Assembly (NCBI GenBank): GCA_050261115.1
Contig: JBLNCY010000057.1
Location: 60,576 to 124,575 of the forward strand
DNA length: 64,000 bases
Reading direction: 5' to 3'
Source: Methanocella sp.
GTDB lineage: Archaea; Thermoproteota; Bathyarchaeia; Bathyarchaeales; Bathycorpusculaceae
The notes below the pieces were generated by a model. The model did not search any database. It saw only the letters and a list, made by a program, of their open reading frames with translations, and was not told where the DNA came from. Each line of letters starts with the position of its first letter. Positions within the stretch are counted from its first letter, which is position 1. This document shows, in pieces, positions 1 through 64,000 of this stretch. A program made the position numbers and the translations under genes.

Positions 1-908
1 ACTTTTTTGTCGCCATCGCTGCTATAAATTGAGCAGGCGATAACTGGGCAAGCGCCTTCTCGGGCGTCTGGAACGCGATTAGCAAGGGGGGAATAGACCT
101 CTATGTCTATGGCTGCTCGTCTAAACTGAGGTGCAGGGTACTCGAGGAGCTTTGCCCACATTTCGGCGTAGCTGCGTTCCTCTTCACTGCATTCTTTGAA
201 GGTGTCTCGGATTTTGGCCAGATTCTCTGACGCCGTGATATCGACGGCCTCGACGAGGTTGCCGTCTTTAACTTCATAAATCATGCCCGGCTGGAGCTTG
301 CGGTCGAAAATGTATGACTGGTAATATTTGATTCTGGCTTCCCAAATCTTTGCCCCTGCATCTTGCATGCTTACCCCAAATATGCCTTTGTAATCCTCGG
401 GGATTATGTCTCGAATTGAGCTTCCGGGGCGTCCGCCGACTGCCTGGGGGTCTTTGCAGACGATTTTGGTGACTTCTATTTCTTTGTCGTTTAAGGGGTC
501 AAAGCGTTTGACCGTCTCAAAATGGTCAAAGCCCTCGTGATTTTTCACCCGCTCAAAAAGCTCCATCTCCTCTTTAGCGATGCTTGTTAAACAGTAGGGG
601 AGATGCCCTGTGTTGTCATACCAGAAGTACATTTCTCCTGCTTGGGGCTCATAGAGCTTGATTACCGCCTTCCTCAGTTTGCCATCGTAGCCTGCGGATA
701 CAAAGTAGGACGGCGGCAGGTTAGGTGGTGCAACGGGGGGGTTTGCGTGTGGTTTGCGTTCACGCTTCTTTAGGGGTGCAGGTTCCGCAGTTACGGTTGG
801 GGGCTGCGGTTGTTTTTCTTCCTCTTTGGGCTGCGCTGGTGCCGGTGGAGGTGCCTTCTGTGGTTTAGATGTTCCCCAGAAACTATCTAAACTCTGCTGT
901 TTTGGCAT
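1..908 (-). CDS. polB1: Family B DNA polymerase (PolB1 type), N-terminal part; runs off window start
   Basis: Hand translation from ATG at 908: MPKQQSLDSFW...YFVSAGYDGKLRKAVIKLYEP...FWYDNTGHLPYC...IWEARIKYYQSYIFD...RRAAIDIEVYSP (ExoI DIE motif). Open to base 1; absent from the ORF track because it has no stop in the window. Confidence 0.9.
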   Translation of the reverse strand, partial: MPKQQSLDSFWGTSKPQKAPPPAPAQPKEEEKQPQPPTVTAEPAPLKKRERKPHANPPVAPPNLPPSYFVSAGYDGKLRKAVIKLYEPQAGEMYFWYDNTGHLPYCLTSIAKEEMELFERVKNHEGFDHFETVKRFDPLNDKEIEVTKIVCKDPQAVGGRPGSSIRDIIPEDYKGIFGVSMQDAGAKIWEARIKYYQSYIFDRKLQPGMIYEVKDGNLVEAVDITASENLAKIRDTFKECSEEERSYAEMWAKLLEYPAPQFRRAAIDIEVYSPLANRVPDAREGACPVIACSIYSSDGDKK

Positions 909-1011
909 CCTCTCTCTGAACCCTTTTTATCCACTATGAGTATGAGGCACTATAAACGTTTGCTGCATAACCTGCTTAAACCGCTGAGACGAAAACAAAA
1001 CAATAAAGGGG

Positions 1012-1590
1012 TTAATTTAGGAGTTCAAGAAGCCTGTTCCATGACTCTTTAGCATCTTTAGCGTTTTGGTTGCGAGGAAAAAAGCTGCAGATAACACCTA
1101 AATCCCTACAGCTATCCAAGTTCCGCTTCAAATCATCCACAAACAACACCTGACCACCCGCGATCTGCGAAATCACGTATTGGACTTGTGCTCGTTTGCT
1201 TGGGAACCGTTCGCGACCCACAACCTCCTTGATGAAGCCGGCTAAGCCATGCTCTTCAAGATAGCCTTGGATTACCCGCTTAGTTTGCATGGAGACGATA
1301 TAGATAGGGATTTTTTTCTGTCTAACTGCCTTGAGGAATCCTGCGATATAGGGTACCTGTGGGCTCCTCTTTAGCGCTTCAATCTCCATTTTCTCAATTT
1401 CTGCGCTGGCTTGTGCAAAAACTGGTGTGCCAAAGTATTGCTCATAAAACGTGAGGAGACTCTTAACCTCTTGTCCAGTGCATGTTGATGCTAACTTTAG
1501 TGCTTCTTTCCAGTTCACCTCAACGTTGACTACTATGCCGTCGAAGTCAAGCGCAACCGCCGCAACTTTTGGGTTTATGCTACTTGCCAT
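1012..1590 (-). CDS. HAD-superfamily hydrolase/phosphatase
   Basis: Motif I DFDGIV, motif IV FVDDLKRN; overlaps the upstream ATP-grasp gene. Confidence 0.8.
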   Translation of the reverse strand: MASSINPKVAAVALDFDGIVVNVEVNWKEALKLASTCTGQEVKSLLTFYEQYFGTPVFAQASAEIEKMEIEALKRSPQVPYIAGFLKAVRQKKIPIYIVSMQTKRVIQGYLEEHGLAGFIKEVVGRERFPSKRAQVQYVISQIAGGQVLFVDDLKRNLDSCRDLGVICSFFPRNQNAKDAKESWNRLLELLN

Positions 1591-2657
1591 GTTTTATCTT
1601 CATGCTCCAGAATTACTCCGGCGTCTAGTTGTCGTACCAGCAGATAATTGGCTGGGAATAGGTCGTAGGTGGGTAGTTTGCCGTCTGTTTCGCCTAAGAG
1701 CGCCAGTTTAAGGTATTGGTAGGCTAGGTTGAGTTCGGGTTTGTTAAATACCTTGGCAAACGCGTAGCCCCATAGTGGTGCGGTGGTGTGCCATTTGCCA
1801 TCCACTTCGGTTACTACGGGGTTGCCGTCTGCGTCTTCTTTGATGTCGGTAGAGTAGAATCCATGTGGCTGCAGGTCAAGTGCTTTAACGGATTCTATTC
1901 CGATGCGGCTAATTTTCTGGTCCACTATGGTGCGGGCGATGGTTGGCGTTCCCGTTACCCCCGAGAGCGAGATATGCTTGAGGAAGTACTCTAAGCGTTC
2001 ACGACAGTAAGACGTCACCAGTTTACCTTTATACCAAAGCGAGTCACATGCCAAGTCGCGGCCAGGCAGAAACTCTTGGATTACAAAATCGCTGACTCTA
2101 CTTCTTCCCTGCGAAACGTTAAGTTCAACCCAAAGCCGCGCTTGCTGAGCGTCGGAGACTTTTAGGCCTAGTCTGCCGCCTGCGCCACGGCGCGCCCGTA
2201 TCCAAAGCGGCGCCCCAATCCGGCTGAATGCTTGTTCTATATCTTGGAAGCTGCTTACTTCGATGGTTTTGGGGACGCGGACTCCTTTGGCCAGTAGGGC
2301 GTTGTGGATGAATAGTTTGTCTGGCATGATGGCGTTGGGTTGAGGTAGGTAGGTTTTTACGTTGTTGAATTGGGTCAGGTTTTGTGAGACGACTTGGGCT
2401 TCGCTTGAGGGGTGAGGGTGGAGGAAGTCGATTTTGTGGGTTTGGATGATTTTTTGTAGGAGTGGGATGAAGGTGGGGTCGTCGTGTCGGGGTGAGTGGT
2501 ATCTTGTGTCGGTGTCTGGGAACCGTAGGAGGTGGGGGTTGTGGTCGGTGCAGGCGATGTAGATGGGGATGTTTTTCTGTTGCTGTGCGAGTCTGAGGGC
2601 TCGGATGAAGCTAATGCCGCCGGAGCCGCCAGAGCCTGTTACAAGTATGTTTGTCAT
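1575..2657 (-). CDS. ATP-grasp ligase (CarB/PylC-like N-terminus)
   Basis: NILVTGSGGSGG N-terminus, GAGGRLG loop, VIQEFLPG, VTEVDGK. Confidence 0.8.
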   Translation of the reverse strand: MTNILVTGSGGSGGISFIRALRLAQQQKNIPIYIACTDHNPHLLRFPDTDTRYHSPRHDDPTFIPLLQKIIQTHKIDFLHPHPSSEAQVVSQNLTQFNNVKTYLPQPNAIMPDKLFIHNALLAKGVRVPKTIEVSSFQDIEQAFSRIGAPLWIRARRGAGGRLGLKVSDAQQARLWVELNVSQGRSRVSDFVIQEFLPGRDLACDSLWYKGKLVTSYCRERLEYFLKHISLSGVTGTPTIARTIVDQKISRIGIESVKALDLQPHGFYSTDIKEDADGNPVVTEVDGKWHTTAPLWGYAFAKVFNKPELNLAYQYLKLALLGETDGKLPTYDLFPANYLLVRQLDAGVILEHEDKTWQVA

Positions 2658-3463
2658 TGCGTCTCACGTTTCTGTTCTTGTACTATCTGGTAAGCTTGGC
2701 TTCCAGTTAAAAACGTTATATCCAAAGCGGCGAGTTCCTCGACGAGTTTCGGGTAGACTCTGCCTCCCTTCATCATCACCGCATTGTCATGCCAAAGCAA
2801 AGTAAGCAACTCCGCGCCGCCCTCGTAGAGTTCTTTGGCGGTTTTTACGATGTAGGGCACGATGGATTCCTCGGTGTGCTTCATGTAGGTGAAGAGGTAG
2901 GCGTCCATGTAGGTGATGGGAAACACAGTAACGCCGTCCCGCTCAAAACAACCAGTGTTTCTAGGAGTTATGGTGTGTTTGTCGTATGAGATGGATGAGT
3001 CGTATTTGATGCTTGCTGCCTTAAAGTTGGGGTAGGTGTTTTCTTGGATTTTGAGACAGTGGATTCGGCAGCCCACGATGGGTGCACCTAAGGCTTGCTC
3101 AATTAGGCTTTTCTCTTTGTCTACGTCTTGTTGGTTGGCAGTATTGTTTGCGTGTAACCCAACCTCCCAGCCATGTGCCCTAAGATCACGGAGAGTTTCT
3201 GAGTACTCCATTACGGGGCTTCCATCATCATATATAGGGCGGAAGAAGAATGTTGAGCGAATCCCGTGTTTCCCTTCGATTTCACATATTCTTGGTACCC
3301 CAAAGTAGGGGTTAAAATTGCCCTCTTGCATTTTTTGGATGATGTCTGGGGTAAATCTGTCTTGCCTTGCCAGAACGTGCGCCTTGCCCGGACCGTTTAA
3401 GGGCCAGTCAACGTCGTGGGTTAAAACGAGTTTACGCTGACTTTTGGGCGTCGGTGACTTCAA
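2654..3463 (-). CDS. Polysaccharide deacetylase (CE4/NodB-like) family protein
   Basis: LTHDVD, STFFF, EVGLH, YDSS, PITYMD and LLWH motifs; TTG start. Confidence 0.8.
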   Translation of the reverse strand: MKSPTPKSQRKLVLTHDVDWPLNGPGKAHVLARQDRFTPDIIQKMQEGNFNPYFGVPRICEIEGKHGIRSTFFFRPIYDDGSPVMEYSETLRDLRAHGWEVGLHANNTANQQDVDKEKSLIEQALGAPIVGCRIHCLKIQENTYPNFKAASIKYDSSISYDKHTITPRNTGCFERDGVTVFPITYMDAYLFTYMKHTEESIVPYIVKTAKELYEGGAELLTLLWHDNAVMMKGGRVYPKLVEELAALDITFLTGSQAYQIVQEQKRETQ

Positions 3464-3555
3464 GGCGGGTCTCCGCTTCTCTATTAGGCTTTGGGATATA
3501 AAGATTTACAGTAACCACTAACCCAGTTGCCGATTGTAGAGCTACCGAATGGGGT

Positions 3556-3732
3556 TTATTCGGCGATGTAGCCTTCTAAGCCGTTTAGAAGCGACTTCAT
3601 GCGGGGTTTATGCTTCTTGTGGATGTGAACGTCCACTTCGTTTTTGGTATCGAAGATTCTTCCGCATTCAGCGCACATGTACTGTCCGGCTCTGGTTGTG
3701 GGGGTGCTTCTTCGCTTAACTACCTGACTCAT
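3556..3732 (-). CDS. Small C2H2 zinc-finger protein (58 aa), below the ORF-track cutoff
   Basis: MSQVVKRRSTPTTRAGQYMCAECGRIFDTKNEVDVHIHKKHKPRMKSLLNGLEGYIAE; Y-x-C-x2-C-x3-F-x8-H-x4-H; AGAGG directly before the ATG. Confidence 0.8.
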   Translation of the reverse strand: MSQVVKRRSTPTTRAGQYMCAECGRIFDTKNEVDVHIHKKHKPRMKSLLNGLEGYIAE

Positions 3733-3805
3733 CCTCTAACTCCTACTGGTTATTATAAAAATGGAAAATGGCTTAACTTGCTGTGTGCAGGCAAACAGTT
3801 ACACA

Positions 3806-3955
3806 CTATTCTTGCTCGTGTTCTTTTCCTTCCTCTATGAGTTCACGGACCCGTGGCCCACCTTTTGCGCCGCCTTTTCTACCGGCTTCCTCAACTGTCA
3901 TTTTCCCTTTTCTTGCGCTTGTTTCCATGTCCTCTTCTCTTCGCCTTCTTGACAA
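3806..3955 (-). CDS. Small hydrophilic KGG-motif stress protein (GsiB/Em-like)
   Basis: MTVEEAGRKGGAKGGPRVRELIEEGK; GGAGGTGA RBS 5 nt before TTG at 3955. Confidence 0.75.
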   Translation of the reverse strand: MSRRRREEDMETSARKGKMTVEEAGRKGGAKGGPRVRELIEEGKEHEQE

Positions 3956-4106
3956 ACATGTCACCTCCATTGTCGGAGCTTGCCAATGAAACTCTAGCAG
4001 ATTTGAATTCGACATAAAGCTATGTGGCTGTTATTACGCAGTAACATTCCATTTTGGGTTGTATTGCTTATTAGGGGCACCGCGTTGTTAGAACTGTGAA
4101 CCGAAA

Positions 4107-5453
4107 TTGTTGCGGGAAGCTTGGACAATCGCCATAGAAACCCTGAGTTGGATGGAGATTCGCAGACTAAACGAGCGCAGCGCCCTGCTACGCACTACTA
4201 AGCAGCTAAACATCAACAACCCCGGGGTCATGCGCTTAGCTTATGGCTTGGTTGTGGAGACAACCCGCCGCAAAAACCTCATCGACAAACTCATAAATGA
4301 CGTAGTCTCGCCCAAAACTCTAAAGGAGTTCGATCAAGGCTTACAGGCGTTCCTGCGCCTCTACGTTTACCAGACCCGAGTTACCAAGAACTGGGGTAAA
4401 TATAACCTCAAAGAAGCTAGCAACATTGCCAGCCTTGGACGCAGCATCCTGGGTTGGGAATCCATGCTGGAAATCGAGCCCTACCTCGGCTTCCTTTTAA
4501 CCCGAAAAATTAGCCCCATAATCGAGGCGGCGCCGGTAGCAGAGAAAATCGCCCTTCAAACCTTCAACCCAACCTGGTTTGTGGAGTACTGCTTTAGCCA
4601 CTTTGGCAAAGAAGAAGCCGTCGCGTTCCTTCAGGGCAGCCTCAATCCGCCTCCGACGTACATTCGTATAAACACGCTGGCCGGCTCAGAAGAAGAAATC
4701 CTCCCTAAGCTATCCGCGGAAGGAATTAGGCTCGAAAAGGCTGAACCCCTAAAGTATACCTACAAAGTCCTCGAAACCAAACAGCCATTGAACAATTCGC
4801 AGGCTCTTAGGGCAGGCCTCTTCTATGTGCAAGACAAAGCTAGTTGCTTTGCAACTCAAGCCGCAAACCCAAAGCCCGGCAGCGTGGTCTTTGATGTCTG
4901 CGCCGCACCGGGAGCCAAAACCACCTTCCTTGCCCAGCTTATGCAAAATCAAGGCAGAATAACCTCCGTCGACTTCTCTGCCAAACGCATGAAGACCTGG
5001 CAAAAGGAAACCCATCGCATGCAAGTCACAAATGCGGAGTCACTGGTTGCAGACGCAAGAGTCTCCATCCCCTTAGTTGGGCAAGCTGACCTTTTGGTTC
5101 TTGATCCGCCTTGCACAAGCAGCGGCGTCTTTGCTAAGCAGCCCTCGGCCAAATGGCGTCTTAGCCCAAAATCCATCCAGAACATGAGTGCGATTCAGCT
5201 GAAAATGATTAACAACTGCGCTGACAAAGTCAAAGCTGGCGGCACCTTAGTTTACTCTACTTGTAGCATTACGGTGGAGGAGAATGAGGGGGTCATAGAA
5301 GCTTTCCTGCAAGCCCACCCAGAGTTCAGTCTTGTAGAGATTGAGCCAAAAGCTGGGCTACCAGGACTTAAAGGCTTAACTCAGTGCCAACGCCTCTACC
5401 CGCACCTGCACCACTGCAATGGCTTCTTCATAGCCAAACTACAGAAGCAGTAA
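4107..5453 (+). CDS. RsmB/NOL1/NOP2/Sun RNA m5C methyltransferase with NusB-like N-terminus
   Basis: VQDKAS, DVCAAPGAKT, DPPCTSSG, YSTCS and GFFIAKL motifs. Confidence 0.92.
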   Translation: MLREAWTIAIETLSWMEIRRLNERSALLRTTKQLNINNPGVMRLAYGLVVETTRRKNLIDKLINDVVSPKTLKEFDQGLQAFLRLYVYQTRVTKNWGKYNLKEASNIASLGRSILGWESMLEIEPYLGFLLTRKISPIIEAAPVAEKIALQTFNPTWFVEYCFSHFGKEEAVAFLQGSLNPPPTYIRINTLAGSEEEILPKLSAEGIRLEKAEPLKYTYKVLETKQPLNNSQALRAGLFYVQDKASCFATQAANPKPGSVVFDVCAAPGAKTTFLAQLMQNQGRITSVDFSAKRMKTWQKETHRMQVTNAESLVADARVSIPLVGQADLLVLDPPCTSSGVFAKQPSAKWRLSPKSIQNMSAIQLKMINNCADKVKAGGTLVYSTCSITVEENEGVIEAFLQAHPEFSLVEIEPKAGLPGLKGLTQCQRLYPHLHHCNGFFIAKLQKQ

Positions 5454-6050
5454 TCAACCGCTACCAAAATCGCCCAGCGTCCTCTGCGGCGACTCCTTAC
5501 TATAGAGCGGGTATGTCACTTTTGTGCCCTCTACATGTGCCAACTCGTTGAGCTCATGCCGCACCGTACCATCCTTGCTGATTATATGCAGCACTTGGAT
5601 ATGCCTGGCGACCAATGCGTCGCTAATCAGGTTGCGGTGGCACTTCCAGGGCAACGCCTCAGCACACATCAACGCCACCCGATTCTCCCTTGCCAAAGCA
5701 ACAATTTTCAGAAGTGCTTCGGTGAATTCTTTGCTTTGCATATAGTCGGCGTATCCCCGGAAACTTGGATTTTTCAAGCCGAGGTTGATGCTGTTGGCTT
5801 TGGGGTGACGTAGGCCGCCGATTTCGGGCAGATGCACATATTTTATGTTATAGCGTTTGAGGGTGTTGGGTAGTGCTTCTTTGTTGAATTGGGGGTTGTG
5901 GCGGCTGTGCGGCGCTGTGCGGACGTCGATAACTAGGGTGACGGAATAGGTTTGCAGGAGTTCTAAGAATTCTTCTATGGTGCGTGTACTGTGCCCTATG
6001 GTGAGCACGGTCAAGTCTGGTTCTTTACTCAACTCAGATAATGCCCTCAT
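5454..6050 (-). CDS. DUF488 family protein
   Basis: TIGHSTR, IDVRTAPHSRHNPQFN, LMCAEALPWKCHRNLI; alternative TTG start at 6032. Confidence 0.85.
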   Translation of the reverse strand: MRALSELSKEPDLTVLTIGHSTRTIEEFLELLQTYSVTLVIDVRTAPHSRHNPQFNKEALPNTLKRYNIKYVHLPEIGGLRHPKANSINLGLKNPSFRGYADYMQSKEFTEALLKIVALARENRVALMCAEALPWKCHRNLISDALVARHIQVLHIISKDGTVRHELNELAHVEGTKVTYPLYSKESPQRTLGDFGSG

Positions 6051-6387
6051 CTGCTGATATGGGCGGTTTGGATATAAGAATTAACCCTCAAACTGCCCTA
6101 GCACAGATACCTTGACAAAAGTTAGGAGAGAGATGCAAAAAAATTCATTGAGTAAACAAATAATCCCTCCCTTTTGCTTCGAACGGTATGGGTAGATTCA
6201 GCAAAACTTAGGTGCTTTAGCGGCTGTTATCCCATCCTCTATGGCTCTACAGCAAGAGACTTAAAACCGTTAACTTGCCTCTGCCTTGAGAATTAACACT
6301 CTAAGGCTCGAAACACATCACTAAAGATGAAAGATAGGCCTCATTCATTTTTATGTGGCGTTCAGGTTTAGTTAGGTCTTGCACTTA

Positions 6388-6454
6388 CAAGCCATTGTTG
6401 AACCCTTGGTTGATTCTATATATAAGGGGGGGTCTATGGCAGAGCAATAGACGC
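6388..6454 (-). repeat. Dispersed ~68-bp intergenic element, copy 1
   Basis: Reverse complement: gcgtctattgctctgccatagacccccccttatatatagaatcaaccaagggttcaacaatggcttg. Confidence 0.85.
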
Positions 6455-6700
6455 TGTTTATTTGTTGGGTGCCGGACTAATTGCAGAACCAAAAACAACA
6501 AACCGATTAATTCCCAGCTTTCACACTGGGTCCCTAGCAGGCGTTGGGTTGCTATCAAACCTGCCATTTTGTACCTAAAAATGTGCTAAACCGCCATTCC
6601 AGCGGCAGCTTTTGGGTTTTCCTTTTATAGGAAGGTTTTTAGTATAGTTATTGTATGAGTCTGTGAAAAAGTACAGAGTCTATAATGAGGTTAACATATT

Positions 6701-7429
6701 ATGTCCGTATTTGCAGCACCTGGAGCATATGACCGTGCAATAACTGTATTCTCGCCTGATGGCCGACTATTTCAAGTCGAATACGCGATGGAGCTCGTAA
6801 ATCGCGGGGCCACCATACTTGGCATCCAAACCTCAGAAGGATTAGTTCTAGGATCAGAAGAAAACATTGAAGTCCTCGAAGAAGCAGGCTACAGCTGGAA
6901 AATCTTCCGCGTCGACGATCACATCGGCGCAGCCATCGTCGGCTTATCAAGCGACGCCAGAATACTAATCGATCAAGCACGCATCTATGCTCAAAGTAAT
7001 AAACTAACATACGACGAACCCATCGACGTAGAAGTCGTAACCAAACGCATCTGCGACATCCAACAAATGTACACCCAACACGCAGGTGTCCGACCCTTCG
7101 GCGTATCCATAATCTTCGGCGGAGTCGACAAAACCGGTCCACGCGTCTTCGGAACCCACCCAAGCGGCACATACCGCGGCTACAAAGCCACCGCCTTGGG
7201 AGCAGGACGCGAAACCGTACTAAACATCCTAAAAGAAGAATACAAAGACGACATGACCATTGACAACACCATAAAATTAGCGGTAAAATGCCTAGTCAAA
7301 GCACTCGAAGCACGCCAGCTACCACCCAGAATCAAAATCGCAATCATCCCAGCAGCAACAAAGAAAATGGAAATGCTAAACGACAACACAGTCGAAGGAT
7401 ACATCAAAGAGCTGGGCCAAAGCAAGTGA
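6701..7429 (+). CDS. psmA: Proteasome alpha subunit
   Basis: YDRAITVFSPDGRLFQVEYA; VRPFGVS. Confidence 0.97.
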   Translation: MSVFAAPGAYDRAITVFSPDGRLFQVEYAMELVNRGATILGIQTSEGLVLGSEENIEVLEEAGYSWKIFRVDDHIGAAIVGLSSDARILIDQARIYAQSNKLTYDEPIDVEVVTKRICDIQQMYTQHAGVRPFGVSIIFGGVDKTGPRVFGTHPSGTYRGYKATALGAGRETVLNILKEEYKDDMTIDNTIKLAVKCLVKALEARQLPPRIKIAIIPAATKKMEMLNDNTVEGYIKELGQSK

Positions 7430-7436
7430 CAAACTG

Positions 7437-8123
7437 ATGAGCGAAAAGTTCACAGTCGCACGCTTAACCAGAGAAAACGAACACTTTGAAATCCTCGTAA
7501 AACCAGCAAAAGCGCTCTACTACCGCAACGGCAAAATCGCAGGGATAACTGAGGTTTTAGCCGCCGACATCATTTTTTCTGACGCTAACAAGGGCACCCG
7601 AGTCTCAGAGGAGGCTATGAAAAAAGCCTTCAAAACCACAGACACCCTAAAAATCGCAGATGAAATCCTCAAAAAAGGCACCCTTCAACTCACAACTGAA
7701 CAACGCAGAAAAATGGTCGAGGACAAAAAACGGCAAGTGATTGACTTTATCGCTCGACAGGCAGTTGACCCCAAAACCAACCTGCCTCATCCGCCCATGC
7801 GCATCGAAAACGCCATGGAGCAAATCCGTTACTCCATAGACCCATACAAGTCCGTGGAGGAGCAAGCAAAAGACATCGTTAAACTCTTACGACCTATCCT
7901 GCCGCTTAAAGTCGAGCAGGTCAAGGTTGCAGTAAAAATCCCCGCACAATACGCCTCCAGAGCCTACGGCACCGTTAAAACGTTGGGCACCATAAAACGT
8001 GAAGAATGGCGCGGCGACGGCTCTTGGTACGGCGAACTTGAATTACCCGCAGGCGCCTATGCTTCGCTTCTAAACAAGCTTGGCGACGCCACAAAGGGAA
8101 GCGGAGAAGCAAAAATAATCTAA
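7437..8123 (+). CDS. Ribosome maturation factor SBDS/Sdo1
   Basis: HFEILV, IFSDANKG, QLTTEQRR, PHPPMRIENAM; conserved position after psmA. Confidence 0.95.
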   Translation: MSEKFTVARLTRENEHFEILVKPAKALYYRNGKIAGITEVLAADIIFSDANKGTRVSEEAMKKAFKTTDTLKIADEILKKGTLQLTTEQRRKMVEDKKRQVIDFIARQAVDPKTNLPHPPMRIENAMEQIRYSIDPYKSVEEQAKDIVKLLRPILPLKVEQVKVAVKIPAQYASRAYGTVKTLGTIKREEWRGDGSWYGELELPAGAYASLLNKLGDATKGSGEAKII

Positions 8124-8146
8124 GTAATATGAAAAATGGTGATTTT

Positions 8147-8860
8147 ATGCCAACATTCTTTGAAAAAAAACAACTCGTAACGCCCGGAGAATTACTCGCA
8201 GAAGGCGACTACTTACCTGGCGAAAACACGTATATTGAAAACGGCAAGATATTCGCCGAAAGAATTGGACTCGTAGACAGCGATAACAAAAAAGTTAACG
8301 TGGTGGCACTTAGAGCATTTTACGTGCCAAAAGTCGGTGACATAGTAATCGGAACAGTTACTGAAGTAGGCTTCAACGGCTGGACCGTCGACATCAAATC
8401 CCCCTACACCGCCATGCTACGCGCATCCGATGTGCTTAGCAGGCCCTTTAAGCCCCAAAACGACGAGTTATCAGCAGTCCTAAACACAGGCGACCTCATC
8501 GTAGCCAAAATCGCCTCATACGACCGCGCACACGACCCACAATTAACCGTGGGCGAGCCAGGATTGGGAAAAATTACTCGCGGCCAACTCCTCAGAGTAA
8601 CCCCAACAAAGATTCCTCGTATCATCGGACGCAAGGGCTCGATGATATCTATGATTAAGCAGGAAACCAACTGTCAAATCATCCTTGGACTCAACGGCGT
8701 CGTTCTAGTCACAGGCAAGACCCCTGAAGAGGAAGCAATAGCCATCGGCGCAATCCGCAAAATTGAAGAAGAATCCCACACAAGCGGCTTAACCGATCGC
8801 ATCACACAGTTATTGAAAGAAAAGAAAACACCAGCCCAACTGGAGGAAATACAACAATGA
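8147..8860 (+). CDS. rrp4: Exosome RNA-binding subunit Rrp4
   Basis: [19 protein letters not shown] (S1), [11 protein letters not shown] (KH); GGTGA before ATG at 8147. Confidence 0.95.
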
Positions 8861-9603
8861 ACGAAAAAACTGAAAAACTAATCGACAAGAAAGGCATCCG
8901 CGGCGACGGAAGAAAAGCGGATGAACTTCGCCCCCTAAAACTACAGGTCGGCGTACTTCCAAACGCTGATGGATCAGCATACATTGAACACGGCAAAAAC
9001 AAAATCTTAGCCGCAGCATACGGCCCAAGAGAAATGCACCCCAAGCACCTCGCACAAGCAGATCGCATGGTGCTCAGATGCAGATATCACATGGCGCCCT
9101 TTAGCGTGCAAGAACGCAAATCTCCCGCACCCTCACGCAGAGAAGTTGAATTAAGCAAAGTAATCAAAGAATCCCTTGAACCAGCCCTATTCCTTGAACT
9201 CTACCCCCGCACAGGCGTCGACGTCTTTGTGGAGGTTTTACAGGCAGACGGCGGAACCCGCTGCGCAAGCATTACCGCTGCAGCTCTAGCTATTGCTGAT
9301 GCGGGTGTTCCGATGCGTGATTTAGTTGTGGCATGCGCCGCAGGCAAAGTTGAGGACCAAGTCGTCTTAGACCTCTACGACGCCGAGGACAAATTAGGCT
9401 CTGCCGATGTCCCCGTTGCTTACATGCCTAATCTAAACGCAATCACGTTACTGCAGATGGATGGTGTTCTTTCTCCAGCTGAATTCGAGAAAGCAGTCAC
9501 TATGGCTATGGATGGCTGCAAAAAGATCTACCAAATGCAGAAAGAAGCACTTAAGACCAAATATATGGCTATTAAAGAAACTGAGAAGGAGACTGAAGAG
9601 TAA
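8857..9603 (+). CDS. rrp41: Exosome exonuclease Rrp41
   Basis: [31 protein letters not shown]. Confidence 0.97.
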
Positions 9604-10394
9604 TGTCATCACTTGTAACTAAAGTCAAAGTAAAGCAAATCGAAGCCCTACTAGAGAAAGGCACACGTATGGATGGTAGAGGCTTACTTGATACCCGCGA
9701 AATCAAAATCGAACAAGGCCTCATAGAGAAAGCCGAGGGCTCAGCTCGTGTGCTTTTGGGCAAAACCGAGGTGCTTGTCGGGGTTAAAGTCGAAACAGGC
9801 GAACCCTTCCCAGACACACCAAAAGAGGGCGTCATGACTGTTAACGCGGAACTTGTACCGCTTGCGTCGCCCCACTTTGAGCCAGGTCCACCTGACGAAA
9901 ACAGTATTGAACTTGCTCGTGTTGTTGACCGAGGCATTAGAGAATCGCATGCTGTTGATACAGAGAAGCTGTGCATCGAGGAAGGCAAAAAAGTCTTTGT
10001 TGTGTTTGTCGATGTCTATGTCCTTAACCATGACGGCAACCTAATTGACGCTTCTGCAATCGCGGCTATGGCGGCGCTCATGAACACCAAAATGCCTAAC
10101 TATGAAATCAAAGACGGCGAACTAAAGATCAAGCAAGGCTACACACCGCTACCCATGAAGAGCCACCCCGTTACAGTCACCATCGGCAAAATCAATGGTA
10201 AACTCGTTGTTGACCCTGCATTGGAAGAGGAATCCGTTATGGATTCGCGCATAACCTTTGCATCTAATGAGGACGGAAACATCTGTGCTATCCAGAAGGG
10301 TCTGTCAGGCTTTTTCTCACCGCAACAGATTTTAGATGCCTCAAAGATTGCTCTGGACAAAGCAGTCGAATTAAGAAAGAAACTAAACTGGTGA
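9603..10394 (+). CDS. rrp42: Exosome subunit Rrp42
   Basis: RMDGRG, FEPGPPDENSIELARVVDRGIRES, HDGNLIDA. Confidence 0.97.
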   Translation: MSSLVTKVKVKQIEALLEKGTRMDGRGLLDTREIKIEQGLIEKAEGSARVLLGKTEVLVGVKVETGEPFPDTPKEGVMTVNAELVPLASPHFEPGPPDENSIELARVVDRGIRESHAVDTEKLCIEEGKKVFVVFVDVYVLNHDGNLIDASAIAAMAALMNTKMPNYEIKDGELKIKQGYTPLPMKSHPVTVTIGKINGKLVVDPALEEESVMDSRITFASNEDGNICAIQKGLSGFFSPQQILDASKIALDKAVELRKKLNW

Positions 10395-10400
10395 AAATAG

Positions 10401-10748
10401 TTGCCCAAGACAAAAAAAGTTGGTCCAACTCGAGGGTTCGGTCCTCGATACGGTTCCACTGTAAGAAAACGCTACGTCAAAGTCATAACTGAACTCAAAA
10501 AGCCACACAGATGCCCCCAATGCGGGTTTGTCCGTGTTAAACGCGAAAGCGTTGGCATCTGGGTATGCGGCAAATGCGCCTACACCTTCTCTGGCGGAGC
10601 GTACACTCCACACACGAAACTCGGCGCCGTTGCAAAACGTGCAGCTAAAGGCGGTCTAGAAGTTGAAGCGGCCCAAGCGCAGGTACCAGTAGTGGAAGCC
10701 GAAGAAGTTGAAGCCGCTGAAGAGGCAACTGAAGAAACCACCGAGTAA
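10401..10748 (+). CDS. rpl37ae: 50S ribosomal protein L37Ae (eL43) with acidic C-terminal tail
   Basis: GFGPRYG, CPQC...VGIWVCGKC, GGAY; TTG start after GGTGA. Confidence 0.93.
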   Translation: MPKTKKVGPTRGFGPRYGSTVRKRYVKVITELKKPHRCPQCGFVRVKRESVGIWVCGKCAYTFSGGAYTPHTKLGAVAKRAAKGGLEVEAAQAQVPVVEAEEVEAAEEATEETTE

Positions 10749-10802
10749 ACCTCTCTTCTTTTAACCTATTTTTATTAACTCATTCTATACTTAGGGTACG
10801 TT

Positions 10803-11060
10803 ATGTCAATTAGAACCTCAACCGCTGTCAATTTGCAGTTCACCGACGCAAAACAAATCGATATACTCCTATCCGCGTTATCTCCCGAAGCAATGGCGCC
10901 GGCGACTCGACGATCATGTGTCACCTTGAATAGGGATGGTGTGTGTTTGAGGTTAACTGTTGAAGCCGAAGACACTGTTGCGTTAAGGGCTACTCTAAAC
11001 ACTTATCTGCGCTGGATAAACTCCGCCCTAAACGTCCTTGAAGCGATTAAGAAAGCTTAA
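10803..11060 (+). CDS. pcc1: KEOPS complex subunit Pcc1
   Basis: ALSPE...LTVEAEDTVALRATLNTYLRW; position in the exosome superoperon. Confidence 0.85.
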   Translation: MSIRTSTAVNLQFTDAKQIDILLSALSPEAMAPATRRSCVTLNRDGVCLRLTVEAEDTVALRATLNTYLRWINSALNVLEAIKKA

Positions 11061-11074
11061 CTGTAATGGCGAGG

Positions 11075-11141
11075 GTTCTGTTGCTCTTGCGACCTACCCT
11101 CTCCCTTATATATAACCAACCATGGGTTTAACCTATGATTC
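11075..11141 (+). repeat. Dispersed ~68-bp intergenic element, copy 2
   Basis: gttctgttgctcttgcgacctaccctctcccttatatataaccaaccatgggtttaacctatgattc, between convergent genes. Confidence 0.85.
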
Positions 11142-11195
11142 GGGTATTTTGGCAAAATTTTAATATGTACTAAGCTAACGGCTGGCGGTAGCTAA

Positions 11196-11627
11196 TCACA
11201 GGTTACCCCGTTTCCACACCTTTACTGTCTCATAGGCGAGAAACACAACAATGACCGACGTAGCAACCAAAGAAAAAACATATGCCTGATACAACACTGA
11301 CGGCCGAAGAACCGTTAATTCAATCAATAAAACTGCGACTGCAAACATTGTATAAAAGAAGTATCTTGGAACTAAGAATCGGCTAATCTTTACACTGTTC
11401 TCCAGTAGGTATTTATTGACTGTGAATCCGCCTGTTTCCCTTTTGAGTAACCCTGCATCCTCCAGCTTGGAAAGATGGTAGGTGGCAACTGAAGAACTGC
11501 TGAAATTCATCGCCCTCTGTAACTCGCGGGTACCGACGGGTTTGCGACTTTTAAGGAGAAACCGATACACTTCAAGAGTCGTACCCTTTAGCACTTCTTT
11601 TGATTCATCGGTAACCTCAGAGTTCAT
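11196..11627 (-). CDS. Winged-HTH protein with two C-terminal TM helices (putative membrane-anchored regulator)
   Basis: LKGTTLEVYRFLL...GTRELQRAMNFSSSSVATYHLSKLEDAGL followed by two hydrophobic segments. Confidence 0.75.
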   Translation of the reverse strand: MNSEVTDESKEVLKGTTLEVYRFLLKSRKPVGTRELQRAMNFSSSSVATYHLSKLEDAGLLKRETGGFTVNKYLLENSVKISRFLVPRYFFYTMFAVAVLLIELTVLRPSVLYQAYVFSLVATSVIVVFLAYETVKVWKRGNL

Positions 11628-11768
11628 AATGCCAACAATACACTTTAAAAGATTTAAGACCTATCCCTTTCACTCCTCAGGGCTTGATGTTCGAGAATTA
11701 GAACACTTTTTCTAAAAAATACGATTAAATAAACGTCTGCGCCTTCAATATGGTAAGGTTCAGATAGA

Positions 11769-12029
11769 TTGAACTATAAGACTCTGCTAGCTCCATTGTT
11801 CGGGGTTGTTTTGGCTTTGTTGATAGCAATGGCTGTGATTCCGTATTGGCCTCAAGACCAACCCCAAGTTGCGCCGAGCCCAACTCCGCTACCTATCACG
11901 GGAACCCCTCCTCCGATCCAAGTTCCTTCTGCGGCAAACCTCTACTATTTTCCACCAATGATGCTCCTGCTAATTGCGGTAATCGTCGTCGCCTTGATTA
12001 TTCTTCTATATTTCCGAAAAGAACCATAG
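11769..12029 (+). CDS. Small membrane protein (TM, Pro-rich linker, TM)
   Basis: Two hydrophobic stretches flanking PSPTPLPITGTPPP; TTG start. Confidence 0.6.
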   Translation: MNYKTLLAPLFGVVLALLIAMAVIPYWPQDQPQVAPSPTPLPITGTPPPIQVPSAANLYYFPPMMLLLIAVIVVALIILLYFRKEP

Positions 12030-12125
12030 TGGCAGCTCTTTCTTGCTGTGCTAAAAAGAGAACACTCTGCACTAAAGCATTGCATTAAGTACTGCACTTT
12101 CCCTAGAAGTAATAGAAGTGGCAAA

Positions 12126-12740
12126 ATGTCAACCGCTGCCTCGTACCCCATAATTCAACTCTACATCATGCTGTTGAGCATCTGTGTAATTGTCGCGATA
12201 GCAGTGTTTTGGAAATACCCTTCATTGAGGGTTTACCGCCGAAAACGCAATGTAGCAATTTACACTATTGTCCTTCTTGTATTCGGCCTAATAGCATATC
12301 AAGCCTACAATGCATCTCTGGGGCCAAATTTTATCTCGTTTAGTATACAAAAAACCCAAAACATCATCTACGTTGGAGAACAAAACCATTTCTTTGTAAC
12401 CTGCCGTAGTGAAGGTGCCAGAGAAGTCCACTTTTATATGACCATCAATGCGAAAAATGCAACGCTCCAAACAAATGGGCATGAGGGCTATATACAGCTA
12501 AACGAAACAGCGATAAAAATTCCATTCACTTTTCACGGAAACGGAGAACAAGCGCAGCCTGTATTCTTCACTGTTAACCCAAACGTTAGTAGTATCTCAT
12601 TCTATCCTCGCATTGAACGCCTAGACGGTGCTAAGATAGCTGTCATGACATATCTAAGCGAAATCCAATGCACCTTTGACCCCTCATCAAATAGTTATGT
12701 GATGGCTGCTTCAGTTTCTCAGCCGACTGCTGTTCCCTAA
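12126..12740 (+). CDS. Hypothetical membrane protein (2 TM plus extracellular beta-rich domain)
   Basis: Two N-terminal TM segments; ATG at 12126 preferred over GTG at 12048. Confidence 0.6.
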   Translation: MSTAASYPIIQLYIMLLSICVIVAIAVFWKYPSLRVYRRKRNVAIYTIVLLVFGLIAYQAYNASLGPNFISFSIQKTQNIIYVGEQNHFFVTCRSEGAREVHFYMTINAKNATLQTNGHEGYIQLNETAIKIPFTFHGNGEQAQPVFFTVNPNVSSISFYPRIERLDGAKIAVMTYLSEIQCTFDPSSNSYVMAASVSQPTAVP

Positions 12741-12755
12741 TGGAGTAAGAATGGC

Positions 12756-13097
12756 ATGGCTGTTTGGGTTGTTTCTATGTTGATTGCCGCAATACCTTTT
12801 GTGATACTTAGACTATCTTGTTCGTTAACCACCGACGGATTACAAAGGAATTTAGGGCTATCCCGAGTTTTTGGAACGTTTGTTCTGGGTGGGCCTTATT
12901 GTCATGTTTGCTTCTGTCTCATTTGTTGGCTGGCTGGGCGGGGGTATTCTTAGTTATCATCTGCTTCCCCACTCTCTCCCTTTGAGCTGTTGTATATCCC
13001 CGTTCAGCTTCTTGGGCTATGTATAGGCTCGCTTAGCATCGCCATACTATTGACTGTTATAGGTGCCAGAAACAAAAAGAAAAAACAAGGCCATTAA
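12756..13097 (+). pseudogene. Disrupted multi-TM membrane protein gene
   Basis: In-frame TAG at 12951-12953; TM-like peptide LFWVGLIVMFASVSFVGWLGGGIL lies in a shifted frame; TM plus basic tail (..IAILLTVIGARNKKKKQGH*) follows. Confidence 0.4.
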
Positions 13098-13106
13098 TTC
13101 ACCAAG

Positions 13107-14285
13107 TTACAGCTTCCCAATTACTGTCCCGTTCCAGTAAATCAACCGATCATAGCGCGACTTTTGCATCCGTGCGGGGTCATCATAAACTATGTCAAAA
13201 TCAGCGCCGTACTGCATAGTCAGATTCTGGACGTCACCATATATGCCTGCGGATAGGCTGTCGGAGCCCCAGAGTCCCCAGATGGTGTCAGTTGCGCTTC
13301 CAAACTTGTAACCATAGTTGGCGGGCAAAACATAGGCTGTCTTGACGTTTTCATGGTTCCTGTTGGCTGGGGGGTGGGTTTGTATGTGATTCCAGAATGT
13401 TTTCAGCGTGTCTAGGTGTTCGGTGGTTAGGATGCCATATTGGGCTGAGGGTATCTCTGGATAGTTAAAGACGATGGCAAACTTGGCGCCGTTGTTGTAG
13501 GCAAGTAGTAGGTCATTGTACATTGAGGCGCCGTCTTGTAGGTAGGGTGAACCGCTATGGTTGGTGTAGGTCCAGGTTATAATGGCGCCCCAATCCCTCT
13601 CAAACGCCCGTGCCGCACCCCTAACAAACGCGATCTGCTGTTGTCGGCTATTGTTCCATCCAAATTCAGCTAAGACGGCATCGTAGCCTGCTTGGTAATC
13701 AAACCAGTACAAGCCATAATCAGCCGTTAAAACACGCTGCCCCGCATCCTGATAGTACCTTATCTCGGGGCTCAGAACGCTAACGTACTTTTCTGCGGCT
13801 TCTTTGTGGCTTTCTGCACTGGTGACCTCTTGATAGCGGCTACGGTCTAGCTGATCTCCGCCCGGTTCGTCCCACCGATAAACAGCTACAAACTTGTCGC
13901 CATACCTTGCCTTTGCGTCTGAGACCCACTGTGCTGGCGTATAGTCCTCCCAACCACTGTACTGGGTGAGGTTAGTGAATAGCACTACAAAGTTTAGACC
14001 CGCTTCGATTATGTAGTTGCAGCTTAAATCAAGCAGAGTTCGGTTTATAGAAACCTCCGGCAACCCCAGAACAACTATGTTAGTGTAGCCTTTGACTTCG
14101 TTGACAACGGCTTCTAGGTCTTCAAAGTTTCCGTATGCAACCTCAACGCCCACAAAAAACTCAGACAACCCACCCCCTGCATCAAACCGCAAAGAAAAAA
14201 ACATCGCCAAAAAGACTGTAAATATAAGTATTCCTGACAAGGCGATTTTTTGTTTTCCCAAGAACTCTCTTGATTTAGCTCGCAT
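13107..14285 (-). CDS. Hypothetical membrane-anchored secreted protein (possible glycoside hydrolase-like TIM barrel)
   Basis: N-terminal TM; YRWDEPGGDQLD, TADYGLYWFDY.AGYD.VLAEFGWN and WGAIITWTY motifs; N-glycosylation sequons. Confidence 0.7.
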   Translation of the reverse strand: MRAKSREFLGKQKIALSGILIFTVFLAMFFSLRFDAGGGLSEFFVGVEVAYGNFEDLEAVVNEVKGYTNIVVLGLPEVSINRTLLDLSCNYIIEAGLNFVVLFTNLTQYSGWEDYTPAQWVSDAKARYGDKFVAVYRWDEPGGDQLDRSRYQEVTSAESHKEAAEKYVSVLSPEIRYYQDAGQRVLTADYGLYWFDYQAGYDAVLAEFGWNNSRQQQIAFVRGAARAFERDWGAIITWTYTNHSGSPYLQDGASMYNDLLLAYNNGAKFAIVFNYPEIPSAQYGILTTEHLDTLKTFWNHIQTHPPANRNHENVKTAYVLPANYGYKFGSATDTIWGLWGSDSLSAGIYGDVQNLTMQYGADFDIVYDDPARMQKSRYDRLIYWNGTVIGKL

Positions 14286-14349
14286 GCAAAGAAATATGCG
14301 CTAGATTCAAGAAAAGCTTTGTCGAAAACCGCTTGTAGCAGCTTATTCG

Positions 14350-14363
14350 AGGGGGGGCTATGG
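14350..14363 (-). repeat. Degenerate remnant of the dispersed element (G-run segment only)
   Basis: AGGGGGGGCTATGG versus AGGGGGGGTCTATGG in copy 1; similar distance upstream of an operon. Confidence 0.35.
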
Positions 14364-14524
14364 AAACTTTGCGCATTGAAAAGCGGTGCTGTTGATGGAT
14401 TGCTTATCGGCTGATTGTTTATCTTGGTTGTTAGCCCTCAAATAATATGTCCTTGGTACATATGTTGTGCCCATTAGGTTTGGCTAATTGTATTTTTGCT
14501 AAAATATACGGGTTCCTTGTCTAG

Positions 14525-14540
14525 GGAAGGTTTAAATAAA
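14525..14540 (+). promoter_or_regulatory. Putative BRE/TATA box of the rps13 operon
   Basis: GGAAGG-TTTAAATA about 55-70 nt upstream of the rps13 ATG. Confidence 0.5.
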
Positions 14541-14593
14541 CACCAAGTCATTTCGTATATGCTTCAAAGTTAAAAAACGGATGAAAATTCAGC

Positions 14594-15073
14594 ATGTCAC
14601 AGGAATACCGCTATATTGTTCGTATCATGGGTACAGACGTTCAAGGTACCTTAAAGACTTCCTACGCAGTCGCGCATGTCAAAGGGATAAGCAATAGCCT
14701 TGCTAACGCAGTCATCAAAAAAGCAGGCGTAAATCCAGACCTGCGCGTTGGCTTAATTACTGAATCAGACATCGCAAAAATTGAGGATGTCATCCGGGAC
14801 CCCGTAAGATACGGCATACCCGGCTGGATGTTTAACCGCCGAAAAGACATAGAAACCGGCAAAGACCAACACGTTCTAAGCGCAGACTTAGCATTCAAAA
14901 TTAAAACAGATATTGACTTAGCCAAAGAAATCAGGTCCTGGCGTGGATACCGCCATGCATACAGCCTGAAAGTAAGGGGCCAAAGAACCAAGACCACCGG
15001 ACGCCAAGGCAAATCTCTCGGAGTTAAGAAAAAGGCCGTCCAAGGAAAGCCTGGCGCTGAAGGAGGCAAATAA
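14594..15073 (+). CDS. rps13: 30S ribosomal protein S13 (uS13)
   Basis: [25 protein letters not shown]. Confidence 0.97.
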
Positions 15074-15075
15074 GC

Positions 15076-15666
15076 ATGGGAGATCCAAAGAAGCAGCGTA
15101 AGAAATTCGAGACGCCACGGTTCCAATGGCGCAAAGACGTTCTCCAAGAAGAACTTAAACTCCTCGGACAATATGGCTTACGAAACAAACATGAACTCTG
15201 GCGCCACAAAACCACCCTATCCAAAGCCAGAGGCATCGCACGTTCACTCATCAGCAAATCAACCGAAGAACGCGCAAAAATGGAAAACGAACTCCTCAGC
15301 CAACTTAAAAAGAAAGGCATCCTACAGGAAACCGCAGTACTCGACAATGTACTCGACTTAACCATCGAGGACATACTCGAACGCAGGCTACAAACAATTG
15401 TTTTCCGCAAAGGCTTAGCACGTACAAGCTTCCAAGCGCGTCAACTAATCACACACGGCCATGTTAGCATCGATGGTCGCAGAGTAACAATCCCAGGCTA
15501 CATCGTACAAAAAGACGAAGAAGCAAAGATCGCATACACGGCTGATAGCCCGGTAGCAAATCAGGAACACGCATTACGTGTCGGCTTAACAGTAGTTGCC
15601 AAACAACCCGAACTAAGGCAGCAAGGTAGAGGCCGAAGAGGCGGACGCGGAGGCGGCAGATTTTGA
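15076..15666 (+). CDS. rps4: 30S ribosomal protein S4 (uS4)
   Basis: [41 protein letters not shown]. Confidence 0.97.
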
Positions 15667-16073
15667 GCATCAACCCAAACAGCAAACGTAACGACAAGTG
15701 GGCAATCGTCCACATATACAGCTCCTACAACAACACCCTAATCCACATAACCGACATATCCGGCGCAGAAACTATCGCACGCACAACCGGCGGCATGTTC
15801 GTCAAAGCCGACCGCATGGAATCCTCACCCTATGCAGCCATGCGTGCAGCAACAGGCGCAGCAGAAATCGCCCGCGACAAAGGCATCACCGCAATCCACA
15901 TCAAAGTCCGCGCACCAGGCGGATCAGGACCCCGAACACCTGGCCCCGGTGCACAAGCAGCAATCAGAGCCCTAGCAAGATTTGGCTTCCGTATTGAACG
16001 AATCGAAGAAGTCACCCCGGTCCCACACGACGGCACAAGACGCCCCGGTGGCAGAAGAGGAAGAAGAGTCTAA
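15663..16073 (+). CDS. rps11: 30S ribosomal protein S11 (uS11)
   Basis: [44 protein letters not shown]. Confidence 0.97.
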
Positions 16074-16179
16074 CTCTCCTTATCCCCAATTTGTTAAGGC
16101 GAAAAATACAAATAATGCACCGAAATATCGTATTGACCGCAACGGCAATTATAGTAACCTTATTGGAGTGTCCCAGCAA

Positions 16180-16995
16180 GTGAAGATAGAAATCTTGGAA
16201 AAAAACGATACTAATCTCCGTATAGTCGTAAAAGACGCGGACGTTCCCCTAATGAATGCTCTGCGTCGCTTAGCACTTGCTGAAGTCCCCTGCATGGCAA
16301 TCGAAGAAGTTGTCATGATAGAAAACAGCTCAATTCTACAAGACGAAATAATTGCACATCGCCTCGGCTTAACGCCGCTCCGCACCGATCTTGACGCATA
16401 CAACCTGCCCGAGGAATGCGAATGCCAAAGCGAATTCGGCTGCCCCCAATGCCGAGTAACCCTAACACTTGACGCTGAGGCAAAAGACGGAACAAGAACC
16501 GTATACAGCGGCGAAATCGTCTCTGAAAACCCCGAAATTCTACCGGTATCAGACAAAATCCCAATTATCAAACTGGCCAAGAACCAAAAGCTAAAGCTCG
16601 AAGCCTACGCACGGCTCGGTAAAGGCAAAACCCACGCAAAGTGGCAGCCAGTTTCCATGTGCACATACAAGTACTATCCAAAAATCACGGTTCCAGAAGA
16701 GAACTGTGAAGACTGCACAAAATGCGCGGACATATGCCCCAAACGGGTCTATGCGGTGAAAGACGGCAAAGTTGACGTCCGAGACCTATTGGCCTGCAAT
16801 TTATGTATGGACTGCGTTGAAGCATGCCCAAAGAAGCCTTCCCCAATAAAGGTCGAATGGGAAAAGAACCAATTCATCATGAATGTTGAATCTACAGGTG
16901 CGCTTCCACCCGAGCGAGTGCTCAAAGAAGCCACTAAACTGTTAGGTAAACAATTAAACGAGTTTAAAGAACAAATCAAGGCGACACAACAATGA
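16180..16995 (+). CDS. rpoD: DNA-directed RNA polymerase subunit D (Rpo3) with ferredoxin-like Fe-S domain
   Basis: NALRRLALAEVP, DEIIAHRLGL, HAKWQP, CEDCTKCADICP and CNLCMDCVEACP; GTG at 16180 is the likely start. Confidence 0.95.
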   Translation: MKIEILEKNDTNLRIVVKDADVPLMNALRRLALAEVPCMAIEEVVMIENSSILQDEIIAHRLGLTPLRTDLDAYNLPEECECQSEFGCPQCRVTLTLDAEAKDGTRTVYSGEIVSENPEILPVSDKIPIIKLAKNQKLKLEAYARLGKGKTHAKWQPVSMCTYKYYPKITVPEENCEDCTKCADICPKRVYAVKDGKVDVRDLLACNLCMDCVEACPKKPSPIKVEWEKNQFIMNVESTGALPPERVLKEATKLLGKQLNEFKEQIKATQQ

Positions 16996-17354
16996 GAAAA
17001 ACAAAATCAACCAACCCACAACTAGTCGAACTTATCAGTCTTCTACGTAAAACCAGCAAAGAGCAAGAAGCTCCAATCTGGGCTGACGTAGCTGACACAC
17101 TTGCACACACACGCCGCCAACGAACCGTCATAAACCTCAGCAACATCAACCGATGCACCGAGCAAGCAGACGTCGTCGTTGTTCCAGGCAAAGTTTTAGC
17201 TTCAGGCGCCCTAGATCACACTGTAACCGTCGCCGCCTTCGAGGCTTCTGGCGCAGCAAAAGCCAAGCTTGAAGCATCAAAAGGAAAACTAATCTCAATC
17301 CCAGAGCTCCTATCGCAAAATCCAAAGGGCTCTAAAGTAAAAATCGTCCGGTGA
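16992..17354 (+). CDS. rpl18e: 50S ribosomal protein L18e
   Basis: STNPQL, INLSNINR, VVVPGKVL, NPKGS. Confidence 0.95.
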   Translation: MRKTKSTNPQLVELISLLRKTSKEQEAPIWADVADTLAHTRRQRTVINLSNINRCTEQADVVVVPGKVLASGALDHTVTVAAFEASGAAKAKLEASKGKLISIPELLSQNPKGSKVKIVR

Positions 17355-17361
17355 AAATAAA

Positions 17362-17814
17362 ATGGCACAAACAACAAATAAATCCACAGTTACCTTGGTG
17401 AACGCTGAAGGCCAAATTGTAGGCCGCATGTGCAGCAAAATCGCCAAACTGCTCCTAAACGGCGAAGAAGTCATCATACTTAACGCTGAAAAGGCAGTGT
17501 TTTCCGGTAAGAAAAAGAGCAAAATCGCTGAAGCACACCTATTCCTAGAAGTAGGTGCGCCCTCCCGTGGTCCATTTCACTACCGTAGACCCGACCGTTT
17601 CCTACGTAAAACAGTTCGCGGTATGCTGCCCTTTAAGCAGCCTAAGGGCGTAGCCGCCTATAAGCGTCTAAAAGCCTTCATGGGTGTGCCCCCAGAGTTT
17701 GCAGGTAAAAAAATGATCTCTTTCGATGACGCCCAATCAACAGATTTGAAAGGGCCACACTTTACCTTAGCCGAACTCGCCAAAGAGATCGGCTGGAGAA
17801 ACAGGATGGAATAA
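17362..17814 (+). CDS. rpl13: 50S ribosomal protein L13 (uL13)
   Basis: NAEGQIVGR, NAEKAV, RPDRFLRKTVRGMLP. Confidence 0.95.
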   Translation: MAQTTNKSTVTLVNAEGQIVGRMCSKIAKLLLNGEEVIILNAEKAVFSGKKKSKIAEAHLFLEVGAPSRGPFHYRRPDRFLRKTVRGMLPFKQPKGVAAYKRLKAFMGVPPEFAGKKMISFDDAQSTDLKGPHFTLAELAKEIGWRNRME

Positions 17815-17816
17815 TT

Positions 17817-18236
17817 ATGCCAACAACACCAGCAAAGAAAGTCCTCGTAGTAAGTGGGAAAAGAAAAACAGCTGTAGCCCGAGCAATCATAAAGCAGGGC
17901 GCAGGCAAAGTCCGCATAAACATGACTCCAGTTGAAATATACTCGCCAGAGATTGCAAAAGCAAAAATCATGGAGCCACTCCTCCAAGCTGGCGGAGATG
18001 TCTGGACACAGCTAGACATGGACGTTAAAACCAGCGGTGGCGGCTATATGGGTCAAGCAGAGGCAGCCCGTATGGCAATCGCAAACGGCATCCTCAAATG
18101 GACCAAGAGCACGCATCTACGCACTGTCTTCAACGAATATGATCGCACAATGGTTGCGGGTGACTCTCGTACAAAAGAGACAAAGAAGGTTGGCGGAGCA
18201 GGCGCAAGGGCTAAAGAACAGAAATCATACCGATAA
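17817..18236 (+). CDS. rps9: 30S ribosomal protein S9 (uS9)
   Basis: SGKRKTAVARA, GGGYMGQAEA, GARAKEQKSYR. Confidence 0.97.
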   Translation: MPTTPAKKVLVVSGKRKTAVARAIIKQGAGKVRINMTPVEIYSPEIAKAKIMEPLLQAGGDVWTQLDMDVKTSGGGYMGQAEAARMAIANGILKWTKSTHLRTVFNEYDRTMVAGDSRTKETKKVGGAGARAKEQKSYR

Positions 18237-18251
18237 GGAGAGAAAGAAATA

Positions 18252-18482
18252 GTGATTATTCCCGTAAGATGCTTCACCTGCGGCAAGTTGGTTGGAGACC
18301 GATGGGACGAATTCACACGCCGAATCAAGACCGGCGAAAACGCAAGCGACGTACTAGACAGCCTTGGCCTTAAGCGCTACTGTTGCCGTCGTATGCTTCT
18401 CTCTAACGTCGAGATTATCGACGAAGTTCTGCGCTTCTATGAAGAAGCAGAGAAACGTAAAGAAGCCCGAAACTTCTACTAA
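18252..18482 (+). CDS. rpoN: RNA polymerase subunit N (Rpo10)
   Basis: [11 protein letters not shown]...RYCCRRMLL. Confidence 0.97.
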
Positions 18483-18488
18483 ACTACA

Positions 18489-18520
18489 GTAAACCCTCCT
18501 TTAGGGTTACTATTTTTATT
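18489..18520 (+). terminator. Hairpin plus T-tract after rpoN
   Basis: GTAAACCCT/AGGGTTAC imperfect stem followed by TATTTTTATT. Confidence 0.45.
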
Positions 18521-18578
18521 AATTCTGTTTTGTCGCTGTTACTGTAGCGTGCTGTACTGGGTCTCCAGTAGACAACCT

Positions 18579-18613
18579 TGTTGCTATATCATGCGACCCT
18601 CCATTAGATAGAG
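18579..18613 (+). repeat. Degenerate copy of the dispersed element lacking the palindrome
   Basis: tgttgctatatcatgcgaccctccattagatagag aligns with TGTTGCT...GACCC.CC.TTATATATAGAG. Confidence 0.4.
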
Positions 18614-18692
18614 GCGGCTTGAGTGGGACCTAGGAAGCCGTTCTGTTGGCATTAAAAATTGCTTTAATGTTTGTACTTTTATGGAAAATAGT

Positions 18693-19406
18693 TTAGAAGA
18701 AATTTGTCAGGGACATATTTGGGCTTGGCGGCTCAGCTGTACCCAGCATGTAGGTTGGGTGTTTTTCAAGGTTGAGTTCTGCTGTGTAGGGTGCTTTTTG
18801 GTAGGATAGGACGGTGTTGGCTTTTGATAGAGCCATTTCTTTTAGGGCGATGTTTCTGATGCTGCCCTCACGGTTTAGGTAGGTTGCCACGATTATTATT
18901 TGATGTTTCTCTGCGAGGTAAACGAGATAGTTGATTATTTGGGTGTAGACTCGCTGGATTTCTTCTTTTGGGAAGGCACTGATGAGGAATAAGTTTGCAA
19001 TGTCTGAGACAACTACGAGTTTAGCGTTGCATGCCTTAATTTTTTCCTCTAACTTTTCTGTTATGAATGAGGTTAGTTGGTATAAGGTAAAGGCGCTGAA
19101 GTTGAGGATGCGTTGGCGTGCAATCTGAGCGTTTATGTGGTTTTGTTTTGCGAATTGGGCAATTTCTTCTGGTCTAAAGGTGCTTGCGGTGTCAATGTAG
19201 ATGACGTTGCTTGATAGGCCGCCGAGCTGTGTCGGTAGTTGCGCTCGTACGCAAAGCAGTGAAACTAAGGAAGACATTGATGGTGACCCGTAGATGACGG
19301 CGAATTCTCCTGGCGTGAAGCCTGGGAAGAGGTAGTCGACTTCTGGTGTGTTGAATGTGAATTTCTGTTGCGCCGTTTGGGGCTTTACCATCATTTTCTG
19401 CATCAT
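18693..19406 (-). CDS. Inactivated RadA/Rad51-like protein
   Basis: GFTPGEFAVIYG, QLPTQLGGLSSNVIYIDTASTFRPE, AFTLYQL and LVVVSDI recognisable; Walker A degenerate (YGSPSMSS, no GKT). Confidence 0.75.
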   Translation of the reverse strand: MMQKMMVKPQTAQQKFTFNTPEVDYLFPGFTPGEFAVIYGSPSMSSLVSLLCVRAQLPTQLGGLSSNVIYIDTASTFRPEEIAQFAKQNHINAQIARQRILNFSAFTLYQLTSFITEKLEEKIKACNAKLVVVSDIANLFLISAFPKEEIQRVYTQIINYLVYLAEKHQIIIVATYLNREGSIRNIALKEMALSKANTVLSYQKAPYTAELNLEKHPTYMLGTAEPPSPNMSLTNFF

Positions 19407-19526
19407 TGTTTATTCACCGTATGTTATGGAACATGGTAACCCCTGTTTTGCCTATTTAAATCATCGAAGAAGAGACAAACCCATACAGGGGGGAGGTGCC
19501 TGAAAGTAAAAGTAAAAATAGGTATC

Positions 19527-19757
19527 TTATGCTTGGTTAATTTGCCGTTTGCGTAGCTCTTTTTGTTGTTGAATAATCACGTTCGCTAACGAAGCTAAGA
19601 ATATTACTGCAAACGCAAAGATGGCGATGCCTATTTTGTAGCTAAAATCGATGTCTAAGGCGAAAAGCGCCAGCACCGTAATAAGCGTCAAGGCTAAAAC
19701 AAGCGCTTCTTGAACGGTACCAAACACCCTGGTTGTACTACCAAAACTCAAGCCCAA
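19527..19757 (-). CDS. Small 2-TM membrane protein
   Basis: Two hydrophobic helices plus charged tail; GGTGA immediately upstream of the TTG. Confidence 0.6.
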   Translation of the reverse strand: MGLSFGSTTRVFGTVQEALVLALTLITVLALFALDIDFSYKIGIAIFAFAVIFLASLANVIIQQQKELRKRQINQA

Positions 19758-19879
19758 TCACCATTTACTCATGTTGAGCTCCTGCGCGAAATATTAATTT
19801 ATTGCAAAAAATAATCCCTTCTGCCGGTTATCTTTATAGAATGAAAAGTGAAGTAGCTGAAAAGAGAGTGTTTGTTGGT

Positions 19880-20101
19880 TTAGAAGCCGTTTACAGCTGC
19901 TTCTTTGACTCGGCTTTCAATGAATTGGGGCCACTTTTTCTTCGCTGCAATTCCGTTCGTTTTCTTGATCGATGAGTTGCTGTTTCACGGTGCAAGTAGT
20001 TTCTCGACATCTACTGGTTTTAGGAGGTGTGCGTCTGCGTTTTTATTTAGGGATAGCGTTTTGAGGGATTCAAGTTTCTTGTTCAGGTCGTTGGAAGTCA
20101 T
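19880..20101 (-). pseudogene. Possible degraded small hydrophilic ORF
   Basis: ATG at 20101 after GGAGG; in-frame TGA at 19985-19987; frame continues to TAA at 19880. Confidence 0.3.
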
Positions 20102-20112
20102 GAAAGAAACCT

Positions 20113-20468
20113 CTACCTCCCCGTTTTTACCTGACCCTCGATAGCCATCACTGCGAGTTTAACGTATTTTTCAAAGGTTAAGTCGGGTACGAGCCATTTA
20201 GGTCCCGTCCATTCATAGTTGCATTGGACCTTGTCGTATAGGTACTTCATGATTAAGATTTCAAGTTGTTTTACTGCTTGGCCGAAAAAAGCTTCTATAG
20301 CTTGCTTGAAGTCTTCTATTCTATCAGGGATTCCTTTTTTTGGTAAGCCTAATTTCGTTCGACGATTAAAGTATAGAAAATTTCATGTTTTTGGCCTAGT
20401 CGGTGAAGGCTAAGTCTATGGCATCTAGCAGCGCTGCTTCGAATTTATTTCATTTTTGTTTTTGCCAA
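20113..20468 (-). pseudogene. Frameshifted small alpha-helical protein of a family common in Bathy-/Thaumarchaea
   Basis: Fragments KFEAALLDAIDLAF and KLGLPKKGIPDRIEDFKQAIEAFFGQAVKQLEILIMKYLYDKV, separated by a stop and frame disruptions. Confidence 0.55.
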
Positions 20469-20791
20469 TGCTTCCATCACGACTTGATCTGTACTTTCAG
20501 CCATCCAGTCGACTTACTACCCATAGAATGCTGGTTGGAATAAAAGCTTATGAATCCAAAATCAACACTATCGGTGTGTCCACAGGGCTCAGGATAGGCT
20601 CGATTAATTCCTTTGGGTCGCCTGGTGATGTTGTTTTTGTGCTCCCAGAGGGGTTAAAGCCTGCAAAAGTTGCCAGTGATTGGTAAATCGGGGCATAGTT
20701 GATCCATTAAAGTATAAGCTTTTATACGTAGGTTACTGATGGATGTTCAAAACAAGGGTATTCGCTTACGTGAGAGGGGTGAGAAGACTAA

Positions 20792-23700
20792 ATGCCGTAT
20801 ATCAAAAAAATCGAGTTAAAAGGCTTTAAGTCTTTTGGGCCGCAAACCGTTAAGGTTAACTTTGACAAGGGTTTCACAGCGATTACTGGCCCCAACGGAA
20901 GCGGAAAATCTAACATCATGGACTCACTGCTCTTTGCGCTAGGAGAGCTATCTACTCGCCGACTCAGGGCAGAAAACTCGGCGAAACTAATTTTCCATGG
21001 TTCTGAAAGGTCGAACCTAGATAAGGCGAAGATGGCTAAAGTCGTGGTGCAATTTGATAATTCTGATGGCTTGATGCCTGTTGATACTAACACCGTCACC
21101 ATCAGCAGAGAAGTTTACCGTAACGGTCAAAGCGTCTACCGCCTCAACGGGCGCCGCATGAGCCGCGCCATGGTAACTGAGACGCTGTCAATGGCTGCGG
21201 TTAGCACTATGAGTAACAACATCCTCCCCCAGGGCACCATCACCCGACTTACCGATCTAACTTCGCTTGAGCGCCGAAAAATTATCGAGGACCTCATTGG
21301 TATTGCTCAATATGACAGTGAGAAAACTGAGGCAGAAGAGAAGCTTCGGGCCGCAGACATTTCGATCCGCACGGCAATGGGCCGCATCGACGAAGTGCAA
21401 AAACGCCTCGATGATTTGGAGCGTGAGCGTAACCAGTTACTGCGCTATAACTTTATTCAGGCTGAGACGAAAAAGTTCCAGGCGATCAAAGTTTCCGCAG
21501 ATATAGCGGTACAGAACCAAAAGGTTGCCGAGGGCGCTAAGCAGGCTGAAATTGTTACGTCTCGCCTAGACAAGTTGCGTGAGGAGCGTGACCTGCGCCG
21601 TAATCGTCGGCATGAGATCGAGGGAGACTGGCGTAAACTTAGCGGCGAAGGCTTAGAACAGGGTGGCTCGGAAGTTCTGAAAGTTCAAATCCGCATAGGT
21701 GAATTAAAATCCAAACTCACAGAGCTTAATTCCAAGATTAACTCTGGCCAGGCCAGCATAGACAGCTTCAAACGGGTTAGAGAGAACAACTTAGCCCAGC
21801 ATGAAGCCTTGCATAATGAAATCCGCGAGAACCGTCTCAAGATTCGTCAGCTCAACGCTGAATTGGTAAAGATAAACGGCGAATTAGCTCAAAAGCAAGC
21901 TCAGCATGAAGCGCTTGCCAAGGAAACTTCGGCGCTTTGGGAGAACCTTGACGGTAACAACCAGCAGATCCGCCAATTAGAGGGTCAAATAGAGGGTTAT
22001 GTTAAGCGGTTGGCTTTCTTGCGTTCTGAGTATAAGCAGGATAAGGCTGCCTTGCGGCTTTGTGTTGGCAGAATCAAGAACCTCTCTGCTCGTAAGGAGA
22101 AATTTATTGCTTCACAAGCTGAAATCGAGAAATCCCTCTCCGAGCTTGAAGCTGTTCAGCGTGACCAAAAAGCCCAACTCAAGAGCCTTGAGCATTTAAT
22201 TGAGAAGAAAAAGATTCAGAAGGAAACGGTTCAACGGGAGATTGAGGAGGCTGAAAAAATCGCTACCTCGGCTAAGGAGGCAGTGGTTGAGTTTGCGACT
22301 CAACGTGACTTGGCGGCTACGATTGCTGCAGAGGAGAAGGCGCTGCGGGGCATCGAAGAGATGGGAAACGTCGGCGCAATCGATGGCATTCATGGTCGGC
22401 TGCGGAGCCTTGTCAAGATTGATAAGAGCTTCAAGAAAGCAATCGATGCAGCATCCGCTGGCTGGCTTGATGCCCTTGTCGTTAAAGACATTGACGTCGC
22501 GTTTACCTGTACTGAGACGCTTCGTCGTATGAAACTGGGTCGGGTTAAAATCATCCCCTTGCAGGGTGTAAACAAAGCCAAGAATAAGCCGGCGCCTAAA
22601 CGTGAAGGTGTCCTAGGGCCCCTAAGTAGTTTTATGAAGTATGACGCTGCTTACGAGTTGGCGGTGAACTATGTCTTCGGCGACACCATAGTTGTCTCCA
22701 ACGACAAAACCGGGTTTGCGCTCTCAAACGAGGGTTACCGCGCTGTCACAGTCAACGGCGACGTCTATGAGCCGGGTGCATTTGAAAGCGGCTATTACCG
22801 GGCACCCATCGATTTCAGCACAATTATCCCAAGCGAAAACGCCCTAAAAAGCCTCGACGAAGCCGTTAAGGCACTTCAAACCCACCTATCGCAGCGCGGC
22901 ACAGACATCGCCAGCATCGAAGAGGATCTGGATCGATCTAAAATCGAGATGGCTCGCCTGGCAGAGGGTATTGCAACCCTTGACCGTGAAATCATTCGCA
23001 TACGCCGAGGCATCAAGCGCACCCAACTCAACATTCGTCACATCGAAAAATACGGCGGCAAACTAGAGCGTGAGGCAGCCGCATTTAAGGGTCGCATGAC
23101 CGTCTATAAGAATGAACGGAACAACATCAAGAGTAGCCTCAAGAAGTTACATACCCAGATCGCTGAACTCAGGCTAAAGACTGACGTAGCTCACATTCAA
23201 GAGCTTGAAGTCCAACGCGAAAAATATGGCGAAGAAGCCAACACACTGCGCCAACGTTTAGGTTCGCTGCAGACGGAGATTAACACAAACCAGTCTCAAT
23301 TTGACCACGTGCTCCGAGTTGGCTACAAGAATGCCAAAATCCAACTTACCAAAATCGATCAACAGCAAGAAAAACTGCAAAAAGAAGTCTCTGACGCCAT
23401 AGCCGAACGCGATGCAATAAACACTGAGGTAGCTGCGTTAGAGAAGAGCCGTATTGAGTTATCCAATGCGGTTTTGTCTGCTAAGGAGGAGGCTAAAAAG
23501 TTTACCTCCCAAATCGATCAAATTGATGCTGAACTGCGAACGCTTGATGCGGAGTATGAGCAGGCAGACAAATTAGCTAACCAATTGCATCTGAGTATGG
23601 AGACTGCGCAGATTCGTTTGCAGCAACTGCAGGCTCAGCTTAAGCAGTACGGCTATGATCAGCCGCTGGAGACCAACCTGCAGCAGGTTACAGACGCTGA

Positions 23701-24352
23701 AACAACCATTCGTATGATGCAGTTCGAGATGGATCGCATCGGCGCCGTAAACCAGCTTGCGGCTCAGCACTATGTTGAGCAAATTAGTCGTTACAAAGAG
23801 CTCTCGGTTAGGTTAAACGAGCTTGAACGTGAGAAGCAGGCTATAGTTGCGTTTATGGATGAAATCGAAGCCAAAAAACGGCGGGTTTTCATGACGGCGT
23901 TCGATAAAATCAATGCCAGCTTGTCGGTATACTTTAAAAAGATGACTGGCGGCGGTAGCGCAACGCTTAAACTCGAGAATCCAGAGGAGCCATTCACTGG
24001 CGGCATCGACATGATTGTGCAGTTCCCCAACAAACCCAGCATCGTCGTGAGCGGCGCCTCAGGTGGGGAGCGCTCTATTTCAGCGGTTGCATTCATTTTT
24101 GCATTAAAAGAGTTCTCGCCAGCAGCGTTCTATGTGCTAGACGAAGTTGACGCCCACTTGGACGCCTTCCATACCACTCGGCTGGCAGAAACTCTGCTTG
24201 AAGAAGCGCAGCAGGGTAAAACGCAGTTTATTGTTATCAGTCTGCGTCCAGAAATGGTCAATAAGGCCCAGAAAGTCTACGGTGTCTATGAACGTAACGG
24301 TGTTTCTGCAGTGGTCACCGCCAAGTTCCCCCCTGAGGAGGCGGCTGCCTAA
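20792..24352 (+). CDS. smc: Chromosome segregation protein SMC
   Basis: LKGFKSF, GPNGSGKSN Walker A, central hinge, GAVN motif, SGGER signature, LDEVDAHLD Walker B/D-loop, long coiled coils. Confidence 0.97.
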   Translation: MPYIKKIELKGFKSFGPQTVKVNFDKGFTAITGPNGSGKSNIMDSLLFALGELSTRRLRAENSAKLIFHGSERSNLDKAKMAKVVVQFDNSDGLMPVDTNTVTISREVYRNGQSVYRLNGRRMSRAMVTETLSMAAVSTMSNNILPQGTITRLTDLTSLERRKIIEDLIGIAQYDSEKTEAEEKLRAADISIRTAMGRIDEVQKRLDDLERERNQLLRYNFIQAETKKFQAIKVSADIAVQNQKVAEGAKQAEIVTSRLDKLREERDLRRNRRHEIEGDWRKLSGEGLEQGGSEVLKVQIRIGELKSKLTELNSKINSGQASIDSFKRVRENNLAQHEALHNEIRENRLKIRQLNAELVKINGELAQKQAQHEALAKETSALWENLDGNNQQIRQLEGQIEGYVKRLAFLRSEYKQDKAALRLCVGRIKNLSARKEKFIASQAEIEKSLSELEAVQRDQKAQLKSLEHLIEKKKIQKETVQREIEEAEKIATSAKEAVVEFATQRDLAATIAAEEKALRGIEEMGNVGAIDGIHGRLRSLVKIDKSFKKAIDAASAGWLDALVVKDIDVAFTCTETLRRMKLGRVKIIPLQGVNKAKNKPAPKREGVLGPLSSFMKYDAAYELAVNYVFGDTIVVSNDKTGFALSNEGYRAVTVNGDVYEPGAFESGYYRAPIDFSTIIPSENALKSLDEAVKALQTHLSQRGTDIASIEEDLDRSKIEMARLAEGIATLDREIIRIRRGIKRTQLNIRHIEKYGGKLEREAAAFKGRMTVYKNERNNIKSSLKKLHTQIAELRLKTDVAHIQELEVQREKYGEEANTLRQRLGSLQTEINTNQSQFDHVLRVGYKNAKIQLTKIDQQQEKLQKEVSDAIAERDAINTEVAALEKSRIELSNAVLSAKEEAKKFTSQIDQIDAELRTLDAEYEQADKLANQLHLSMETAQIRLQQLQAQLKQYGYDQPLETNLQQVTDAETTIRMMQFEMDRIGAVNQLAAQHYVEQISRYKELSVRLNELEREKQAIVAFMDEIEAKKRRVFMTAFDKINASLSVYFKKMTGGGSATLKLENPEEPFTGGIDMIVQFPNKPSIVVSGASGGERSISAVAFIFALKEFSPAAFYVLDEVDAHLDAFHTTRLAETLLEEAQQGKTQFIVISLRPEMVNKAQKVYGVYERNGVSAVVTAKFPPEEAAA

Positions 24353-25077
24353 TGTCATCGACTACTACACAGACCACCAGCGTTATGCGGCGACCTTTCT
24401 ATTTGCGTCCGCCTTGGAACGTCCTCTTTGAGCTTAGCAAGCTTGAGAAGCTTACCCCTTGGAATGTCAACATAGCATATTTGCTGCGTACGTTTCTTGC
24501 TGAAATGGAGAAGCATGTGGGTCCTGAGACGGTGGACTTCCGTGCATCAGGTGTAGCGTTGGATTCTTCAGCTTTAATTTATCTTATGAAATCCAAGTTA
24601 CTGCTTACCCTCCAAGAACCTCCTGCTCCGCCTCCGCGTGTACCAACCGATTTCGTGCCGCCGCCACTCTTTCTGCCTCTAAGGCATGAACTCACCTCAA
24701 CTACCATTCAGCACTTACTCGAAGTATTAGATGAGGTCTTAAAGGGCGAAAAGCTCCTCAACCTAGGCCATAAAATAGAGCCGCACCCTATCCTGCCAGC
24801 AGTCACCGACTTACTGCCAAAATTTGACAAGTTCATAGCTGAGCTTGAAATTGAGGTCGATAAACTCTACAGTTATCTTATTGAGTGCACGGGCGGACAG
24901 GGCATCATTGACTTCACAACATTAATCAAGGGCAAAACACGCATTGAAGCCTTAAGGTTGTTCATCTACCTGTTGTTCCTTGCACAGGACGGAATGGTTA
25001 GCCTCTGGCAGAACGAGGAAACCGAGGAACTCTATATAGCTGTGGGGAAATTAAAAGTTGGAAAACCAACCGCTTAA
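24352..25077 (+). CDS. scpA: Kleisin ScpA
   Basis: LTPWNVNI, DFRASGVAL...KSKLL, FIYLLFLAQDGMVSLWQ; directly after smc. Confidence 0.88.
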   Translation: MSSTTTQTTSVMRRPFYLRPPWNVLFELSKLEKLTPWNVNIAYLLRTFLAEMEKHVGPETVDFRASGVALDSSALIYLMKSKLLLTLQEPPAPPPRVPTDFVPPPLFLPLRHELTSTTIQHLLEVLDEVLKGEKLLNLGHKIEPHPILPAVTDLLPKFDKFIAELEIEVDKLYSYLIECTGGQGIIDFTTLIKGKTRIEALRLFIYLLFLAQDGMVSLWQNEETEELYIAVGKLKVGKPTA

Positions 25078-25900
25078 TCAAGACCAAACCACACAGGGCA
25101 TACCAGCCGATACCAAAGCGCCAGCTACCGATGAACCTGCACAAGCAGAAGCGCCAAAAGACGCCCGAGCACCCCAAACTCCATTGCCCTCTCAATCCAC
25201 TCAAAAGGCTGCTTCTGAGGCTGACTCTGGCGTAGAAACTCCCGAACGCCAGGCTCGCGCACTTAATCTGCTTGAAGCCGCGCTCTACATTGCAGGTCGC
25301 CCACTTGATATAAACGAAATGTGCCAAGCCGTCGGCAGCCGAAGCAAAAAACGGGTCATCGGCTACGCTGAGGCTCTTATGGAGCAGTATAAAGCTCGAA
25401 ACAGTCCTATGGAGATTTTAGCGCTCAAAGATGAGCGTTACGTAATGCAGGTTAAGGCGGAGTATACGCCGCTGATCAAGAAGCTGGTTAATAGGCCTCT
25501 TCTGTCTTCGGGTCCACTCAAAACCCTCTCCTATATTGCTTATCGTCAGCCTATTACTCAGAAGCGTGTCATTGAGGTGCGCGGTCAGCATGCCTATGGG
25601 CACGTTAAGCTGCTAAAGGACATGGGCCTAATCATGACAGAGCGCAGTGGCCGGTCGCTGGCATTGAAGACCACCGAGTACTTTGCGGACTATTTTGGTT
25701 TGACGATGGATACTTCAGGTCTAAAAAAAGACCTGCGCAAGATTTTCGGTGAAGCAATCAAGGAAGATATGGCTGCGCGGGAACGTAAAGAGGCTGAGGA
25801 AGAGAAGCAGGCACTGGCTGAGATTGAGGAATCCGATAAGCAGGAGACCCCCCAGAGGCCAAGGGCGCCGCTTAGTTTCGAGGGGCCAAATCAACCCTAA
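25058..25900 (+). CDS. scpB: Kite subunit ScpB with low-complexity N-terminal extension
   Basis: LEAALYIAGRPL, LKTLSYIAYRQPITQ...RG, TTEYFADYFGL. Confidence 0.92.
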   Translation: MENQPLNQDQTTQGIPADTKAPATDEPAQAEAPKDARAPQTPLPSQSTQKAASEADSGVETPERQARALNLLEAALYIAGRPLDINEMCQAVGSRSKKRVIGYAEALMEQYKARNSPMEILALKDERYVMQVKAEYTPLIKKLVNRPLLSSGPLKTLSYIAYRQPITQKRVIEVRGQHAYGHVKLLKDMGLIMTERSGRSLALKTTEYFADYFGLTMDTSGLKKDLRKIFGEAIKEDMAARERKEAEEEKQALAEIEESDKQETPQRPRAPLSFEGPNQP

Positions 25901-25987
25901 CCATCCCCCACCCATTTTACCGATAAGTAGAGATGCGTATAGAAATTCTATTATCCCAGAATTAACGATAACTATCTTGTGCCCAAA

Positions 25988-26443
25988 ATGATAACCATAC
26001 CTCTGGATGATTTAGATAAAAAAATCTTGCGTGAACTGCAACAGGATGGTCGCATATCTTTTGCTGATTTGGGCCGCAAACTAGATGTTCCAGAGGCAAC
26101 CATACGGTTCCGTGTTAAGCGGCTAGAAGATCATCGGGTTATTACTCGGTTTACTGCTTTGGTTGATCCTTCCAAGGTTGGTATAGTGGTGAGTGGGGCG
26201 ATTTTGTTAAAGATTGATCCTGCTCATTTGGATGATGCATGTAAGCGGTTGACTGATTTTTGTGAGGTTGGGTATTTGTTCCAGAGTACGGGGGAGTATG
26301 ACATTGTGTCGGTTGTGTTTGCGCATGATTTAGAGGAGTTTAATGATGTGGTTAGGCGAGTGAAGTTGATTGTGGGTGTTAAAGATGCGCGTGTTTCGGT
26401 TACTACTCGGTTTTTGAAGAATAATCAGGAATTAACCTTCTAG
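25988..26443 (+). CDS. Lrp/AsnC family transcriptional regulator
   Basis: LDDLDKKILRELQQDGRISFADLG...RVKRLE; STGEYDI RAM domain. Confidence 0.9.
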   Translation: MITIPLDDLDKKILRELQQDGRISFADLGRKLDVPEATIRFRVKRLEDHRVITRFTALVDPSKVGIVVSGAILLKIDPAHLDDACKRLTDFCEVGYLFQSTGEYDIVSVVFAHDLEEFNDVVRRVKLIVGVKDARVSVTTRFLKNNQELTF

Positions 26444-26580
26444 CAGTTAATGTTGCTGCATTCGCAGTATAATGCATCATAGTTGTTTGTTCCATAACAT
26501 TAATAGGATTATTTGCCAAAATAGTGATAACCCCTAAGCTAAATTGATCTAACGTTAACCTTACAGCATTTGGTGAAATA

Positions 26581-27063
26581 TTGACTGCCCAACCTCGCCC
26601 CCTAACCGACGAAACTGACAGAAAAATACTCCAAATCCTCCAAGACAACTTCCCCCTAGTTGAACAACCCTACGAGCACCTCGCCCAGCAACTCAACTTA
26701 AATGAAACCCAAGTCATAGAACGACTAACCCGCCTAAGCCAACAGGGCATCACCCGAAAAATCGGCGCAGTTATCGACATAACCAAACTCGGATTAAACG
26801 CAACCACCCTCATAGCAGCAAAAGTTCCCCCAGAAAGAATAGACGTCGTCGCCGACGTAATCAACCAATACCCCCAAGCATCCCACAATTACCAACGCGA
26901 GAACGAATACAGCGTCTGGTTTACCCTCAAAGCAAACAACCTAGCCGAACTAAACGCACTCCTTGAGGAGATAGTGCAAAAGGCCTCTCTAAGCAGAGAA
27001 GACCTGCTTAATCTACCCACCAAGACCTGCTTTAAAATTGACGTAAGATTTGATGTGACCTGA
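26581..27063 (+). CDS. ahbA: Siroheme decarboxylase subunit alpha (NirD/L-like)
   Basis: LQDNFPLVEQPY, RKIGAV, SHNYQRENEYSVWFT. Confidence 0.88.
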   Translation: MTAQPRPLTDETDRKILQILQDNFPLVEQPYEHLAQQLNLNETQVIERLTRLSQQGITRKIGAVIDITKLGLNATTLIAAKVPPERIDVVADVINQYPQASHNYQRENEYSVWFTLKANNLAELNALLEEIVQKASLSREDLLNLPTKTCFKIDVRFDVT

Positions 27064-27074
27064 GGCACAGCTTT

Positions 27075-27539
27075 ATGGATGAAATCGATCGTAAACTTTT
27101 AGCTCAAACCGAAAAAGGCATACCGTTAACTTCTCGCCCTTTTGACCAAATAGCCCAAGAAGCTGGGATCTCTCCCCCAGAGGCTATTAGTAGGCTGCAG
27201 CGGCTCCAGAAAAGCGGCATAATCCGGCGATTTGGAGTTTCACTTATGCCCAATGGGGTGGGTTATTTGGCTAATGCATTGGTAGCTTGGAAAGTTCCCC
27301 CGCAACGCATTGCTTTGGTGGGAGAGTATTTTTGTAAGTGCAAGGAAGTGTCTCACTGTTACGAACGCGAAGTAGTGCAGGGTAGGTGGGATTATAACTT
27401 TTATACAGTCATACACGCCCAGCAACGTTCCACAGTGGAAGAAATGGTGCAGCGATTCGCCGCTGAAACATCCCTGAGTGAATACGCGATTCTTTTCAGT
27501 ACAAGAAACCTCAAGCTAAAGGAGAAAACGAAATGTTAA
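27075..27539 (+). CDS. ahbB: Siroheme decarboxylase subunit beta
   Basis: IPLTSRPF, IRRFG, NALVAWKV, VSHCYER, WDYNFYTVIH, LFSTR. Confidence 0.88.
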   Translation: MDEIDRKLLAQTEKGIPLTSRPFDQIAQEAGISPPEAISRLQRLQKSGIIRRFGVSLMPNGVGYLANALVAWKVPPQRIALVGEYFCKCKEVSHCYEREVVQGRWDYNFYTVIHAQQRSTVEEMVQRFAAETSLSEYAILFSTRNLKLKEKTKC

Positions 27540-28687
27540 ACATAACAAAACTCTGGTGCGGCACCCCCAGCTCAATGGATAACCTGCGCTACGGCAATCA
27601 TGTACACAAAAAACCCGTCGTTGTCTGGAACAGCACCCAACGCTGCAACCTCCAATGCATCCACTGCTACTCCAACTCAGAAAACAAAACCTACCCCAAC
27701 GAGTTAACAACCCAGCAGGCAAAAGACATGGTTATGGACCTGGCTAGCTTCGGTGCGCCTGTTCTGCTTTTTTCAGGCGGCGAACCTCTCCTTCGGCAGG
27801 ACCTCTTTGAAGTTGCCAAGATCGCCACAAGTAACGGTATACGCGCTGTACTCTCCACAAATGGCACACTAATCACCCCCGAAATCGCTGGGCAACTAAA
27901 AGATGCCGGGTTCTCATACGTTGGCGTAAGCATCGACGGCACCGAGCAGACCAACGACAGGTTCCGCGGCAGTCCCGGCGCCTTTAAAAAAGCAATTCAG
28001 GGAATTCGCAACTGCAAAGCTGCAGGCGTAAAACCGGGTTTACGTTTCACGGTAACCAAATACAATTATCCCGACCTGCTTGGCGTCTTTGATGTAATCG
28101 AGAAAGAACAAATCCCCCGTGTGTGCTTCTATCATTTGGCATATGCTGGCCGGGGCTCCTCGATTAGCAACGACGATTTAACCCACAGCCAAACCCGCGA
28201 ATTCATGGATACAATTCTTGAGAAAGCAGAAGAATTGCAGCAGAAAAATATAGACACTGAAATACTAACCGTCGATAACCACGCGGACGCTGTTTACCTT
28301 TACCTTAAACTCAAACAGAAAAACCCCCAGCAAGCACAGAGCGCTCTAGCGCTGCTTAGGCAGAATGGCGGTAACAGTTCAGGCGCTGGCATTGGTTGCA
28401 TAGACGCCCAAGGAAACGTTCACATCGACCAGTTCTGGCGCCACTATACCCTTGGCAATATTCTCGAGCGGAAGTTCAGCGATATCTGGACTGACAACCA
28501 GGAGCCAATGCTCCAAGCACTCAGAAACCGAAAACCCCACCTTCAAGGCAGATGTGCTAGCTGCCGTTTCCTTGACCTATGCAACGGGAACCTTCGAGTC
28601 AGAGCCGAAGCCATCTACGGCGACATCTGGGCACCAGACCCAGCCTGCTACCTAACCGACAAAGAAATCACCCAAGCAGGCATCTAA
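27533..28687 (+). CDS. ahbC: Radical SAM 12,18-didecarboxysiroheme deacetylase (Fe-coproporphyrin III synthase)
   Basis: KPVVVWN..CNLQCIHCY, RVCFYHLAYAGRG, LTVDNHAD, GNLRVRAE, PDPACYL. Confidence 0.88.
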   Translation: MLNITKLWCGTPSSMDNLRYGNHVHKKPVVVWNSTQRCNLQCIHCYSNSENKTYPNELTTQQAKDMVMDLASFGAPVLLFSGGEPLLRQDLFEVAKIATSNGIRAVLSTNGTLITPEIAGQLKDAGFSYVGVSIDGTEQTNDRFRGSPGAFKKAIQGIRNCKAAGVKPGLRFTVTKYNYPDLLGVFDVIEKEQIPRVCFYHLAYAGRGSSISNDDLTHSQTREFMDTILEKAEELQQKNIDTEILTVDNHADAVYLYLKLKQKNPQQAQSALALLRQNGGNSSGAGIGCIDAQGNVHIDQFWRHYTLGNILERKFSDIWTDNQEPMLQALRNRKPHLQGRCASCRFLDLCNGNLRVRAEAIYGDIWAPDPACYLTDKEITQAGI

Positions 28688-29734
28688 ATGGAAACCCACC
28701 CCAAACCGGCATCTCTGGCTCCACGGGTTATAGCTTGGGAATCCACCCGAGCCTGCAACTATGCCTGTGTCCACTGCCGCGCAGAAGCACAAAAGCAAGC
28801 TGACCCCAACCAGTTAACCACCCAAGAAGCACTCCGACTAATGGATGAGATTGCAGAGGTATGCAAGCCCATTCTGATTATCAGCGGCGGAGACCCGCTA
28901 AAAAGAGAAGATATCTTTACGGTGGCTTCCTATGCCGATAAGCTGGGGTTTAGGGTAGTTATGTCCCCAAGCGGTAGCAACATAACCCCCGAAGTCATCT
29001 CCAACATGAAATCATCAGGCGTAAAGATGATCTCACTAAGCCTCGATGGCTCAAACGCAGTGGTGCATGATTCTTTTAGGAAAGTTCAGGGCGCGTTCGA
29101 TTTAGTCCTAAAAAACATCCACACCGCAAAAGAAGTCGGTATGCCTTTTCGCATAAATACAACAGTAACCAAACACAACGCCAACGACTTACCCGCCATT
29201 CACGATTTAGTTGTGTCTTTGGGTTCGGTTGAATGGGATGTTTTCATGCTTGTGCCCACAGGAAGAGGAAAAGTAACCATGGAAATAACCCCCCAAGAAT
29301 ACGAAGCCACGCTACAGCAGATTCATGCACTTAGCCAGAAATCGCTCATTCATATCAAAATGACCTGCGCCCCGCAATACATTCGCATAGCCGCCCAACA
29401 GGGCAAAGCCACTGGGGAAGCGCCTCATGGTCGCGGTTGCATGGCGGGCAACGGCTTCTGCTTCATATCCCACGTCGGAGAGGTATTCGGCTGTGGATTT
29501 TTACCGGTTGCCGCTGGAAACGTCAGAAAGGAAAAATTCGGCGACGTCTATCAGAAGGCACCCCTGTTTGCGGCACTGCGGAATCACAACCTGTTAACTG
29601 GGCACTGTGGCCTGTGTGAATTCAAGGTTGGGTGTGGCGGTTGTCGGGCTAGGGCATTATCGGTTTACGGCGATATGTTTGCTGGGGAACCCTATTGTAC
29701 CTATAGACCTGCAGCTCAAAAAACAAAAAGTTAG
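28688..29734 (+). CDS. ahbD: Radical SAM AdoMet-dependent heme synthase
   Basis: IAWESTRACNYACVHCRA, FMLVPTGRG, TCAPQY, GCMAG, CGGCRARA SPASM domain. Confidence 0.85.
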   Translation: METHPKPASLAPRVIAWESTRACNYACVHCRAEAQKQADPNQLTTQEALRLMDEIAEVCKPILIISGGDPLKREDIFTVASYADKLGFRVVMSPSGSNITPEVISNMKSSGVKMISLSLDGSNAVVHDSFRKVQGAFDLVLKNIHTAKEVGMPFRINTTVTKHNANDLPAIHDLVVSLGSVEWDVFMLVPTGRGKVTMEITPQEYEATLQQIHALSQKSLIHIKMTCAPQYIRIAAQQGKATGEAPHGRGCMAGNGFCFISHVGEVFGCGFLPVAAGNVRKEKFGDVYQKAPLFAALRNHNLLTGHCGLCEFKVGCGGCRARALSVYGDMFAGEPYCTYRPAAQKTKS

Positions 29735-29883
29735 ACACCTCAAGCTACTTTGGACATCAAGGAGAAAACTGGAGGCCAATTCTGACCCATAGTCGGGTTC
29801 CTTTCTTGCGTTCTTAATGGGCGAGTGTTGCCCTGAAAATAGATTCATATTGGGTTTTGACGTGTCAATTCGGTCTGATGCAT

Positions 29884-30138
29884 ATGGAATACGTTACATT
29901 CATCGGCTTACTCGCCGCGTTTCTAACAACAATTTCACTGTTGCCCCAAGTGATTAAAGTGTGGAAGACAAAATCCGCCAAGGACGTTTCGAGCGGTATG
30001 TTTTCGATACAATGCGGCTCAGTTTCAACTTGGGTTGTGTACGGCTTTCTAATGCATGACCTTCCCATCATAGCTGCAAACTTGCTGGTCTTTATTCAGG
30101 CAGCAACAATCTTGCTATTCAAGAAACGGTTCCGCTAA
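29884..30138 (+). CDS. SemiSWEET/PQ-loop transporter
   Basis: TTISLLPQVIKVWKTKSAKDVS, WVVYG, PIIAAN. Confidence 0.88.
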   Translation: MEYVTFIGLLAAFLTTISLLPQVIKVWKTKSAKDVSSGMFSIQCGSVSTWVVYGFLMHDLPIIAANLLVFIQAATILLFKKRFR

Positions 30139-30155
30139 ACCCTACCTAAGCCCTT

Positions 30156-30224
30156 CAAGTGCAAGTTGAACCATGGGTTGACTCTATTTATGAGGGAGGA
30201 GATCCCTCGGCAGAGCAACAGGCC
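30156..30224 (-). repeat. Dispersed ~68-bp intergenic element, copy 3
   Basis: Reverse complement: ggcctgttgctctgccgagggatctcctccctcataaatagagtcaacccatggttcaacttgcacttg. Confidence 0.8.
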
Positions 30225-30370
30225 GCCGCCATGACACCTCCAAGATGTTAGCAAAAAGAGTCCAAACGATGCCCTGCGTCCTCTGTGGAAACCAGCGTTA
30301 AATCCTAAAAGGGACCAAAATTATTTAATTCCACCGCCGACACTTCTCAAAGCAATTAGTCGTTAGTCAT

Positions 30371-31636
30371 TTGGAGACACAAAAGTTGGCACACCAAGAA
30401 TGCATAAACTGCAAAACAACCTACAGCATAGACGAAATTGTTTACTTCTGCAGAAAATGCGGAGACATCCTAGAAATCAAATATGACCCCCAAGAGCTTG
30501 CGGAGGCGGCAAAGACTAGCGACTGGAAGACCAAGCCGCTCTCTGTCTGGCGCTACCGCCCCTTTATGCCAATCCATGACAGCACCAAACTCGTCACTTT
30601 AGGCGAAGGCGGCACAGGCCTACACCACTCAATCCACCTAGGCAAAGAGTTAGGCGTCACAAACCTCTACGTAAAAAATGAAGGCGAAAACCCCACAGGC
30701 AGCTTTAAAGACCGAGGCATGACCGTTGGCGTAACCAAAGCCGTTGAACTCGGCGTCCGCCATGTAATCTGTGCATCCACAGGTAACACGAGTGCAGCCC
30801 TCGCAGCCTACGCAGCACGCGCCGGCACAAAATGTACCGTACTGATTCCCTCAGGCAAAATCGCCTACGGTAAACTCAGCCAAGCCATGATTCATGGCGC
30901 TAAAGTACTGCAGGTGCGCGGAAACTTTGACGAAGCTCTAGAATTCGTGCTCAAGCTGGGCGAAACGCATAGAGACATTTACTTGCTTAACTCGATTAAC
31001 CCCTTCCGTATCGAAGGCCAAAAATCCCTCGGATACGAAATCTGTGAGCAACTAAACTATGATGCTCCAGACCGCATAATTATCCCAGTCGGCAACGCAG
31101 GCAACATCAGCGCCGTCTGGAAAGGCCTCAAAGAATTCTACGAACTAGGCCTAATCAAAAAACTCCCAAAAATGACCGGTATCCAAGCAGCGGGGTCTGC
31201 TCCCATCGCGCAAGCCATCAAAGTCAACAGTGAAAAAATCGTCCCCGTCGAACATCCCGAAACCATCGCGACCGCCATCCGCATCGGCGCACCCGTAAGC
31301 TGGAAAAAAGCCGTCAACGCCATCCGCGAATCAGGCGGCACAGCCGAGACAGTAACAGATGACGAAATCCTTGACGCCCAAAAAACATTAGCACAAACCG
31401 AGGGTATCTTTGTGGAGCCTGCATCTGCCTCGTCACTGGCAGGCCTCAAAAAACTAGTCAATAACGGAACCATACAGCGAGATGAGCGTGTCGTCTGCAT
31501 CACTACAGGTCACGGCCTAAAAGATCCAGACACCGCCATCAAACAATGCGAAAAACCCATCGAGGTAGACGCACAAATCGAAGCAATCGAGGCGGCTCTT
31601 GGCCTAAAAAAGAGCATAATTGCCCCTGCAAGGTAG
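30371..31636 (+). CDS. thrC: Threonine synthase
   Basis: N-terminal Zn ribbon, NPTGSFKDRG PLP lysine, CASTGNTSA, PVGNAGN, TGHGLKD. Confidence 0.95.
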   Translation: METQKLAHQECINCKTTYSIDEIVYFCRKCGDILEIKYDPQELAEAAKTSDWKTKPLSVWRYRPFMPIHDSTKLVTLGEGGTGLHHSIHLGKELGVTNLYVKNEGENPTGSFKDRGMTVGVTKAVELGVRHVICASTGNTSAALAAYAARAGTKCTVLIPSGKIAYGKLSQAMIHGAKVLQVRGNFDEALEFVLKLGETHRDIYLLNSINPFRIEGQKSLGYEICEQLNYDAPDRIIIPVGNAGNISAVWKGLKEFYELGLIKKLPKMTGIQAAGSAPIAQAIKVNSEKIVPVEHPETIATAIRIGAPVSWKKAVNAIRESGGTAETVTDDEILDAQKTLAQTEGIFVEPASASSLAGLKKLVNNGTIQRDERVVCITTGHGLKDPDTAIKQCEKPIEVDAQIEAIEAALGLKKSIIAPAR

Positions 31637-31642
31637 ATAGAC

Positions 31643-32671
31643 ATGAGAATAATACTGATTGGTTATGGAGTAGTCGGAAAAGGCGTAACAACAATTCTAA
31701 CACGCCGATATGCCCAACAAATCAAAGACGGCTTTAACCCCAAAATCGTCGCCATAGCCGACATAGACGGCGCAATCATAAACCCCCGTGGATTGAGCCC
31801 CGAGAAACTAGAAGAAATCAAGCAGCGTGGCTACCCGATTTCTGCCGATAAAGACTTTGGTGTTCAAGGCATCAAAGCGCTTGATGTCATCAAAGAGGTT
31901 GAGGCAGAAGTCGTCGTCGAAGTCACCCCCGTAAACATTCAAACCGCAGAACCCGCCCTCTCCCACATCACAACCGCCTTCAAAACAGGCAAACACGTCG
32001 TCACCACCAACAAAGGCCCCCTAGCACTTGCCATGCCCGCCCTAACCGAACTAGCTGAATACAATAATGTGTATTTCCGCTTCAGTGGCACAGTCGGCGG
32101 CGGAACCCCGATGCTTGAATTCGCCAAACGCTGTCTGGCGGGCGATCGAATCTTGGGCATAAAGGGTATCCTAAACGGCACAACCAACTACATCCTAACC
32201 GAGATGGCGCAGAACCGCGTCTCCTTCCAAGACGCTCTATCTCAAGCACAAAAACTTGGATACGCAGAACGCGAGCCCTCCATGGATATCGACGGGTTTG
32301 ATACATCATGCAAGACAGTTATTCTTGCTAACTGGATACTAAACCAGAAAGTCACCCTCAAAGACGTGGACCGCACAGGCATCCGCTACGTAACCCTCCA
32401 AGACCTTGATGAAGCAGCCAAACGGGGCAACACCATCAAACTCATAGGTTCAGTGGATGACAAGAGCAAGCCTACAGTCAAACCCATGGAGGTCCCAAAG
32501 ACCAGCCCTATGTGTGTTAGCGGCGTTCTTAACGCAGTGACTTATCAATGTGAGTTCGCCGCTGAGCAGACAATCATCGGTCGGGGTGCCGGTTCGATTG
32601 AGACGGCAGGTGCAGTTTTAAGAGACCTCTTAGACATAAGACATAAGTTAGCATCTAGACTACTAACGTAG
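31643..32671 (+). CDS. hom: Homoserine dehydrogenase
   Basis: GYGVVG, VVTTNKGP, GILNGTTNYIL, GYAEREPSMDIDG, GRGAG. Confidence 0.95.
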   Translation: MRIILIGYGVVGKGVTTILTRRYAQQIKDGFNPKIVAIADIDGAIINPRGLSPEKLEEIKQRGYPISADKDFGVQGIKALDVIKEVEAEVVVEVTPVNIQTAEPALSHITTAFKTGKHVVTTNKGPLALAMPALTELAEYNNVYFRFSGTVGGGTPMLEFAKRCLAGDRILGIKGILNGTTNYILTEMAQNRVSFQDALSQAQKLGYAEREPSMDIDGFDTSCKTVILANWILNQKVTLKDVDRTGIRYVTLQDLDEAAKRGNTIKLIGSVDDKSKPTVKPMEVPKTSPMCVSGVLNAVTYQCEFAAEQTIIGRGAGSIETAGAVLRDLLDIRHKLASRLLT

Positions 32672-32690
32672 AGAAAGGCGAAAAGAAATC

Positions 32691-34097
32691 ATGAAAATTG
32701 TTATGAAGTTCGGTGGAACCAGCGTAGGCACAGGCGAGAACATACGCCACGTGGCCGACTTAGTTGCACAGTACAGCAAAGAACACAAAATCGCCGTCGT
32801 CGTCTCGGCACTTGCAGGCGTCACTAACAGCCTAATCGAAACCGGCTGCAAGGCACAGAAAAGCGACCAAAAAAACATCGAAGCATTCACCTCTAGCCTG
32901 CTAAAGAAGCACACAGACGCCATAGCCACGGCGATTACAAGTAAAAGCATCCAAAAAGAAGTAACCGAAATAACACAAAAAAGCATCGCCGAACTAGAAA
33001 AAGTCCTAACAGGCATCTGCTATGTGGGCGAATTAACCCCGAAATCAAAAGACTACGTAATGTCGTTTGGCGAACGCCTCTCTGCACCAATAGTTTGGGG
33101 AGCAATCAAAGACCACAACATACAGAGCCAATTCTTCACCGGCAAAGAATCAGGCATAGTTACCGACTCCAACTTTGGCGAAGCAGAACCCCTCATGAAC
33201 TACACAACCCACCTACTACGTGAACGATTGGAGCCTTTGATGGAGCAAGGCACTATCCCAGTTGTCACAGGCTTCATAGCCGCAAACCAAGACGGCATCG
33301 TAACCACCGTCGGCCGCGGAGGCAGCGACTACACAGCCACCATACTCGGCGTAGCCCTAAAAGCCGACGAGGTATGGATATGGACAGACGTAGACGGCAT
33401 CATGACCACCGATCCCAAACTTGTCCCAGCTGCACGCATGCTACCCCAACTAAGCTATCAAGAGGCAGCCGAAATGGCTATCTTCGGCGCCAAAGCCATG
33501 CATCCACGAGCTCTCGGCCCAGTATCTAAAGAAAACATACCTGTGCGCATAAGAAACACCCAAAACCCATCCAATATGGGCACACTAATCACAAAGGCGC
33601 CGGCGGCTAACGAGACTAAACCCGTAAAGGCAGTTGCCATGATTAAAGACGTCGGTATGCTAAACGTCTATGGCGCTGGCATGGTGGGTGCGCCGGGTAG
33701 CTATGCAAAGGTCTTTGATGTGCTTGGCAGAAATAACATAAACGTCATGATGATTTCCGCCGCTGCATCCGAAGCCAACATATCCATGATAGTGAAACGC
33801 TCAGTGCTGGGCAGAGCCGTAAGCAATATCGAAATCGCATTGCAGGAAAGAGGCGGCATAGTCAGTGAAGTCACAACCGAAGATGACGTTGCAGTTATCG
33901 CGGTTATGGGTGCTCACATGAAAGGTACGCTGGGTGTGGCGTCGAAAATCTTTAGCATCGTAGCCAAGATGGGTATAAACATCCGCATGATCGCACAAGG
34001 CAGCTCCGAACTCAACATCAGCTTTGTTGTGAAGGAGAAGGATGGCGCTGCCGTCGTTAGAGCAATCCATGAAGAGTTTAACCTCGACAAAGCCTAA
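32691..34097 (+). CDS. lysC: Aspartate kinase with two ACT domains
   Basis: MKFGGTSV, SFGERLS, GRGGSDYTA, WTDVDG, QGSSELNIS. Confidence 0.95.
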   Translation: MKIVMKFGGTSVGTGENIRHVADLVAQYSKEHKIAVVVSALAGVTNSLIETGCKAQKSDQKNIEAFTSSLLKKHTDAIATAITSKSIQKEVTEITQKSIAELEKVLTGICYVGELTPKSKDYVMSFGERLSAPIVWGAIKDHNIQSQFFTGKESGIVTDSNFGEAEPLMNYTTHLLRERLEPLMEQGTIPVVTGFIAANQDGIVTTVGRGGSDYTATILGVALKADEVWIWTDVDGIMTTDPKLVPAARMLPQLSYQEAAEMAIFGAKAMHPRALGPVSKENIPVRIRNTQNPSNMGTLITKAPAANETKPVKAVAMIKDVGMLNVYGAGMVGAPGSYAKVFDVLGRNNINVMMISAAASEANISMIVKRSVLGRAVSNIEIALQERGGIVSEVTTEDDVAVIAVMGAHMKGTLGVASKIFSIVAKMGINIRMIAQGSSELNISFVVKEKDGAAVVRAIHEEFNLDKA

Positions 34098-34197
34098 CTT
34101 TTCCATTTTTGTTTCTGTGTGCTTGCAGGCACAACTATTTTTATTTCTTGAATATCTGAACCCTTTAGTTTTAGCAGTAGAATACTGGGAGTTATGA

Positions 34198-34680
34198 ATG
34201 CGTAACTTACTTCGTAACCGGAAAGGCTCTGGGAAGATTATTGCTTTAGTTCTCATCATAATCGTTGTCTTTGCGTTGGTGAGTTTGGCTATCTACTATT
34301 ATTATGCGTACAATAACCTGACTTTCAATTTAAACCAAGTTAGGTTAGGCGAGGTAAGCTCGAATTCTCTAACGCTAAATGTCCAGATCGCCATTAACAA
34401 CACGTATCTGCTACCAGTTTACATCCCAAGCGGCAGCTTCACGCTGTACCTTAATGATCAACGGCTGGGAACGGGCACGTTTAACTCGATAACAGTCGGA
34501 GGAAACAATCAAGGCATAGTTACAGTGCCAGTTACAATTAATGCTGCTGACGTTCCGTCTGCTGCTTTCGGTGTGCCAACAGGCGGCGGCACGGTGACTT
34601 TAACTGTTCAGGGCTCGGCTAATCTGGTGGTGTTTAGTGTACCATTCAATGCTACTCTCTACAATGCACAATTAACTTAG
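34198..34680 (+). CDS. LEA type 2 (WHy domain) family membrane-anchored protein
   Basis: N-terminal TM; INNTYLLPV...FTLYLNDQRLGTG...TVGG...VTVPV pattern. Confidence 0.7.
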   Translation: MRNLLRNRKGSGKIIALVLIIIVVFALVSLAIYYYYAYNNLTFNLNQVRLGEVSSNSLTLNVQIAINNTYLLPVYIPSGSFTLYLNDQRLGTGTFNSITVGGNNQGIVTVPVTINAADVPSAAFGVPTGGGTVTLTVQGSANLVVFSVPFNATLYNAQLT

Positions 34681-34785
34681 GCAACTGCCCAGCAGCCGTA
34701 AGTATCCTCTATGATGTATCTGAAAAAGATTACTTGTCCACTGAAGACTTGCTGTTTTGGGTGACGTAGTGGTAATTCGGCTGCT

Positions 34786-34853
34786 GTTCTGTTGCTTTGC
34801 CGAGCTACCCTTCCCTTATATATAGAACCAACCAAGGGTTGAACCTGTGCTTG
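34786..34853 (+). repeat. Dispersed ~68-bp intergenic element, copy 4
   Basis: gttctgttgctttgccgagctacccttcccttatatatagaaccaaccaagggttgaacctgtgcttg, between convergent genes. Confidence 0.88.
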
Positions 34854-34957
34854 GTAAAAATCGTGAGGAAAGAATACCTATGGCGCGGGGTGTTTAGTTA
34901 TTGGTCATCTTGGAAGCTATAGTCCAAAAAATTGAAATAAAGAAAAGAGTGAACCGC

Positions 34958-35557
34958 TCAGTTTGCGGTTACTGTTATATCGTCGATGTAGTAGGTCATC
35001 TCTGTTTCCCAAACAGCCGAGATGCCTAATGCTACTTTGACGTTGCCTGACTCGTCAGTTTTCACCTCTGCGGAGTAACTGTAGCTCTTCCAGCCCTCTG
35101 CTTGGTTTGCCGCACCTATTACCTGGAAGTCGCCTTCGGATGCGGCGTTCTTGGTACCGATGTAGGCGACTACATTTGCTAGAGTGTTGAAGCTCTCACT
35201 GTTGCTCCATAATTGGAATGTTACAGTCACATCTCTTGTAGTGTTTGGGGTCAATGCAAGATTGCGTGTTAGCCAGATGGTTCCGTCGTCCTGACTGCCG
35301 TCAATGTAGAACTGCGCTGACCTGTTACCAGCGAAAGATTGGTTTGAGACGACGTTGATTGTCCAGTTAACGGTTTGTCCGGGGTGGTTTGGGTCTGCTG
35401 GTACGTCTGCGCCAGTCACCCAGTCGCCAAGTCCATCCTCGAAGCCTTGGTTGATTGTGGTTGTCTGGGGTTTCTGGGATGGTTGAATTAAGATGATTCC
35501 TGTTAGAACTGCAGCTATGATTACAACCGCTGCAATGATATAGATTGTCTTCTTCAT
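34958..35557 (-). CDS. Secreted/anchored beta-sandwich protein (CBM-like)
   Basis: Signal anchor; NQGFEDGLGDW...YYIDDITV pattern typical of galactose-binding-like folds. Confidence 0.65.
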   Translation of the reverse strand: MKKTIYIIAAVVIIAAVLTGIILIQPSQKPQTTTINQGFEDGLGDWVTGADVPADPNHPGQTVNWTINVVSNQSFAGNRSAQFYIDGSQDDGTIWLTRNLALTPNTTRDVTVTFQLWSNSESFNTLANVVAYIGTKNAASEGDFQVIGAANQAEGWKSYSYSAEVKTDESGNVKVALGISAVWETEMTYYIDDITVTAN

Positions 35558-35769
35558 GGTTTGTACTTCCTTTCAGACTGGATGGACTGCGTTTGGTTTA
35601 ATACTACACTTTCGTACATTGTGTCTAGAGAGTGGTACATGGCTTTTTGTGGTGTACTAAATTCTGTCTCTCCCCTAACTTGATAGTAATGGGCGCTTTC
35701 TTTCTGCGGTTTTTGCTGGCTACTGCTTCTGCAGTTGAAGTCTGTTGCTTTTGAGCTAAAATTTTTGGT

Positions 35770-36345
35770 TTATCCTACCAAGTTCGATAGAACCTCGTAT
35801 GCTTTGAGGCTGTCCTTCTTTTCAACTACCATTATGGTTTCTGTCCAGCAAGAGATGAATTCAACAATGTTCACGTTCTGCTCAGCAAGCAACGTGGCAA
35901 GGAACGCAACGACACCCGGCGTGTTTTCCAGTTCTTCGGGAGAATGAACAACAATCATAGTGCAGTTCTCGTGTTTGATCAGAGAAGTTGTGCGTTCTGG
36001 CATGTCGCTTCGATCCATGAGGTAAACGAATTTGTCCAGTAAGTCGACTTTCATGCCTTTTTGGTTGAGTTCTTTGGCGGTGATCATGACAGCTTTGCGG
36101 TCGTAGACTGCGATGCTGCTTTTCCGTAGCAGATGGAGGACTTTTTCTTCTCTTTTTTGGCGGTGCTTTTGGAGTTCTTCGGCATAGCGGCGGAGGGCGG
36201 CTTTGATGGCGCTTGTGTCGCTGACTTTTAGTTCCGCCTGGAGTTGCCGTGAGAGTTCGCTTAGGTTCACGATTCCCTTCTCGAGTGCTTCTAGTAGGTA
36301 GGGTTTGTTGCGTAGGTGGTTACGGACGTTTTGAGCGACGGTCAT
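35770..36345 (-). CDS. Archaeal ACT-domain protein with N-terminal HTH-like region (putative amino-acid-sensing regulator)
   Basis: GIVNLSELSRQL...AIKAALRR; TPGVVAFLATLLAEQNVNIVEFISCWTETI. Confidence 0.78.
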   Translation of the reverse strand: MTVAQNVRNHLRNKPYLLEALEKGIVNLSELSRQLQAELKVSDTSAIKAALRRYAEELQKHRQKREEKVLHLLRKSSIAVYDRKAVMITAKELNQKGMKVDLLDKFVYLMDRSDMPERTTSLIKHENCTMIVVHSPEELENTPGVVAFLATLLAEQNVNIVEFISCWTETIMVVEKKDSLKAYEVLSNLVG

Positions 36346-36468
36346 GTTAAAATGGAATGTATCAAATGGGACATTTAAACCTTATTAAGTAACAAAAAAG
36401 TCGCAACCTTTAAAAATACAGCCCTTAAGGTAAGGGAAACAAATCACAAATAAAAATGGGGAAGCAAA

Positions 36469-37704
36469 GTGGCAGACAAATATGTATTAGCTTACTCCGG
36501 CGGATTAGACACATCCGTGTTAATCAAATACCTTCAACAGAAGTGTAATGCTCAAGTAATCACCGTCACCGTCGATGTAGGCCAAGGCGATGACTTAAAA
36601 GCAATCGGCGAAAAAGCAAAAAAACTCGGTGTGCTAAAAAATGTCGCCATAGACGCCAAAGAAGAATTCGTCCAAGACTACATTTTCCCCGCTATCAAAG
36701 CCAATGCCCTCTATGAAGGCAAATACCCCATCAGCACCAGTCTAAGCCGTCCCTTAATCGCAAAAAAGATGGTGGAAGTCGCAGAGAAAGAAGACGCAAA
36801 CGGCTTAGTGCATGGCTGCACCGGACGCGGAAACGATCAGGTCCGCTTCGACATCACCCTAGCATCGCTTGCTCCCGGAAAACAAATTCTCGCCCCCGTA
36901 CGTGACTGGGGCCTAACACGCGAGGAAGAAATCGCTTATGCCAAAGAAAACAATATCCCAATTTCGGAAGGTGCAAAAAAGTACAGTATAGACGCAAGCC
37001 TCTGGGGACGTGCAATCGAATGCGGTTTGCTTGAGGATGCAAATAATGAGCCGCCAGAAGACGCCTATGAGTGGACTGCCTCACCCGACAAAGCACCCGA
37101 CGTACCCGAGGTTATCACAATCGGTTTTGAGGCAGGCGTACCTGTATCAGTCAATGGCAAAAAAATGAAGCCCCTCACACTTATCGAGGAAGTAAACAAG
37201 ATCGCAGGTAAGCATGGCGTAGGACGAATTGACCACATCGAAGACCGTGTGGTCGGTTTGAAATCACGCGAAGTCTATGAATGCCCCGCAGCATTAGTCA
37301 TTTTGGATGCTCACCATGACCTTGAAAAGATGGTTATGACACGCAACCAAGTGCTATTCAAACAGATAATTGATGCTCAATGGGTAAACCTAGCATATAG
37401 CGGTCTATGGGTTGACCCATTAAAGGACGACCTCGACGCATACATTAACAAGTCGCAGGAAAACGTCACCGGCGAAGTCAAAATCAAACTATTCAAAGGT
37501 AGCATGCAGATTATCGGCCGCAACTCACCCAATAGCCTCTACAACAAAAACCTCGCCAACTATAACATCAAAACCAGCTTCAACCAGTCATACAGCAAAG
37601 GCTTCATTGAACTCTACGGCTTACAGACCGTTATGTACAACAATCTCAAAGCCGCCGAGGAAGCTGCCAAACAAAAGCCTAAATCCAAGGCCAAAAAGGC
37701 CTAA
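36469..37704 (+). CDS. argG: Argininosuccinate synthase
   Basis: LAYSGGLDTS, HGCTGRGNDQVRF, GLKSREVYE. Confidence 0.97.
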   Translation: MADKYVLAYSGGLDTSVLIKYLQQKCNAQVITVTVDVGQGDDLKAIGEKAKKLGVLKNVAIDAKEEFVQDYIFPAIKANALYEGKYPISTSLSRPLIAKKMVEVAEKEDANGLVHGCTGRGNDQVRFDITLASLAPGKQILAPVRDWGLTREEEIAYAKENNIPISEGAKKYSIDASLWGRAIECGLLEDANNEPPEDAYEWTASPDKAPDVPEVITIGFEAGVPVSVNGKKMKPLTLIEEVNKIAGKHGVGRIDHIEDRVVGLKSREVYECPAALVILDAHHDLEKMVMTRNQVLFKQIIDAQWVNLAYSGLWVDPLKDDLDAYINKSQENVTGEVKIKLFKGSMQIIGRNSPNSLYNKNLANYNIKTSFNQSYSKGFIELYGLQTVMYNNLKAAEEAAKQKPKSKAKKA

Positions 37705-37742
37705 CTTTTTAAAACTTGGGGGAGGGAAAGGAAACGTCAAAG

Positions 37743-39221
37743 ATGCTGCATGGGGGCAGATTGGGCAATATCCGACAAGACGTCGCTGTATTCTGTTCCT
37801 CACGCAAAGACGACGCCCGCTTAGCTGATGCGGTTTTAGCCATCAACAAGGCACACGTCGCCATGCTTATCGAGCAAAAAATCATCAAAGCCGAAAGCGG
37901 CGCCATGATCCTTGCCTCCCTACAGAAACAAAACAGCAAGCAACTTGACCCCAACGCCGAAGACGTACACATGGCCATCGAAGAAGCAGTCCTTTCTGAA
38001 ACAGGTCCAGAAGTCGGAGGTAACCTGCACATTGCAAAAAGCCGCAACGACCAAGTAGCCACAGCCATCCGCATGGCACTCCGACGCGAAATCCTCACAA
38101 TCATGGGGCAAATCGTCGAGATGCAGCAGGCTCTACTGGAAGCAGCCGCCAAACACACCCAAACAATCATCCTAGAATACACTCATCTACAGGCAGCCCA
38201 ACCAGTCACCTATGCACATTACCTCCTCTATCAGGCAGATGTGTTAGAACGAGACCTACAGCGGCTAAAAAACGCTTACAGCCATGTTAACTTATGCCCA
38301 TTAGGCGCAGGGGCTTTAGCAACCACCAGTTTTCCGATTAACCGCAAACAAACCGCCGCGTATTTGGGTTTTGATGATGTATTGGAGAACTCGCTTGATG
38401 CTGTGGGTAGCCGCGACTTTATAGTTGAAACTCAATCGGCATTGGCCCTGCTTGCTATTAACTTGAGCCGGTTCGCTGAGGACCTCATCATCTGGAGCTC
38501 AGCCGAATTTGGAACCATCGAACTCCCCGATGAGTTCACTTCAACAAGTAGCATTATGCCCCAGAAAAAGAACCCCGAAGTTCTCGAAGTTATCCGGGCA
38601 AGAGCAAGTTATGCACTGGGTGACTTTCTAGCTGCCGCTGCAGCAATCAAGAGTTTACCGACTACTTACAACTTGGACTTCCAAGAAGTAACCCCCAAAC
38701 TCTGGGCAGTCACCGACAACTTGGAAGCTTCACTAAATATCTTCGCCGCGCTAGTTCCAAACATTAAAGTCGTGGGCAACGTTGAAGACAAAGCAGCCTC
38801 GGGTTTTGTAGCGGCAACCGAAGTCGCTAACATGCTTGTAAGCAAATACGGTATCGCGTTTCGTACCGCACACAAGATCGTGGGTGCACTCGTTAAGGCG
38901 CTCATCGACTCCAAGCAGACACTCAACGACGCTACCCCTGCTTTGCTGGAGAAAGTGGCTCTAGAAGCTGCAGGCGTTAAAATAACAGTTAAAAGTGATG
39001 ACATTAATTCATGCACGGATTTGCGGAAAATAATCGAAACATATAAAGTACAAGGCGGACCATCACCGAAAGAAACCACACGAATGCTCACTGCAAGAAC
39101 AAAAGCTGTCGCGGCAAACCAGAAACTCGTAACAGAACTCAAAGATAAACTCTCAAACGCCGACAACACACTCAACAAAGTAGTAAAAGAGTACTCACAG
39201 CTAAAAAATCAAAAAGCGTAA
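37743..39221 (+). CDS. argH: Argininosuccinate lyase
   Basis: EDVHMAIE, KSRNDQ, YTHLQAAQP, SSIMPQKKNP; start may instead be TTG at 37716. Confidence 0.95.
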   Translation: MLHGGRLGNIRQDVAVFCSSRKDDARLADAVLAINKAHVAMLIEQKIIKAESGAMILASLQKQNSKQLDPNAEDVHMAIEEAVLSETGPEVGGNLHIAKSRNDQVATAIRMALRREILTIMGQIVEMQQALLEAAAKHTQTIILEYTHLQAAQPVTYAHYLLYQADVLERDLQRLKNAYSHVNLCPLGAGALATTSFPINRKQTAAYLGFDDVLENSLDAVGSRDFIVETQSALALLAINLSRFAEDLIIWSSAEFGTIELPDEFTSTSSIMPQKKNPEVLEVIRARASYALGDFLAAAAAIKSLPTTYNLDFQEVTPKLWAVTDNLEASLNIFAALVPNIKVVGNVEDKAASGFVAATEVANMLVSKYGIAFRTAHKIVGALVKALIDSKQTLNDATPALLEKVALEAAGVKITVKSDDINSCTDLRKIIETYKVQGGPSPKETTRMLTARTKAVAANQKLVTELKDKLSNADNTLNKVVKEYSQLKNQKA

Positions 39222-39245
39222 CGCTTAAAAATTTAAACTGATAGG

Positions 39246-40403
39246 TTGAATAGGGCTTTGGCTCCACAAGATAGCACGTTCAAAAAATGCAAAAAAGCGG
39301 TTCTGCTTCTCGAAGACGGAACGTCATTTATCGGTAAAGGTTTTGGTGCAACAGCAAAAATCTCTGGGGAGGTTGTTTTCTCCACTCAGATGGTGGGGTA
39401 CCCTGAAGCCTTGACTGATCCGTCCTATAAGGGACAGGTTTTAACTTTCACTTATCCAATGGTTGGCAACTATGGTGTTCCCGATAAAGTCATGGATTTG
39501 GGGTTGCCGCTTTATTTTGAGTCAGATCATATTCAGCCTCAAGGCTTAATCATCCATGAACTCTGCCACGAACCCTTCCACTGGGCATCAACACGCACGC
39601 TGGACCAGTGGCTTGCAGACGAAGGTGTCCCCGGTATCTATGGTGTAGACACTAGGCGCTTAACAAAGAAGCTGCGAACCCACGGTGTAATGCTTGGTAT
39701 ATTGCAGGTCTTCGAGGAAGGCGATGAACCAGACATGGAGGCGCTGCTTAAGAACTGTAAAAGTATCGCTGATCCAAACGAAACTGACCTTGTTAAGCAA
39801 GTCTCGGTTAAAAAACCTGTAACTTACAGTGTAGACGGCAAAAAAACTGCGGTGCTCATCGATTGCGGCGTTAAATTCAGCATCATACGAAACCTCCTAA
39901 AACGAGGCATAAATGTAATACGGGTACCGTATGATACGTCTGCAAAAGACATCCTCTCATACAACCCCGACGGAGTCTTCTTAAGCAACGGACCCGGCGA
40001 CCCCAAAAAATGCGTTAAAACAATCGCTGCCATACGTGAGTTGAGTGAAAAGAAACCGCTTATGGGTATTTGTCTTGGTGCACAAATTCTTGCTTTGGCA
40101 CTTGGCGGCGATACTTACAAACTAAAATTCGGCCACCGTGCCCAGAATCAGCCTGCACTCGACTTATACGATAGCCGCTGCTACATCACCACACAGAATC
40201 ACGGTTACGCTATCAATATGGATTCGCTCCAAAAGACCCCGCTGGAGCCATGGTTTATCAATCCAAACGACAAAACCGTTGAGGGTATCCGTCACAAGAG
40301 CAAACCTGTTTTTGCTGTACAGTGGCACCCTGAAGCTTCACCTGGTCCCTATGACACTGAACTCTTATTTGATAAATTCGCAAAAGCCTTGGAGGTTAAC
40401 TAA
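39246..40403 (+). CDS. carA: Carbamoyl-phosphate synthase small subunit
   Basis: LTDPSYKGQ, LSNGPGDP, GICLG, QNHGY, QWHPE. Confidence 0.96.
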   Translation: MNRALAPQDSTFKKCKKAVLLLEDGTSFIGKGFGATAKISGEVVFSTQMVGYPEALTDPSYKGQVLTFTYPMVGNYGVPDKVMDLGLPLYFESDHIQPQGLIIHELCHEPFHWASTRTLDQWLADEGVPGIYGVDTRRLTKKLRTHGVMLGILQVFEEGDEPDMEALLKNCKSIADPNETDLVKQVSVKKPVTYSVDGKKTAVLIDCGVKFSIIRNLLKRGINVIRVPYDTSAKDILSYNPDGVFLSNGPGDPKKCVKTIAAIRELSEKKPLMGICLGAQILALALGGDTYKLKFGHRAQNQPALDLYDSRCYITTQNHGYAINMDSLQKTPLEPWFINPNDKTVEGIRHKSKPVFAVQWHPEASPGPYDTELLFDKFAKALEVN

Positions 40404-40405
40404 GC

Positions 40406-43400
40406 ATGCCAAAGTTCGATTGGATAAAGAAAGTTCTAGTTCTCGGTAGCGGCGCCATTAAGATCGGGGAAGCTGCTGAATTCGACTATAGCGGCAGCCA
40501 ATGCCTAAAAGCGCTCCGCGAGGACGGTATCGAGACTGTTATCATTAACCCAAACATTGCAACTATCCAAACCGATCCACGCCTCAGCGGCAAAGTCTAC
40601 CTGCTTCCAGTCACACCAGAATTTGTAGAGAAAGTCATTGCTAAAGAACGCCCCGACGGCATCTTGCTAGGTTTTGGCGGGCAAACCGCCCTTAACTGTG
40701 GTTTAGAACTTGAAAAGAAGGGTATACTCCAGAAGTATAACGTGAAAGTCCTTGGCACCCCTGTAAAGGCCATTGAGGACACTGGGGATCGCGAGAGGTT
40801 CCGTCAAGCCATGGAAAAAGCAGGTGTACCCTTCCTAAAGAGCCAAGCTGCCACCAGTGTCAAGCAGGCTCTTGATATCGCTGACCAAATCGGTTATCCT
40901 GTTATGGTTCGTGTAGCTTACACACTGGGCGGCAAAGGCGCAGGTGTTGCTCACAACCCTAAGGAGCTCAAAGAGATTACAACGGTCGGCCTTGCCCAGA
41001 GCCGTATCAACCAGGTCCTCGTTGAGGAGTATGTGGGGCACTGGAAGGAGGTTGAGTACGAAGTTATGCGTGACTACAGCGATAACTGTCTCACCGTTTG
41101 TAACATGGAAAACTTTGACCCCATGGGCATCCATACTGGCGATAGCATCGTTGTGGCGCCGTCTCAGACCATGACTAACCGAGAGTATCACCATATTCGT
41201 TCTATATCTATTAACGCCATTCGCAGTCTCGGCATAGTTGGTGAATGTAACATACAGTGGGCACTTCACCCCCGGTCCGAGGAGTGCCGCGTTATTGAAG
41301 TAAACAGCAGGATGTCGCGTAGTAGTGCGCTTGCCAGCAAAGTCACGGGTTATCCGCTCGCCTATATCGCGACTAAACTTACTTTGGGCTATACCCTGCC
41401 AGAGCTCATTAACAAAGTCACTGCAACCACAACCGCCTGCTTTGAGCCTGCCCTCGACTATATTACTGTAAAAATCCCCCGTTGGGACCTTCAGAAGTTC
41501 CGCAATGCAGACAGACATGTCGGGCCTCAGATGCGTAGCGTCGGCGAAGTCATGGCTATCGGTCGCTGCTTTGAAGAGGCGCTCCAGAAGGCTGTTCGCA
41601 TGCTAGATACCGGTAAAATCGGCTTGGTTTGCAACCCGGAAGATGAAGAACCCGAATCTGAAGCGCACCTGCGCGACGAGATGGCGCATCCCACCGATGA
41701 GCGTCTCTACAAGGTTGCTAAAGCGCTTAAAATCGGCATCCCCGTTAAGGAGATTTACCGTTTAAGTGGTGTTGACCCCTTCTTCTTGTACAAGATCCAA
41801 AACATCGTTAACATGGAGGCTCAGCTTAAGAAACTCAACTTAGCTGAGGAAGGTGCCGCAGAAGTCATCCGTGAAGCTAAACGTCTTGGTTTCTCTGATG
41901 CGCAGATAGCGGTTTGCCAGAAGACTGACGAGATGACTATCCGTAACTTCCGTAAATCTGCAGGTATAGTTCCGGTTGTAAAGCAGATTGATACTTTGGC
42001 TGCAGAGTGGCCCGCTAAAACCAATTACCTCTACATGACCTATGGTGGCGACGAAGACGATATAGAATTTGTTAAAACAAAAAGCAAAGTCGTTGTCTTA
42101 GGTGCAGGTGTATTTCGTATAGGTAGTAGTGTAGAGTTTGATTGGTGCGGTGTCAACACAGTTTGGGCGCTAAAGAAGAATGGTGTCGAAGAAGCCATCA
42201 TGGTCAACTATAACCCTGAAACCGTCAGCACAGACTACGACATATCTGACAAATTGTACTTTGAAGAATTAACCGTTGAACGCATCCTAGACATCTATGA
42301 TAAGGAAGACCCGATGGGTGTTATCACAAGCGTCGGTGGCCAAATCCCCAACAACCTCTCTATGCCCCTCTCTGAGGCAGGCGCTACCATACTTGGCACC
42401 TCCGCCCAAGATGTAGACCTTGCAGAAGACAGAAGCAAATTCAGCGCACTCCTTGACCAACTGGGTATTTCGCAGCCGAGTTGGAGTAAACTTCAATCCA
42501 TCGAGGAGGCAAAGCGGTTTGCTACCAAAATCGGTTACCCCGTGCTGGTGCGTCCCAGCTATGTGCTCTCGGGCTCTGCAATGCGAGTTGCCTACAATGA
42601 AGTCGCACTTGAGAACTTCCTTAACTTAGCAGCAAAGGTAAGCCGCGATCACCCCGTTGTGATTAGCAAATTCATTACGCGCGCTAAAGAGGTTGAGGTG
42701 GATGGTGTCTCTGATGGCGACAACGTCTTTATCGGTGCAATCATGGAGCACGTTGAGAATGCTGGCGTCCATAGTGGCGATGCAACTATGACTATTCCTC
42801 CGCAGGCGCTAAAACCTGAGGTTCAAAAGGACATCGAAACTGCAACCATAAAAATTGTTAAGGCACTAAGGATCCATGGACCCTATAACATCCAGTACCT
42901 CGTCAAAGACGACGTTGTCCACGTTATCGAATGCAACCTCCGCGCTTCGCGATCTATGCCGTTTGTTAGCAAATGCCGTGGAATTAACCTCATCGAGCTT
43001 GCCACTCTTGCGATGCTGGGCAAAAAGATTGATGGCACCAAGTTGTCCCCCATGAAGGTGGCTCCTCACGTCGGGGTTAAGGTGCCTCAGTTTAGCTTTA
43101 TGCGATTGAGCGGCGCTGATCCAGTTTTGGGTGTTGAGATGCTTAGCACAGGCGAAGTTGCCTGTATCGGAGAGAGTTTTGCCGACGCATTCAGCAAAGC
43201 CTTGCAATCAGCAGAGTTCACTATACCACCCCGAGGCGGCTCAGTATTAATCAGCGTCGGCGGCGACGATGAACGCAAAGCCCGTGTGGTCCCGATAGCT
43301 AAAGCGTTCCAAGAGATGTGCTTCAAAATTTACGCTACCCGCAACACTTCTAAGGTCCTTGAAGCTCACAGCATCGCTAACACAGTGCTGCACAAAGTCA

Positions 43401-43681
43401 AGGATCCCGACGTTACACCAAACATACTAGACTACTTGCAGGAGCGAAAAATCGACCTCGTCATCAACGTGCCCATGGCTAACCGCAGAAGCAATATGAG
43501 CGACATAATCACCGATGGCTACATTATCCGTCGGCAAGCTGTGGAATTCAACGTGCCAGTCATCACTAACTTGCAGTTGGCGCAGGCGCTGGTTGATGTG
43601 ATGCGTCAGAAGAACCAGAATGGTAACAGTATCCGCTCGCTAAATGAGTATATGGATGAGTTACCTTGGAAGAAATGGTAA
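40406..43681 (+). CDS. carB: Carbamoyl-phosphate synthase large subunit
   Basis: GSGAIKIGEAAEFDYSG, two ATP-grasp halves, C-terminal MGS domain. Confidence 0.97.
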   Translation: MPKFDWIKKVLVLGSGAIKIGEAAEFDYSGSQCLKALREDGIETVIINPNIATIQTDPRLSGKVYLLPVTPEFVEKVIAKERPDGILLGFGGQTALNCGLELEKKGILQKYNVKVLGTPVKAIEDTGDRERFRQAMEKAGVPFLKSQAATSVKQALDIADQIGYPVMVRVAYTLGGKGAGVAHNPKELKEITTVGLAQSRINQVLVEEYVGHWKEVEYEVMRDYSDNCLTVCNMENFDPMGIHTGDSIVVAPSQTMTNREYHHIRSISINAIRSLGIVGECNIQWALHPRSEECRVIEVNSRMSRSSALASKVTGYPLAYIATKLTLGYTLPELINKVTATTTACFEPALDYITVKIPRWDLQKFRNADRHVGPQMRSVGEVMAIGRCFEEALQKAVRMLDTGKIGLVCNPEDEEPESEAHLRDEMAHPTDERLYKVAKALKIGIPVKEIYRLSGVDPFFLYKIQNIVNMEAQLKKLNLAEEGAAEVIREAKRLGFSDAQIAVCQKTDEMTIRNFRKSAGIVPVVKQIDTLAAEWPAKTNYLYMTYGGDEDDIEFVKTKSKVVVLGAGVFRIGSSVEFDWCGVNTVWALKKNGVEEAIMVNYNPETVSTDYDISDKLYFEELTVERILDIYDKEDPMGVITSVGGQIPNNLSMPLSEAGATILGTSAQDVDLAEDRSKFSALLDQLGISQPSWSKLQSIEEAKRFATKIGYPVLVRPSYVLSGSAMRVAYNEVALENFLNLAAKVSRDHPVVISKFITRAKEVEVDGVSDGDNVFIGAIMEHVENAGVHSGDATMTIPPQALKPEVQKDIETATIKIVKALRIHGPYNIQYLVKDDVVHVIECNLRASRSMPFVSKCRGINLIELATLAMLGKKIDGTKLSPMKVAPHVGVKVPQFSFMRLSGADPVLGVEMLSTGEVACIGESFADAFSKALQSAEFTIPPRGGSVLISVGGDDERKARVVPIAKAFQEMCFKIYATRNTSKVLEAHSIANTVLHKVKDPDVTPNILDYLQERKIDLVINVPMANRRSNMSDIITDGYIIRRQAVEFNVPVITNLQLAQALVDVMRQKNQNGNSIRSLNEYMDELPWKKW

Positions 43682-43750
43682 ATGGGGCTTTTGCCTCCCC
43701 TTTTTCGGGGTAGTGGTATGAAAAATAGTGTGTTGGGTTTTGGTGGTTTA

Positions 43751-43819
43751 GTTCTGTTTCTCTCACACTAGACCCCCTCTCTTATATATAGAGTCAACCC
43801 TTGGTTGAACCTGTGCTTG
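43751..43819 (+). repeat. Dispersed ~68-bp intergenic element, copy 5
   Basis: gttctgtttctctcacactagaccccctctcttatatatagagtcaacccttggttgaacctgtgcttg; contains the perfect inverted repeat TCAACC-CTT-GGTTGA. Confidence 0.88.
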
Positions 43820-43877
43820 AAGCAGCCTCTATCTCTGAGGTGCCCCTTGTTTCTCTTTGATGTGTGTGCCTTCTTAA

Positions 43878-45803
43878 GTGGGTACCCGTCAATTATTCTT
43901 TTATAGCTCCCAGAGGCATATCTTACGGGGGATTGAAGCGTCTTTTAGCAAAGAATTTTTCAACAACCTCTCCTTTGACACATTACAGACCATTTTCGAA
44001 GTTTTTCCCTCAGCGGTAGTCATTACTGACGTGCAAGGAAGCTTTCTCTATGTGAATCAGCGGGCGAAAGATATTCTTGGGTTTGATTTCGGCGGCTTAA
44101 CTTTCAGTGAGTTCTCAAAGCAGGTGAAATTGCTCAAACCCGACGGGTCGCCTCTGCCCGCACAGGAAATGCCTCTGACAGACTCGCTTGTTCGCGGTAA
44201 AATCGTTAGGAACGCCGAGGTTGCAGTTGAGTTGCCGACTGGGCGCCGTTTGGATTTGCTTATCGGTTCCGCTCCGATTTTTGGCGCCGGTGTCGGTGTG
44301 GCTGCTGCGGTTTTGATATTTGAGGATATGAGTCAGCAGAAGAGCGCCGAGGTAGCTCTTAAGGAAAGTGAGGAAAAGTATCGTGCACTTGTCGATAATC
44401 TGGTTGATGCCATAGTGGTTCATCGTAATGGGGAGTTCCTTTTTGCTAATAAAGCAGCCCTAAAACTGTATGGCGTCAAGAGTTTTGATGAGTTGAAGCT
44501 TAAGCGGATTTTTGATTACACGTTGTCTCCGGAGCAAAACGGTGTTGAGGAAAGGGTAAGCCAGCTATCTCCAGAGGGGGTAAGGATGCAATCCGTGGAG
44601 GAGTATCTTGTTTTGCGATCAGATGGGACACGTATTCCTGTGGATGCGGTGGGGGTGCCGATTCATTACTCGGGCAAAGAAGCTGTGCTTGTAATTTTAA
44701 GGGATATAACACAGAGAAAAGAGATGAGCCAAAAACTCAGGGAATACGCCACTAACCTAGAGAAGCTTGTGGAGGCACGGACGGATGAAATCAGGCGTAA
44801 TGAAAAAGCTTACCATGAAATCTATGATAGCTTCGGAGAGGCATTGATTGCGATAGACTGGGAGCTCAACGTTATTCATTGGAATAAAGCGGCTGAGCGT
44901 GTAACAACCGTTAAGGCGTCTGATGCGGTTGGGAAAAAAGTCTACGAGGTTCTCCCCGAAACATTAACGGTTGATATTGCCCCGTATTTTGAGTCTTTGC
45001 GAGAAAGCAGACCTGCCCGTTTTATGATGAATACGGTTAGTCGAGAAACCAAAAAGCCCTCGATTTTTGAAATATCCACTTACCCCTCTTCTCAAGGAAT
45101 CATAATCATTATCGAGGACAAAACTGAGGAGGAAGAAAACAAGCGGCTCTCCGCTATTGGGGCAACAGCGGGGATGGTGGGCCATGACATCCGTAACCCC
45201 TTGCAGGCGATGCTAAGCGATATTTACCTGCTAAAAGAGGAACTTGCATCTACACCTGAATGTAGGGATAAGGATGAGATAAATGAAAGCATAGAGAGCC
45301 TTGAGCAGAACATCGCTTATATCAACAAAATCGTGGCTGACCTCCAAGACTACGCCAGACCCATAAACCCCGAATACGTAACGGTTAGCTTCTCAGACGT
45401 TTTACAGAGGATATTTGAGAACATAAAAATCCCAGACACAATCAAACTATCCATCCACGTGTCACACCTTGAAAAAATAAAAACTGATCCCCTGCTGCTA
45501 CAGCGGTCAATAGCCAACCTGGTTAACAACGCAATCCAAGCCATGCCAAACGGCGGCGTACTAGAAGTAACAGGCACCCGCGAGGGCAACATAACAACCA
45601 TCACGGTGTCGGATACGGGGGTTGGAATTCCCGAGGAAGTCAAAAACCACCTGTTTAAGCCTATGATGACGACTAAATCGAAAGGTCAAGGGTTCGGGTT
45701 GGCAGTGTCAAAGCGGTTAATTGAAGCGATGAAGGGCAGCATCGGCTTTGAAAGCGAAGAGGGCAAGGGGACAAAGTTCACCATTAAACTGCCTGAATCC
45801 TAG
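43878..45803 (+). CDS. Cytoplasmic multi-PAS sensor histidine kinase
   Basis: Three PAS/PAC units; H-box GHDIRNPL, N-box NLVNNAIQA, DTGVGI, GQGFGL; start uncertain. Confidence 0.92.
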   Translation: MGTRQLFFYSSQRHILRGIEASFSKEFFNNLSFDTLQTIFEVFPSAVVITDVQGSFLYVNQRAKDILGFDFGGLTFSEFSKQVKLLKPDGSPLPAQEMPLTDSLVRGKIVRNAEVAVELPTGRRLDLLIGSAPIFGAGVGVAAAVLIFEDMSQQKSAEVALKESEEKYRALVDNLVDAIVVHRNGEFLFANKAALKLYGVKSFDELKLKRIFDYTLSPEQNGVEERVSQLSPEGVRMQSVEEYLVLRSDGTRIPVDAVGVPIHYSGKEAVLVILRDITQRKEMSQKLREYATNLEKLVEARTDEIRRNEKAYHEIYDSFGEALIAIDWELNVIHWNKAAERVTTVKASDAVGKKVYEVLPETLTVDIAPYFESLRESRPARFMMNTVSRETKKPSIFEISTYPSSQGIIIIIEDKTEEEENKRLSAIGATAGMVGHDIRNPLQAMLSDIYLLKEELASTPECRDKDEINESIESLEQNIAYINKIVADLQDYARPINPEYVTVSFSDVLQRIFENIKIPDTIKLSIHVSHLEKIKTDPLLLQRSIANLVNNAIQAMPNGGVLEVTGTREGNITTITVSDTGVGIPEEVKNHLFKPMMTTKSKGQGFGLAVSKRLIEAMKGSIGFESEEGKGTKFTIKLPES

Positions 45804-46590
45804 ACGGCGAAGTTGAGGGTGGATGCTCAAGAGAGGATAGTCTACGTCAACCAATAGCAAACCTACCGCTAAAACCACAACCGTCACCACCAACCCAACA
45901 ATGCCAATTTGTTCCATACTAAGCTGAGGCAGCATAGTCTCCTGCTGGTTGCCGGTTTCTTTTTGTGTGCTCGTATTGTTTACTAAGTCAGGCAGTGAGA
46001 TGGTTGGTTGGCTGGTTGGCATTTCGTCGCTCCCAACGATTATTGTCTTTGGGGTGCTCCAGTCGCTTGCCGCTATAAGGTCAAATCCGTCACCTATCCG
46101 TGCCATACTTCTACCTCGACTAAGAACAGGGTAGCTGGTACCTAGAGCTGCTTGAACTCTGATATCCATCTGTTGCCCTATTGGATCCCCAATGGTAAAA
46201 GAAACAGTAGTATACTCAGAAGTTGAGGCAAGAACCCCGTTTTGTTATAGTCATCTGAATACTGGCTTGACCACTCTTCGTTGGATTGCTTTAGTTGCAC
46301 ATGTAATGTAACCCTGTTGTATTGAGCCCCACTGTAGCAGGCGGTGGAGCCCATTGGTTTTTGATAATCACTTCGATTGTAAATTGCTTGACATAGCGGC
46401 CTTGACTAGGTATTGCTTCTCCCGTGAAGGGATGCGTTATATTCTTGGGGTTGATCTCATAAGAACTGTCTATCTGTCTTACCGTGAATTGGGGTGTTGG
46501 GGGACGAGGGGTAGCATCGGCTGTTTGAATTAGGAATGCGCTTGAAGCCATTAGGATACTGATGAGTGCTACTGTGGTTATTTTGTTCAC
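45717..46590 (-). pseudogene. Frameshifted secreted/TM-anchored protein of an abundant Bathyarchaeia-type family
   Basis: Signal peptide plus PPTPQFTV..HPFTG..TIEVIIKNQ (46291-46590), then VQLKQ..W and STSEYT..MDIRVQAALG..SDWS..TM in other frames; at least 2 frameshifts. Confidence 0.65.
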
Positions 46591-46777
46591 GTCTTTTACC
46601 CGTTAGGGACATCTACGGCGTTTTGCAATAAAGGTTTCTTGTAAAGAATCCCTGACCAAGCCTTGTCCAGAAACCTTGACAACAAAACTCTGTACCCGAT
46701 TGTTATATTCAAGTTATGGTTATACCGTAATCTTTTTATTCGCTCACTGTGTACGTTTTAAAATACGTGGAGTACCA

Positions 46778-46859
46778 AGAGGCATGAATATGAGGGATCG
46801 TCACCTCCCTAGCTGGGATCGTCGGGTATACTTCTACTAAACAGCCCAGATATACCTCT
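46778..46859 (+). promoter_or_regulatory. Candidate structured 5' leader / uORF of the ilv-leu operon
   Basis: Pairings AGAGG/CCTCT, AGGGA/TCCCT, CTGGG/CCCAG and GGTATA/TATACC; tandem GGGATCGTC; 18-codon uORF at 46784-46840. Confidence 0.35.
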
Positions 46860-46932
46860 AAGTTAACCACGGAAATCTTGCATTACATTTTTCGATCAGA
46901 CGAGAGTATATTAAAGAACCATACAGGAGACC

Positions 46933-48648
46933 ATGAGAGATATGACTAAAATGACTGGTGCACAGGCACTACTACAATCCCTTGAAAGACAAAAAGTTGA
47001 CACAATCTTTGGCATCTTAGGCGGCGCCATCCTTCCAGTATACGATGCACTCTGCGGCAACTCCAAAATCCGCCACATCCTAGCCCGACATGAACAGTGT
47101 GCAGCCCACGAAGCTGAAGGATACGCCCGGGCCAGCGGACGCGTCGGCGTATGCATGGCAACATCCGGCCCCGGAGCAACCAACCTCGTAACGGGCATCG
47201 CAGACGCCTACATGGACTCCGTCCCCATCGTCGCATTAACCGGGCAAGTTCCCTCACAGGGTACAAACACCTCATACATGATCGGTCGAGATGCTTTCCA
47301 AGAAGCAGACATCATAGGCATCGTCACCGCCGTCACCAAATACAGCTACCAACCTCGAAACATCAGCGAAATCCCCGCAATGGTCAATAACGCCTTCTAC
47401 CTCGCCAACACCGGCCGACCTGGCCCAGTCCTAATTGACCTACCAAAAAACATCCAAACAGGCACCGGAGACATTCAATTCACCAACAAAATCAGCCTAA
47501 GAGGCTACAAACTAATCACCGAACCCAAACCATCCAAAATCAGCCAAGCCGCCGATCTCTTAGCCAAAGCTGAGTGCCCAATCATCCTTGCAGGCGGCGG
47601 AGTCATCACCGCAGCCGCATCTGACGAACTCACGGAGATGTCCGACCTATTGATGGCGCCAGTCGCAACCACCTTTATGGGTAAAGGCGCATTCCCCGAG
47701 ACTCATCCTCTCTCCTTGGGCAGCATCGGTATGCATGGCAACCCTGCAGCAAACCGCCTAATGGGCGAAGCCGACGTCTTACTGGCCGTCGGCACACGCT
47801 TCAGCGACCGCGCAACCACAAACTTAGACACATTTGCCCCCAACGCCAAAAAGATCCACATAGAAATCGACAACGCAGAAATCAACAAAAACGTCGATGT
47901 CGATGTGGCGATATTAGCGGATGCAAAGATTGCACTCAAGGCACTGCTGGCTGCCACCAAAGAGAAGCTGCAGAAAGGCGAAGGCAAAGCATGGACTAAA
48001 CGCGTCAAGGAAGCGAAAGAGCAGTTAAGCCCGCTGCTAAAGGACCGGCCCCGAGACGTTACCCCCAAGCACTTGCTAGCGGCTCTACGTGAGTTACTAC
48101 CCGAGAACGGTATAGTCACCACTGAGGTCGGTCAGAACCAGATGTGGAGCGCACTGTACTTTAAAGCCATAAAACCCCGCACATTCATCAGCAGCGGGGG
48201 CCTTGGAACCATGGGGTTTGGTTTCCCAGCAGCCATAGGCGCCAAAGTTGCCTGCCCAGATCGACCCGTCGTGGACATCGCAGGAGACGGCAGCTTTATC
48301 ATGAGCGAACAGGAGCTAGCATGTAGCGTCACTGAAAACATCCCAGTCACAGTCATAGTCCTAAACAATTCCGTGTTAGGTATGGTGGCACAGTGGCAAC
48401 GCACACTCTACGATCGCCGCTACAACGCCATAAACTTAGGCAAAACACCTGACTTTGTCAAATTAGCCGAGGCTTATGGGGCACAGGGATTCCGCGTAGG
48501 AAGCATCGAGGAATTCCAAAAAGCAGTTAAGACAGCACTGACCAGTAAGGTTACAACAGTCATCGACGTGCCAATAGGTTCCGAAACCGATGTGGTTCCG
48601 TTTGTGCCGCCGGGCTGTGGCTTACCAGAACAAAGAGGGGACTACTAA
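46933..48648 (+). CDS. ilvB: Acetolactate synthase large subunit
   Basis: RHEQCAAH, TSGPGATN, GRPGPVLIDLP, SGGLGTMG, GDGSF...NN TPP motif. Confidence 0.96.
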   Translation: MRDMTKMTGAQALLQSLERQKVDTIFGILGGAILPVYDALCGNSKIRHILARHEQCAAHEAEGYARASGRVGVCMATSGPGATNLVTGIADAYMDSVPIVALTGQVPSQGTNTSYMIGRDAFQEADIIGIVTAVTKYSYQPRNISEIPAMVNNAFYLANTGRPGPVLIDLPKNIQTGTGDIQFTNKISLRGYKLITEPKPSKISQAADLLAKAECPIILAGGGVITAAASDELTEMSDLLMAPVATTFMGKGAFPETHPLSLGSIGMHGNPAANRLMGEADVLLAVGTRFSDRATTNLDTFAPNAKKIHIEIDNAEINKNVDVDVAILADAKIALKALLAATKEKLQKGEGKAWTKRVKEAKEQLSPLLKDRPRDVTPKHLLAALRELLPENGIVTTEVGQNQMWSALYFKAIKPRTFISSGGLGTMGFGFPAAIGAKVACPDRPVVDIAGDGSFIMSEQELACSVTENIPVTVIVLNNSVLGMVAQWQRTLYDRRYNAINLGKTPDFVKLAEAYGAQGFRVGSIEEFQKAVKTALTSKVTTVIDVPIGSETDVVPFVPPGCGLPEQRGDY

Positions 48649-49160
48649 TGGAAGCAGGAAGAACCAAAGTCATATCCATCCTAGTCGAAAACCGACCTGG
48701 TGTCCTACACATGATCTCAAACCTGTTTAGGCGCCGAAACTTTAACATCGAAAGCATCACCGTCGGCCCAACCCAGGAGCCAGACATCTCACGCATGACC
48801 ATAACCGTCAACGAAGACGACAAAACCGTTGAGCAAGTCGTCAAGCAAGTCGCCAAACAAATCGACGTACTCAAAGTCGCCGAACTTGAACCAGGCGGCT
48901 TTGTCATGCGCGAACTCGCCCTCATCAAGGTTGCAGTAGCAGACTCCAAACAACGCAGCGACATCATGAACTTCGTCACCGTATTCCGCGGACGCATCAT
49001 CGACGTCTCCACAGACAGCATAACCGTAGAGATCACTGGAGCCCCTGACAAGATCGATGCCTTCCTGAATCTCATGAAGACCTTCGGCATTATCGAACTA
49101 GCACGAACCGGCATTACAGCGTTAGCTCGAGGCGCAAAATCCATCAGAATAGACCAATAA
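48648..49160 (+). CDS. ilvN: Acetolactate synthase small (regulatory) subunit
   Basis: VENRPGVL...RRNFNIESI ACT domain; ELARTG. Confidence 0.95.
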   Translation: MEAGRTKVISILVENRPGVLHMISNLFRRRNFNIESITVGPTQEPDISRMTITVNEDDKTVEQVVKQVAKQIDVLKVAELEPGGFVMRELALIKVAVADSKQRSDIMNFVTVFRGRIIDVSTDSITVEITGAPDKIDAFLNLMKTFGIIELARTGITALARGAKSIRIDQ

Positions 49161-49257
49161 AGTATTCCGCTAAGGTGGAAATACTTAAACGTCTCTTCTT
49201 TTAAAATTGCCCTATCCATAGGCTAATTTGAAGTTAATAGTAGGAAAAGATGTACCA

Positions 49258-50520
49258 ATGAATATTACTGAAAAAATCTTGGCTAAAGCAGCCGGCAAGA
49301 AAGTTGTACATCCTGGCGAAATCGTCGATGCAGACCTCGATATGGTCATGATACACGACTTAACTGGACCTTTAGCAGTGGAATCCTTCAAAAAAATAGG
49401 AACCCCCCGCGTGTGGGATAACAAAAAGGTAATAATAATTCTGGATCACCAAGTCCCCGCTGAATCCGTCAAGGCAGCGGAACTTCACAAAACAATGCGC
49501 AACTTCGCAAAAGAACAAGGCATCAAAATCTACGATGTAGGCCGAGGCGGCATATGCCACCAAGTCATGCCCGAACAGGGACACGTAACCCCCGGTGACG
49601 TTATCATCGGCGCAGACAGCCACACCTGCACCTACGGCGCATTCGGCGCATTCGCTACAGGCGTAGGCTCAACCGAGGCAGCCGCAGCCATGGCAACCGG
49701 CAAAATCTGGTTCAAAGTGCCCCCAACCATCAAAATCGACGTCAAAGGCCAATTCAAAGAGTACGTTGCCCCAAAAGACCTGATCTTAAACGTCATCGGC
49801 ACCTTAAGTGTAGACGGCGCAATCTACAAGGCCGCTGAATTCACAGGCCCCACCATAAAAGCCATGAGCATAGCCGGCAGAATGACGCTGTGCAACATGG
49901 CAGTTGAGTTCGGAGCCAAAAACGGCATAATCGCCCCCGACGAAGTCACCACCGAATTCCTAAAGAGCAGAATCCCCCAGATACCAAACATTAACGCCCT
50001 GCAAAGCGACAAAGATGCCGAATACGAACGAACCGCAGAATTCGACGTCACCAACCTAGAGCCCCAGGTAGCTTGCCCAAGCAGCGTCGACAACGTTAAA
50101 CCCGTCAGCGAAATCGGCAACGTACCAGTAGAGCAAGCCTTCATCGGCAGCTGCACAAACGGCCGCCTAGAAGACTTGCGCCTAGCTGCAAAGGTTATGA
50201 AGGGTAAAAAAGTCAAAGACGGCGTACGCGCCCTAGTTATCCCAGCTTCGCAAGAGGTTTGGAAGCAAGCTAACGAGGAAGGTTTACTGCAAATCTTTAC
50301 CGAGGCAGGTGCAGTCGTGTGCGGCTCCGCTTGTGGTCCATGCTTAGGCGGCCACATCGGGTTACTGGCAGCAGGTGAGACCTGTGTTTCTTCGAGCAAC
50401 CGTAACTTCATCGGCAGAATGGGTAGCCCCAAAGCAAACGTCTACTTAGCTTCTCCCGCAACAGTTGCCGCTTCAGCTATTGCAGGCAGAATCATATCTC
50501 CAGCGGAGGTTAAAGCCTAA
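49258..50520 (+). CDS. leuC: 3-isopropylmalate dehydratase large subunit (LeuC/HacA family)
   Basis: GICHQ, ADSHTCT, GSCTNGR, CGPCLG, NRNFIGRMG. Confidence 0.9.
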   Translation: MNITEKILAKAAGKKVVHPGEIVDADLDMVMIHDLTGPLAVESFKKIGTPRVWDNKKVIIILDHQVPAESVKAAELHKTMRNFAKEQGIKIYDVGRGGICHQVMPEQGHVTPGDVIIGADSHTCTYGAFGAFATGVGSTEAAAAMATGKIWFKVPPTIKIDVKGQFKEYVAPKDLILNVIGTLSVDGAIYKAAEFTGPTIKAMSIAGRMTLCNMAVEFGAKNGIIAPDEVTTEFLKSRIPQIPNINALQSDKDAEYERTAEFDVTNLEPQVACPSSVDNVKPVSEIGNVPVEQAFIGSCTNGRLEDLRLAAKVMKGKKVKDGVRALVIPASQEVWKQANEEGLLQIFTEAGAVVCGSACGPCLGGHIGLLAAGETCVSSSNRNFIGRMGSPKANVYLASPATVAASAIAGRIISPAEVKA

Positions 50521-51020
50521 TGGAATCGAAAATAAAAGCAAAAGCCGCAGTCCTAGGAAACAATATCGACACAGACGTCATCTTACCCGGCAAATACCTG
50601 ATCCTAGTCGACCCCTATGATCTAGCGAAACATGCATTGGCCGGTTTAGATGAGCACTTTGTTGACAAAGCCAAAGACGGAATCATACTCATCGGCGGCA
50701 AAAACTTTGGATGCGGATCAAGCCGCGAACAGGCACCGCTAGCCCTGAAGTACTCAGGCGTCAAATGCGTCATCGCGGAATCTTTTGCACGTATCTTCTA
50801 CCGCAACAGCATAAACATCGGTTTACCAGTTATCGAATGCAAAGGCATCCATGATGCGGTCAAAGAAGGCGACGAAATCCTGGTTGACTTAGAAGCAGGC
50901 AAAATCACCAATCTAACCACAAAGCAGCCGCTAGAGGGAACCAAGCTGCCCCCCTCCATTATGGAGATCCTAGCTGACGGCGGCTTAATTGAGAACTTAC
51001 GTAAGAGGATGAAGAAATGA
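50520..51020 (+). CDS. leuD: 3-isopropylmalate dehydratase small subunit
   Basis: [29 protein letters not shown]. Confidence 0.9.
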
Positions 51021-52045
51021 CCGAATACAAGATAGCCCTGATGCCCGGCGACGGCATCGGCCCAGAATTAACCGAAGCAACCCTGAAAGTCTTAGCAGTA
51101 GCTCAGCAAAAGTTTGGGTTCAAACTTGATTTTGTTAAGGCTGAGGCAGGCGACGCTGTCCTCAAAGCACGCGGTGCAGCCCTACCCGTCGAGAGCCTAC
51201 AAGCTATCCAAAGCTCACAAGCCTGCCTTAAAGGCCCCGTCGGCGAAACCGCAGCAGACGTCATAGTCAAACTACGCCTGCTCTTTGACCTATATGCAAA
51301 CATACGCCCACTAAAAGCATACCCCCATGTTCCAGTAGCATCCCCAAACATCGACATGGTCTTTGTGCGTGAAAACACCGAAGACGTTTACAAAGGCCAA
51401 GAATTCACCATAGGCAACGACACAACCATCTGCCTTAGAGTCATAACACGCAAAAACTGCGAACGTATAGCCAAACGCGCGTTTGAAACCGCCCGCCTAC
51501 GTAATGGAAAAAAGAAAGTCACCGCCATCCACAAGGCCAATGTCATGCGAGTCACCGACGGCTTATTCAAGAAAGTCTGCGCAGAAGTCGCCAAACAGTA
51601 CCCCGACATCACATACAACGAAATGTATGTTGACGCTGCATCCATGCATCTAATTCGCAAACCCGATGAATTCGACGTGTTATGTACCTGTAACATGTTC
51701 GGCGACATATTAAGTGACGAAGCGGCGCAGCTCATCGGCGGTTTAGGTATGGCTCCGGGCGCAAACATCGGCGATAACTTTGCTCTGTTTGAACCCATTC
51801 ATGGCTGTGCACCAGACATAGTGGGAAAACACATCGCTAACCCCATCAGCATGATTCTCTCAGCAAAGATGATGCTAGACTGGCTAGGTGAACGTTACAG
51901 CCATCAGAACTGCATCAAGGCAGCCGCCGCCATCGAAGCTGCAGTCATCAAAACCTTAGCCAGCGGTATAGTTGTTCCAGACTTAGGCGGCAAAGCCACC
52001 ACCATGCAGATGGCTGAAGCAATAGCAACCAATCTAAGCCCATAG
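51017..52045 (+). CDS. leuB: 3-isopropylmalate dehydrogenase
   Basis: GDGIGPE, RENTE, HKANV, NMFGDILSD, EPIHG; leu operon context. Confidence 0.85.
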   Translation: MTEYKIALMPGDGIGPELTEATLKVLAVAQQKFGFKLDFVKAEAGDAVLKARGAALPVESLQAIQSSQACLKGPVGETAADVIVKLRLLFDLYANIRPLKAYPHVPVASPNIDMVFVRENTEDVYKGQEFTIGNDTTICLRVITRKNCERIAKRAFETARLRNGKKKVTAIHKANVMRVTDGLFKKVCAEVAKQYPDITYNEMYVDAASMHLIRKPDEFDVLCTCNMFGDILSDEAAQLIGGLGMAPGANIGDNFALFEPIHGCAPDIVGKHIANPISMILSAKMMLDWLGERYSHQNCIKAAAAIEAAVIKTLASGIVVPDLGGKATTMQMAEAIATNLSP

Positions 52046-52057
52046 AGCCGTGAAAGT

Positions 52058-53581
52058 ATGAGTAACCAAACCCCTCGATCTATCAGAATACTAGACACAA
52101 CCTTAAGAGACGGGGAACAAACCCCTGGTGTCTCCTTAACAGCGGAAGATAAGATTGAGATAGCGCAGCAACTAAGCAAGCTGGGCGTTGATATTATCGA
52201 AGCGGGTTTCCCAAGCAGTTCCGAGGGCGAACGCAAAATTGTCAAAGAAATCGCAAAGCTTGGCTTAAAATCCAAGGTCTGCGCATTATCGCGCTGCACC
52301 AAAAAAGACATTGACGCAGCACTGGCATGTGATGTTGACTTAATCCACGTTTTCATCCCTACCTCGCCAGTGCAGATGAAATACGCAGTAAACATGACTC
52401 CCGAGCAGGTCTTAGCTTCCGCGGTGGACTCTATTGGATATGTTAAGAAGCATGGTGTAGCCTGCGAGTTTTCGCCTATGGATGCTACACGCACCGAGAA
52501 ACCGTTTTTGCATCAAATCTGCAAAGCGGCGCAAGACGCAGGCATGGATAGTCTCAACGTTCCTGACACCGTGGGCTGCATGATTCCCCGAACAACCTAC
52601 GAGCTATTCAAAGACCTAAAAAACTTCGTCAAGGTTCCACTCAGCGCTCACTGCCATAACGACTTCGGATTAGCAGTAGCAAACAGTCTTGCGGCTGTGG
52701 AAGCAGGCGCAGACCAAGTGCACGTCGCAATCAACGGCTTAGGCGAAAGGGCAGGCAATGCGGCGCTCGAAGAAGTAGTCACAACCCTACATGTGGCCTA
52801 CGGCTACAAAACCAACATCAACACTCGCTTACTGTATAGTACCTCAAGAATGGTTGCCTCGCTAAGCGGCGTCTCCGTACAGATCAACAAAGCCATCGTT
52901 GGCGAAAACGCGTTTGCTCACGAATCAGGCATCCACACCCGAGGCGTAACTGAGCAGCCCTTAACGTTTGAGCCTATCAGCCCAGAGTTGGTTGGCAGAA
53001 CCAGAAAGCTGGTGGCAGGTAAACTCGCTGGCACACGAGGCATACAGGCGGAGCTAAACGAAATCGGGATCCACCCCAATGAAGCTCAATTAGCCGACAT
53101 CGTAAAACGGGTCAAAGAGCTAGGCGATAAAGGCAAACTGGTTACTGATGCAGACTTGATTGCGATTACTAGCGCTGTTATGGGGCAAGTGGTTGGCGAG
53201 GAGAAAATCGTTGACCTATGCGATATGGCAGTTATCACGGGCATAAAAGTCATCCCAACCGCGTCTGTCCGATTGATGCTTGATGGCAAGGAATACGTGG
53301 CGGCAGAAACCGGCGTTGGCCCAGTCGATGCAGTGCTCAAAGCCATTCAGAAACTAACCAACAACGTAGAAAAAATCCGACTAAGCGAATACCGCCTAGA
53401 AGCAATCACAGGTGGCTCTAACGCTGTGGCTGAAGTCGTCATAAAAGTCGAAGACGAAAAAGGCAACATAGTATCTGCACGTGCCGCCAGAGAAGACATC
53501 GTTATGGCATCTGTTGAGGCAATGATAAACGGTATTAACAAGTGTCTGCTAAAGAATCGTAATCAAGGCCAGAAACAATGA
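52058..53581 (+). CDS. leuA: 2-isopropylmalate synthase (LeuA/CimA family)
   Basis: DTTLRDGEQ, HCHND, GERAGNA, HESGIH, C-terminal regulatory domain (GVGPVDA); CimA activity not excluded. Confidence 0.8.
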   Translation: MSNQTPRSIRILDTTLRDGEQTPGVSLTAEDKIEIAQQLSKLGVDIIEAGFPSSSEGERKIVKEIAKLGLKSKVCALSRCTKKDIDAALACDVDLIHVFIPTSPVQMKYAVNMTPEQVLASAVDSIGYVKKHGVACEFSPMDATRTEKPFLHQICKAAQDAGMDSLNVPDTVGCMIPRTTYELFKDLKNFVKVPLSAHCHNDFGLAVANSLAAVEAGADQVHVAINGLGERAGNAALEEVVTTLHVAYGYKTNINTRLLYSTSRMVASLSGVSVQINKAIVGENAFAHESGIHTRGVTEQPLTFEPISPELVGRTRKLVAGKLAGTRGIQAELNEIGIHPNEAQLADIVKRVKELGDKGKLVTDADLIAITSAVMGQVVGEEKIVDLCDMAVITGIKVIPTASVRLMLDGKEYVAAETGVGPVDAVLKAIQKLTNNVEKIRLSEYRLEAITGGSNAVAEVVIKVEDEKGNIVSARAAREDIVMASVEAMINGINKCLLKNRNQGQKQ

Positions 53582-54390
53582 AGGTAACCTATCAGGGAGA
53601 AAGCGGCGCATACAGCGAAATGGCCGTCTTCAAGTTCTTCGGCAGCAAAGCCGAGCCCATCCCCTGCAAAGACTTCCGCGACGTATTCGAATCCGTAAAA
53701 ATCGGCGCTGTTCCCCACGGGGTGGTTCCGATTGAGAACTCGATCGAGGGCAGCGTAAACCAGAACTACGATCTATTTCTGGTTTATGACCTTAAAGTAT
53801 GCGGGGAAGTAGCCGTTAAACTCGCCCATGTCCTGATTGGTAACCCGCAAACTAAACTTGAAGAAGTGGAAACCGTTTATTCACATCCTCAGGCGCTTGG
53901 TCAATGCCGTAGCTACCTCGAGCAGCACAAGTGGGAAATCATCCCAGCCTACGACACCGCCGGCTCCGTCAAAATCATCAAGGAACGCAAACTCTACAAC
54001 GCCGCAGCCATCGCCAGCGAAAAAGCCGCTGAACTCTACGGCATGAAAATCCTCGCACGCGACATCGCCGATAACCTAAACAACTACACCCGCTTCCTCG
54101 TCCTCTCACACGAAGACGCAGCACCCACAGGAGACGACAAAACCTCAATCATCTTCCAGACCAAACACGTGCCTGGTGCACTTTACCATGCGCTTGGTGA
54201 ATTTGCCTGCCGAAACATCAACCTAACCCGAATTGAGTCCAGACCCACCAAGACCACTGCGTGGCAGTACAATTTTTACCTTGACTTTGAGGGACACCGA
54301 ACAGAGAAACGATGTGCAGAAGCGTTGCAGGCATTGGAGAAGTATGCCTCTTTTGTAAAGATTCTGGGCTCTTATCCTAGAGTCATTTAA
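53578..54390 (+). CDS. pheA: Prephenate dehydratase
   Basis: QGESGAYSE, PIENSIEGSV, SHPQALGQC, NYTRF, IESRP, LGSYP. Confidence 0.95.
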   Translation: MKVTYQGESGAYSEMAVFKFFGSKAEPIPCKDFRDVFESVKIGAVPHGVVPIENSIEGSVNQNYDLFLVYDLKVCGEVAVKLAHVLIGNPQTKLEEVETVYSHPQALGQCRSYLEQHKWEIIPAYDTAGSVKIIKERKLYNAAAIASEKAAELYGMKILARDIADNLNNYTRFLVLSHEDAAPTGDDKTSIIFQTKHVPGALYHALGEFACRNINLTRIESRPTKTTAWQYNFYLDFEGHRTEKRCAEALQALEKYASFVKILGSYPRVI

Positions 54391-54488
54391 CCCCCATTTC
54401 TTAACGGCAAAACCATCTTTTCTGGCTGCCAATCGGTAGTAACAAACCCTGAAATACCCTACCCTCCAAGAATAGATTGGCGATTTTT

Positions 54489-55537
54489 ATGAAAGCCTTT
54501 GTCATGAAAGAAATCAGCTCGGTAGGTTTCATGGAAAAGCCTATTCCTGAAGCTGGACCAAACGATGCCATCATAAAGACCACAGCAGCGCTGGTTTGCA
54601 CTTCTGACTCCCACACAGTCCGCGGCGCAATCGGGCCACGTAAGAACATCACACTTGGGCATGAAGCAGTAGGCACCGTGTATAAGGTCGGTAGCCAAGT
54701 AAAGCTATTTAAGCCCGGCGATAGGGTTGCGGTTGGCGCCATCACCCCCGACTGGGGCGACCTGGCATCCCAAGCGGGCCACCCTTCACAGTCAGGTCAA
54801 CCGTTGGGCGGCTGGAAGTTTTCTAACACCAAAGACGGCGTCTTTGCAGAATACTTCCACGTAAACGAGGCAGACGCTAACATGGCTAAAATCCCCGACC
54901 ATGTACCCGATGAGGCCGCCGTTTATGTGTGTGATATGATGTCTACGGGGTTTGCGGGTGCAGAAGCCGCAGACATCCCCATCGGTGGGATTGCGGCGGT
55001 GTTTGCTTTGGGGCCGGTTGGTTTAATGGCGGTGGCTGGCTCTAAATTGCGGGGTGCTGGCACAATCATAGGCATAGATACGGTGCCTGCTCGGAGGGAA
55101 ATTGCGAAGTTCTATGGGGCAGACATAACAATCAACCCAGCTAAGGAGGATGCAGTTGAGCGAATTATGGAGCTCACAGGCGGAAGCGGCGTAGACAGCG
55201 CCATTGAAGCATTAGGCGCCGAGGTTACCTTCCAGAACGCAATCAAAGTCACCAAGGCGGGCGGAACCATCTCAAACATCGGATACCATGGCGAGGGTGA
55301 GTTTGTGGGGATTCCTCGAATTGCTGGGGGGTGGGTATGGCTGAGAAAACCATAAAGACCTCTCTTTGCCCCGGCGGCCGTTTAAGGTTGACACGGTTGT
55401 TGTGGATGCTTGAGAACAAAAAGCTGGACCCCACCAAGATGACGACGCACACCTTTAGCTTCGATGAGGCAGACAAGGCTTTTGAGGTTATGGATAAGAA
55501 GCTGGATGGTGTAATTAAGCCACTCATAAAATTCTAA
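54489..55537 (+). pseudogene. adh: Zn-dependent secondary alcohol dehydrogenase split by a -1 frameshift near 55324
   Basis: CTSDSH, GHEAVG, DMMSTG, ALGPVGL; the C-terminus VGMAEKTIKTSLCPGGRLR...DGVIKPLIKF is in the -1 frame. Confidence 0.85.
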
Positions 55538-55668
55538 ACATCAATCCCCTGTTAGCTTTGCTGTGCTCGACTGTTCCAGCGTATGATGCGGCGATTTATC
55601 TTAAACTGATGTGCAGTCAGATAGCCATAAAATACACCACAGACCATTTATCCCTCAGGTGAACCAGA

Positions 55669-56112
55669 ATGAATTGCCCCCGATGCGCAAACCCAGTAAC
55701 CGAAGGCTCAGTGTTCTGCACACAATGCGGAGGCCCACTCACATCTACCCCAAACAGCCAATTCCTAATCGTAACCACACCCACCGTACCAGGTTTTAGG
55801 ATTAAGCGGGTTATTGGTATAGTGACGGGTCTTACTCCACGCACCCGGGGAATACTAGGCCAATTTGTTGCAGGTTGGCAATCTCTGGCTGGCGGGGAAG
55901 TAACAGCGTTTACCTCAGAGGTTGAGAAGGCCCGCTGGGAAGCCATCGAACGTGCCAAAGCCAGCGCCATTGCACTTGGCGCAAACGCCATTGTCGGTAT
56001 GGATATCGAAACTTCGGATATGGGAACTCAGAATGGGATAATGCTGTTCTCAGCCACAGGCACCGCTGTAGTTATCGAACCTGAAAGCAGCCCCGTCGCT
56101 GAAAGTCAATGA
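55669..56112 (+). CDS. Zinc-ribbon plus YbjQ/UPF0145 (putative heavy-metal-binding) domain protein
   Basis: CPRC...FCTQCG; IVTTPTVPG, GGEV, LGANAIVG, ATGTAV. Confidence 0.85.
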   Translation: MNCPRCANPVTEGSVFCTQCGGPLTSTPNSQFLIVTTPTVPGFRIKRVIGIVTGLTPRTRGILGQFVAGWQSLAGGEVTAFTSEVEKARWEAIERAKASAIALGANAIVGMDIETSDMGTQNGIMLFSATGTAVVIEPESSPVAESQ

Positions 56113-57644
56113 CTCAGCCAATTTTCCCCAAATCGCTATCGTATCCTGCCGTGCCGCTACATGCACTTCTTGAAAAAACCGCCCAAATCCTCCTCGAAAA
56201 ACCCGCGCTCATCTGCGGCACGCAAGAACTCAGCTACACCCAGCTAAACCGGCTATCTAACCGATTTGCCAACGCCCTGCTACGGTTGGATGTGCAGAGG
56301 GGAGACCGTGTGGCACTCTACCTGCCGAATACTCCGCAGTTTGTCGTCGCTTGCTTTGGTGCACTAAAGGCAGGCTGCGTGGTTACAGCGGTTAGTCCGC
56401 TGCATAAGGAGCGTGTGCTTCAAGCTCAACTCTGCGATTCAGGCGCCAAAGTCCTAGTGGCATTCGACGGACAGCAACCAATCATAGATAGCTTAAAAGA
56501 GAAACCGCTTCATGTCATAACCGCTGACTTTGCAGACTCCACTTTTAGTGGCTTACTTTCGGGGTTATCCGAAGCTGAGCCGGGAGCTGAGGTTTCACCC
56601 GCTACCTTGGCAGCGCTACAATACACAGGAGGCACCACGGGAACCCCCAAAGCAGCCATGCTAACCCACAAAAACCTCGTCAGCAACGCCACCCAATTCG
56701 CAGCTGCAATAAACGCAACACAAGACGATGTCTTTTTGGCTGCGCTGCCGCTTTTTCACATATATGGCTTTACCACCAGCCTCACGGTGCCACTCAGCGT
56801 GGGCGCAAAAATTGTGCTGCTACCAAAGTTTGAACCAACCGCGGTGCTTTGCGCTATTGAGCGGCATAGGGTTACGGTTTTCTGCGGCGTGCCAACAATG
56901 TATCAACTGCTAACGGCACAACCTGACTTGGGGAATTATGATTTGGCTTCGATTAGGGTTTGCGTTTCGGGGGCTTCGGCGTTGCCGCCTCAAACACAAA
57001 AGCAGTTTATGGCTGTCACCGACGGTGTACTGGTTGAGGGCTATGGTTTGTCGGAGGCTTCGCCTGTTACCCACTGCAACCCCCCTGATAGGGCGACGCT
57101 TCATGTAGGTTCCATCGGCTTCCCTCTTCCAGATACAGAGGTACGGATTGTGGACCTAGAAACCAGCACCAGACCGCTCCCCGCTGGGGAAGTCGGCGAG
57201 TTAGCTGTGAAGGGACCCCAAGTCATGAGCGGCTATTGGAATCGCCCCGAAGAAACCGCCCTTGTATTGCGAGATGGGTGGCTGCTTACAGGCGACATTG
57301 CCCGCATGGGCCCAGACGGCTGCTTCTACCTTGTTGACCGTAAAAAAGACCTCATCAAACACAAAGGCTACAGCATCTACCCCCGTGAACTAGAAGATGT
57401 CCTATATGAGCATCCCGTTGTCAAGCTCTGTGCGGTCGTCGGTAAACCTGTCGGGATGGGTGATGAGGTTCCAGTAGCGTTTGTCGTACCCAAAATGGGC
57501 ACGGCGGTCTCGGAGGAGGAGTTGAAGGCGTTTGTTAACTGCAAAGTCGCTTCTTACATGGCCATCCGCGAAGTCACTTTCCAAGAGGAGTTGCCTATTA
57601 GCGCCGCGGGTAAAGTGCTTAAACGCGCCCTAAGAAAGCCCTAA
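56109..57644 (+). CDS. Long-chain fatty acid-CoA ligase (ANL adenylate-forming enzyme)
   Basis: YTGGTTGTPK, LPLFHIYG, EGYGLSE, TGDIA, DRKKD, GKVLKR. Confidence 0.9.
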   Translation: MTQPIFPKSLSYPAVPLHALLEKTAQILLEKPALICGTQELSYTQLNRLSNRFANALLRLDVQRGDRVALYLPNTPQFVVACFGALKAGCVVTAVSPLHKERVLQAQLCDSGAKVLVAFDGQQPIIDSLKEKPLHVITADFADSTFSGLLSGLSEAEPGAEVSPATLAALQYTGGTTGTPKAAMLTHKNLVSNATQFAAAINATQDDVFLAALPLFHIYGFTTSLTVPLSVGAKIVLLPKFEPTAVLCAIERHRVTVFCGVPTMYQLLTAQPDLGNYDLASIRVCVSGASALPPQTQKQFMAVTDGVLVEGYGLSEASPVTHCNPPDRATLHVGSIGFPLPDTEVRIVDLETSTRPLPAGEVGELAVKGPQVMSGYWNRPEETALVLRDGWLLTGDIARMGPDGCFYLVDRKKDLIKHKGYSIYPRELEDVLYEHPVVKLCAVVGKPVGMGDEVPVAFVVPKMGTAVSEEELKAFVNCKVASYMAIREVTFQEELPISAAGKVLKRALRKP

Positions 57645-58267
57645 TTGCTCGGTTTCTGCGCAACTATTGCGTTCCAGGGTGTCTCTGCCTTTCGGAACAC
57701 CTCAACCCTCACAAACCCTGCTGACTCAAGCATTGTTTGGATTTCCTCAAGCGAAAAAAGACGCACATGCACCTTCTCAATTAGCTCAGCCTTCTTTACC
57801 TCGTAGACGCCATCCTTAATCATTTCATTAACCATCAAGAATTTCCCGGCTGGTTTGAGTATTCGATGGATTTCCTTGAAAGCTGTGGGTAGGCTGGGCC
57901 AGAAATAGTATGTTTCCACAGCCAAAACCAAGTCAAAGGTGCCGCTTGGAAACCCCGTGTTCTCTACGGTGGCTTGGGTTATTTCGACTCTGTTTTGAGC
58001 TATGTGGGGTTTGTTTAGTTTTTGGGCGTATTTGACCATGTCGGGGGAGTGGTCGATGCCATAGACTTTTCCTTGTGGCGCCATCTTGGTGAGGCGGTTT
58101 ATGGTTTTGCCTCCTCCGCAACCTATGTCTAAGATGGTGTCTGTGGGGTTGATGGTTAGGTGGCTGAGTCCCCAGGTGGTTAATTCATAGTGGCTTTTGT
58201 TCATCATGACTGCGACGACTCGGCTTTGGATTCCGGTGGGTCGCTGGAACTGGTCAAACAAACCCAT
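57641..58267 (-). CDS. Class I SAM-dependent methyltransferase
   Basis: LDIGCGGG, GIDHS, FDLV, ILKPAG. Confidence 0.88.
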   Translation of the reverse strand: MGLFDQFQRPTGIQSRVVAVMMNKSHYELTTWGLSHLTINPTDTILDIGCGGGKTINRLTKMAPQGKVYGIDHSPDMVKYAQKLNKPHIAQNRVEITQATVENTGFPSGTFDLVLAVETYYFWPSLPTAFKEIHRILKPAGKFLMVNEMIKDGVYEVKKAELIEKVHVRLFSLEEIQTMLESAGFVRVEVFRKAETPWNAIVAQKPSN

Positions 58268-58475
58268 ACAACATCACAGAACATCGTAGCTAGTTGAGAA
58301 CTAAAAGTTACCTCATAGAAACAAGGTATCCTTCCGTAATGAGCGAGAAACTAAGCGCCATCGCTCTGTCTCTTATCGAATTCGATCTCGCCAAAAAACA
58401 ATCATGATAGTGTTGTCTAGTAACAATAAATTTATTGGAACCCCGACCCACAATTATCCTAGAAGGTGAACTTGT

Positions 58476-59072
58476 ATGTCCTCTGATAATTCCGATAACC
58501 CTGAATGGTTCAAAAAGCGTCAGCGGCCAAATAGAGACCCATTCTTTGGCGACATCGATGACATGTTTAAGGAGATAGAGCGGATGATGGATGAGGAACT
58601 CAAAGACTTCACCGCAAAAGTCCCCAAAGAGTACGTTAAAGAACGCACCCTCCCCGATGGGTCAACCGTAAAGGAGCTGGGGCCCTTTGTATATGGTTAC
58701 AGTATGAAGATTGGGCCAAACGGGAAACCCGAAATCCAAGAGTTCGGGAACATCAAAAAAGGCCTCCGAGGACCCCCCCAAGTTACGGAGGAACGCGAAC
58801 CCCTTGTTGACATCATTGAGACCGACAAGGAAATCCGAGTGGTCGCAGAAATGCCGGGAGTAGAGAAAACCGACATCAAGTTGCAAGGAACCGAAGACGC
58901 ATTAGATATATCAGTGGATGTGCCCCAAAAGAGGTTCCATAAAGAGGTTCAGTTACCCGCTAAAGTCAAAGTCAAGGAAGCTTCTTCAACCTACAAAAAC
59001 GGTGTTTTAGAGGTTATCTTGCCCAAGTTTGAATCGGTCCACTCAAAAGGCGAACCTATAAACATAGGCTAA
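58476..59072 (+). CDS. hsp20: Archaeal small heat shock protein Hsp20
   Basis: GPFVYGYSMKIGPNGKPEIQEFGN, REPLVD, AEMPGV, YKNGVLEV. Confidence 0.93.
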   Translation: MSSDNSDNPEWFKKRQRPNRDPFFGDIDDMFKEIERMMDEELKDFTAKVPKEYVKERTLPDGSTVKELGPFVYGYSMKIGPNGKPEIQEFGNIKKGLRGPPQVTEEREPLVDIIETDKEIRVVAEMPGVEKTDIKLQGTEDALDISVDVPQKRFHKEVQLPAKVKVKEASSTYKNGVLEVILPKFESVHSKGEPINIG

Positions 59073-59114
59073 AAGCCTAAATTCACCCTCAATTCATTAC
59101 TACTATGTGTACCG

Positions 59115-59525
59115 ATGAGCGAGAACCCAGAAATCGACACCCTAAACGCTATATGTAGAGAGGCAAAGGTAGCAGGCAAACTCTCAGGCGACAACCTAAC
59201 TAGGCTCTATGAGCTTTTTGGTCAACGCTTCACCAAAGCATTAGATGCACTCAAGGAGGGTAGAGTAAAGAAGTATGTGTTTAAACCTTCGGGGCGCGTT
59301 GTGTGGATTGTGGTTGGTAGGGAACGGGACTACCTTATTATGCCTGAAGCCGAGTTTTGTCCCTGCGAGGACTTTTATTTCCGGGTTCTAGACAAGAAGG
59401 TTCACATGTGCTATCACCTTTTGACCCAAAAGTTAGCTCAGAACCTCGGCTGGTTTGAGAATTTTGAGGAAAACGACGAATGCTACAGTATGCTCATGAA
59501 GGAATGGAAAAAAGCGACTCCTTAA
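59115..59525 (+). CDS. SWIM zinc-finger protein
   Basis: VWIVVG...FCPCEDF...CYH (CxCxnCxH). Confidence 0.8.
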   Translation: MSENPEIDTLNAICREAKVAGKLSGDNLTRLYELFGQRFTKALDALKEGRVKKYVFKPSGRVVWIVVGRERDYLIMPEAEFCPCEDFYFRVLDKKVHMCYHLLTQKLAQNLGWFENFEENDECYSMLMKEWKKATP

Positions 59526-59718
59526 ATATGTAAAGTTACAAGAGTACTGAGTAAAACCATAAAGAGGAAATCTGATGGATATAGGCGCATACTTCATAAC
59601 CCTGCAGTACGTCCTTATGGGCTCCATAGCTATAGCGTTAGCATTGATTTTCCTGTATGCATACTACGGGAAAGACGAGTCCACCGAAGAAGAATAAACT
59701 CCACCTAACCTTCGGATT

Positions 59719-59997
59719 CTATCGTCTTCTATTCATAACTAAGAACAAGAGTACACTTATTATCGTCAAGACGGCGGCAATAGCGATTAAGACCGTAGAG
59801 TCTGGGCCGGCGCCGAAAAAGATGGGTATGGGTCCAATTAGGATTACGCCGCCGACGCTGCCTGAACCTGAAAACACCGTCACTAAAATAACAATAGCTA
59901 CTCCCAAGAACACTAAAGACACGCCAATAATCATTAACCCAAGTAGCCTTCGCGAAACCAAAAAGCCCCCGTCGTTTTCGTCTGTGCTGCTTAACAT
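59719..59997 (-). CDS. DUF131/TIGR00304 family membrane protein
   Basis: GGVILIGPIPIFFG motif with TM helices. Confidence 0.75.
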   Translation of the reverse strand: MLSSTDENDGGFLVSRRLLGLMIIGVSLVFLGVAIVILVTVFSGSGSVGGVILIGPIPIFFGAGPDSTVLIAIAAVLTIISVLLFLVMNRRR

Positions 59998-60001
59998 GGT
60001 G

Positions 60002-60268
60002 CTACCTCAACAGTCCATAATAGATTAAATAAATAATCAAGACCCCGATTGAGAGCGCCAACGCCAAAGCCAAAACCGCCTTAACCGACTTTTTATCCGT
60101 TCCAAAGATAATCGGGATGGGCCCAATCATAATAACTCCTGCACCCCGAACACTGCCCTCACCTGTGCTCCTTCGGGTGGAGGTGCGGATTATCACGGCA
60201 ACAATCAAGGCTACCCCGATGAGTACCAACGCAATGCCCACCGCATAAAGCGCAGAATAATCCGCCAA
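60002..60268 (-). CDS. DUF131/TIGR00304 family membrane protein
   Basis: GAGVIMIGPIPIIFGTDK motif; TTG start after GAGGT. Confidence 0.8.
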   Translation of the reverse strand: MADYSALYAVGIALVLIGVALIVAVIIRTSTRRSTGEGSVRGAGVIMIGPIPIIFGTDKKSVKAVLALALALSIGVLIIYLIYYGLLR

Positions 60269-60379
60269 ACCGTAACCTCAAATCAAATGGGAACAGCCGT
60301 TTTAATAAACTTAGCCAGACCCATGGCGTTAGCCATAAGAAATTATAAGCGCCTGTGCTGCTTTATCGTGTCGGCGCCT

Positions 60380-61228
60380 ATGACAAAAGAAGCCCTCATC
60401 GAGGAGATACTCCAGAAGAACCCCCAATTAACCCAGGCTCAGCTGTTAGAGCGCCTAGAGCTGGAACGTGACAAAACCGGTGGGTTGCTGGCTGACGAAA
60501 CCCTGCTTAGGCTCATCGCCGCCAAGCTCGGCATAGTTGTCCAGCAGAATAGCTACCAGAACAGCAGCGTTCTTTCCTCGTCAAAGCTGTTTGCGGGGCT
60601 GTATGATGTGACGGTGGCTGGGCGTTTGGTGGCTGTTTTCCCAGTCAAAAACTTTCAGGGCGAGACGAGCTCGGGCAAATTCGGTACATTGATGCTGGGT
60701 GACAGTGATGGGCTGCTTCGGGTGGTGCTTTGGAACGAGAAAGCCGAGCTTATCGAGCGGGGCGAACTCCGAGCTGGCCAAGCCGTGCGCCTCCTGCATG
60801 GATACACCAGAAACGACCGCTTCGGCAAACCTGAACTCCACCTGGGCACCAAAAGCCAAATCGAACCAATTCCAGAAGATATAGCCGAAACATGCCCCCC
60901 AATCGAGACCTTCACCACAAAAATCAGCAATCTAAACAGTAGCTTAGGCAACATACACCTCCTTGGCACAGTAAAGGCAGTCTATGGCAAGAATGGATTC
61001 CGTAAAAGCGACGATTCCGACGGCGTCGTTATGCGGTTGGCTTTTCGGGATGAATCGGGGGAGGCTATGGTGGTGGTTTGGAACGAGAAAGTGGCTGAAA
61101 TCGAGAAGGCGCTAAGGGATAGTTCACGGCTGCTTTTGATTAATGCCCGCGTGAAGGACGCTCAGGGTGGCAGCGTTGAGGTTCATGTCGACTCGAACAC
61201 CTTCATAAATGCACAACCAATCAACTGA
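60380..61228 (+). CDS. OB-fold ssDNA-binding protein (RPA-like, two OB folds)
   Basis: GGLLADE N-domain; VTVAGRLV..LGDSDG.LRVVLWNE; FRDESGE..VVVWNE; ATG at 60380. Confidence 0.85.
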   Translation: MTKEALIEEILQKNPQLTQAQLLERLELERDKTGGLLADETLLRLIAAKLGIVVQQNSYQNSSVLSSSKLFAGLYDVTVAGRLVAVFPVKNFQGETSSGKFGTLMLGDSDGLLRVVLWNEKAELIERGELRAGQAVRLLHGYTRNDRFGKPELHLGTKSQIEPIPEDIAETCPPIETFTTKISNLNSSLGNIHLLGTVKAVYGKNGFRKSDDSDGVVMRLAFRDESGEAMVVVWNEKVAEIEKALRDSSRLLLINARVKDAQGGSVEVHVDSNTFINAQPIN

Positions 61229-61295
61229 TGACGACTTTGCAGACAAGTTATCTATCAAAAGAATAGTTTAGGCTAAAAGAAGGTGGTGGGGTGGC

Positions 61296-62312
61296 TTAGA
61301 TTTTTGCCACAATGGCGTCAGTGATTTCTGTGCCTTTAGCTTGACCGCCTAGATCGTGTGTGCGGACTTTGCCCTCTTTGAGCACAGCAAGCACTGCGTC
61401 TTCAATTATTTTGGCTCCGGCTTTCTCGCCGAGGTAATCTAGCATCATAGCACCCGCCATTATGGTGGCAATCGGGTTGACGCGGTCCATGCCGGCATAT
61501 TTTGGTGCAGAGCCATGGACGGGTTCAAACATGCCGTAGGTATCGCCGATGTTTGCGCCTGCCGCTAGGCCTAAGCTGCCGGTGACCTGTGCGGCTTCGT
61601 CGCTTAGGATGTCGCCAAAGAGGTTGGTGGTGACTAGTACGTCGTATTTTTCGGGTTGCTTGATGAGTTGCATGGTGGCTGCGTCGATGTGTAGGTCGTC
61701 GACTTCGACTTCGGGGTACTTTTTGTGTGCTTCTTTAACTGCGTCTTTGAATATTCCGTCGGTTATGCGGAGGATATTGCCTTTGTGGATGTAGGTTAGG
61801 TGCTTTTTGCGTTGCATGGCTAGTTTGAAGGCATATTCTGCTACGCGGAGGGATGCGTCATGTGTGATGATTCTAAATGCGATGCTGACGCCTGGTGCAA
61901 TGAGGGATTCTTGGCCGCTGTAGAGGCCTTCGGTGTTTTCTCTGACTACAACGAAGTCGATGTTGGGTTTGAGTGCTTCAACGTTGGGGTAAGTTTTGCA
62001 GGGACGCACGTTTGCATAGAGGCTAAATATTCTGCGCAGGGTGACGGCTACGCTTGGGGGTGCACCTGCTTCTTCGGGGGTAGTCATGGGGCCTTTGAGG
62101 CATGCGTCGCTTTTCTTGATAAGCTCAAGGGTTTCCTCTGGCAGGTTAGTGCCGTATTGTGGGATACAGTGGGCGCCTGCTTCGCCATAGACGATGTTAA
62201 GTTTGAAGTTGGATTTCTTCTCAACTGCTTGAAGGACTTTAACGGTGGCTTCTGTGACTTCGGGGCCGATGCCGTCGCCTTTAAGCGCAACTATGGTGTA
62301 AGTTTTAGTCAT
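61296..62312 (-). CDS. Isocitrate/isopropylmalate/homoisocitrate dehydrogenase family enzyme (AksF-like)
   Basis: GDGIGPE, RENTEGLY, HKGNI, NLFGDILSD, EPVHGSAP. Confidence 0.88.
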   Translation of the reverse strand: MTKTYTIVALKGDGIGPEVTEATVKVLQAVEKKSNFKLNIVYGEAGAHCIPQYGTNLPEETLELIKKSDACLKGPMTTPEEAGAPPSVAVTLRRIFSLYANVRPCKTYPNVEALKPNIDFVVVRENTEGLYSGQESLIAPGVSIAFRIITHDASLRVAEYAFKLAMQRKKHLTYIHKGNILRITDGIFKDAVKEAHKKYPEVEVDDLHIDAATMQLIKQPEKYDVLVTTNLFGDILSDEAAQVTGSLGLAAGANIGDTYGMFEPVHGSAPKYAGMDRVNPIATIMAGAMMLDYLGEKAGAKIIEDAVLAVLKEGKVRTHDLGGQAKGTEITDAIVAKI

Positions 62313-62448
62313 AGGGTTCTACCTTGTGGTTGCTGTAGAATAATGTTTTACCTTATCAGTTTTCCTGTCTGCTTTTACGGTTCTAACGCTGCTTTCTATG
62401 CGGATTAACCCGGATAAGGTGCAACCTTTCAATCCGAAAAATAATTGT

Positions 62449-62958
62449 CTAGAGAGGTTCTATGTTTTTTACGACCCTTTTGGGCCTGTCGGGGTTAAAG
62501 GTGTTTGGCTGTTTCTTTGAGCGCCGCAGAATCGCTGCGTTTGTTCTAACCCTCTCAAAGCGTTTCTTAGTATTCTTGCGCTCATCAAGCTTAACTACAT
62601 CGCCAATCTTGCCGAAGCGCTCGGTTCGGTTATCTTCTGCTACACGTTCTATTTTTATGCAGTTATCAACCATGCAATGGGCAACGCAGGCACCGCAGTA
62701 AACGCAGAGGTCCTCGATGATGCCGACTTCACCTGAACCCCAGTAGAGCGCATGCGTAGGGCAGACATCGACGCATAATTTGCATTGGGTTCCAACGCAG
62801 GTGAATTTGTTTATGCTGATTTTGCCGTCTTTAAAAAGCTCTTTGACACCTGTGGGTTCGATGAGTTCTTTTCGGCGTTTCTTGCGTTCCTCTTCCTCGT
62901 TAACCGCTTCGCTCTCCTCATTCATCAGGTCGAAGATAGAAAGCGGCTTCTCGGGCAT
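62449..62958 (-). CDS. 4Fe-4S dicluster ferredoxin-domain protein
   Basis: CVGTQCKLCVDVCP and CVYCGACVAHC. Confidence 0.8.
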   Translation of the reverse strand: MPEKPLSIFDLMNEESEAVNEEEERKKRRKELIEPTGVKELFKDGKISINKFTCVGTQCKLCVDVCPTHALYWGSGEVGIIEDLCVYCGACVAHCMVDNCIKIERVAEDNRTERFGKIGDVVKLDERKNTKKRFERVRTNAAILRRSKKQPNTFNPDRPKRVVKNIEPL

Positions 62959-63143
62959 AACGGTTCACGCAGAGAGATTTGCAGAAATTAGGCTTCTTGA
63001 GTTATAATTACATTTCTGGATAGTGCGGCTGTTTTATCGTGCAATTTGCGCGTTTGCCGACAGATTCTTGATGCTTCTCTGTAGGGTAGCTAAAAATCTA
63101 TAACTCGCAAGCTACATATGCATAGATAGTCGGGTTAAGGTCT

Positions 63144-64000
63144 TTGGGTAAAATTCGATTCGGCGTCTTCCTGCCATTCTATGCCTTCCAGTCCAAACCA
63201 AACGAATACTACACACAACTAAAGAATGTAGTTCTGGAATGCGAGCGACTGGGGTATGATTCGGTTTGGATAGACGACCACTTGATGTATAAGGATTCGA
63301 TGATTCTTGAGTGCTGGACGACGCTGGCGGCGTTGGCTGCTTCGACAAGCAAGATACGCTTAGGCACCATGGTAACCTGCACGGCGCATCGAAACCCTGC
63401 GATTCTTGCTAAAGCGGCGGCGACTGTTGATGTGGTCTCTAATAGTCGCTTAGAATTCGGCATAGGCGCAGGTATACAGGAAGCCGAACATAACGCCTAT
63501 GGCTTTGGGTTCCCCTCAGCGGCAAACCGCATCGAGCGATTGGAGGAGTCGCTGGAGGTAATCAGGCGGCTCTGGGCATACCCGAAAGCCAGCTACCAAG
63601 GCAAACACTTCACCTTAAAAGATGCGGTCTGTGAACCTAAGCCGCTCCAAAAGCCCCGTCCGCCTATAATTGTGGGGGGCAGCGGCGAAAAACGCACCCT
63701 TAAAGTTGCGGCAAAGTATGCTGACCGCTTTGACTGGGGCTTTCTGCCCTCGATAGAAGAGTATCGGCATAAACTTGCGGTTTTACATCGGTACTGCCAC
63801 GAGATTGGCCGAGACTTCCGCACTATTGAGCAATCTTGCTGGCCTGCGGGGCAACTGCTGATTGCGCATGACCAAAACGAGTTGGAACTAAAAATCGCCG
63901 AGTACAAGCCTGCCGGTGTCTCCCTTGAGGATTTCAAGCAGTACACTCTAATGGGAACTGCCCAGGACTGTGTGCGGGGCTTCCAGGCCTATGCAGATTT
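63144..64000 (+). CDS. LLM-class (luciferase-like) flavin/F420-dependent oxidoreductase; runs off window end
   Basis: Hand translation from TTG at 63144: IRFGVFLP...GYDSVWIDDHL...LECWTTLAALA..IRLGTMV...RNPAILAKAAATVDVVSNSRLEFGIGAG...PKPLQKPRPPIIVGGSGEK. Confidence 0.88.
   Translation, partial: MGKIRFGVFLPFYAFQSKPNEYYTQLKNVVLECERLGYDSVWIDDHLMYKDSMILECWTTLAALAASTSKIRLGTMVTCTAHRNPAILAKAAATVDVVSNSRLEFGIGAGIQEAEHNAYGFGFPSAANRIERLEESLEVIRRLWAYPKASYQGKHFTLKDAVCEPKPLQKPRPPIIVGGSGEKRTLKVAAKYADRFDWGFLPSIEEYRHKLAVLHRYCHEIGRDFRTIEQSCWPAGQLLIAHDQNELELKIAEYKPAGVSLEDFKQYTLMGTAQDCVRGFQAYAD

Follow-up and report, generated by a model that had tools for sequence, protein, structure and literature searches.

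An abundant intergenic cassette of a Bathyarchaeia genome with the anatomy of an archaeal promoter

What is the unannotated repeat of about 68 bp that recurs five times between the genes of a 64,000-nucleotide stretch of Bathyarchaeia DNA (hereafter, the window)? A sequence-only reading had offered four roles for it, namely a REP/BIME-like repeat, a site-specific recombination site, an ORB-like initiator site, and a parS-like loading or boundary site for SMC-ScpAB. We consider it somewhat probable that each copy is instead a self-contained and portable archaeal promoter cassette, whose firing, start site and binding proteins we infer from its layout.

The five copies in the window

Alignment and pattern matching place five cassettes of what we term class A in the window, at the coordinates and on the strands that the sequence-only reading had given. 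Copy c1 (6388..6454, minus strand; TATA box 6417..6425, palindrome 6400..6412) lies between a DUF488 gene (5454..6050, minus strand), which it faces, and a proteasome alpha gene (6701..7429, plus strand). Copy c2 (11075..11141, plus strand; TATA box 11106..11114, palindrome 11117..11129) begins 15 nt past the stop codon of a Pcc1 gene that converges with an HTH_20 gene, while c3 (30156..30224, minus strand; palindrome 30168..30180), with the variant TATA box TCATAAATA at 30185..30193, is flanked by a PQ-loop gene and the gene of a PALP enzyme and is oriented away from the latter. Copy c4 (34786..34853, plus strand) is located between the convergent genes for an LEA_2 protein and an unknown protein of 199 amino acids. 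It consists of a left (L) module made up of GTTCTGTTGCTTTGCC and a variable hexamer (34786..34807), a C-run at the place where a BRE would sit (34808..34815), the TATA box TTATATATA (34816..34824), the palindrome CAACC-AAG-GGTTG (34829..34841), and an AAC-N5-CTTGG(T) block (34842..34855), all on the plus strand; its start site is predicted at about 34846-34850 from the geometry of the TATA box and by analogy with the HF2 repeats (PMC8707807). Copy c5 (43751..43819, plus strand; TATA box 43782..43790, palindrome 43795..43807) lies 70 nt past carB and 59 nt ahead of a PAS histidine-kinase gene, where synteny with relatives stops.

Aligned with one another, the five copies are identical in 32 columns, and CAACC-N3-GGTT is present in each of them, the spacers being AAG, ATG, CAT, AAG and CTT, respectively. 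A degenerate search pattern of 26 nt, allowing up to three mismatches, finds exactly these five sites in the window and none in 100 dinucleotide-preserving shuffles. Each of the five lies between open reading frames, two of them (c2 and c4) between convergent genes, as had been proposed.

Anatomy, copy number and genomic distribution

A genome-wide scan with a profile built from the five copies, a step that the sequence-only reading had advised, returned 109 matches (E<=1e-3) in the 2.15-Mb assembly. An 18-mer core with up to three substitutions occurs at 101 genomic sites versus none in a reversed-genome control, and a model of the left half (R1) yields 107 matches. The family amounts to about 107 cassettes spread across all contigs, with a mean density of roughly one in every 20 kb. 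Class A units measure 64-69 bp and are composed of the upstream module CTGTTGCTYTGCC, the C-run, the near-invariant TTATATATA, the CAACC-N3-GGTT palindrome, and an AAC-N5-CTTGAA block at the place where an archaeal start site is expected. Almost no variation is seen in the TATA box and its flanks, where 45-51 of 51 copies agree per column, and the positions that vary freely are those of the hexamer, of the spacer of 3 nt and of the 5 nt ahead of CTTGAA. Conservation ends with CTTGAA; the flanks are unique, with no pair of copies alike upstream and only two class A pairs alike downstream. Class B, with 35 copies, shares the left half with class A but has a different right half of about 110 nt; 19 of 21 copies are 139-146 bp long (the other two 130 and 138 bp), and the palindrome is missing from all 35 copies, although the rest is common to both classes.

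The TATA region is itself almost palindromic, and the direction of the cassette therefore rests on the cases of two relatives described below and on analogy. Left and right halves occur in differing combinations around this core: an L-TATA-L' arrangement at C22:33665 and an R'-TATA-R arrangement at C22:17477 lie 16.2 kb apart on one contig of the host, and a second L-TATA-L' was found in a relative (G300). Neither terminal inverted repeats nor target duplications were detected in the copies examined (31 of class A, 21 of class B) or at the c4 junction, in agreement with the sequence-only reading. No Rfam family, which that reading had named as a finding that would speak against it, was matched (none at E<=1), and no tRNA was found in the cassettes.

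The cassettes are not tied to a particular gene context. Among 90 typed copies, 24 are co-directional and 23 opposed in tandem spacers, while 22 reside in divergent and 21 in convergent spacers, so that orientation and context look random; half of the copies have no co-directional upstream gene. In neither direction do the copies keep a constant distance from a start codon, and several nearby genes possess, as judged by eye, a TTTAAA-type box of their own between the cassette and the gene. Of the 15 class B copies that are co-directional with the gene ahead of them, 10 have a left module beginning no more than about 5 nt from the stop codon of that gene, and some class A copies leave only 47-69 nt to the end of a convergent gene.

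Gain, loss and relatives of the cassette

The closest relative of the host genome (G000), the genome G320 (81% identity), provides a clean empty site for c4: the alignment extends to the last base before the cassette and picks up again no more than about 3 nt beyond it. Cassettes are present in G320 at the c2 and c3 sites, with two in the c3-equivalent spacer, and one lies directly past the Pcc1 stop codon in G000, G320, G046 and G005, that is, at the c2 site and in three other species; coding identity between the species that retain the site is 78-83%. Copying, gain and loss of the cassette involve the whole discrete unit, with neither duplications nor inverted ends. Different sub-variants have been amplified in each species; the CAAGCTACC hexamer region, for instance, is found in 6 of 13 matches in G320 and in 0 of 37 in G000. 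Breaks of synteny relative to G320 carry copies at c5, at two class B copies on contig C10, and at C57:42731 and C57:51503.

Of 61 genomes searched, four contain at least four matches, three contain one or two, and 54 none. In a species-genome collection, the 18-mer core occurs in 64 stretches, of which 53 are labelled Bathyarchaeia, Bathyarchaeota or uncultured archaeon; about 17 would be expected by chance according to our own estimate, and the matches have the layout GCTCTG..CTAsmC / C-run / TATA / TTSAAC in common. The same core is present in many Bathyarchaeia assemblies, and in other genomes the left half with its TATA box is followed by other conserved non-coding bodies. A contig of a viral collection carries three cassettes about 80 bp apart, a tandem spacing that leaves no room for an RNA product. 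The proposal of a lineage-restricted, dispersed, non-coding cis-element holds; no Rfam family was matched, and three Pfam family searches revealed no linked transposase.

What the cassette may do

The palindrome had led the sequence-only reading to a site for a dimeric protein or a recombinase, with invariant arms around a variable spacer. This description is correct for the five window copies but does not extend to the family: both 4-nt arms are intact in 32 of 51 full-length copies, only the left arm is changed in 15, only the right in two, and both in two. Since the arms are conserved unequally, with C>T in the left arm (AACC) in 12 of 51 copies and G>A in the right arm (GGTT) in one of 51, the reading as a symmetric dimer site is weakened; the stronger conservation of the GGTT arm might stem from a further palindrome, GGTT-S-AACC, that overlaps the first and has GGTT in common with it. 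A chromosomal role of such a site, be it dif/Xer-like, parS-like for SMC loading or as a boundary, or ORB-like, is in our view highly improbable. The 5+3+5 palindrome with its variable spacer in all window copies, the recombined halves, which suggest exchange within the core, and the copies at rearranged sites would fit it, but dif has a single copy on each replicon, and sites of the parS and ORB types are clustered and low in number, whereas about 107 cassettes are spread over all contigs, and we have rejected these options. In addition, the outermost pair of the palindrome is broken in 10 of 23 copies, an arm base of c5 is polymorphic (43803, G>A in RNA-library contigs that cross it), and the palindrome is lacking in class B. 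An inversion of the 30.3-34.1 kb region is shared by the window and G320, which has no c4, and hence did not arise from recombination between c3 and c4, unless G320 lost c4 precisely. A hairpin acting single-stranded in the manner of REP elements, either as RNA within longer transcripts or as ssDNA, is just as hard to sustain. The C>T changes of the left arm would keep G-U or G-T pairing and exceed the overall strand bias (7.4% C>T versus 4.3% G>A), many copies adjoin the stop codon of a co-directional gene, and RNA-library contigs continue from carB through c5; against this stand a stem of only 4-5 bp, the absence of compensatory double changes in 23 aligned and 51 profile-aligned copies, the sharing of GGTT with the overlapping palindrome, and the half of the copies without a co-directional upstream gene. 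A Pfam family search of the genome detected no Y1 (RAYT) transposase, and the REP/BIME-like option was consequently discarded on this count and for want of compensatory change.

Two further explanations are less remote, though both are doubtful. The cassette might be a non-autonomous transposable element (MITE- or PATE-like) whose enzyme is encoded elsewhere or was lost from the assembly, with the AT-rich core as site of cleavage or synapsis and its promoter likeness incidental. The filled and empty c4 sites, the restriction of multiple copies to some congeners, the species-specific sub-variants, the random orientation with survival at gene 3' ends, the copies at synteny breaks and the reciprocal L-L' and R'-R junctions are all consistent with mobility. 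However, the copies lack the ends and duplications of a transposon, their conservation peaks at the central TATA box and its flanks rather than at the ends, and they persist at the same site across diverged species. As the sequence-only reading had noted for the window, no transposase is linked to the cassettes: in three Pfam family searches, Y1 was absent, no TnpB-type protein scored above the cut-off, and the single DDE_Tnp_1 gene (C55:1256-1705) is unlinked. It is about equally doubtful that the cassettes are dedicated promoters of small non-coding RNA genes, with the 110-nt class B body as one RNA and class A heading short locus-specific or antisense regulatory RNAs. The solitary occurrence of copies in any gene context, the several non-coding bodies that follow the same left half, and the tight length of class B speak for it. 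Yet, the conserved sequence of class A reaches no more than about 10 nt downstream of the predicted start, and class A in places has little room before a convergent gene end. Class B has no consensus fold (RNAalifold 0.0 kcal with default scoring) and a mean single-sequence z-score of -0.49 with one of 27 below -2. There is also no Rfam match and no regular distance to an oligo-T terminator.

A portable promoter is the function that the anatomy fits best, with a near-invariant TATA box and conservation that ends about where the start should lie. In the cassette, the TTATATATA box would serve as the binding site of TBP, and the C-run in BRE position would be contacted by one of the three TFB paralogues of the host, with RNA polymerase initiating about 22-27 nt further downstream, within the AAC-N5-CTTGAA block at which family conservation stops. 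The palindrome would then lie at about -17 to -5, where archaeal repressors usually sit, and the CTGTTGCTYTGCC module at about -57 to -45, the usual place of activators. Several observations speak against this reading: the C-run differs from the A-rich BRE of 55 ordinary promoter-like sites of the genome, orientation and context look random, the distance to start codons is not constant, cassettes stand in close tandem on the viral-collection contig, and the number of TFB paralogues, two to six across 46 congeners, does not track the presence of the family. The ordinary TATA position in the host genome is 40-55 nt ahead of start codons, and the spacings in two relatives come close to it, with an apparent start codon 51 nt past the TATA box in G007 (an ORF pyrB-like by eye) and about 33-35 nt past it in G300 (an acetyltransferase by eye). 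The claim that the copies are not ordinary promoters is upheld in part: most do not serve a neighbouring protein gene as its proximal promoter, but promoter anatomy nevertheless describes them best. Most copies would probably yield orphan or antisense transcripts rather than drive the neighbouring gene. The output of c2 would run into the HTH_20 gene, that of c4 into the gene of the 199-aa protein, that of c3 into the PQ-loop gene, and that of c5 in sense direction into the leader of the kinase gene, while transcription from c1 would head for DUF488 and give a leader of about 340 nt. RNA libraries were examined as assembled contigs; those of one sample run from carB across c5 and do not begin inside it, and a contig from another study begins at about 43761 (from from_end values), upstream of the predicted c5 start.

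Comparison with known systems

The class I intergenic repeats of the halovirus HF2 (56-58 bp) are promoters in which transcription starts within a conserved gamma motif, where mutations abolish activity, and some also fire weakly in reverse, according to Russ, Pfeiffer and Dyall-Smith (2021, PMC8707807). The repeats resemble the cassettes in their conserved blocks with free positions, their central TATA block, and a last block over the start, which is predicted in our case; there are seven of them in a single virus genome, where they stand at the head of transcription units, and their activity has been measured. The cassettes, in contrast, whose activity is predicted, number about 100 in the genome of a cell, lie in either orientation and in whatever gene context, have a C-run in place of the BRE, and possess a long upstream module.

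Correia elements are small, abundant and intergenic; they carry promoter elements, mark points of rearrangement, and possess inverted ends of 26 bp together with a TA duplication. The cassettes share with them their size, abundance, intergenic location, promoter features and occurrence at rearrangement points, but not the inverted ends or the duplication. The cassettes also resemble REP/BIME-REPIN elements in being short, mosaic repeats, in their dispersal between genes, and in their frequent location at the 3' ends of genes; they differ in having no compensated hairpin, no Y1 transposase, and a TATA box as core. Promoter-carrying MITEs, among them the Correia elements of Neisseria, are named in PMC3575422, and REP/BIME-REPIN elements with RAYT transposases in both PMC3575422 and PMC8049555.

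The putative mobile promoters of prokaryotes, whose reuse is described by Nijveen, Matus-Garcia and van Passel (2012, PMC3575422), are promoter-bearing intergenic sequences of high similarity that recur in unrelated places of one genome and in different taxa, and often have no recognisable mobile element; in these respects, the cassettes are alike. Those groups were defined upstream of genes and are shared between bacteria, whereas half of the cassettes face no gene, and their copy number is very high for a single family.

Anatomy and placement of the cassette family

The sequence-only reading of this DNA had described a repeat of about 68 bp that recurs in five intergenic copies, and this observation stood and could be extended to a genome-wide family, while the interpretation of the repeat as a chromosomal protein site gave way to that of a promoter cassette, the reading now favoured. 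The five copies (c1 to c5), located at 6388..6454 (minus strand), 11075..11141 (plus), 30156..30224 (minus), 34786..34853 (plus) and 43751..43819 (plus), align with 32 invariant columns, carry CAACC-N3-GGTT without exception and all lie between open reading frames; a degenerate 26-nt pattern, searched with at most three mismatches, found exactly five sites in the window and none in 100 shuffles. By Pfam, the neighbours are DUF488 and proteasome alpha for c1, Pcc1 and an HTH_20 protein for c2, a PQ-loop protein and a PALP enzyme for c3, LEA_2 and a 199-aa protein without an assigned family for c4, and carB and a PAS histidine kinase for c5. ARAGORN detected no tRNA gene in the window, and Rfam returned no match there at gathering thresholds.

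A scan of the source genome (G000; an assembly of 2.15 Mb in 66 contigs, 94.85% complete) with a profile built from the five copies, as had been proposed together with the repeat, found 109 places at E ≤ 1e-3. An 18-mer core, with up to three substitutions, occurs at 101 sites in this genome versus none in its reversed sequence, and a sequence-only model of the left half of the cassette (R1), built from 45 copies, has 107 matches. With 101 core sites in about 2,100 spacers, approximately one in 20 intergenic spacers of G000 is occupied.

All copies have in common a left half composed of CTGTTGCTYTGCC, a free hexamer, a C-run and TTATATATAGA. Class A, with 49 copies including all five of the window, continues into a right half that reads RYCAACC-N3-GGTTSAAC-N5-CTTGAA; the right half of class B (35 copies) is a G/T-rich body of about 110 nt terminating in GGCTGCACAACTG, and another 17 copies possess different right halves. 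Measured from CTGTTGCT to the right end, 30 of 31 class A units span 61-69 bp; of 21 class B units, 19 span 139-146 bp and the remaining two 130 and 138 bp. The flanking DNA is unique: upstream flanks show no mutual similarity, and downstream similarity is limited to the class B bodies and two class A pairs. The AT-rich, 8-bp TATA box TTATATATA is retained in 45-51 of 51 copies per column; the C-run ahead of it is kept too, and free variation is found in the hexamer, the 3-nt spacer and the five nucleotides preceding CTTGAA. A coding function of class B was considered and rejected; its open frames are accounted for by base composition, and its indels do not come in threes.

By a crude in-house gene caller (2191 genes, 85.7% coding), 94 of the 101 copies are intergenic. 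Among 90 copies with two typed neighbours, 24 are situated in tandem spacers with the cassette co-directional, 23 in tandem spacers with it opposed, 22 in divergent and 21 in convergent spacers, a split of orientation and context that approximates the expectation from spacer length alone. The cassette often abuts the stop codon of a co-directional upstream gene, as it does in ten of 15 such class B cases. With regard to terminators, the distance between oligo-T tracts and cassettes is irregular.

Site occupancy, gene order and distribution

The closest genome found (G320; 81-84% gene identity) provides one clean case of presence and absence, at c4, where the alignment runs to the last base ahead of the cassette, picks up again within about 3 nt beyond it and shows no duplication. 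An open frame of G320 crosses the insertion point and meets a stop six codons later, and the G000 frame is apparently broken upstream of c4 by a 1-nt alignment gap; window positions 34690-34785 are a remnant of the C-terminal coding region of a gene. At the c2 site, the Pcc1 stop codon is immediately followed by a cassette in G000, G320 and two further genomes (G046 and G005), the orthologues having a diverged left module and a different right half, and the G320 spacer corresponding to that of c3 contains two cassettes on the same strand. G046 carries a different unit of the C-run/TATA type at the c1 site; in G320, no recognisable cassette is present at c1 or at the A- copy beside tRNA-Ile, where the spacers do not align. 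A hexamer region common to six of the 13 G320 matches is found in none of the 37 G000 matches. The empty c4 site, the orthologous cassettes at c2 and c3 and the G320 sub-variants show that cassettes are added and removed as blocks, with separate amplification of variants in each species and lasting occupation of some sites.

The 30.3-34.1 kb block of the window (30300-34120), which consists of the gene for the PALP enzyme and two more, is found on the opposite strand in 23 of the 30 other congeners listed as well as in G333 and G305, where it adjoins the 35.8-43.7 kb block that starts with a gene for a 191-aa protein (35770..36345); its inverted state is common to G000 and G320. The breakpoints of this inversion fall in the spacers bearing c3 and c4. 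Recombination between c3 and c4 was considered as its cause and rejected because G320 shares the inversion and is without c4. Synteny with the relatives ends at c5. In the comparison of G000 with G320, two class B copies on contig C10 and the copies at C57:42731 and C57:51503 have flanks that do not map together but to separate places, strands or contigs; breaks were seen at five of the 11 copies looked at, and with G320 in 130 contigs and no genome-wide baseline for the comparison or the count, these cassette-linked breaks are suggestive only. For annotation, cassettes mark spacers whose gene order differs between relatives.

Contig C22 of G000 contains the only R'-TATA-R junction of this genome (at 17477; 17447-17517) and its only L-TATA-L' junction (at 33665; 33636-33720), L and R being the left and right modules and a prime denoting an inverted half; the two are 16.2 kb apart and correspond to about 1850-1920 and 18040-18120 of locus L075. 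This pair is what would be expected if exchange in the palindromic TATA core had inverted the segment between two direct copies. The genome G014 fits the un-inverted order, with the right flank 14.6 kb from the interior end at 2035, which points towards it; in G320, G333, G305, G001, G005 and G046, this region has been rearranged in another way or is divided among contigs. Because the relatives other than G014 are uninformative, the C22 inversion rests on the structure of the junctions. The L-TATA-L' junction lies between divergent genes, identified by eye as those for adenylate kinase and a PadR-like protein. Another L-TATA-L' is present in G300.

Three other stretches of the window deserve mention in their own right. 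About 90 nt directly 5' of the proteasome-alpha gene (6615-6700), the first gene of a same-strand run ending with Pcc1, are near-identical in G046 and G320, with the remaining spacer unalignable, and may form a conserved leader or regulatory element. Positions 3805-3913, part of the spacer that precedes the gene at 4107, have six matches in G320 (four on C7, one each on C5 and C14; 77-91% identity) and may belong to another small repeat family. The PAS/histidine-kinase gene after c5 (43878-45803) finds numerous partial, paralogue-like matches in each congener as well as within G000, and a syntenic orthologue is absent.

R1, which like the strict right-module pattern under-counts diverged cassettes (both missed the positional orthologues of c2), so that the genus and class counts, that of the gapped left-half pattern below included, are likewise under-counts, matched three of 24 other genomes of the same genus (eight, one and one matches) and none of 16 genomes from other families of the order; a class-wide sample of 150 genomes added G300 and G305, with 24 matches each among only 38 candidates scored, and G075 with four. 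A gapped left-half pattern yielded 37 matches in G000, 13 in G320, nine in G333, four in G007, two in G338 and one each in G344 and G024, none in 54 other genomes, and one control hit. In a species-genome collection, the 18-mer core was found in 64 stretches, 53 of them labelled Bathyarchaeia, Bathyarchaeota or uncultured archaeon, with about 17 expected by chance (our own estimate); these stretches have a common layout but other left-module variants and right halves. A scan of JGI metagenomes recovered two stretches, both from other species, and blastn searches of phage and plasmid collections gave no match. On a contig from a viral collection (L181, viral being the collection label only), three tandem cassettes lie about 80 bp apart between convergent ORFs, as part of four related-type cassettes within 13.5 kb (3420-3600 and 6773). 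At loci L157, L159, L160 (G300), L048 (G007), L173, L174 (G075), L101 and L091, the same left half and TATA are followed by a different conserved non-coding unit, which contains a second C-run/TATAGG box and an inverted repeat, has no Rfam match and is absent from G000.

The palindrome and rival readings

The palindrome of the class A right half is a conserved, asymmetric sequence and not a co-varying hairpin, because compensatory changes are absent and its arms change unequally. When 23 copies taken from the best-scoring and exact-pattern ones were aligned, three of the five pairs were invariant and the outer pair was broken in ten copies; the covariation check suggested for this palindrome turned out negative, with two-sided change in none of the five pairs and no compensatory change among 51 profile-aligned copies. 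Both 4-nt arms are intact in 32 of these 51; the left arm alone is changed in 15 (12 of them C>T), the right arm alone in two (one of them G>A), and both arms in two, without compensation. The overall strand bias (C>T at 48 of 651 positions, G>A at 13 of 301) is smaller than this asymmetry, a possible cause of which is that the forward strand tolerates G-U or G-T pairs; it is also possible that an overlapping second palindrome, GGTT-S-AACC, holds GGTT tighter.

These data make it very improbable that the family consists of hairpin elements, and the REP/BIME-like option was abandoned since the palindrome is not kept as a hairpin and a RAYT gene was not found. A chromosomal protein site, as originally proposed, can hardly be what the cassettes are: dif/Xer, parS or ORB sites would come as one or a few copies per replicon, clustered at the terminus or origin, whereas the 107 matches are spread over the contigs. 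A non-autonomous transposon in which the TATA-like core is incidental would account for c4 being present or absent as a discrete unit between G000 and G320 (one clean case), but we judge it unlikely, given that 31 class A copies lack terminal inverted repeats and 21 class B copies reach at best 9/13 by eye, that no target-site duplication is seen in the flanks of these copies or at the c4 junction (one clean junction), and that searches for Y1_Tnp, TnpB-type and DDE_Tnp_1 proteins revealed no transposase partner. The suggested check for co-occurrence with Y1 transposases gave no PF01797 match in G000, nothing in G000 exceeded the Pfam cut-off for a TnpB-type domain, and the single DDE_Tnp_1 match is unlinked, far from any cassette; a partner enzyme could be missing from the 94.85% complete assembly.

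We are likewise doubtful that the cassettes serve as promoters of small-RNA genes. Five copies are found 140-210 nt upstream of tRNA genes on the same strand, and none of the 49 tRNA genes of the genome has a core within 80 nt upstream; neither is the cassette the proximal promoter of RNase P, SRP or SSU rRNA. Class B yields no consensus fold (0.0 kcal in RNAalifold under default scoring; mean single-sequence z-score of -0.49). Membership in a known Rfam family, an outcome for which the sequence-only reading had allowed, was not found at E ≤ 1 for 18 class A and B loci and 11 loci of other genomes.

The portable-promoter reading

On balance, we lean towards the view that the cassette is a portable promoter. 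Ordinary promoter-like sites of G000 (n = 55) have the form TTTAAATA, positions -4 and -3 being A in 41-49%, and are positioned 40-55 nt before start codons; directly 5' of the cassette TATA, a purine-/A-rich BRE is absent and a C-run (CCCTCCC) is found in that position. Transcription from an archaeal core promoter would begin about 22-27 nt downstream of its TATA box. If the cassette TATA is centred at about -27, its geometry would put the start site inside the AAC-N5-CTTGAA block, and it is exactly at this block that conservation stops. Two cases in other genomes speak for the forward direction, in that an apparent start codon follows the cassette TATA by 51 nt (G007; a pyrB-like ORF) or 33 nt (G300; an acetyltransferase-like ORF), both ORFs being named by eye and not by Pfam. 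Among the G000 copies, the distance to the downstream start codon is not regular (25-698 nt forward, without a mode), no start-codon distance is preferred in either direction, and half of the copies face no gene; several nearby genes have, by eye, an apparent TTTAAA-type box of their own between gene and cassette.

Six RNA libraries contain parts of the region, and four of these (X13, X14, X15 and X18) were compared with the window in the form of contigs, which are blind to starts and strands; DNA runs X1-X12 also contain this species. The X13 and X14 contigs, from one sample, extend from carB through c5, as contigs that carry no start-site or strand information, and differ from the window at three positions inside c5, one of them in the GGTT arm; c3 and c4 have little or no RNA depth in the contigs of all four.

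The genome encodes three TFB proteins (C43:~32.2-33.2 kb, C51:~28.7-29.6 kb, C47:~2.9-3.9 kb) and two TBP proteins (C38:38.3-38.8 kb, C64:59.6-60.1 kb); among 46 congeners, the number of TFB paralogues (2 to 6) bears no relation to the presence of the cassette family. One class A copy is located 326 nt upstream of a TBP gene, and one class B copy on the downstream side of a TFB gene, about 1 kb past its last TFIIB-domain match. In the stretch C46:32364-32630, another class B copy, with a shortened TATA, precedes the RNase P RNA gene by about 225 nt and shares its strand; by eye, this gene has its own TATA-like box closer by.

A bolder joint reading, to which we give little credence at present, is that some Bathyarchaeia run a second, dedicated promoter class that multiplies as orphan starts and whose palindromic TATA core is a preferred crossover. 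Each such promoter would combine a GCTCTG-type module on its upstream side, a C-rich block where the BRE would sit, TTATATATA and a TTSAAC/CAACC-N3-GGTT block, with one particular TFB/TBP pair plus a dimeric factor as its readers. Exchange in the TATA core would swap left and right halves, with L-TATA-L' and R'-TATA-R as the resulting junctions, and inversions and changes in gene order would follow from it; if so, the promoters themselves would be the main dispersed recombination substrate of the genome.

Read as portable promoters, the cassettes are a candidate natural case of promoters that move without genes in archaea. Should they fire, they would contribute in a major way to orphan and antisense transcription in an archaeal group that is widespread and almost uncultured, and if they are silent, they would constitute an abundant archaeal repeat family without a recognisable mobilising enzyme. 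Their near-invariant C-run/TATA block offers a probe for which TFB paralogue reads which promoters.

No description of such elements in Bathyarchaeia was found in the literature searched. The nearest published parallels are the repeats of the halovirus HF2 (PMC8707807), the only archaeal parallel found, and the 'putative mobile promoters' (PMC3575422). The class I repeats of HF2 are described there as units of 56-58 bp and proven promoters, in which the start lies inside the last conserved block and mutation of this block abolishes activity (PMC8707807). HF2 repeats and cassettes are alike in being repeated units with conserved blocks at the TATA box and the start site, the latter being placed in the cassette by geometry.

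Follow-up and report, generated by a model that had tools for sequence, protein, structure and literature searches.

The window, i.e. the whole stretch of 64,000 nucleotides that was analysed, comes from the genome of a soil archaeon of the Bathyarchaeia (G000, a MAG of 2.15 Mb that is 95% complete; the other genome labels used below refer to congeners). The flanking genes that Pfam confirms are psmA-SBDS-Rrp4-Rrp41-Rrp42-L37ae-Pcc1, thrC-hom-lysC-LEA_2, argG-argH-carA-carB and those of the S13...RpoN operon, and an SMC gene is also present within the window. At operon ends in this DNA lie five full copies of a non-coding element, at the positions and in the orientations that the initial annotation had given. 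The element consists of a U box (CTGTTGCTYTGCC, a variable block and CCCCTCCC), followed by TTATATATA and then by a D module. The copies, the remnants and the bracketed segments are the following.

6388-6452, minus strand: copy 1, class A (E 2.6e-7), with U box, C-rich box, TATA box (about 6417-6425) and D-A palindrome; U end toward psmA
6453-11075, no strand: bracketed segment 1, the psmA-SBDS-Rrp4-Rrp41-Rrp42-L37ae-Pcc1 operon between copies 1 and 2
11076-11141, plus strand: copy 2, class A (E 6.8e-8), starting 15 nt past the pcc1 stop codon; U end toward pcc1
about 14342-14372, minus strand: degenerate U-like remnant, seen by eye, upstream of the S13 operon
18577-18614, plus strand: degenerate U and TATA-like remnant, seen by eye, after rpoN
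30154-30223, minus strand: copy 3, class A (E 3.4e-9); U end toward thrC
30224-34786, no strand: bracketed segment 2, thrC-hom-lysC-LEA_2 between copies 3 and 4
34787-34854, plus strand: copy 4, class A (E 5.4e-10), after the LEA_2 gene; U end toward the 3' end of the operon
35740-35758, plus strand: truncated U remnant GTCTGTTGCTTTTGAGCTA, seen by eye, at the junction of the 199-aa gene and the DUF7523-ACT gene
43752-43821, plus strand: copy 5, class A (E 3.6e-8), about 70 nt past the carB stop codon; U end toward carB

The remnants upstream of the S13 operon and after rpoN had been proposed in the initial annotation, and by eye they do look like degenerate U boxes, but the two profiles used both miss them, also at a cut-off as loose as E<=10, and they are for that reason weak evidence. 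The truncated U box has a GAGCTA variable block, which among the copies compared is otherwise found only in copy 4. Copy 1 is not the promoter of psmA, since a conserved BRE/TATA belonging to this gene lies some 80 nt ahead of the ATG, and thrC has its own conserved promoter as well, from 30314.

The family has 106 copies in G000 (nhmmer, E<=1e-3, in the 2.148 Mb that were searched with the profile), with 53 on each strand, and the whole element is found far above chance; the heptamer CTGTTGC by itself is not significant, with 18 matches against 10.4±3.5 expected and 4 of 100 shuffles reaching 18. All copies but one (105/106) fall outside the gene calls, which were made with a crude ad hoc ORF caller, and the family is non-coding. 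Class A comprises 66 of the 106 copies, including all five full copies of the window, and the D-A module carries TCAACC-N3-GGTTSA, a palindrome with a spacer of 3-5 nt. Class B has 40 copies in G000 and a conserved tail of about 130 nt, often with a short T run at the end. The variable block of the U box occurs in discrete sub-variants that are common to both classes. The TATA box TTATATATA or a close variant of it is present in 5/5 window copies and throughout the family, A/T-rich and about 8 bp long as in an archaeal core promoter. The invariant core is the C-rich box (CCCCTCCC) directly abutting a perfect TATA box, and it coincides exactly with the position of a BRE and a TATA box; CCCCTCCC-TTATATA is common to G000, G105, G056, G067 and G082, with a U box that deviates in G056 and a D module that varies by class and species. 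A proposed hairpin in the U box is not supported, as its best stem of 4.72, compared with 4.63±0.09 in permuted pairs, fails the permutation control.

The initial annotation had claimed a fixed polarity for the copies of the window, and this holds genome-wide in a sharper form, as a rule for pairs with the U ends facing inward. There are 76 pairs of neighbours that share a contig, 35 of the type -+, 24 of the type +-, 7 of the type ++ and 10 of the type --, and neighbours alternate (59 opposite vs 17 same, p=1.4e-6). The -+ pairs are also much tighter, with a median spacing of 4.7 kb (interquartile range 3.7-7.8 kb) compared with 19 kb for +- pairs (p=2e-8), and within 10 kb they make up 30 of 38 neighbour pairs, a number that 0 of 5000 label shuffles reach, against only 3 +- pairs. 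The same is found within 10 kb in two congeners, where 9/14 pairs in G056 (p=0.0014) and 4/5 in G105 (p=0.018) have the U ends inward. The borders of these segments thus carry asymmetric motifs that face each other, as is the case for oriented domain-boundary sites. The orientation of the element is random relative to the strand of the adjacent gene (29 vs 23), and the genes inside the brackets lie on either strand. On the D side 54/105 copies are followed by a convergent gene, often no more than about 100 nt away from the module, and 51/105 by a co-oriented one, and convergent spacers are occupied more often than divergent ones (26/132 vs 22/239, p=0.006).

Segments with the U ends inward are rich in genes for translation, replication and chaperones, and by hand classing of Pfam names 34 of their 82 genes are information-processing or chaperone genes, compared with 13-16 of 118 in control segments with the D ends inward (a Fisher test with 37/82 vs 16/118 gives OR 5.2, p=1.3e-6). 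The observation that the CTGTTGC ends face core genes is thereby borne out. The palindrome side had on the other hand been described as the side of accessory genes, and that description fails, as the long segments there hold his, cobalamin and haem operons together with L11-L1-L10.

The two copies that flank the psmA-pcc1 operon are found in the same places and orientation in G105, G082 and G056, while the DNA beyond them varies. Segment 1 is collinear in these three genomes at 80-81% identity and both outer flanks differ by 1.7-8 kb; the counterparts of copy 2 are found at E 1.7e-7 in G105 and E 0.009 in G082, and weakly in G056. Copy 3 has counterparts in the same place and orientation at the metagenome loci L197 (E 1.3e-4) and L194 (E 0.026), and copy 4 has one in G105, past the same operon end and in the same relative orientation (L120, 722-671). 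At the site of copy 5 a remnant of U and TATA is left in G105 about 200 nt after carB, and in G056 the core is present in the opposite orientation. The class of the D module at the orthologous psmA-pcc1 site changes between species, and it is therefore position and orientation that are kept, and not a particular RNA. Each species has its own consensus, also at orthologous sites. Of 120 genus genomes 13 contain a match to a strict pattern, and dozens of copies are present in G000 and G105 alone; G056 (79 copies) and G067 (20 copies) carry variants of their own, and the element is absent from G001 and G003 (0 copies). What we describe is thus a family of oriented intergenic modules, non-coding and restricted to a clade. 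We also considered them as promoters of their neighbours, as coding sequence, as a known RNA family and as typical MITEs, and each of these was rejected.

The main idea of the initial annotation was that the elements are oriented sites of recombination or insertion, where accessory cassettes are gained, lost or inverted. There is one case of an inversion, as the segment from thrC to the 199-aa gene is inverted in G000 compared with G105, G056, G082 and four metagenome loci, and it is bordered on the left by copy 3 (-) and on the right by the truncated U box (+). The DNA on the palindrome side in the window also differs among the relatives by indels or breaks, including 1.7-8 kb next to copies 1 and 2 on their D side, and the gap between pcc1 and the S13 operon is 720 nt in G003 compared with 3.4 kb in G000, with copy 2 and a remnant at its two ends there. 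Synteny is however also broken where there is no element, at 742-3554 and at about 25.9 kb of the window, and the break of the superoperon after pcc1, which had been tied to the element, occurs in congeners without it as well, with a PQ-loop ORF after pcc1 and then the S13 operon in G003, and a HAD hydrolase in G001. We could not find any recombinase gene adjoining a window copy by Pfam, nor, with the transposase search covering Y1 and TnpB, any recombinase or transposase linked to the elements; target-site duplications were not seen by eye; the palindrome spacer is very short, and insertion by an integrase would leave direct and not inverted flanks. The other two bracketed operons of the window are collinear in G105 and G082, the D-inward segments carry ordinary biosynthetic operons, and spacers between operons tolerate rearrangement anyway. 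We find it very unlikely that recombination is what the elements are for.

A stronger contender, although still an unlikely one, is that the elements are selfish or neutral dispersed repeats of the REP/REPIN or MITE kind, copied or homogenised in each genome, and that the pair pattern reflects survivorship only, with direct neighbours deleted and with a purge of those copies whose firing or folding reaches into essential genes nearby. The high copy number in some species only (G000 and G105, with own variants in G056 and G067), the species-specific consensus, the sub-variants of the U block shared by the classes and the degenerate remnants all agree with this. So does the preference for convergent over divergent spacers, which is REP-like, and the alternation, since bacterial REPs, short extragenic repeats, alternate in orientation within BIMEs according to PMC2817692. 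The likeness to REP, BIME and REPIN sequences extends to around 100 or more extragenic copies, persistence at orthologous sites and a frequent location at gene 3' ends (PMC2817692); the elements differ in having no RAYT found, no supported U hairpin and a TATA box at the centre, and in that the partners lie 4-8 kb apart around genes and not tens of bases apart in a mosaic. With MITEs and the ends of composite transposons they share that short non-coding repeats flank DNA as inverted pairs, with a patchy copy number between species. The ends of class A (CTGTTGC... / ...CTTGAA) are however not inverted repeats, those of class B match at only 9/13 positions, and in the flanks inspected no target-site duplication was evident by eye. 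The search for a partner transposase covered the Y1 and TnpB families; it gave 0 matches to Y1 (PF01797, the RAYT family) in G000, compared with matches in control genomes, and nothing above the cut-off for the TnpB zinc-ribbon. The interior of the tight pairs is, unlike that of a transposon, core housekeeping DNA that is collinear with the relatives. Copies persist at the same operon ends in species about 20% apart in their DNA, and deletion would favour both kinds of inverted pairs equally, which is hard to combine with 30 -+ and 3 +- pairs within 10 kb.

What lies downstream of the TATA box could suggest that the elements are genes for small RNAs acting in trans, where U and TATA would be the promoter and the RNA (the class B tail and the families in G105) the functional part. 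Class B, with its 40 paralogues, conserved tail and frequent terminal T run, looks like such a family, and there are at least two further conserved downstream families in G105; like the class B tail, these begin at a constant distance from the TATA box. A consensus RNA structure, supported by covariation, could not be found for class B or for the G105 families, and Rfam gave 0 matches in the window at gathering score, 0 matches for 20 G105 loci, and for 16 G000 loci as the sole match at E<=1 a chance-level tRNA match at the edge of a locus. Neither a conserved nor a motif-enriched part was found downstream of the 66 class A copies, so most of the family is without a conserved transcribed part; the change of module class at one orthologous site speaks against a functional RNA as well, and the pairing rule would be left unexplained. 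We consider small RNAs highly improbable as the main function.

The distinct downstream families at a fixed distance from the TATA box do however have the look of transcription units with one common promoter. Our tentative preference, which we hold at somewhat less than an even chance, is that the elements are outward-pointing, non-canonical promoter-like modules that bind protein and mark the edges of gene clusters. TBP would bind the element jointly with a specialised TFB, or with an activator that recognises the U box, and short, mostly unconserved non-coding transcripts would start on the D side. Copies may be retained where short clusters of housekeeping genes begin and end, their U and C-rich side turned toward the cluster, and by this placement they could act as cluster boundaries, being neither promoters of adjoining protein genes nor dedicated recombination sites. 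Protein binding, transcription and its direction, and any boundary effect are what we infer. With archaeal core promoters the element shares a TATA box of 8-9 bp, a conserved box directly upstream, a conservation that extends over roughly the footprint of a pre-initiation complex, and the downstream families at fixed distance; it differs in the C-rich BRE position, in mostly having no gene or conserved RNA downstream, and in the pairing rule. The tRNA, psmA, S13 and thrC promoters of G000 have a purine-rich BRE of the GGAAAGG type, (A/G)AAAGG followed by TTTAWATA, unlike the pyrimidine-rich CCCCTCCC in the same position of the element. Activator-dependent archaeal core promoters with weak BREs do exist (TFB-RF1 type). 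The number of TFB paralogues does not track the element (3 in G000, 5 in G105, 2 in G056, and 3 or more in G001 and G003, which lack it). Counter-points to a promoter-like nature are this number, the pyrimidine-rich BRE position, the unconserved downstream part of class A, the negative results for RNA structure and Rfam, and the frequent convergent gene on the D side.

A putative insulator role, which the initial annotation had named as an alternative, is what fits the geometry of the pairs best. In its most general form the elements would be a prokaryotic counterpart of oriented boundary sites, where facing pairs insulate domains of about 5 kb around the most used informational genes; we regard this as rather unlikely. 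Only position and orientation would then matter, and not the RNA, which would explain that the downstream module differs between species at one orthologous site. Facing pairs could stall SMC, or a pair of promoters firing outward could load the enclosed cluster with negative supercoils. GyrA was found in 0 of 5 genus genomes searched. A stricter version, in which the elements are anchors of small chromosomal domains independent of transcription, and a bound protein stalls SMC or pairs with its inverted partner to insulate loops of about 5 kb by a CTCF-like convergent rule, appears doubtful to us. The inverted pairs with one fixed inward side in three species, their short and tight spacing, the interior genes on either strand and the SMC gene in the window agree with it, and the two asymmetric copies facing each other across a bounded segment resemble CTCF-type sites, although the segments are only about 5 kb long. 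There is an archaeal precedent in Thermococcus kodakarensis, where Smc-ScpAB is stalled at tens of loci by the roadblock protein TrmBL2, as described in PMC11840125. The same paper describes TrmBL2 as symmetric and its stalling as linked to A-tracts, and not to an oriented motif like the repeat found here. With its perfect TATA box, and an invariant box placed precisely where a BRE would be, the element is more simply linked to the transcription machinery.

Bacteria are well known to carry dispersed extragenic repeats. To our knowledge no archaeal repeat with a central TATA box and a genome-wide facing rule across short housekeeping clusters is known, and in open-access full text we found no paper that describes these elements. 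Three species follow the pairing rule. Should the elements be no more than selfish repeats, their polarity would still report a strong cost that depends on orientation and needs an explanation. If they are boundaries, be it transcriptional, topological or related to SMC, they would provide a sequence handle on how the chromosome of an uncultured archaeon is partitioned.

Five sites in the window were linked by direct and inverted matches in a repeat search, and reading their sequences gave one architecture common to all five copies: a U box, which is (T)CTGTTGCTYTGCC, a variable block of 6-8 nt and CCCCTCCC; a C-rich box; a perfect TATA box, TTATATATA; and a D module, GAGTCAACC-N3-GGTTSAAC, followed after ~6 nt by CTTGAA. 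The heptamer CTGTTGC alone is not significant in the window; the whole element is. All five copies had been reported in the initial annotation, and we recovered every one with the same coordinates and strand. Pfam bears out the identity of the neighbouring genes (psmA-SBDS-Rrp4-Rrp41-Rrp42-L37ae-Pcc1; thrC-hom-lysC-LEA_2; argG-argH-carA-carB; S13...RpoN). On visual inspection the two remnants proposed at ~14350 and ~18579 resemble decayed U boxes, but both of our profiles missed them, and a third degenerate site is a truncated U box.

Elements in the window, from repeat search and reading of the sequence
6388-6452, minus strand, copy 1
11076-11141, plus strand, copy 2
30154-30223, minus strand, copy 3
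34787-34854, plus strand, copy 4
43752-43821, plus strand, copy 5
35740-35758, plus strand, truncated U box, the third degenerate site

Past the D module, ~50 nt (34855-34905 in the window, C6:25100-25160 elsewhere in the genome) are common to copy 4 and its closest paralogue; within them lie a GAGG box and a mini-ORF of five codons, ATG...TAG.

The source genome, G000 (2.15 Mb, 66 contigs, with the window at C57:60576-124575), whose relatives are Bathyarchaeia MAGs of soil, peat and termite guts, contains 106 copies, 53 per strand, when it is searched with a profile of the five window copies (E≤1e-3), and 104-112 with a profile rebuilt from 100 copies. Class A, with the palindromic D module, comprises 66 of the 106 and includes all five window copies. 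Class B (40/106) has the same U and TATA boxes and then a different, G/T-rich conserved tail of ~130 nt (GACTCAGCAACCGCAG, ~14 variable nt, TGTCTGGGTGTTTGCTGG...GGCTGCACAACTG), in which we found no ORF, no Rfam match and no consensus structure. Two symmetric variants, D'-TATA-D and U-TATA-U', lie on contig C22. All copies except one (105/106) are intergenic according to our own ORF caller, which gave 1,628 genes and 73% coding sequence for this genome.

Other forms of the element in the source genome (contig:positions)
C43:24596-24750, class B example, outside the window (class B examples, loci L099-L112)
C64:2570-2720, class B example, outside the window
C57:17738-17880, class B example, on the contig of the window but outside it
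C22:17440-17520, symmetric variant (symmetric variants, loci L113 and L114)
C22:33640-33710, symmetric variant

A tie between the orientation of an element and the strand of the neighbouring gene was rejected, with 29 co-oriented and 23 anti-oriented copies in tandem spacers (p=0.49); the U side is turned towards the end of a gene in 56 copies and towards the start of one in 45 (p=0.32). Convergent spacers are occupied more often than divergent ones (26/132 vs 22/239, spacers of at least 150 nt, p=0.006). The bracketing with fixed polarity that had been described around the core operons of the window is nevertheless a genome-wide rule in G000 when neighbouring elements are compared with each other, a statistic that is independent of contig orientation. 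The 76 neighbour pairs divide into 35 with the U ends facing each other (U-inward), 24 with the D ends facing (D-inward), 7 with both elements on the plus strand and 10 with both on the minus strand (p=1.4e-6). U-inward pairs are close, with a median of 4.7 kb and an interquartile range of 3.7-7.8 kb, and D-inward pairs have a median of 19 kb (p=2e-8). At distances ≤10 kb, 30 of 38 pairs are U-inward, a number not reached once when the strand labels were shuffled 5000 times. The main rival explanation of the family, a selfish REP-like repeat shaped by selection, does not account for the restriction of close pairs to one inverted arrangement out of two. The rule is followed in two congeners, in both of which the census is incomplete: by 9 of 14 pairs ≤10 kb in G056 (p=0.0014; spacing 10 vs 21 kb, p=0.002) and by 4 of 5 close pairs in G105 (p=0.018; spacing 13 vs 48 kb, p=5e-4).

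For the gene content we took 20 of the 23 U-inward segments ≤10 kb, 82 genes, leaving out the window's own two on C57 and one on C43, and as a control 10 of the 21 D-inward segments (≤19.5 kb, not on C57), 118 genes. The share of genes with a Pfam match is the same (68/82 and 96/118). By our own sorting of Pfam names, which is subjective, 34 of the 82 U-inward genes belong to translation, RNA processing, replication/repair or protein folding, against 13-16 of the 118 controls; a Fisher test on a first count of 37 vs 16 gave an odds ratio of 5.2 (p=1.3e-6), and the recounted class numbers a chi-square of ~20 by hand arithmetic. Among the products of the U-inward segments are ribosomal proteins (S24e, S6e, S3Ae, S8e, L18Ae), RpoE, eIF2-gamma, aIF5B, eIF6, EF1-beta, a protein similar to eRF1, SerRS, GluRS, archease and the two subunits of the tRNA-intron endonuclease, Cdc6, the small subunit of PolD, Rad50/Mre11, SSB, thermosome, prefoldin and CDC48. 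His, cobalamin and haem operons lie in the control segments, as do genes for transporters and glycosyltransferases; L11-L1-L10 is there too. Neither the length (p=0.29) nor the codon score (p=0.06) of flanking genes, taken as proxies for core or accessory status, differed clearly, and codon score and coding density per segment are alike in the two groups.

The exact 25-nt class A pattern has no match outside G000 among 185,579 species genomes, and BLAST with 101 nt gave a weak match in 1 of 20 relatives. Looser patterns of U and TATA boxes were found in 9/101 and 13/120 genus genomes, G000 counted, with dozens of copies only in G105. G056 carries its own variant in 79 copies (…GACGTCTCAAAGCTGACCTCCCCTCCCTTATATAAAGAAC; 50 forward vs 29 reverse; e.g. 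C9:241043, C9:245756 and C9:39533), in which the C-rich-TATA core is the same as in G000 and the U box is different; G067 has 20 copies of its own variant, and in G001 and G003 we found none. In G105, G082 and G056 an element lies directly past the pcc1 stop codon in the orientation of copy 2, and G056, and in degenerate form G082, has a further one upstream of psmA that corresponds to copy 1. For copies 4 and 5 there are counterparts in G105, and for copy 3 in two metagenome contigs, the sole two matches in 671 kb from 80 loci. The copies are old residents and not recent insertions. The D module past pcc1 belongs to class A in G000 and is class-B-like in G105 and G082, and the U box there agrees with the consensus of the genome that carries it; the sequence is homogenised within genomes, with position and orientation conserved. 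Gains or losses of copies must also have occurred, since none of the 80 psmA loci of other relatives has a convincing copy upstream of psmA. We found no strains of the same species for a comparison of filled and empty sites, the best metagenome match to LysC having 90% amino-acid identity.

The elements had also been placed at breaks in conserved superoperons. Copy 2 does lie at a break after pcc1, but the same break is present in the element-free G003 and G001. In G003 (C1:80700-81800, locus L263) a single small PQ-loop gene lies in the 720 nt that separate the psmA-pcc1 operon from the S13 operon, and in G001 a HAD hydrolase follows pcc1; the distance from pcc1 to the S13 operon is 3.4-9.3 kb in G000, G105 and G082. 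Synteny was compared over the window up to its last 18 kb. The bracketed operons are collinear in G105, G056 and G082 (76-83% identity in genes), unlike the flanks on the D side: at copy 1 the relatives have an additional 1.7-8 kb and at copy 2 an additional 2.2-2.6 kb, and G105 contains a further 3.3 kb at the remnant near 14350 and a 58-kb jump downstream of rpoN. Such flanks would fit the proposal that the elements are oriented recombination sites, which rests on a single inversion: the segment 30224-35739 (thrC-hom-lysC-LEA_2 and a 199-aa gene) is inverted in G000 compared with 7/7 comparators (G105, G056, G082 and four metagenome contigs) and has copy 3 (-) at one border and the truncated U box (+) at the other. 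Against it stand breaks without any element at 742-3554 and ~25.9 kb, the psmA and S13 segments, which are not inverted in G105 or G082, and the pcc1 break in the element-free congeners. The block 25938-29697, with two radical-SAM genes and no element at its left edge (~25.9 kb), is probably a variable island: neither G056 nor G082 gave a match to it, and the only match in G105, 67% identical, is on a different contig.

A role as promoter of the adjacent core operons was rejected, as psmA, thrC and the S13 operon each carry, nearer the start codon, a conserved purine-rich BRE and TATA box of their own. The same canonical BRE and TATA box precede 41 tRNA genes; in the place of this BRE the element has its C-rich box. 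Identity over the 90 nt that lead up to the psmA start codon (6610-6700; BRE/TATA, leader and Shine-Dalgarno) is 75-95% in 80/80 related loci, the rest of the spacer being unalignable. Three copies lie ~220-250 nt upstream of tRNA genes and co-oriented with them (Arg-tct, C18:47377; Met, C51:37192; Ala-ggc, C25:11266), and each of these genes has its own canonical promoter. A protein-coding element was rejected, as there is no ORF family in common downstream, the class B frames are inconsistent and no open frame leads into U (median 10-15 codons). RNAalifold gave no consensus structure on either strand for class B and two G105 families, Rfam had no match in the window or in sampled G000 and G105 loci, and a U-box hairpin with a covarying stem failed its permutation control. 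As to a link with IS200/IS605 or TnpB, the search for Y1 transposase gave no match and that for TnpB nothing above the cut-off.

What is invariant across species is precisely the box in the BRE position and the TATA box, and several unrelated conserved tails begin at a fixed distance past this TATA box. For these reasons we favour the reading that the element is a non-canonical, outward-pointing promoter-like module. It might be read by one of the three TFB paralogues of G000, or be helped by a factor on U. The genomes G000, G105, G056, G001 and G003 have 2-5 TFB genes each, and an extra paralogue does not correlate with the presence of elements.

A promoter-like module by itself leaves the pairing unexplained. 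What has been kept is the place at the edge together with the outward direction, not the product, which suggests that the elements have a boundary role for housekeeping clusters. This could take the form of polar insulation of transcription, or of supercoil generation, a candidate because a GyrA-type topoisomerase domain was not found in the five genus genomes searched (G000, G105, G056, G001 and G003; present in 12/14 control genomes). The elements may also act as an SMC roadblock, which we liken to the Thermococcus TrmBL2 system (PMC11840125).
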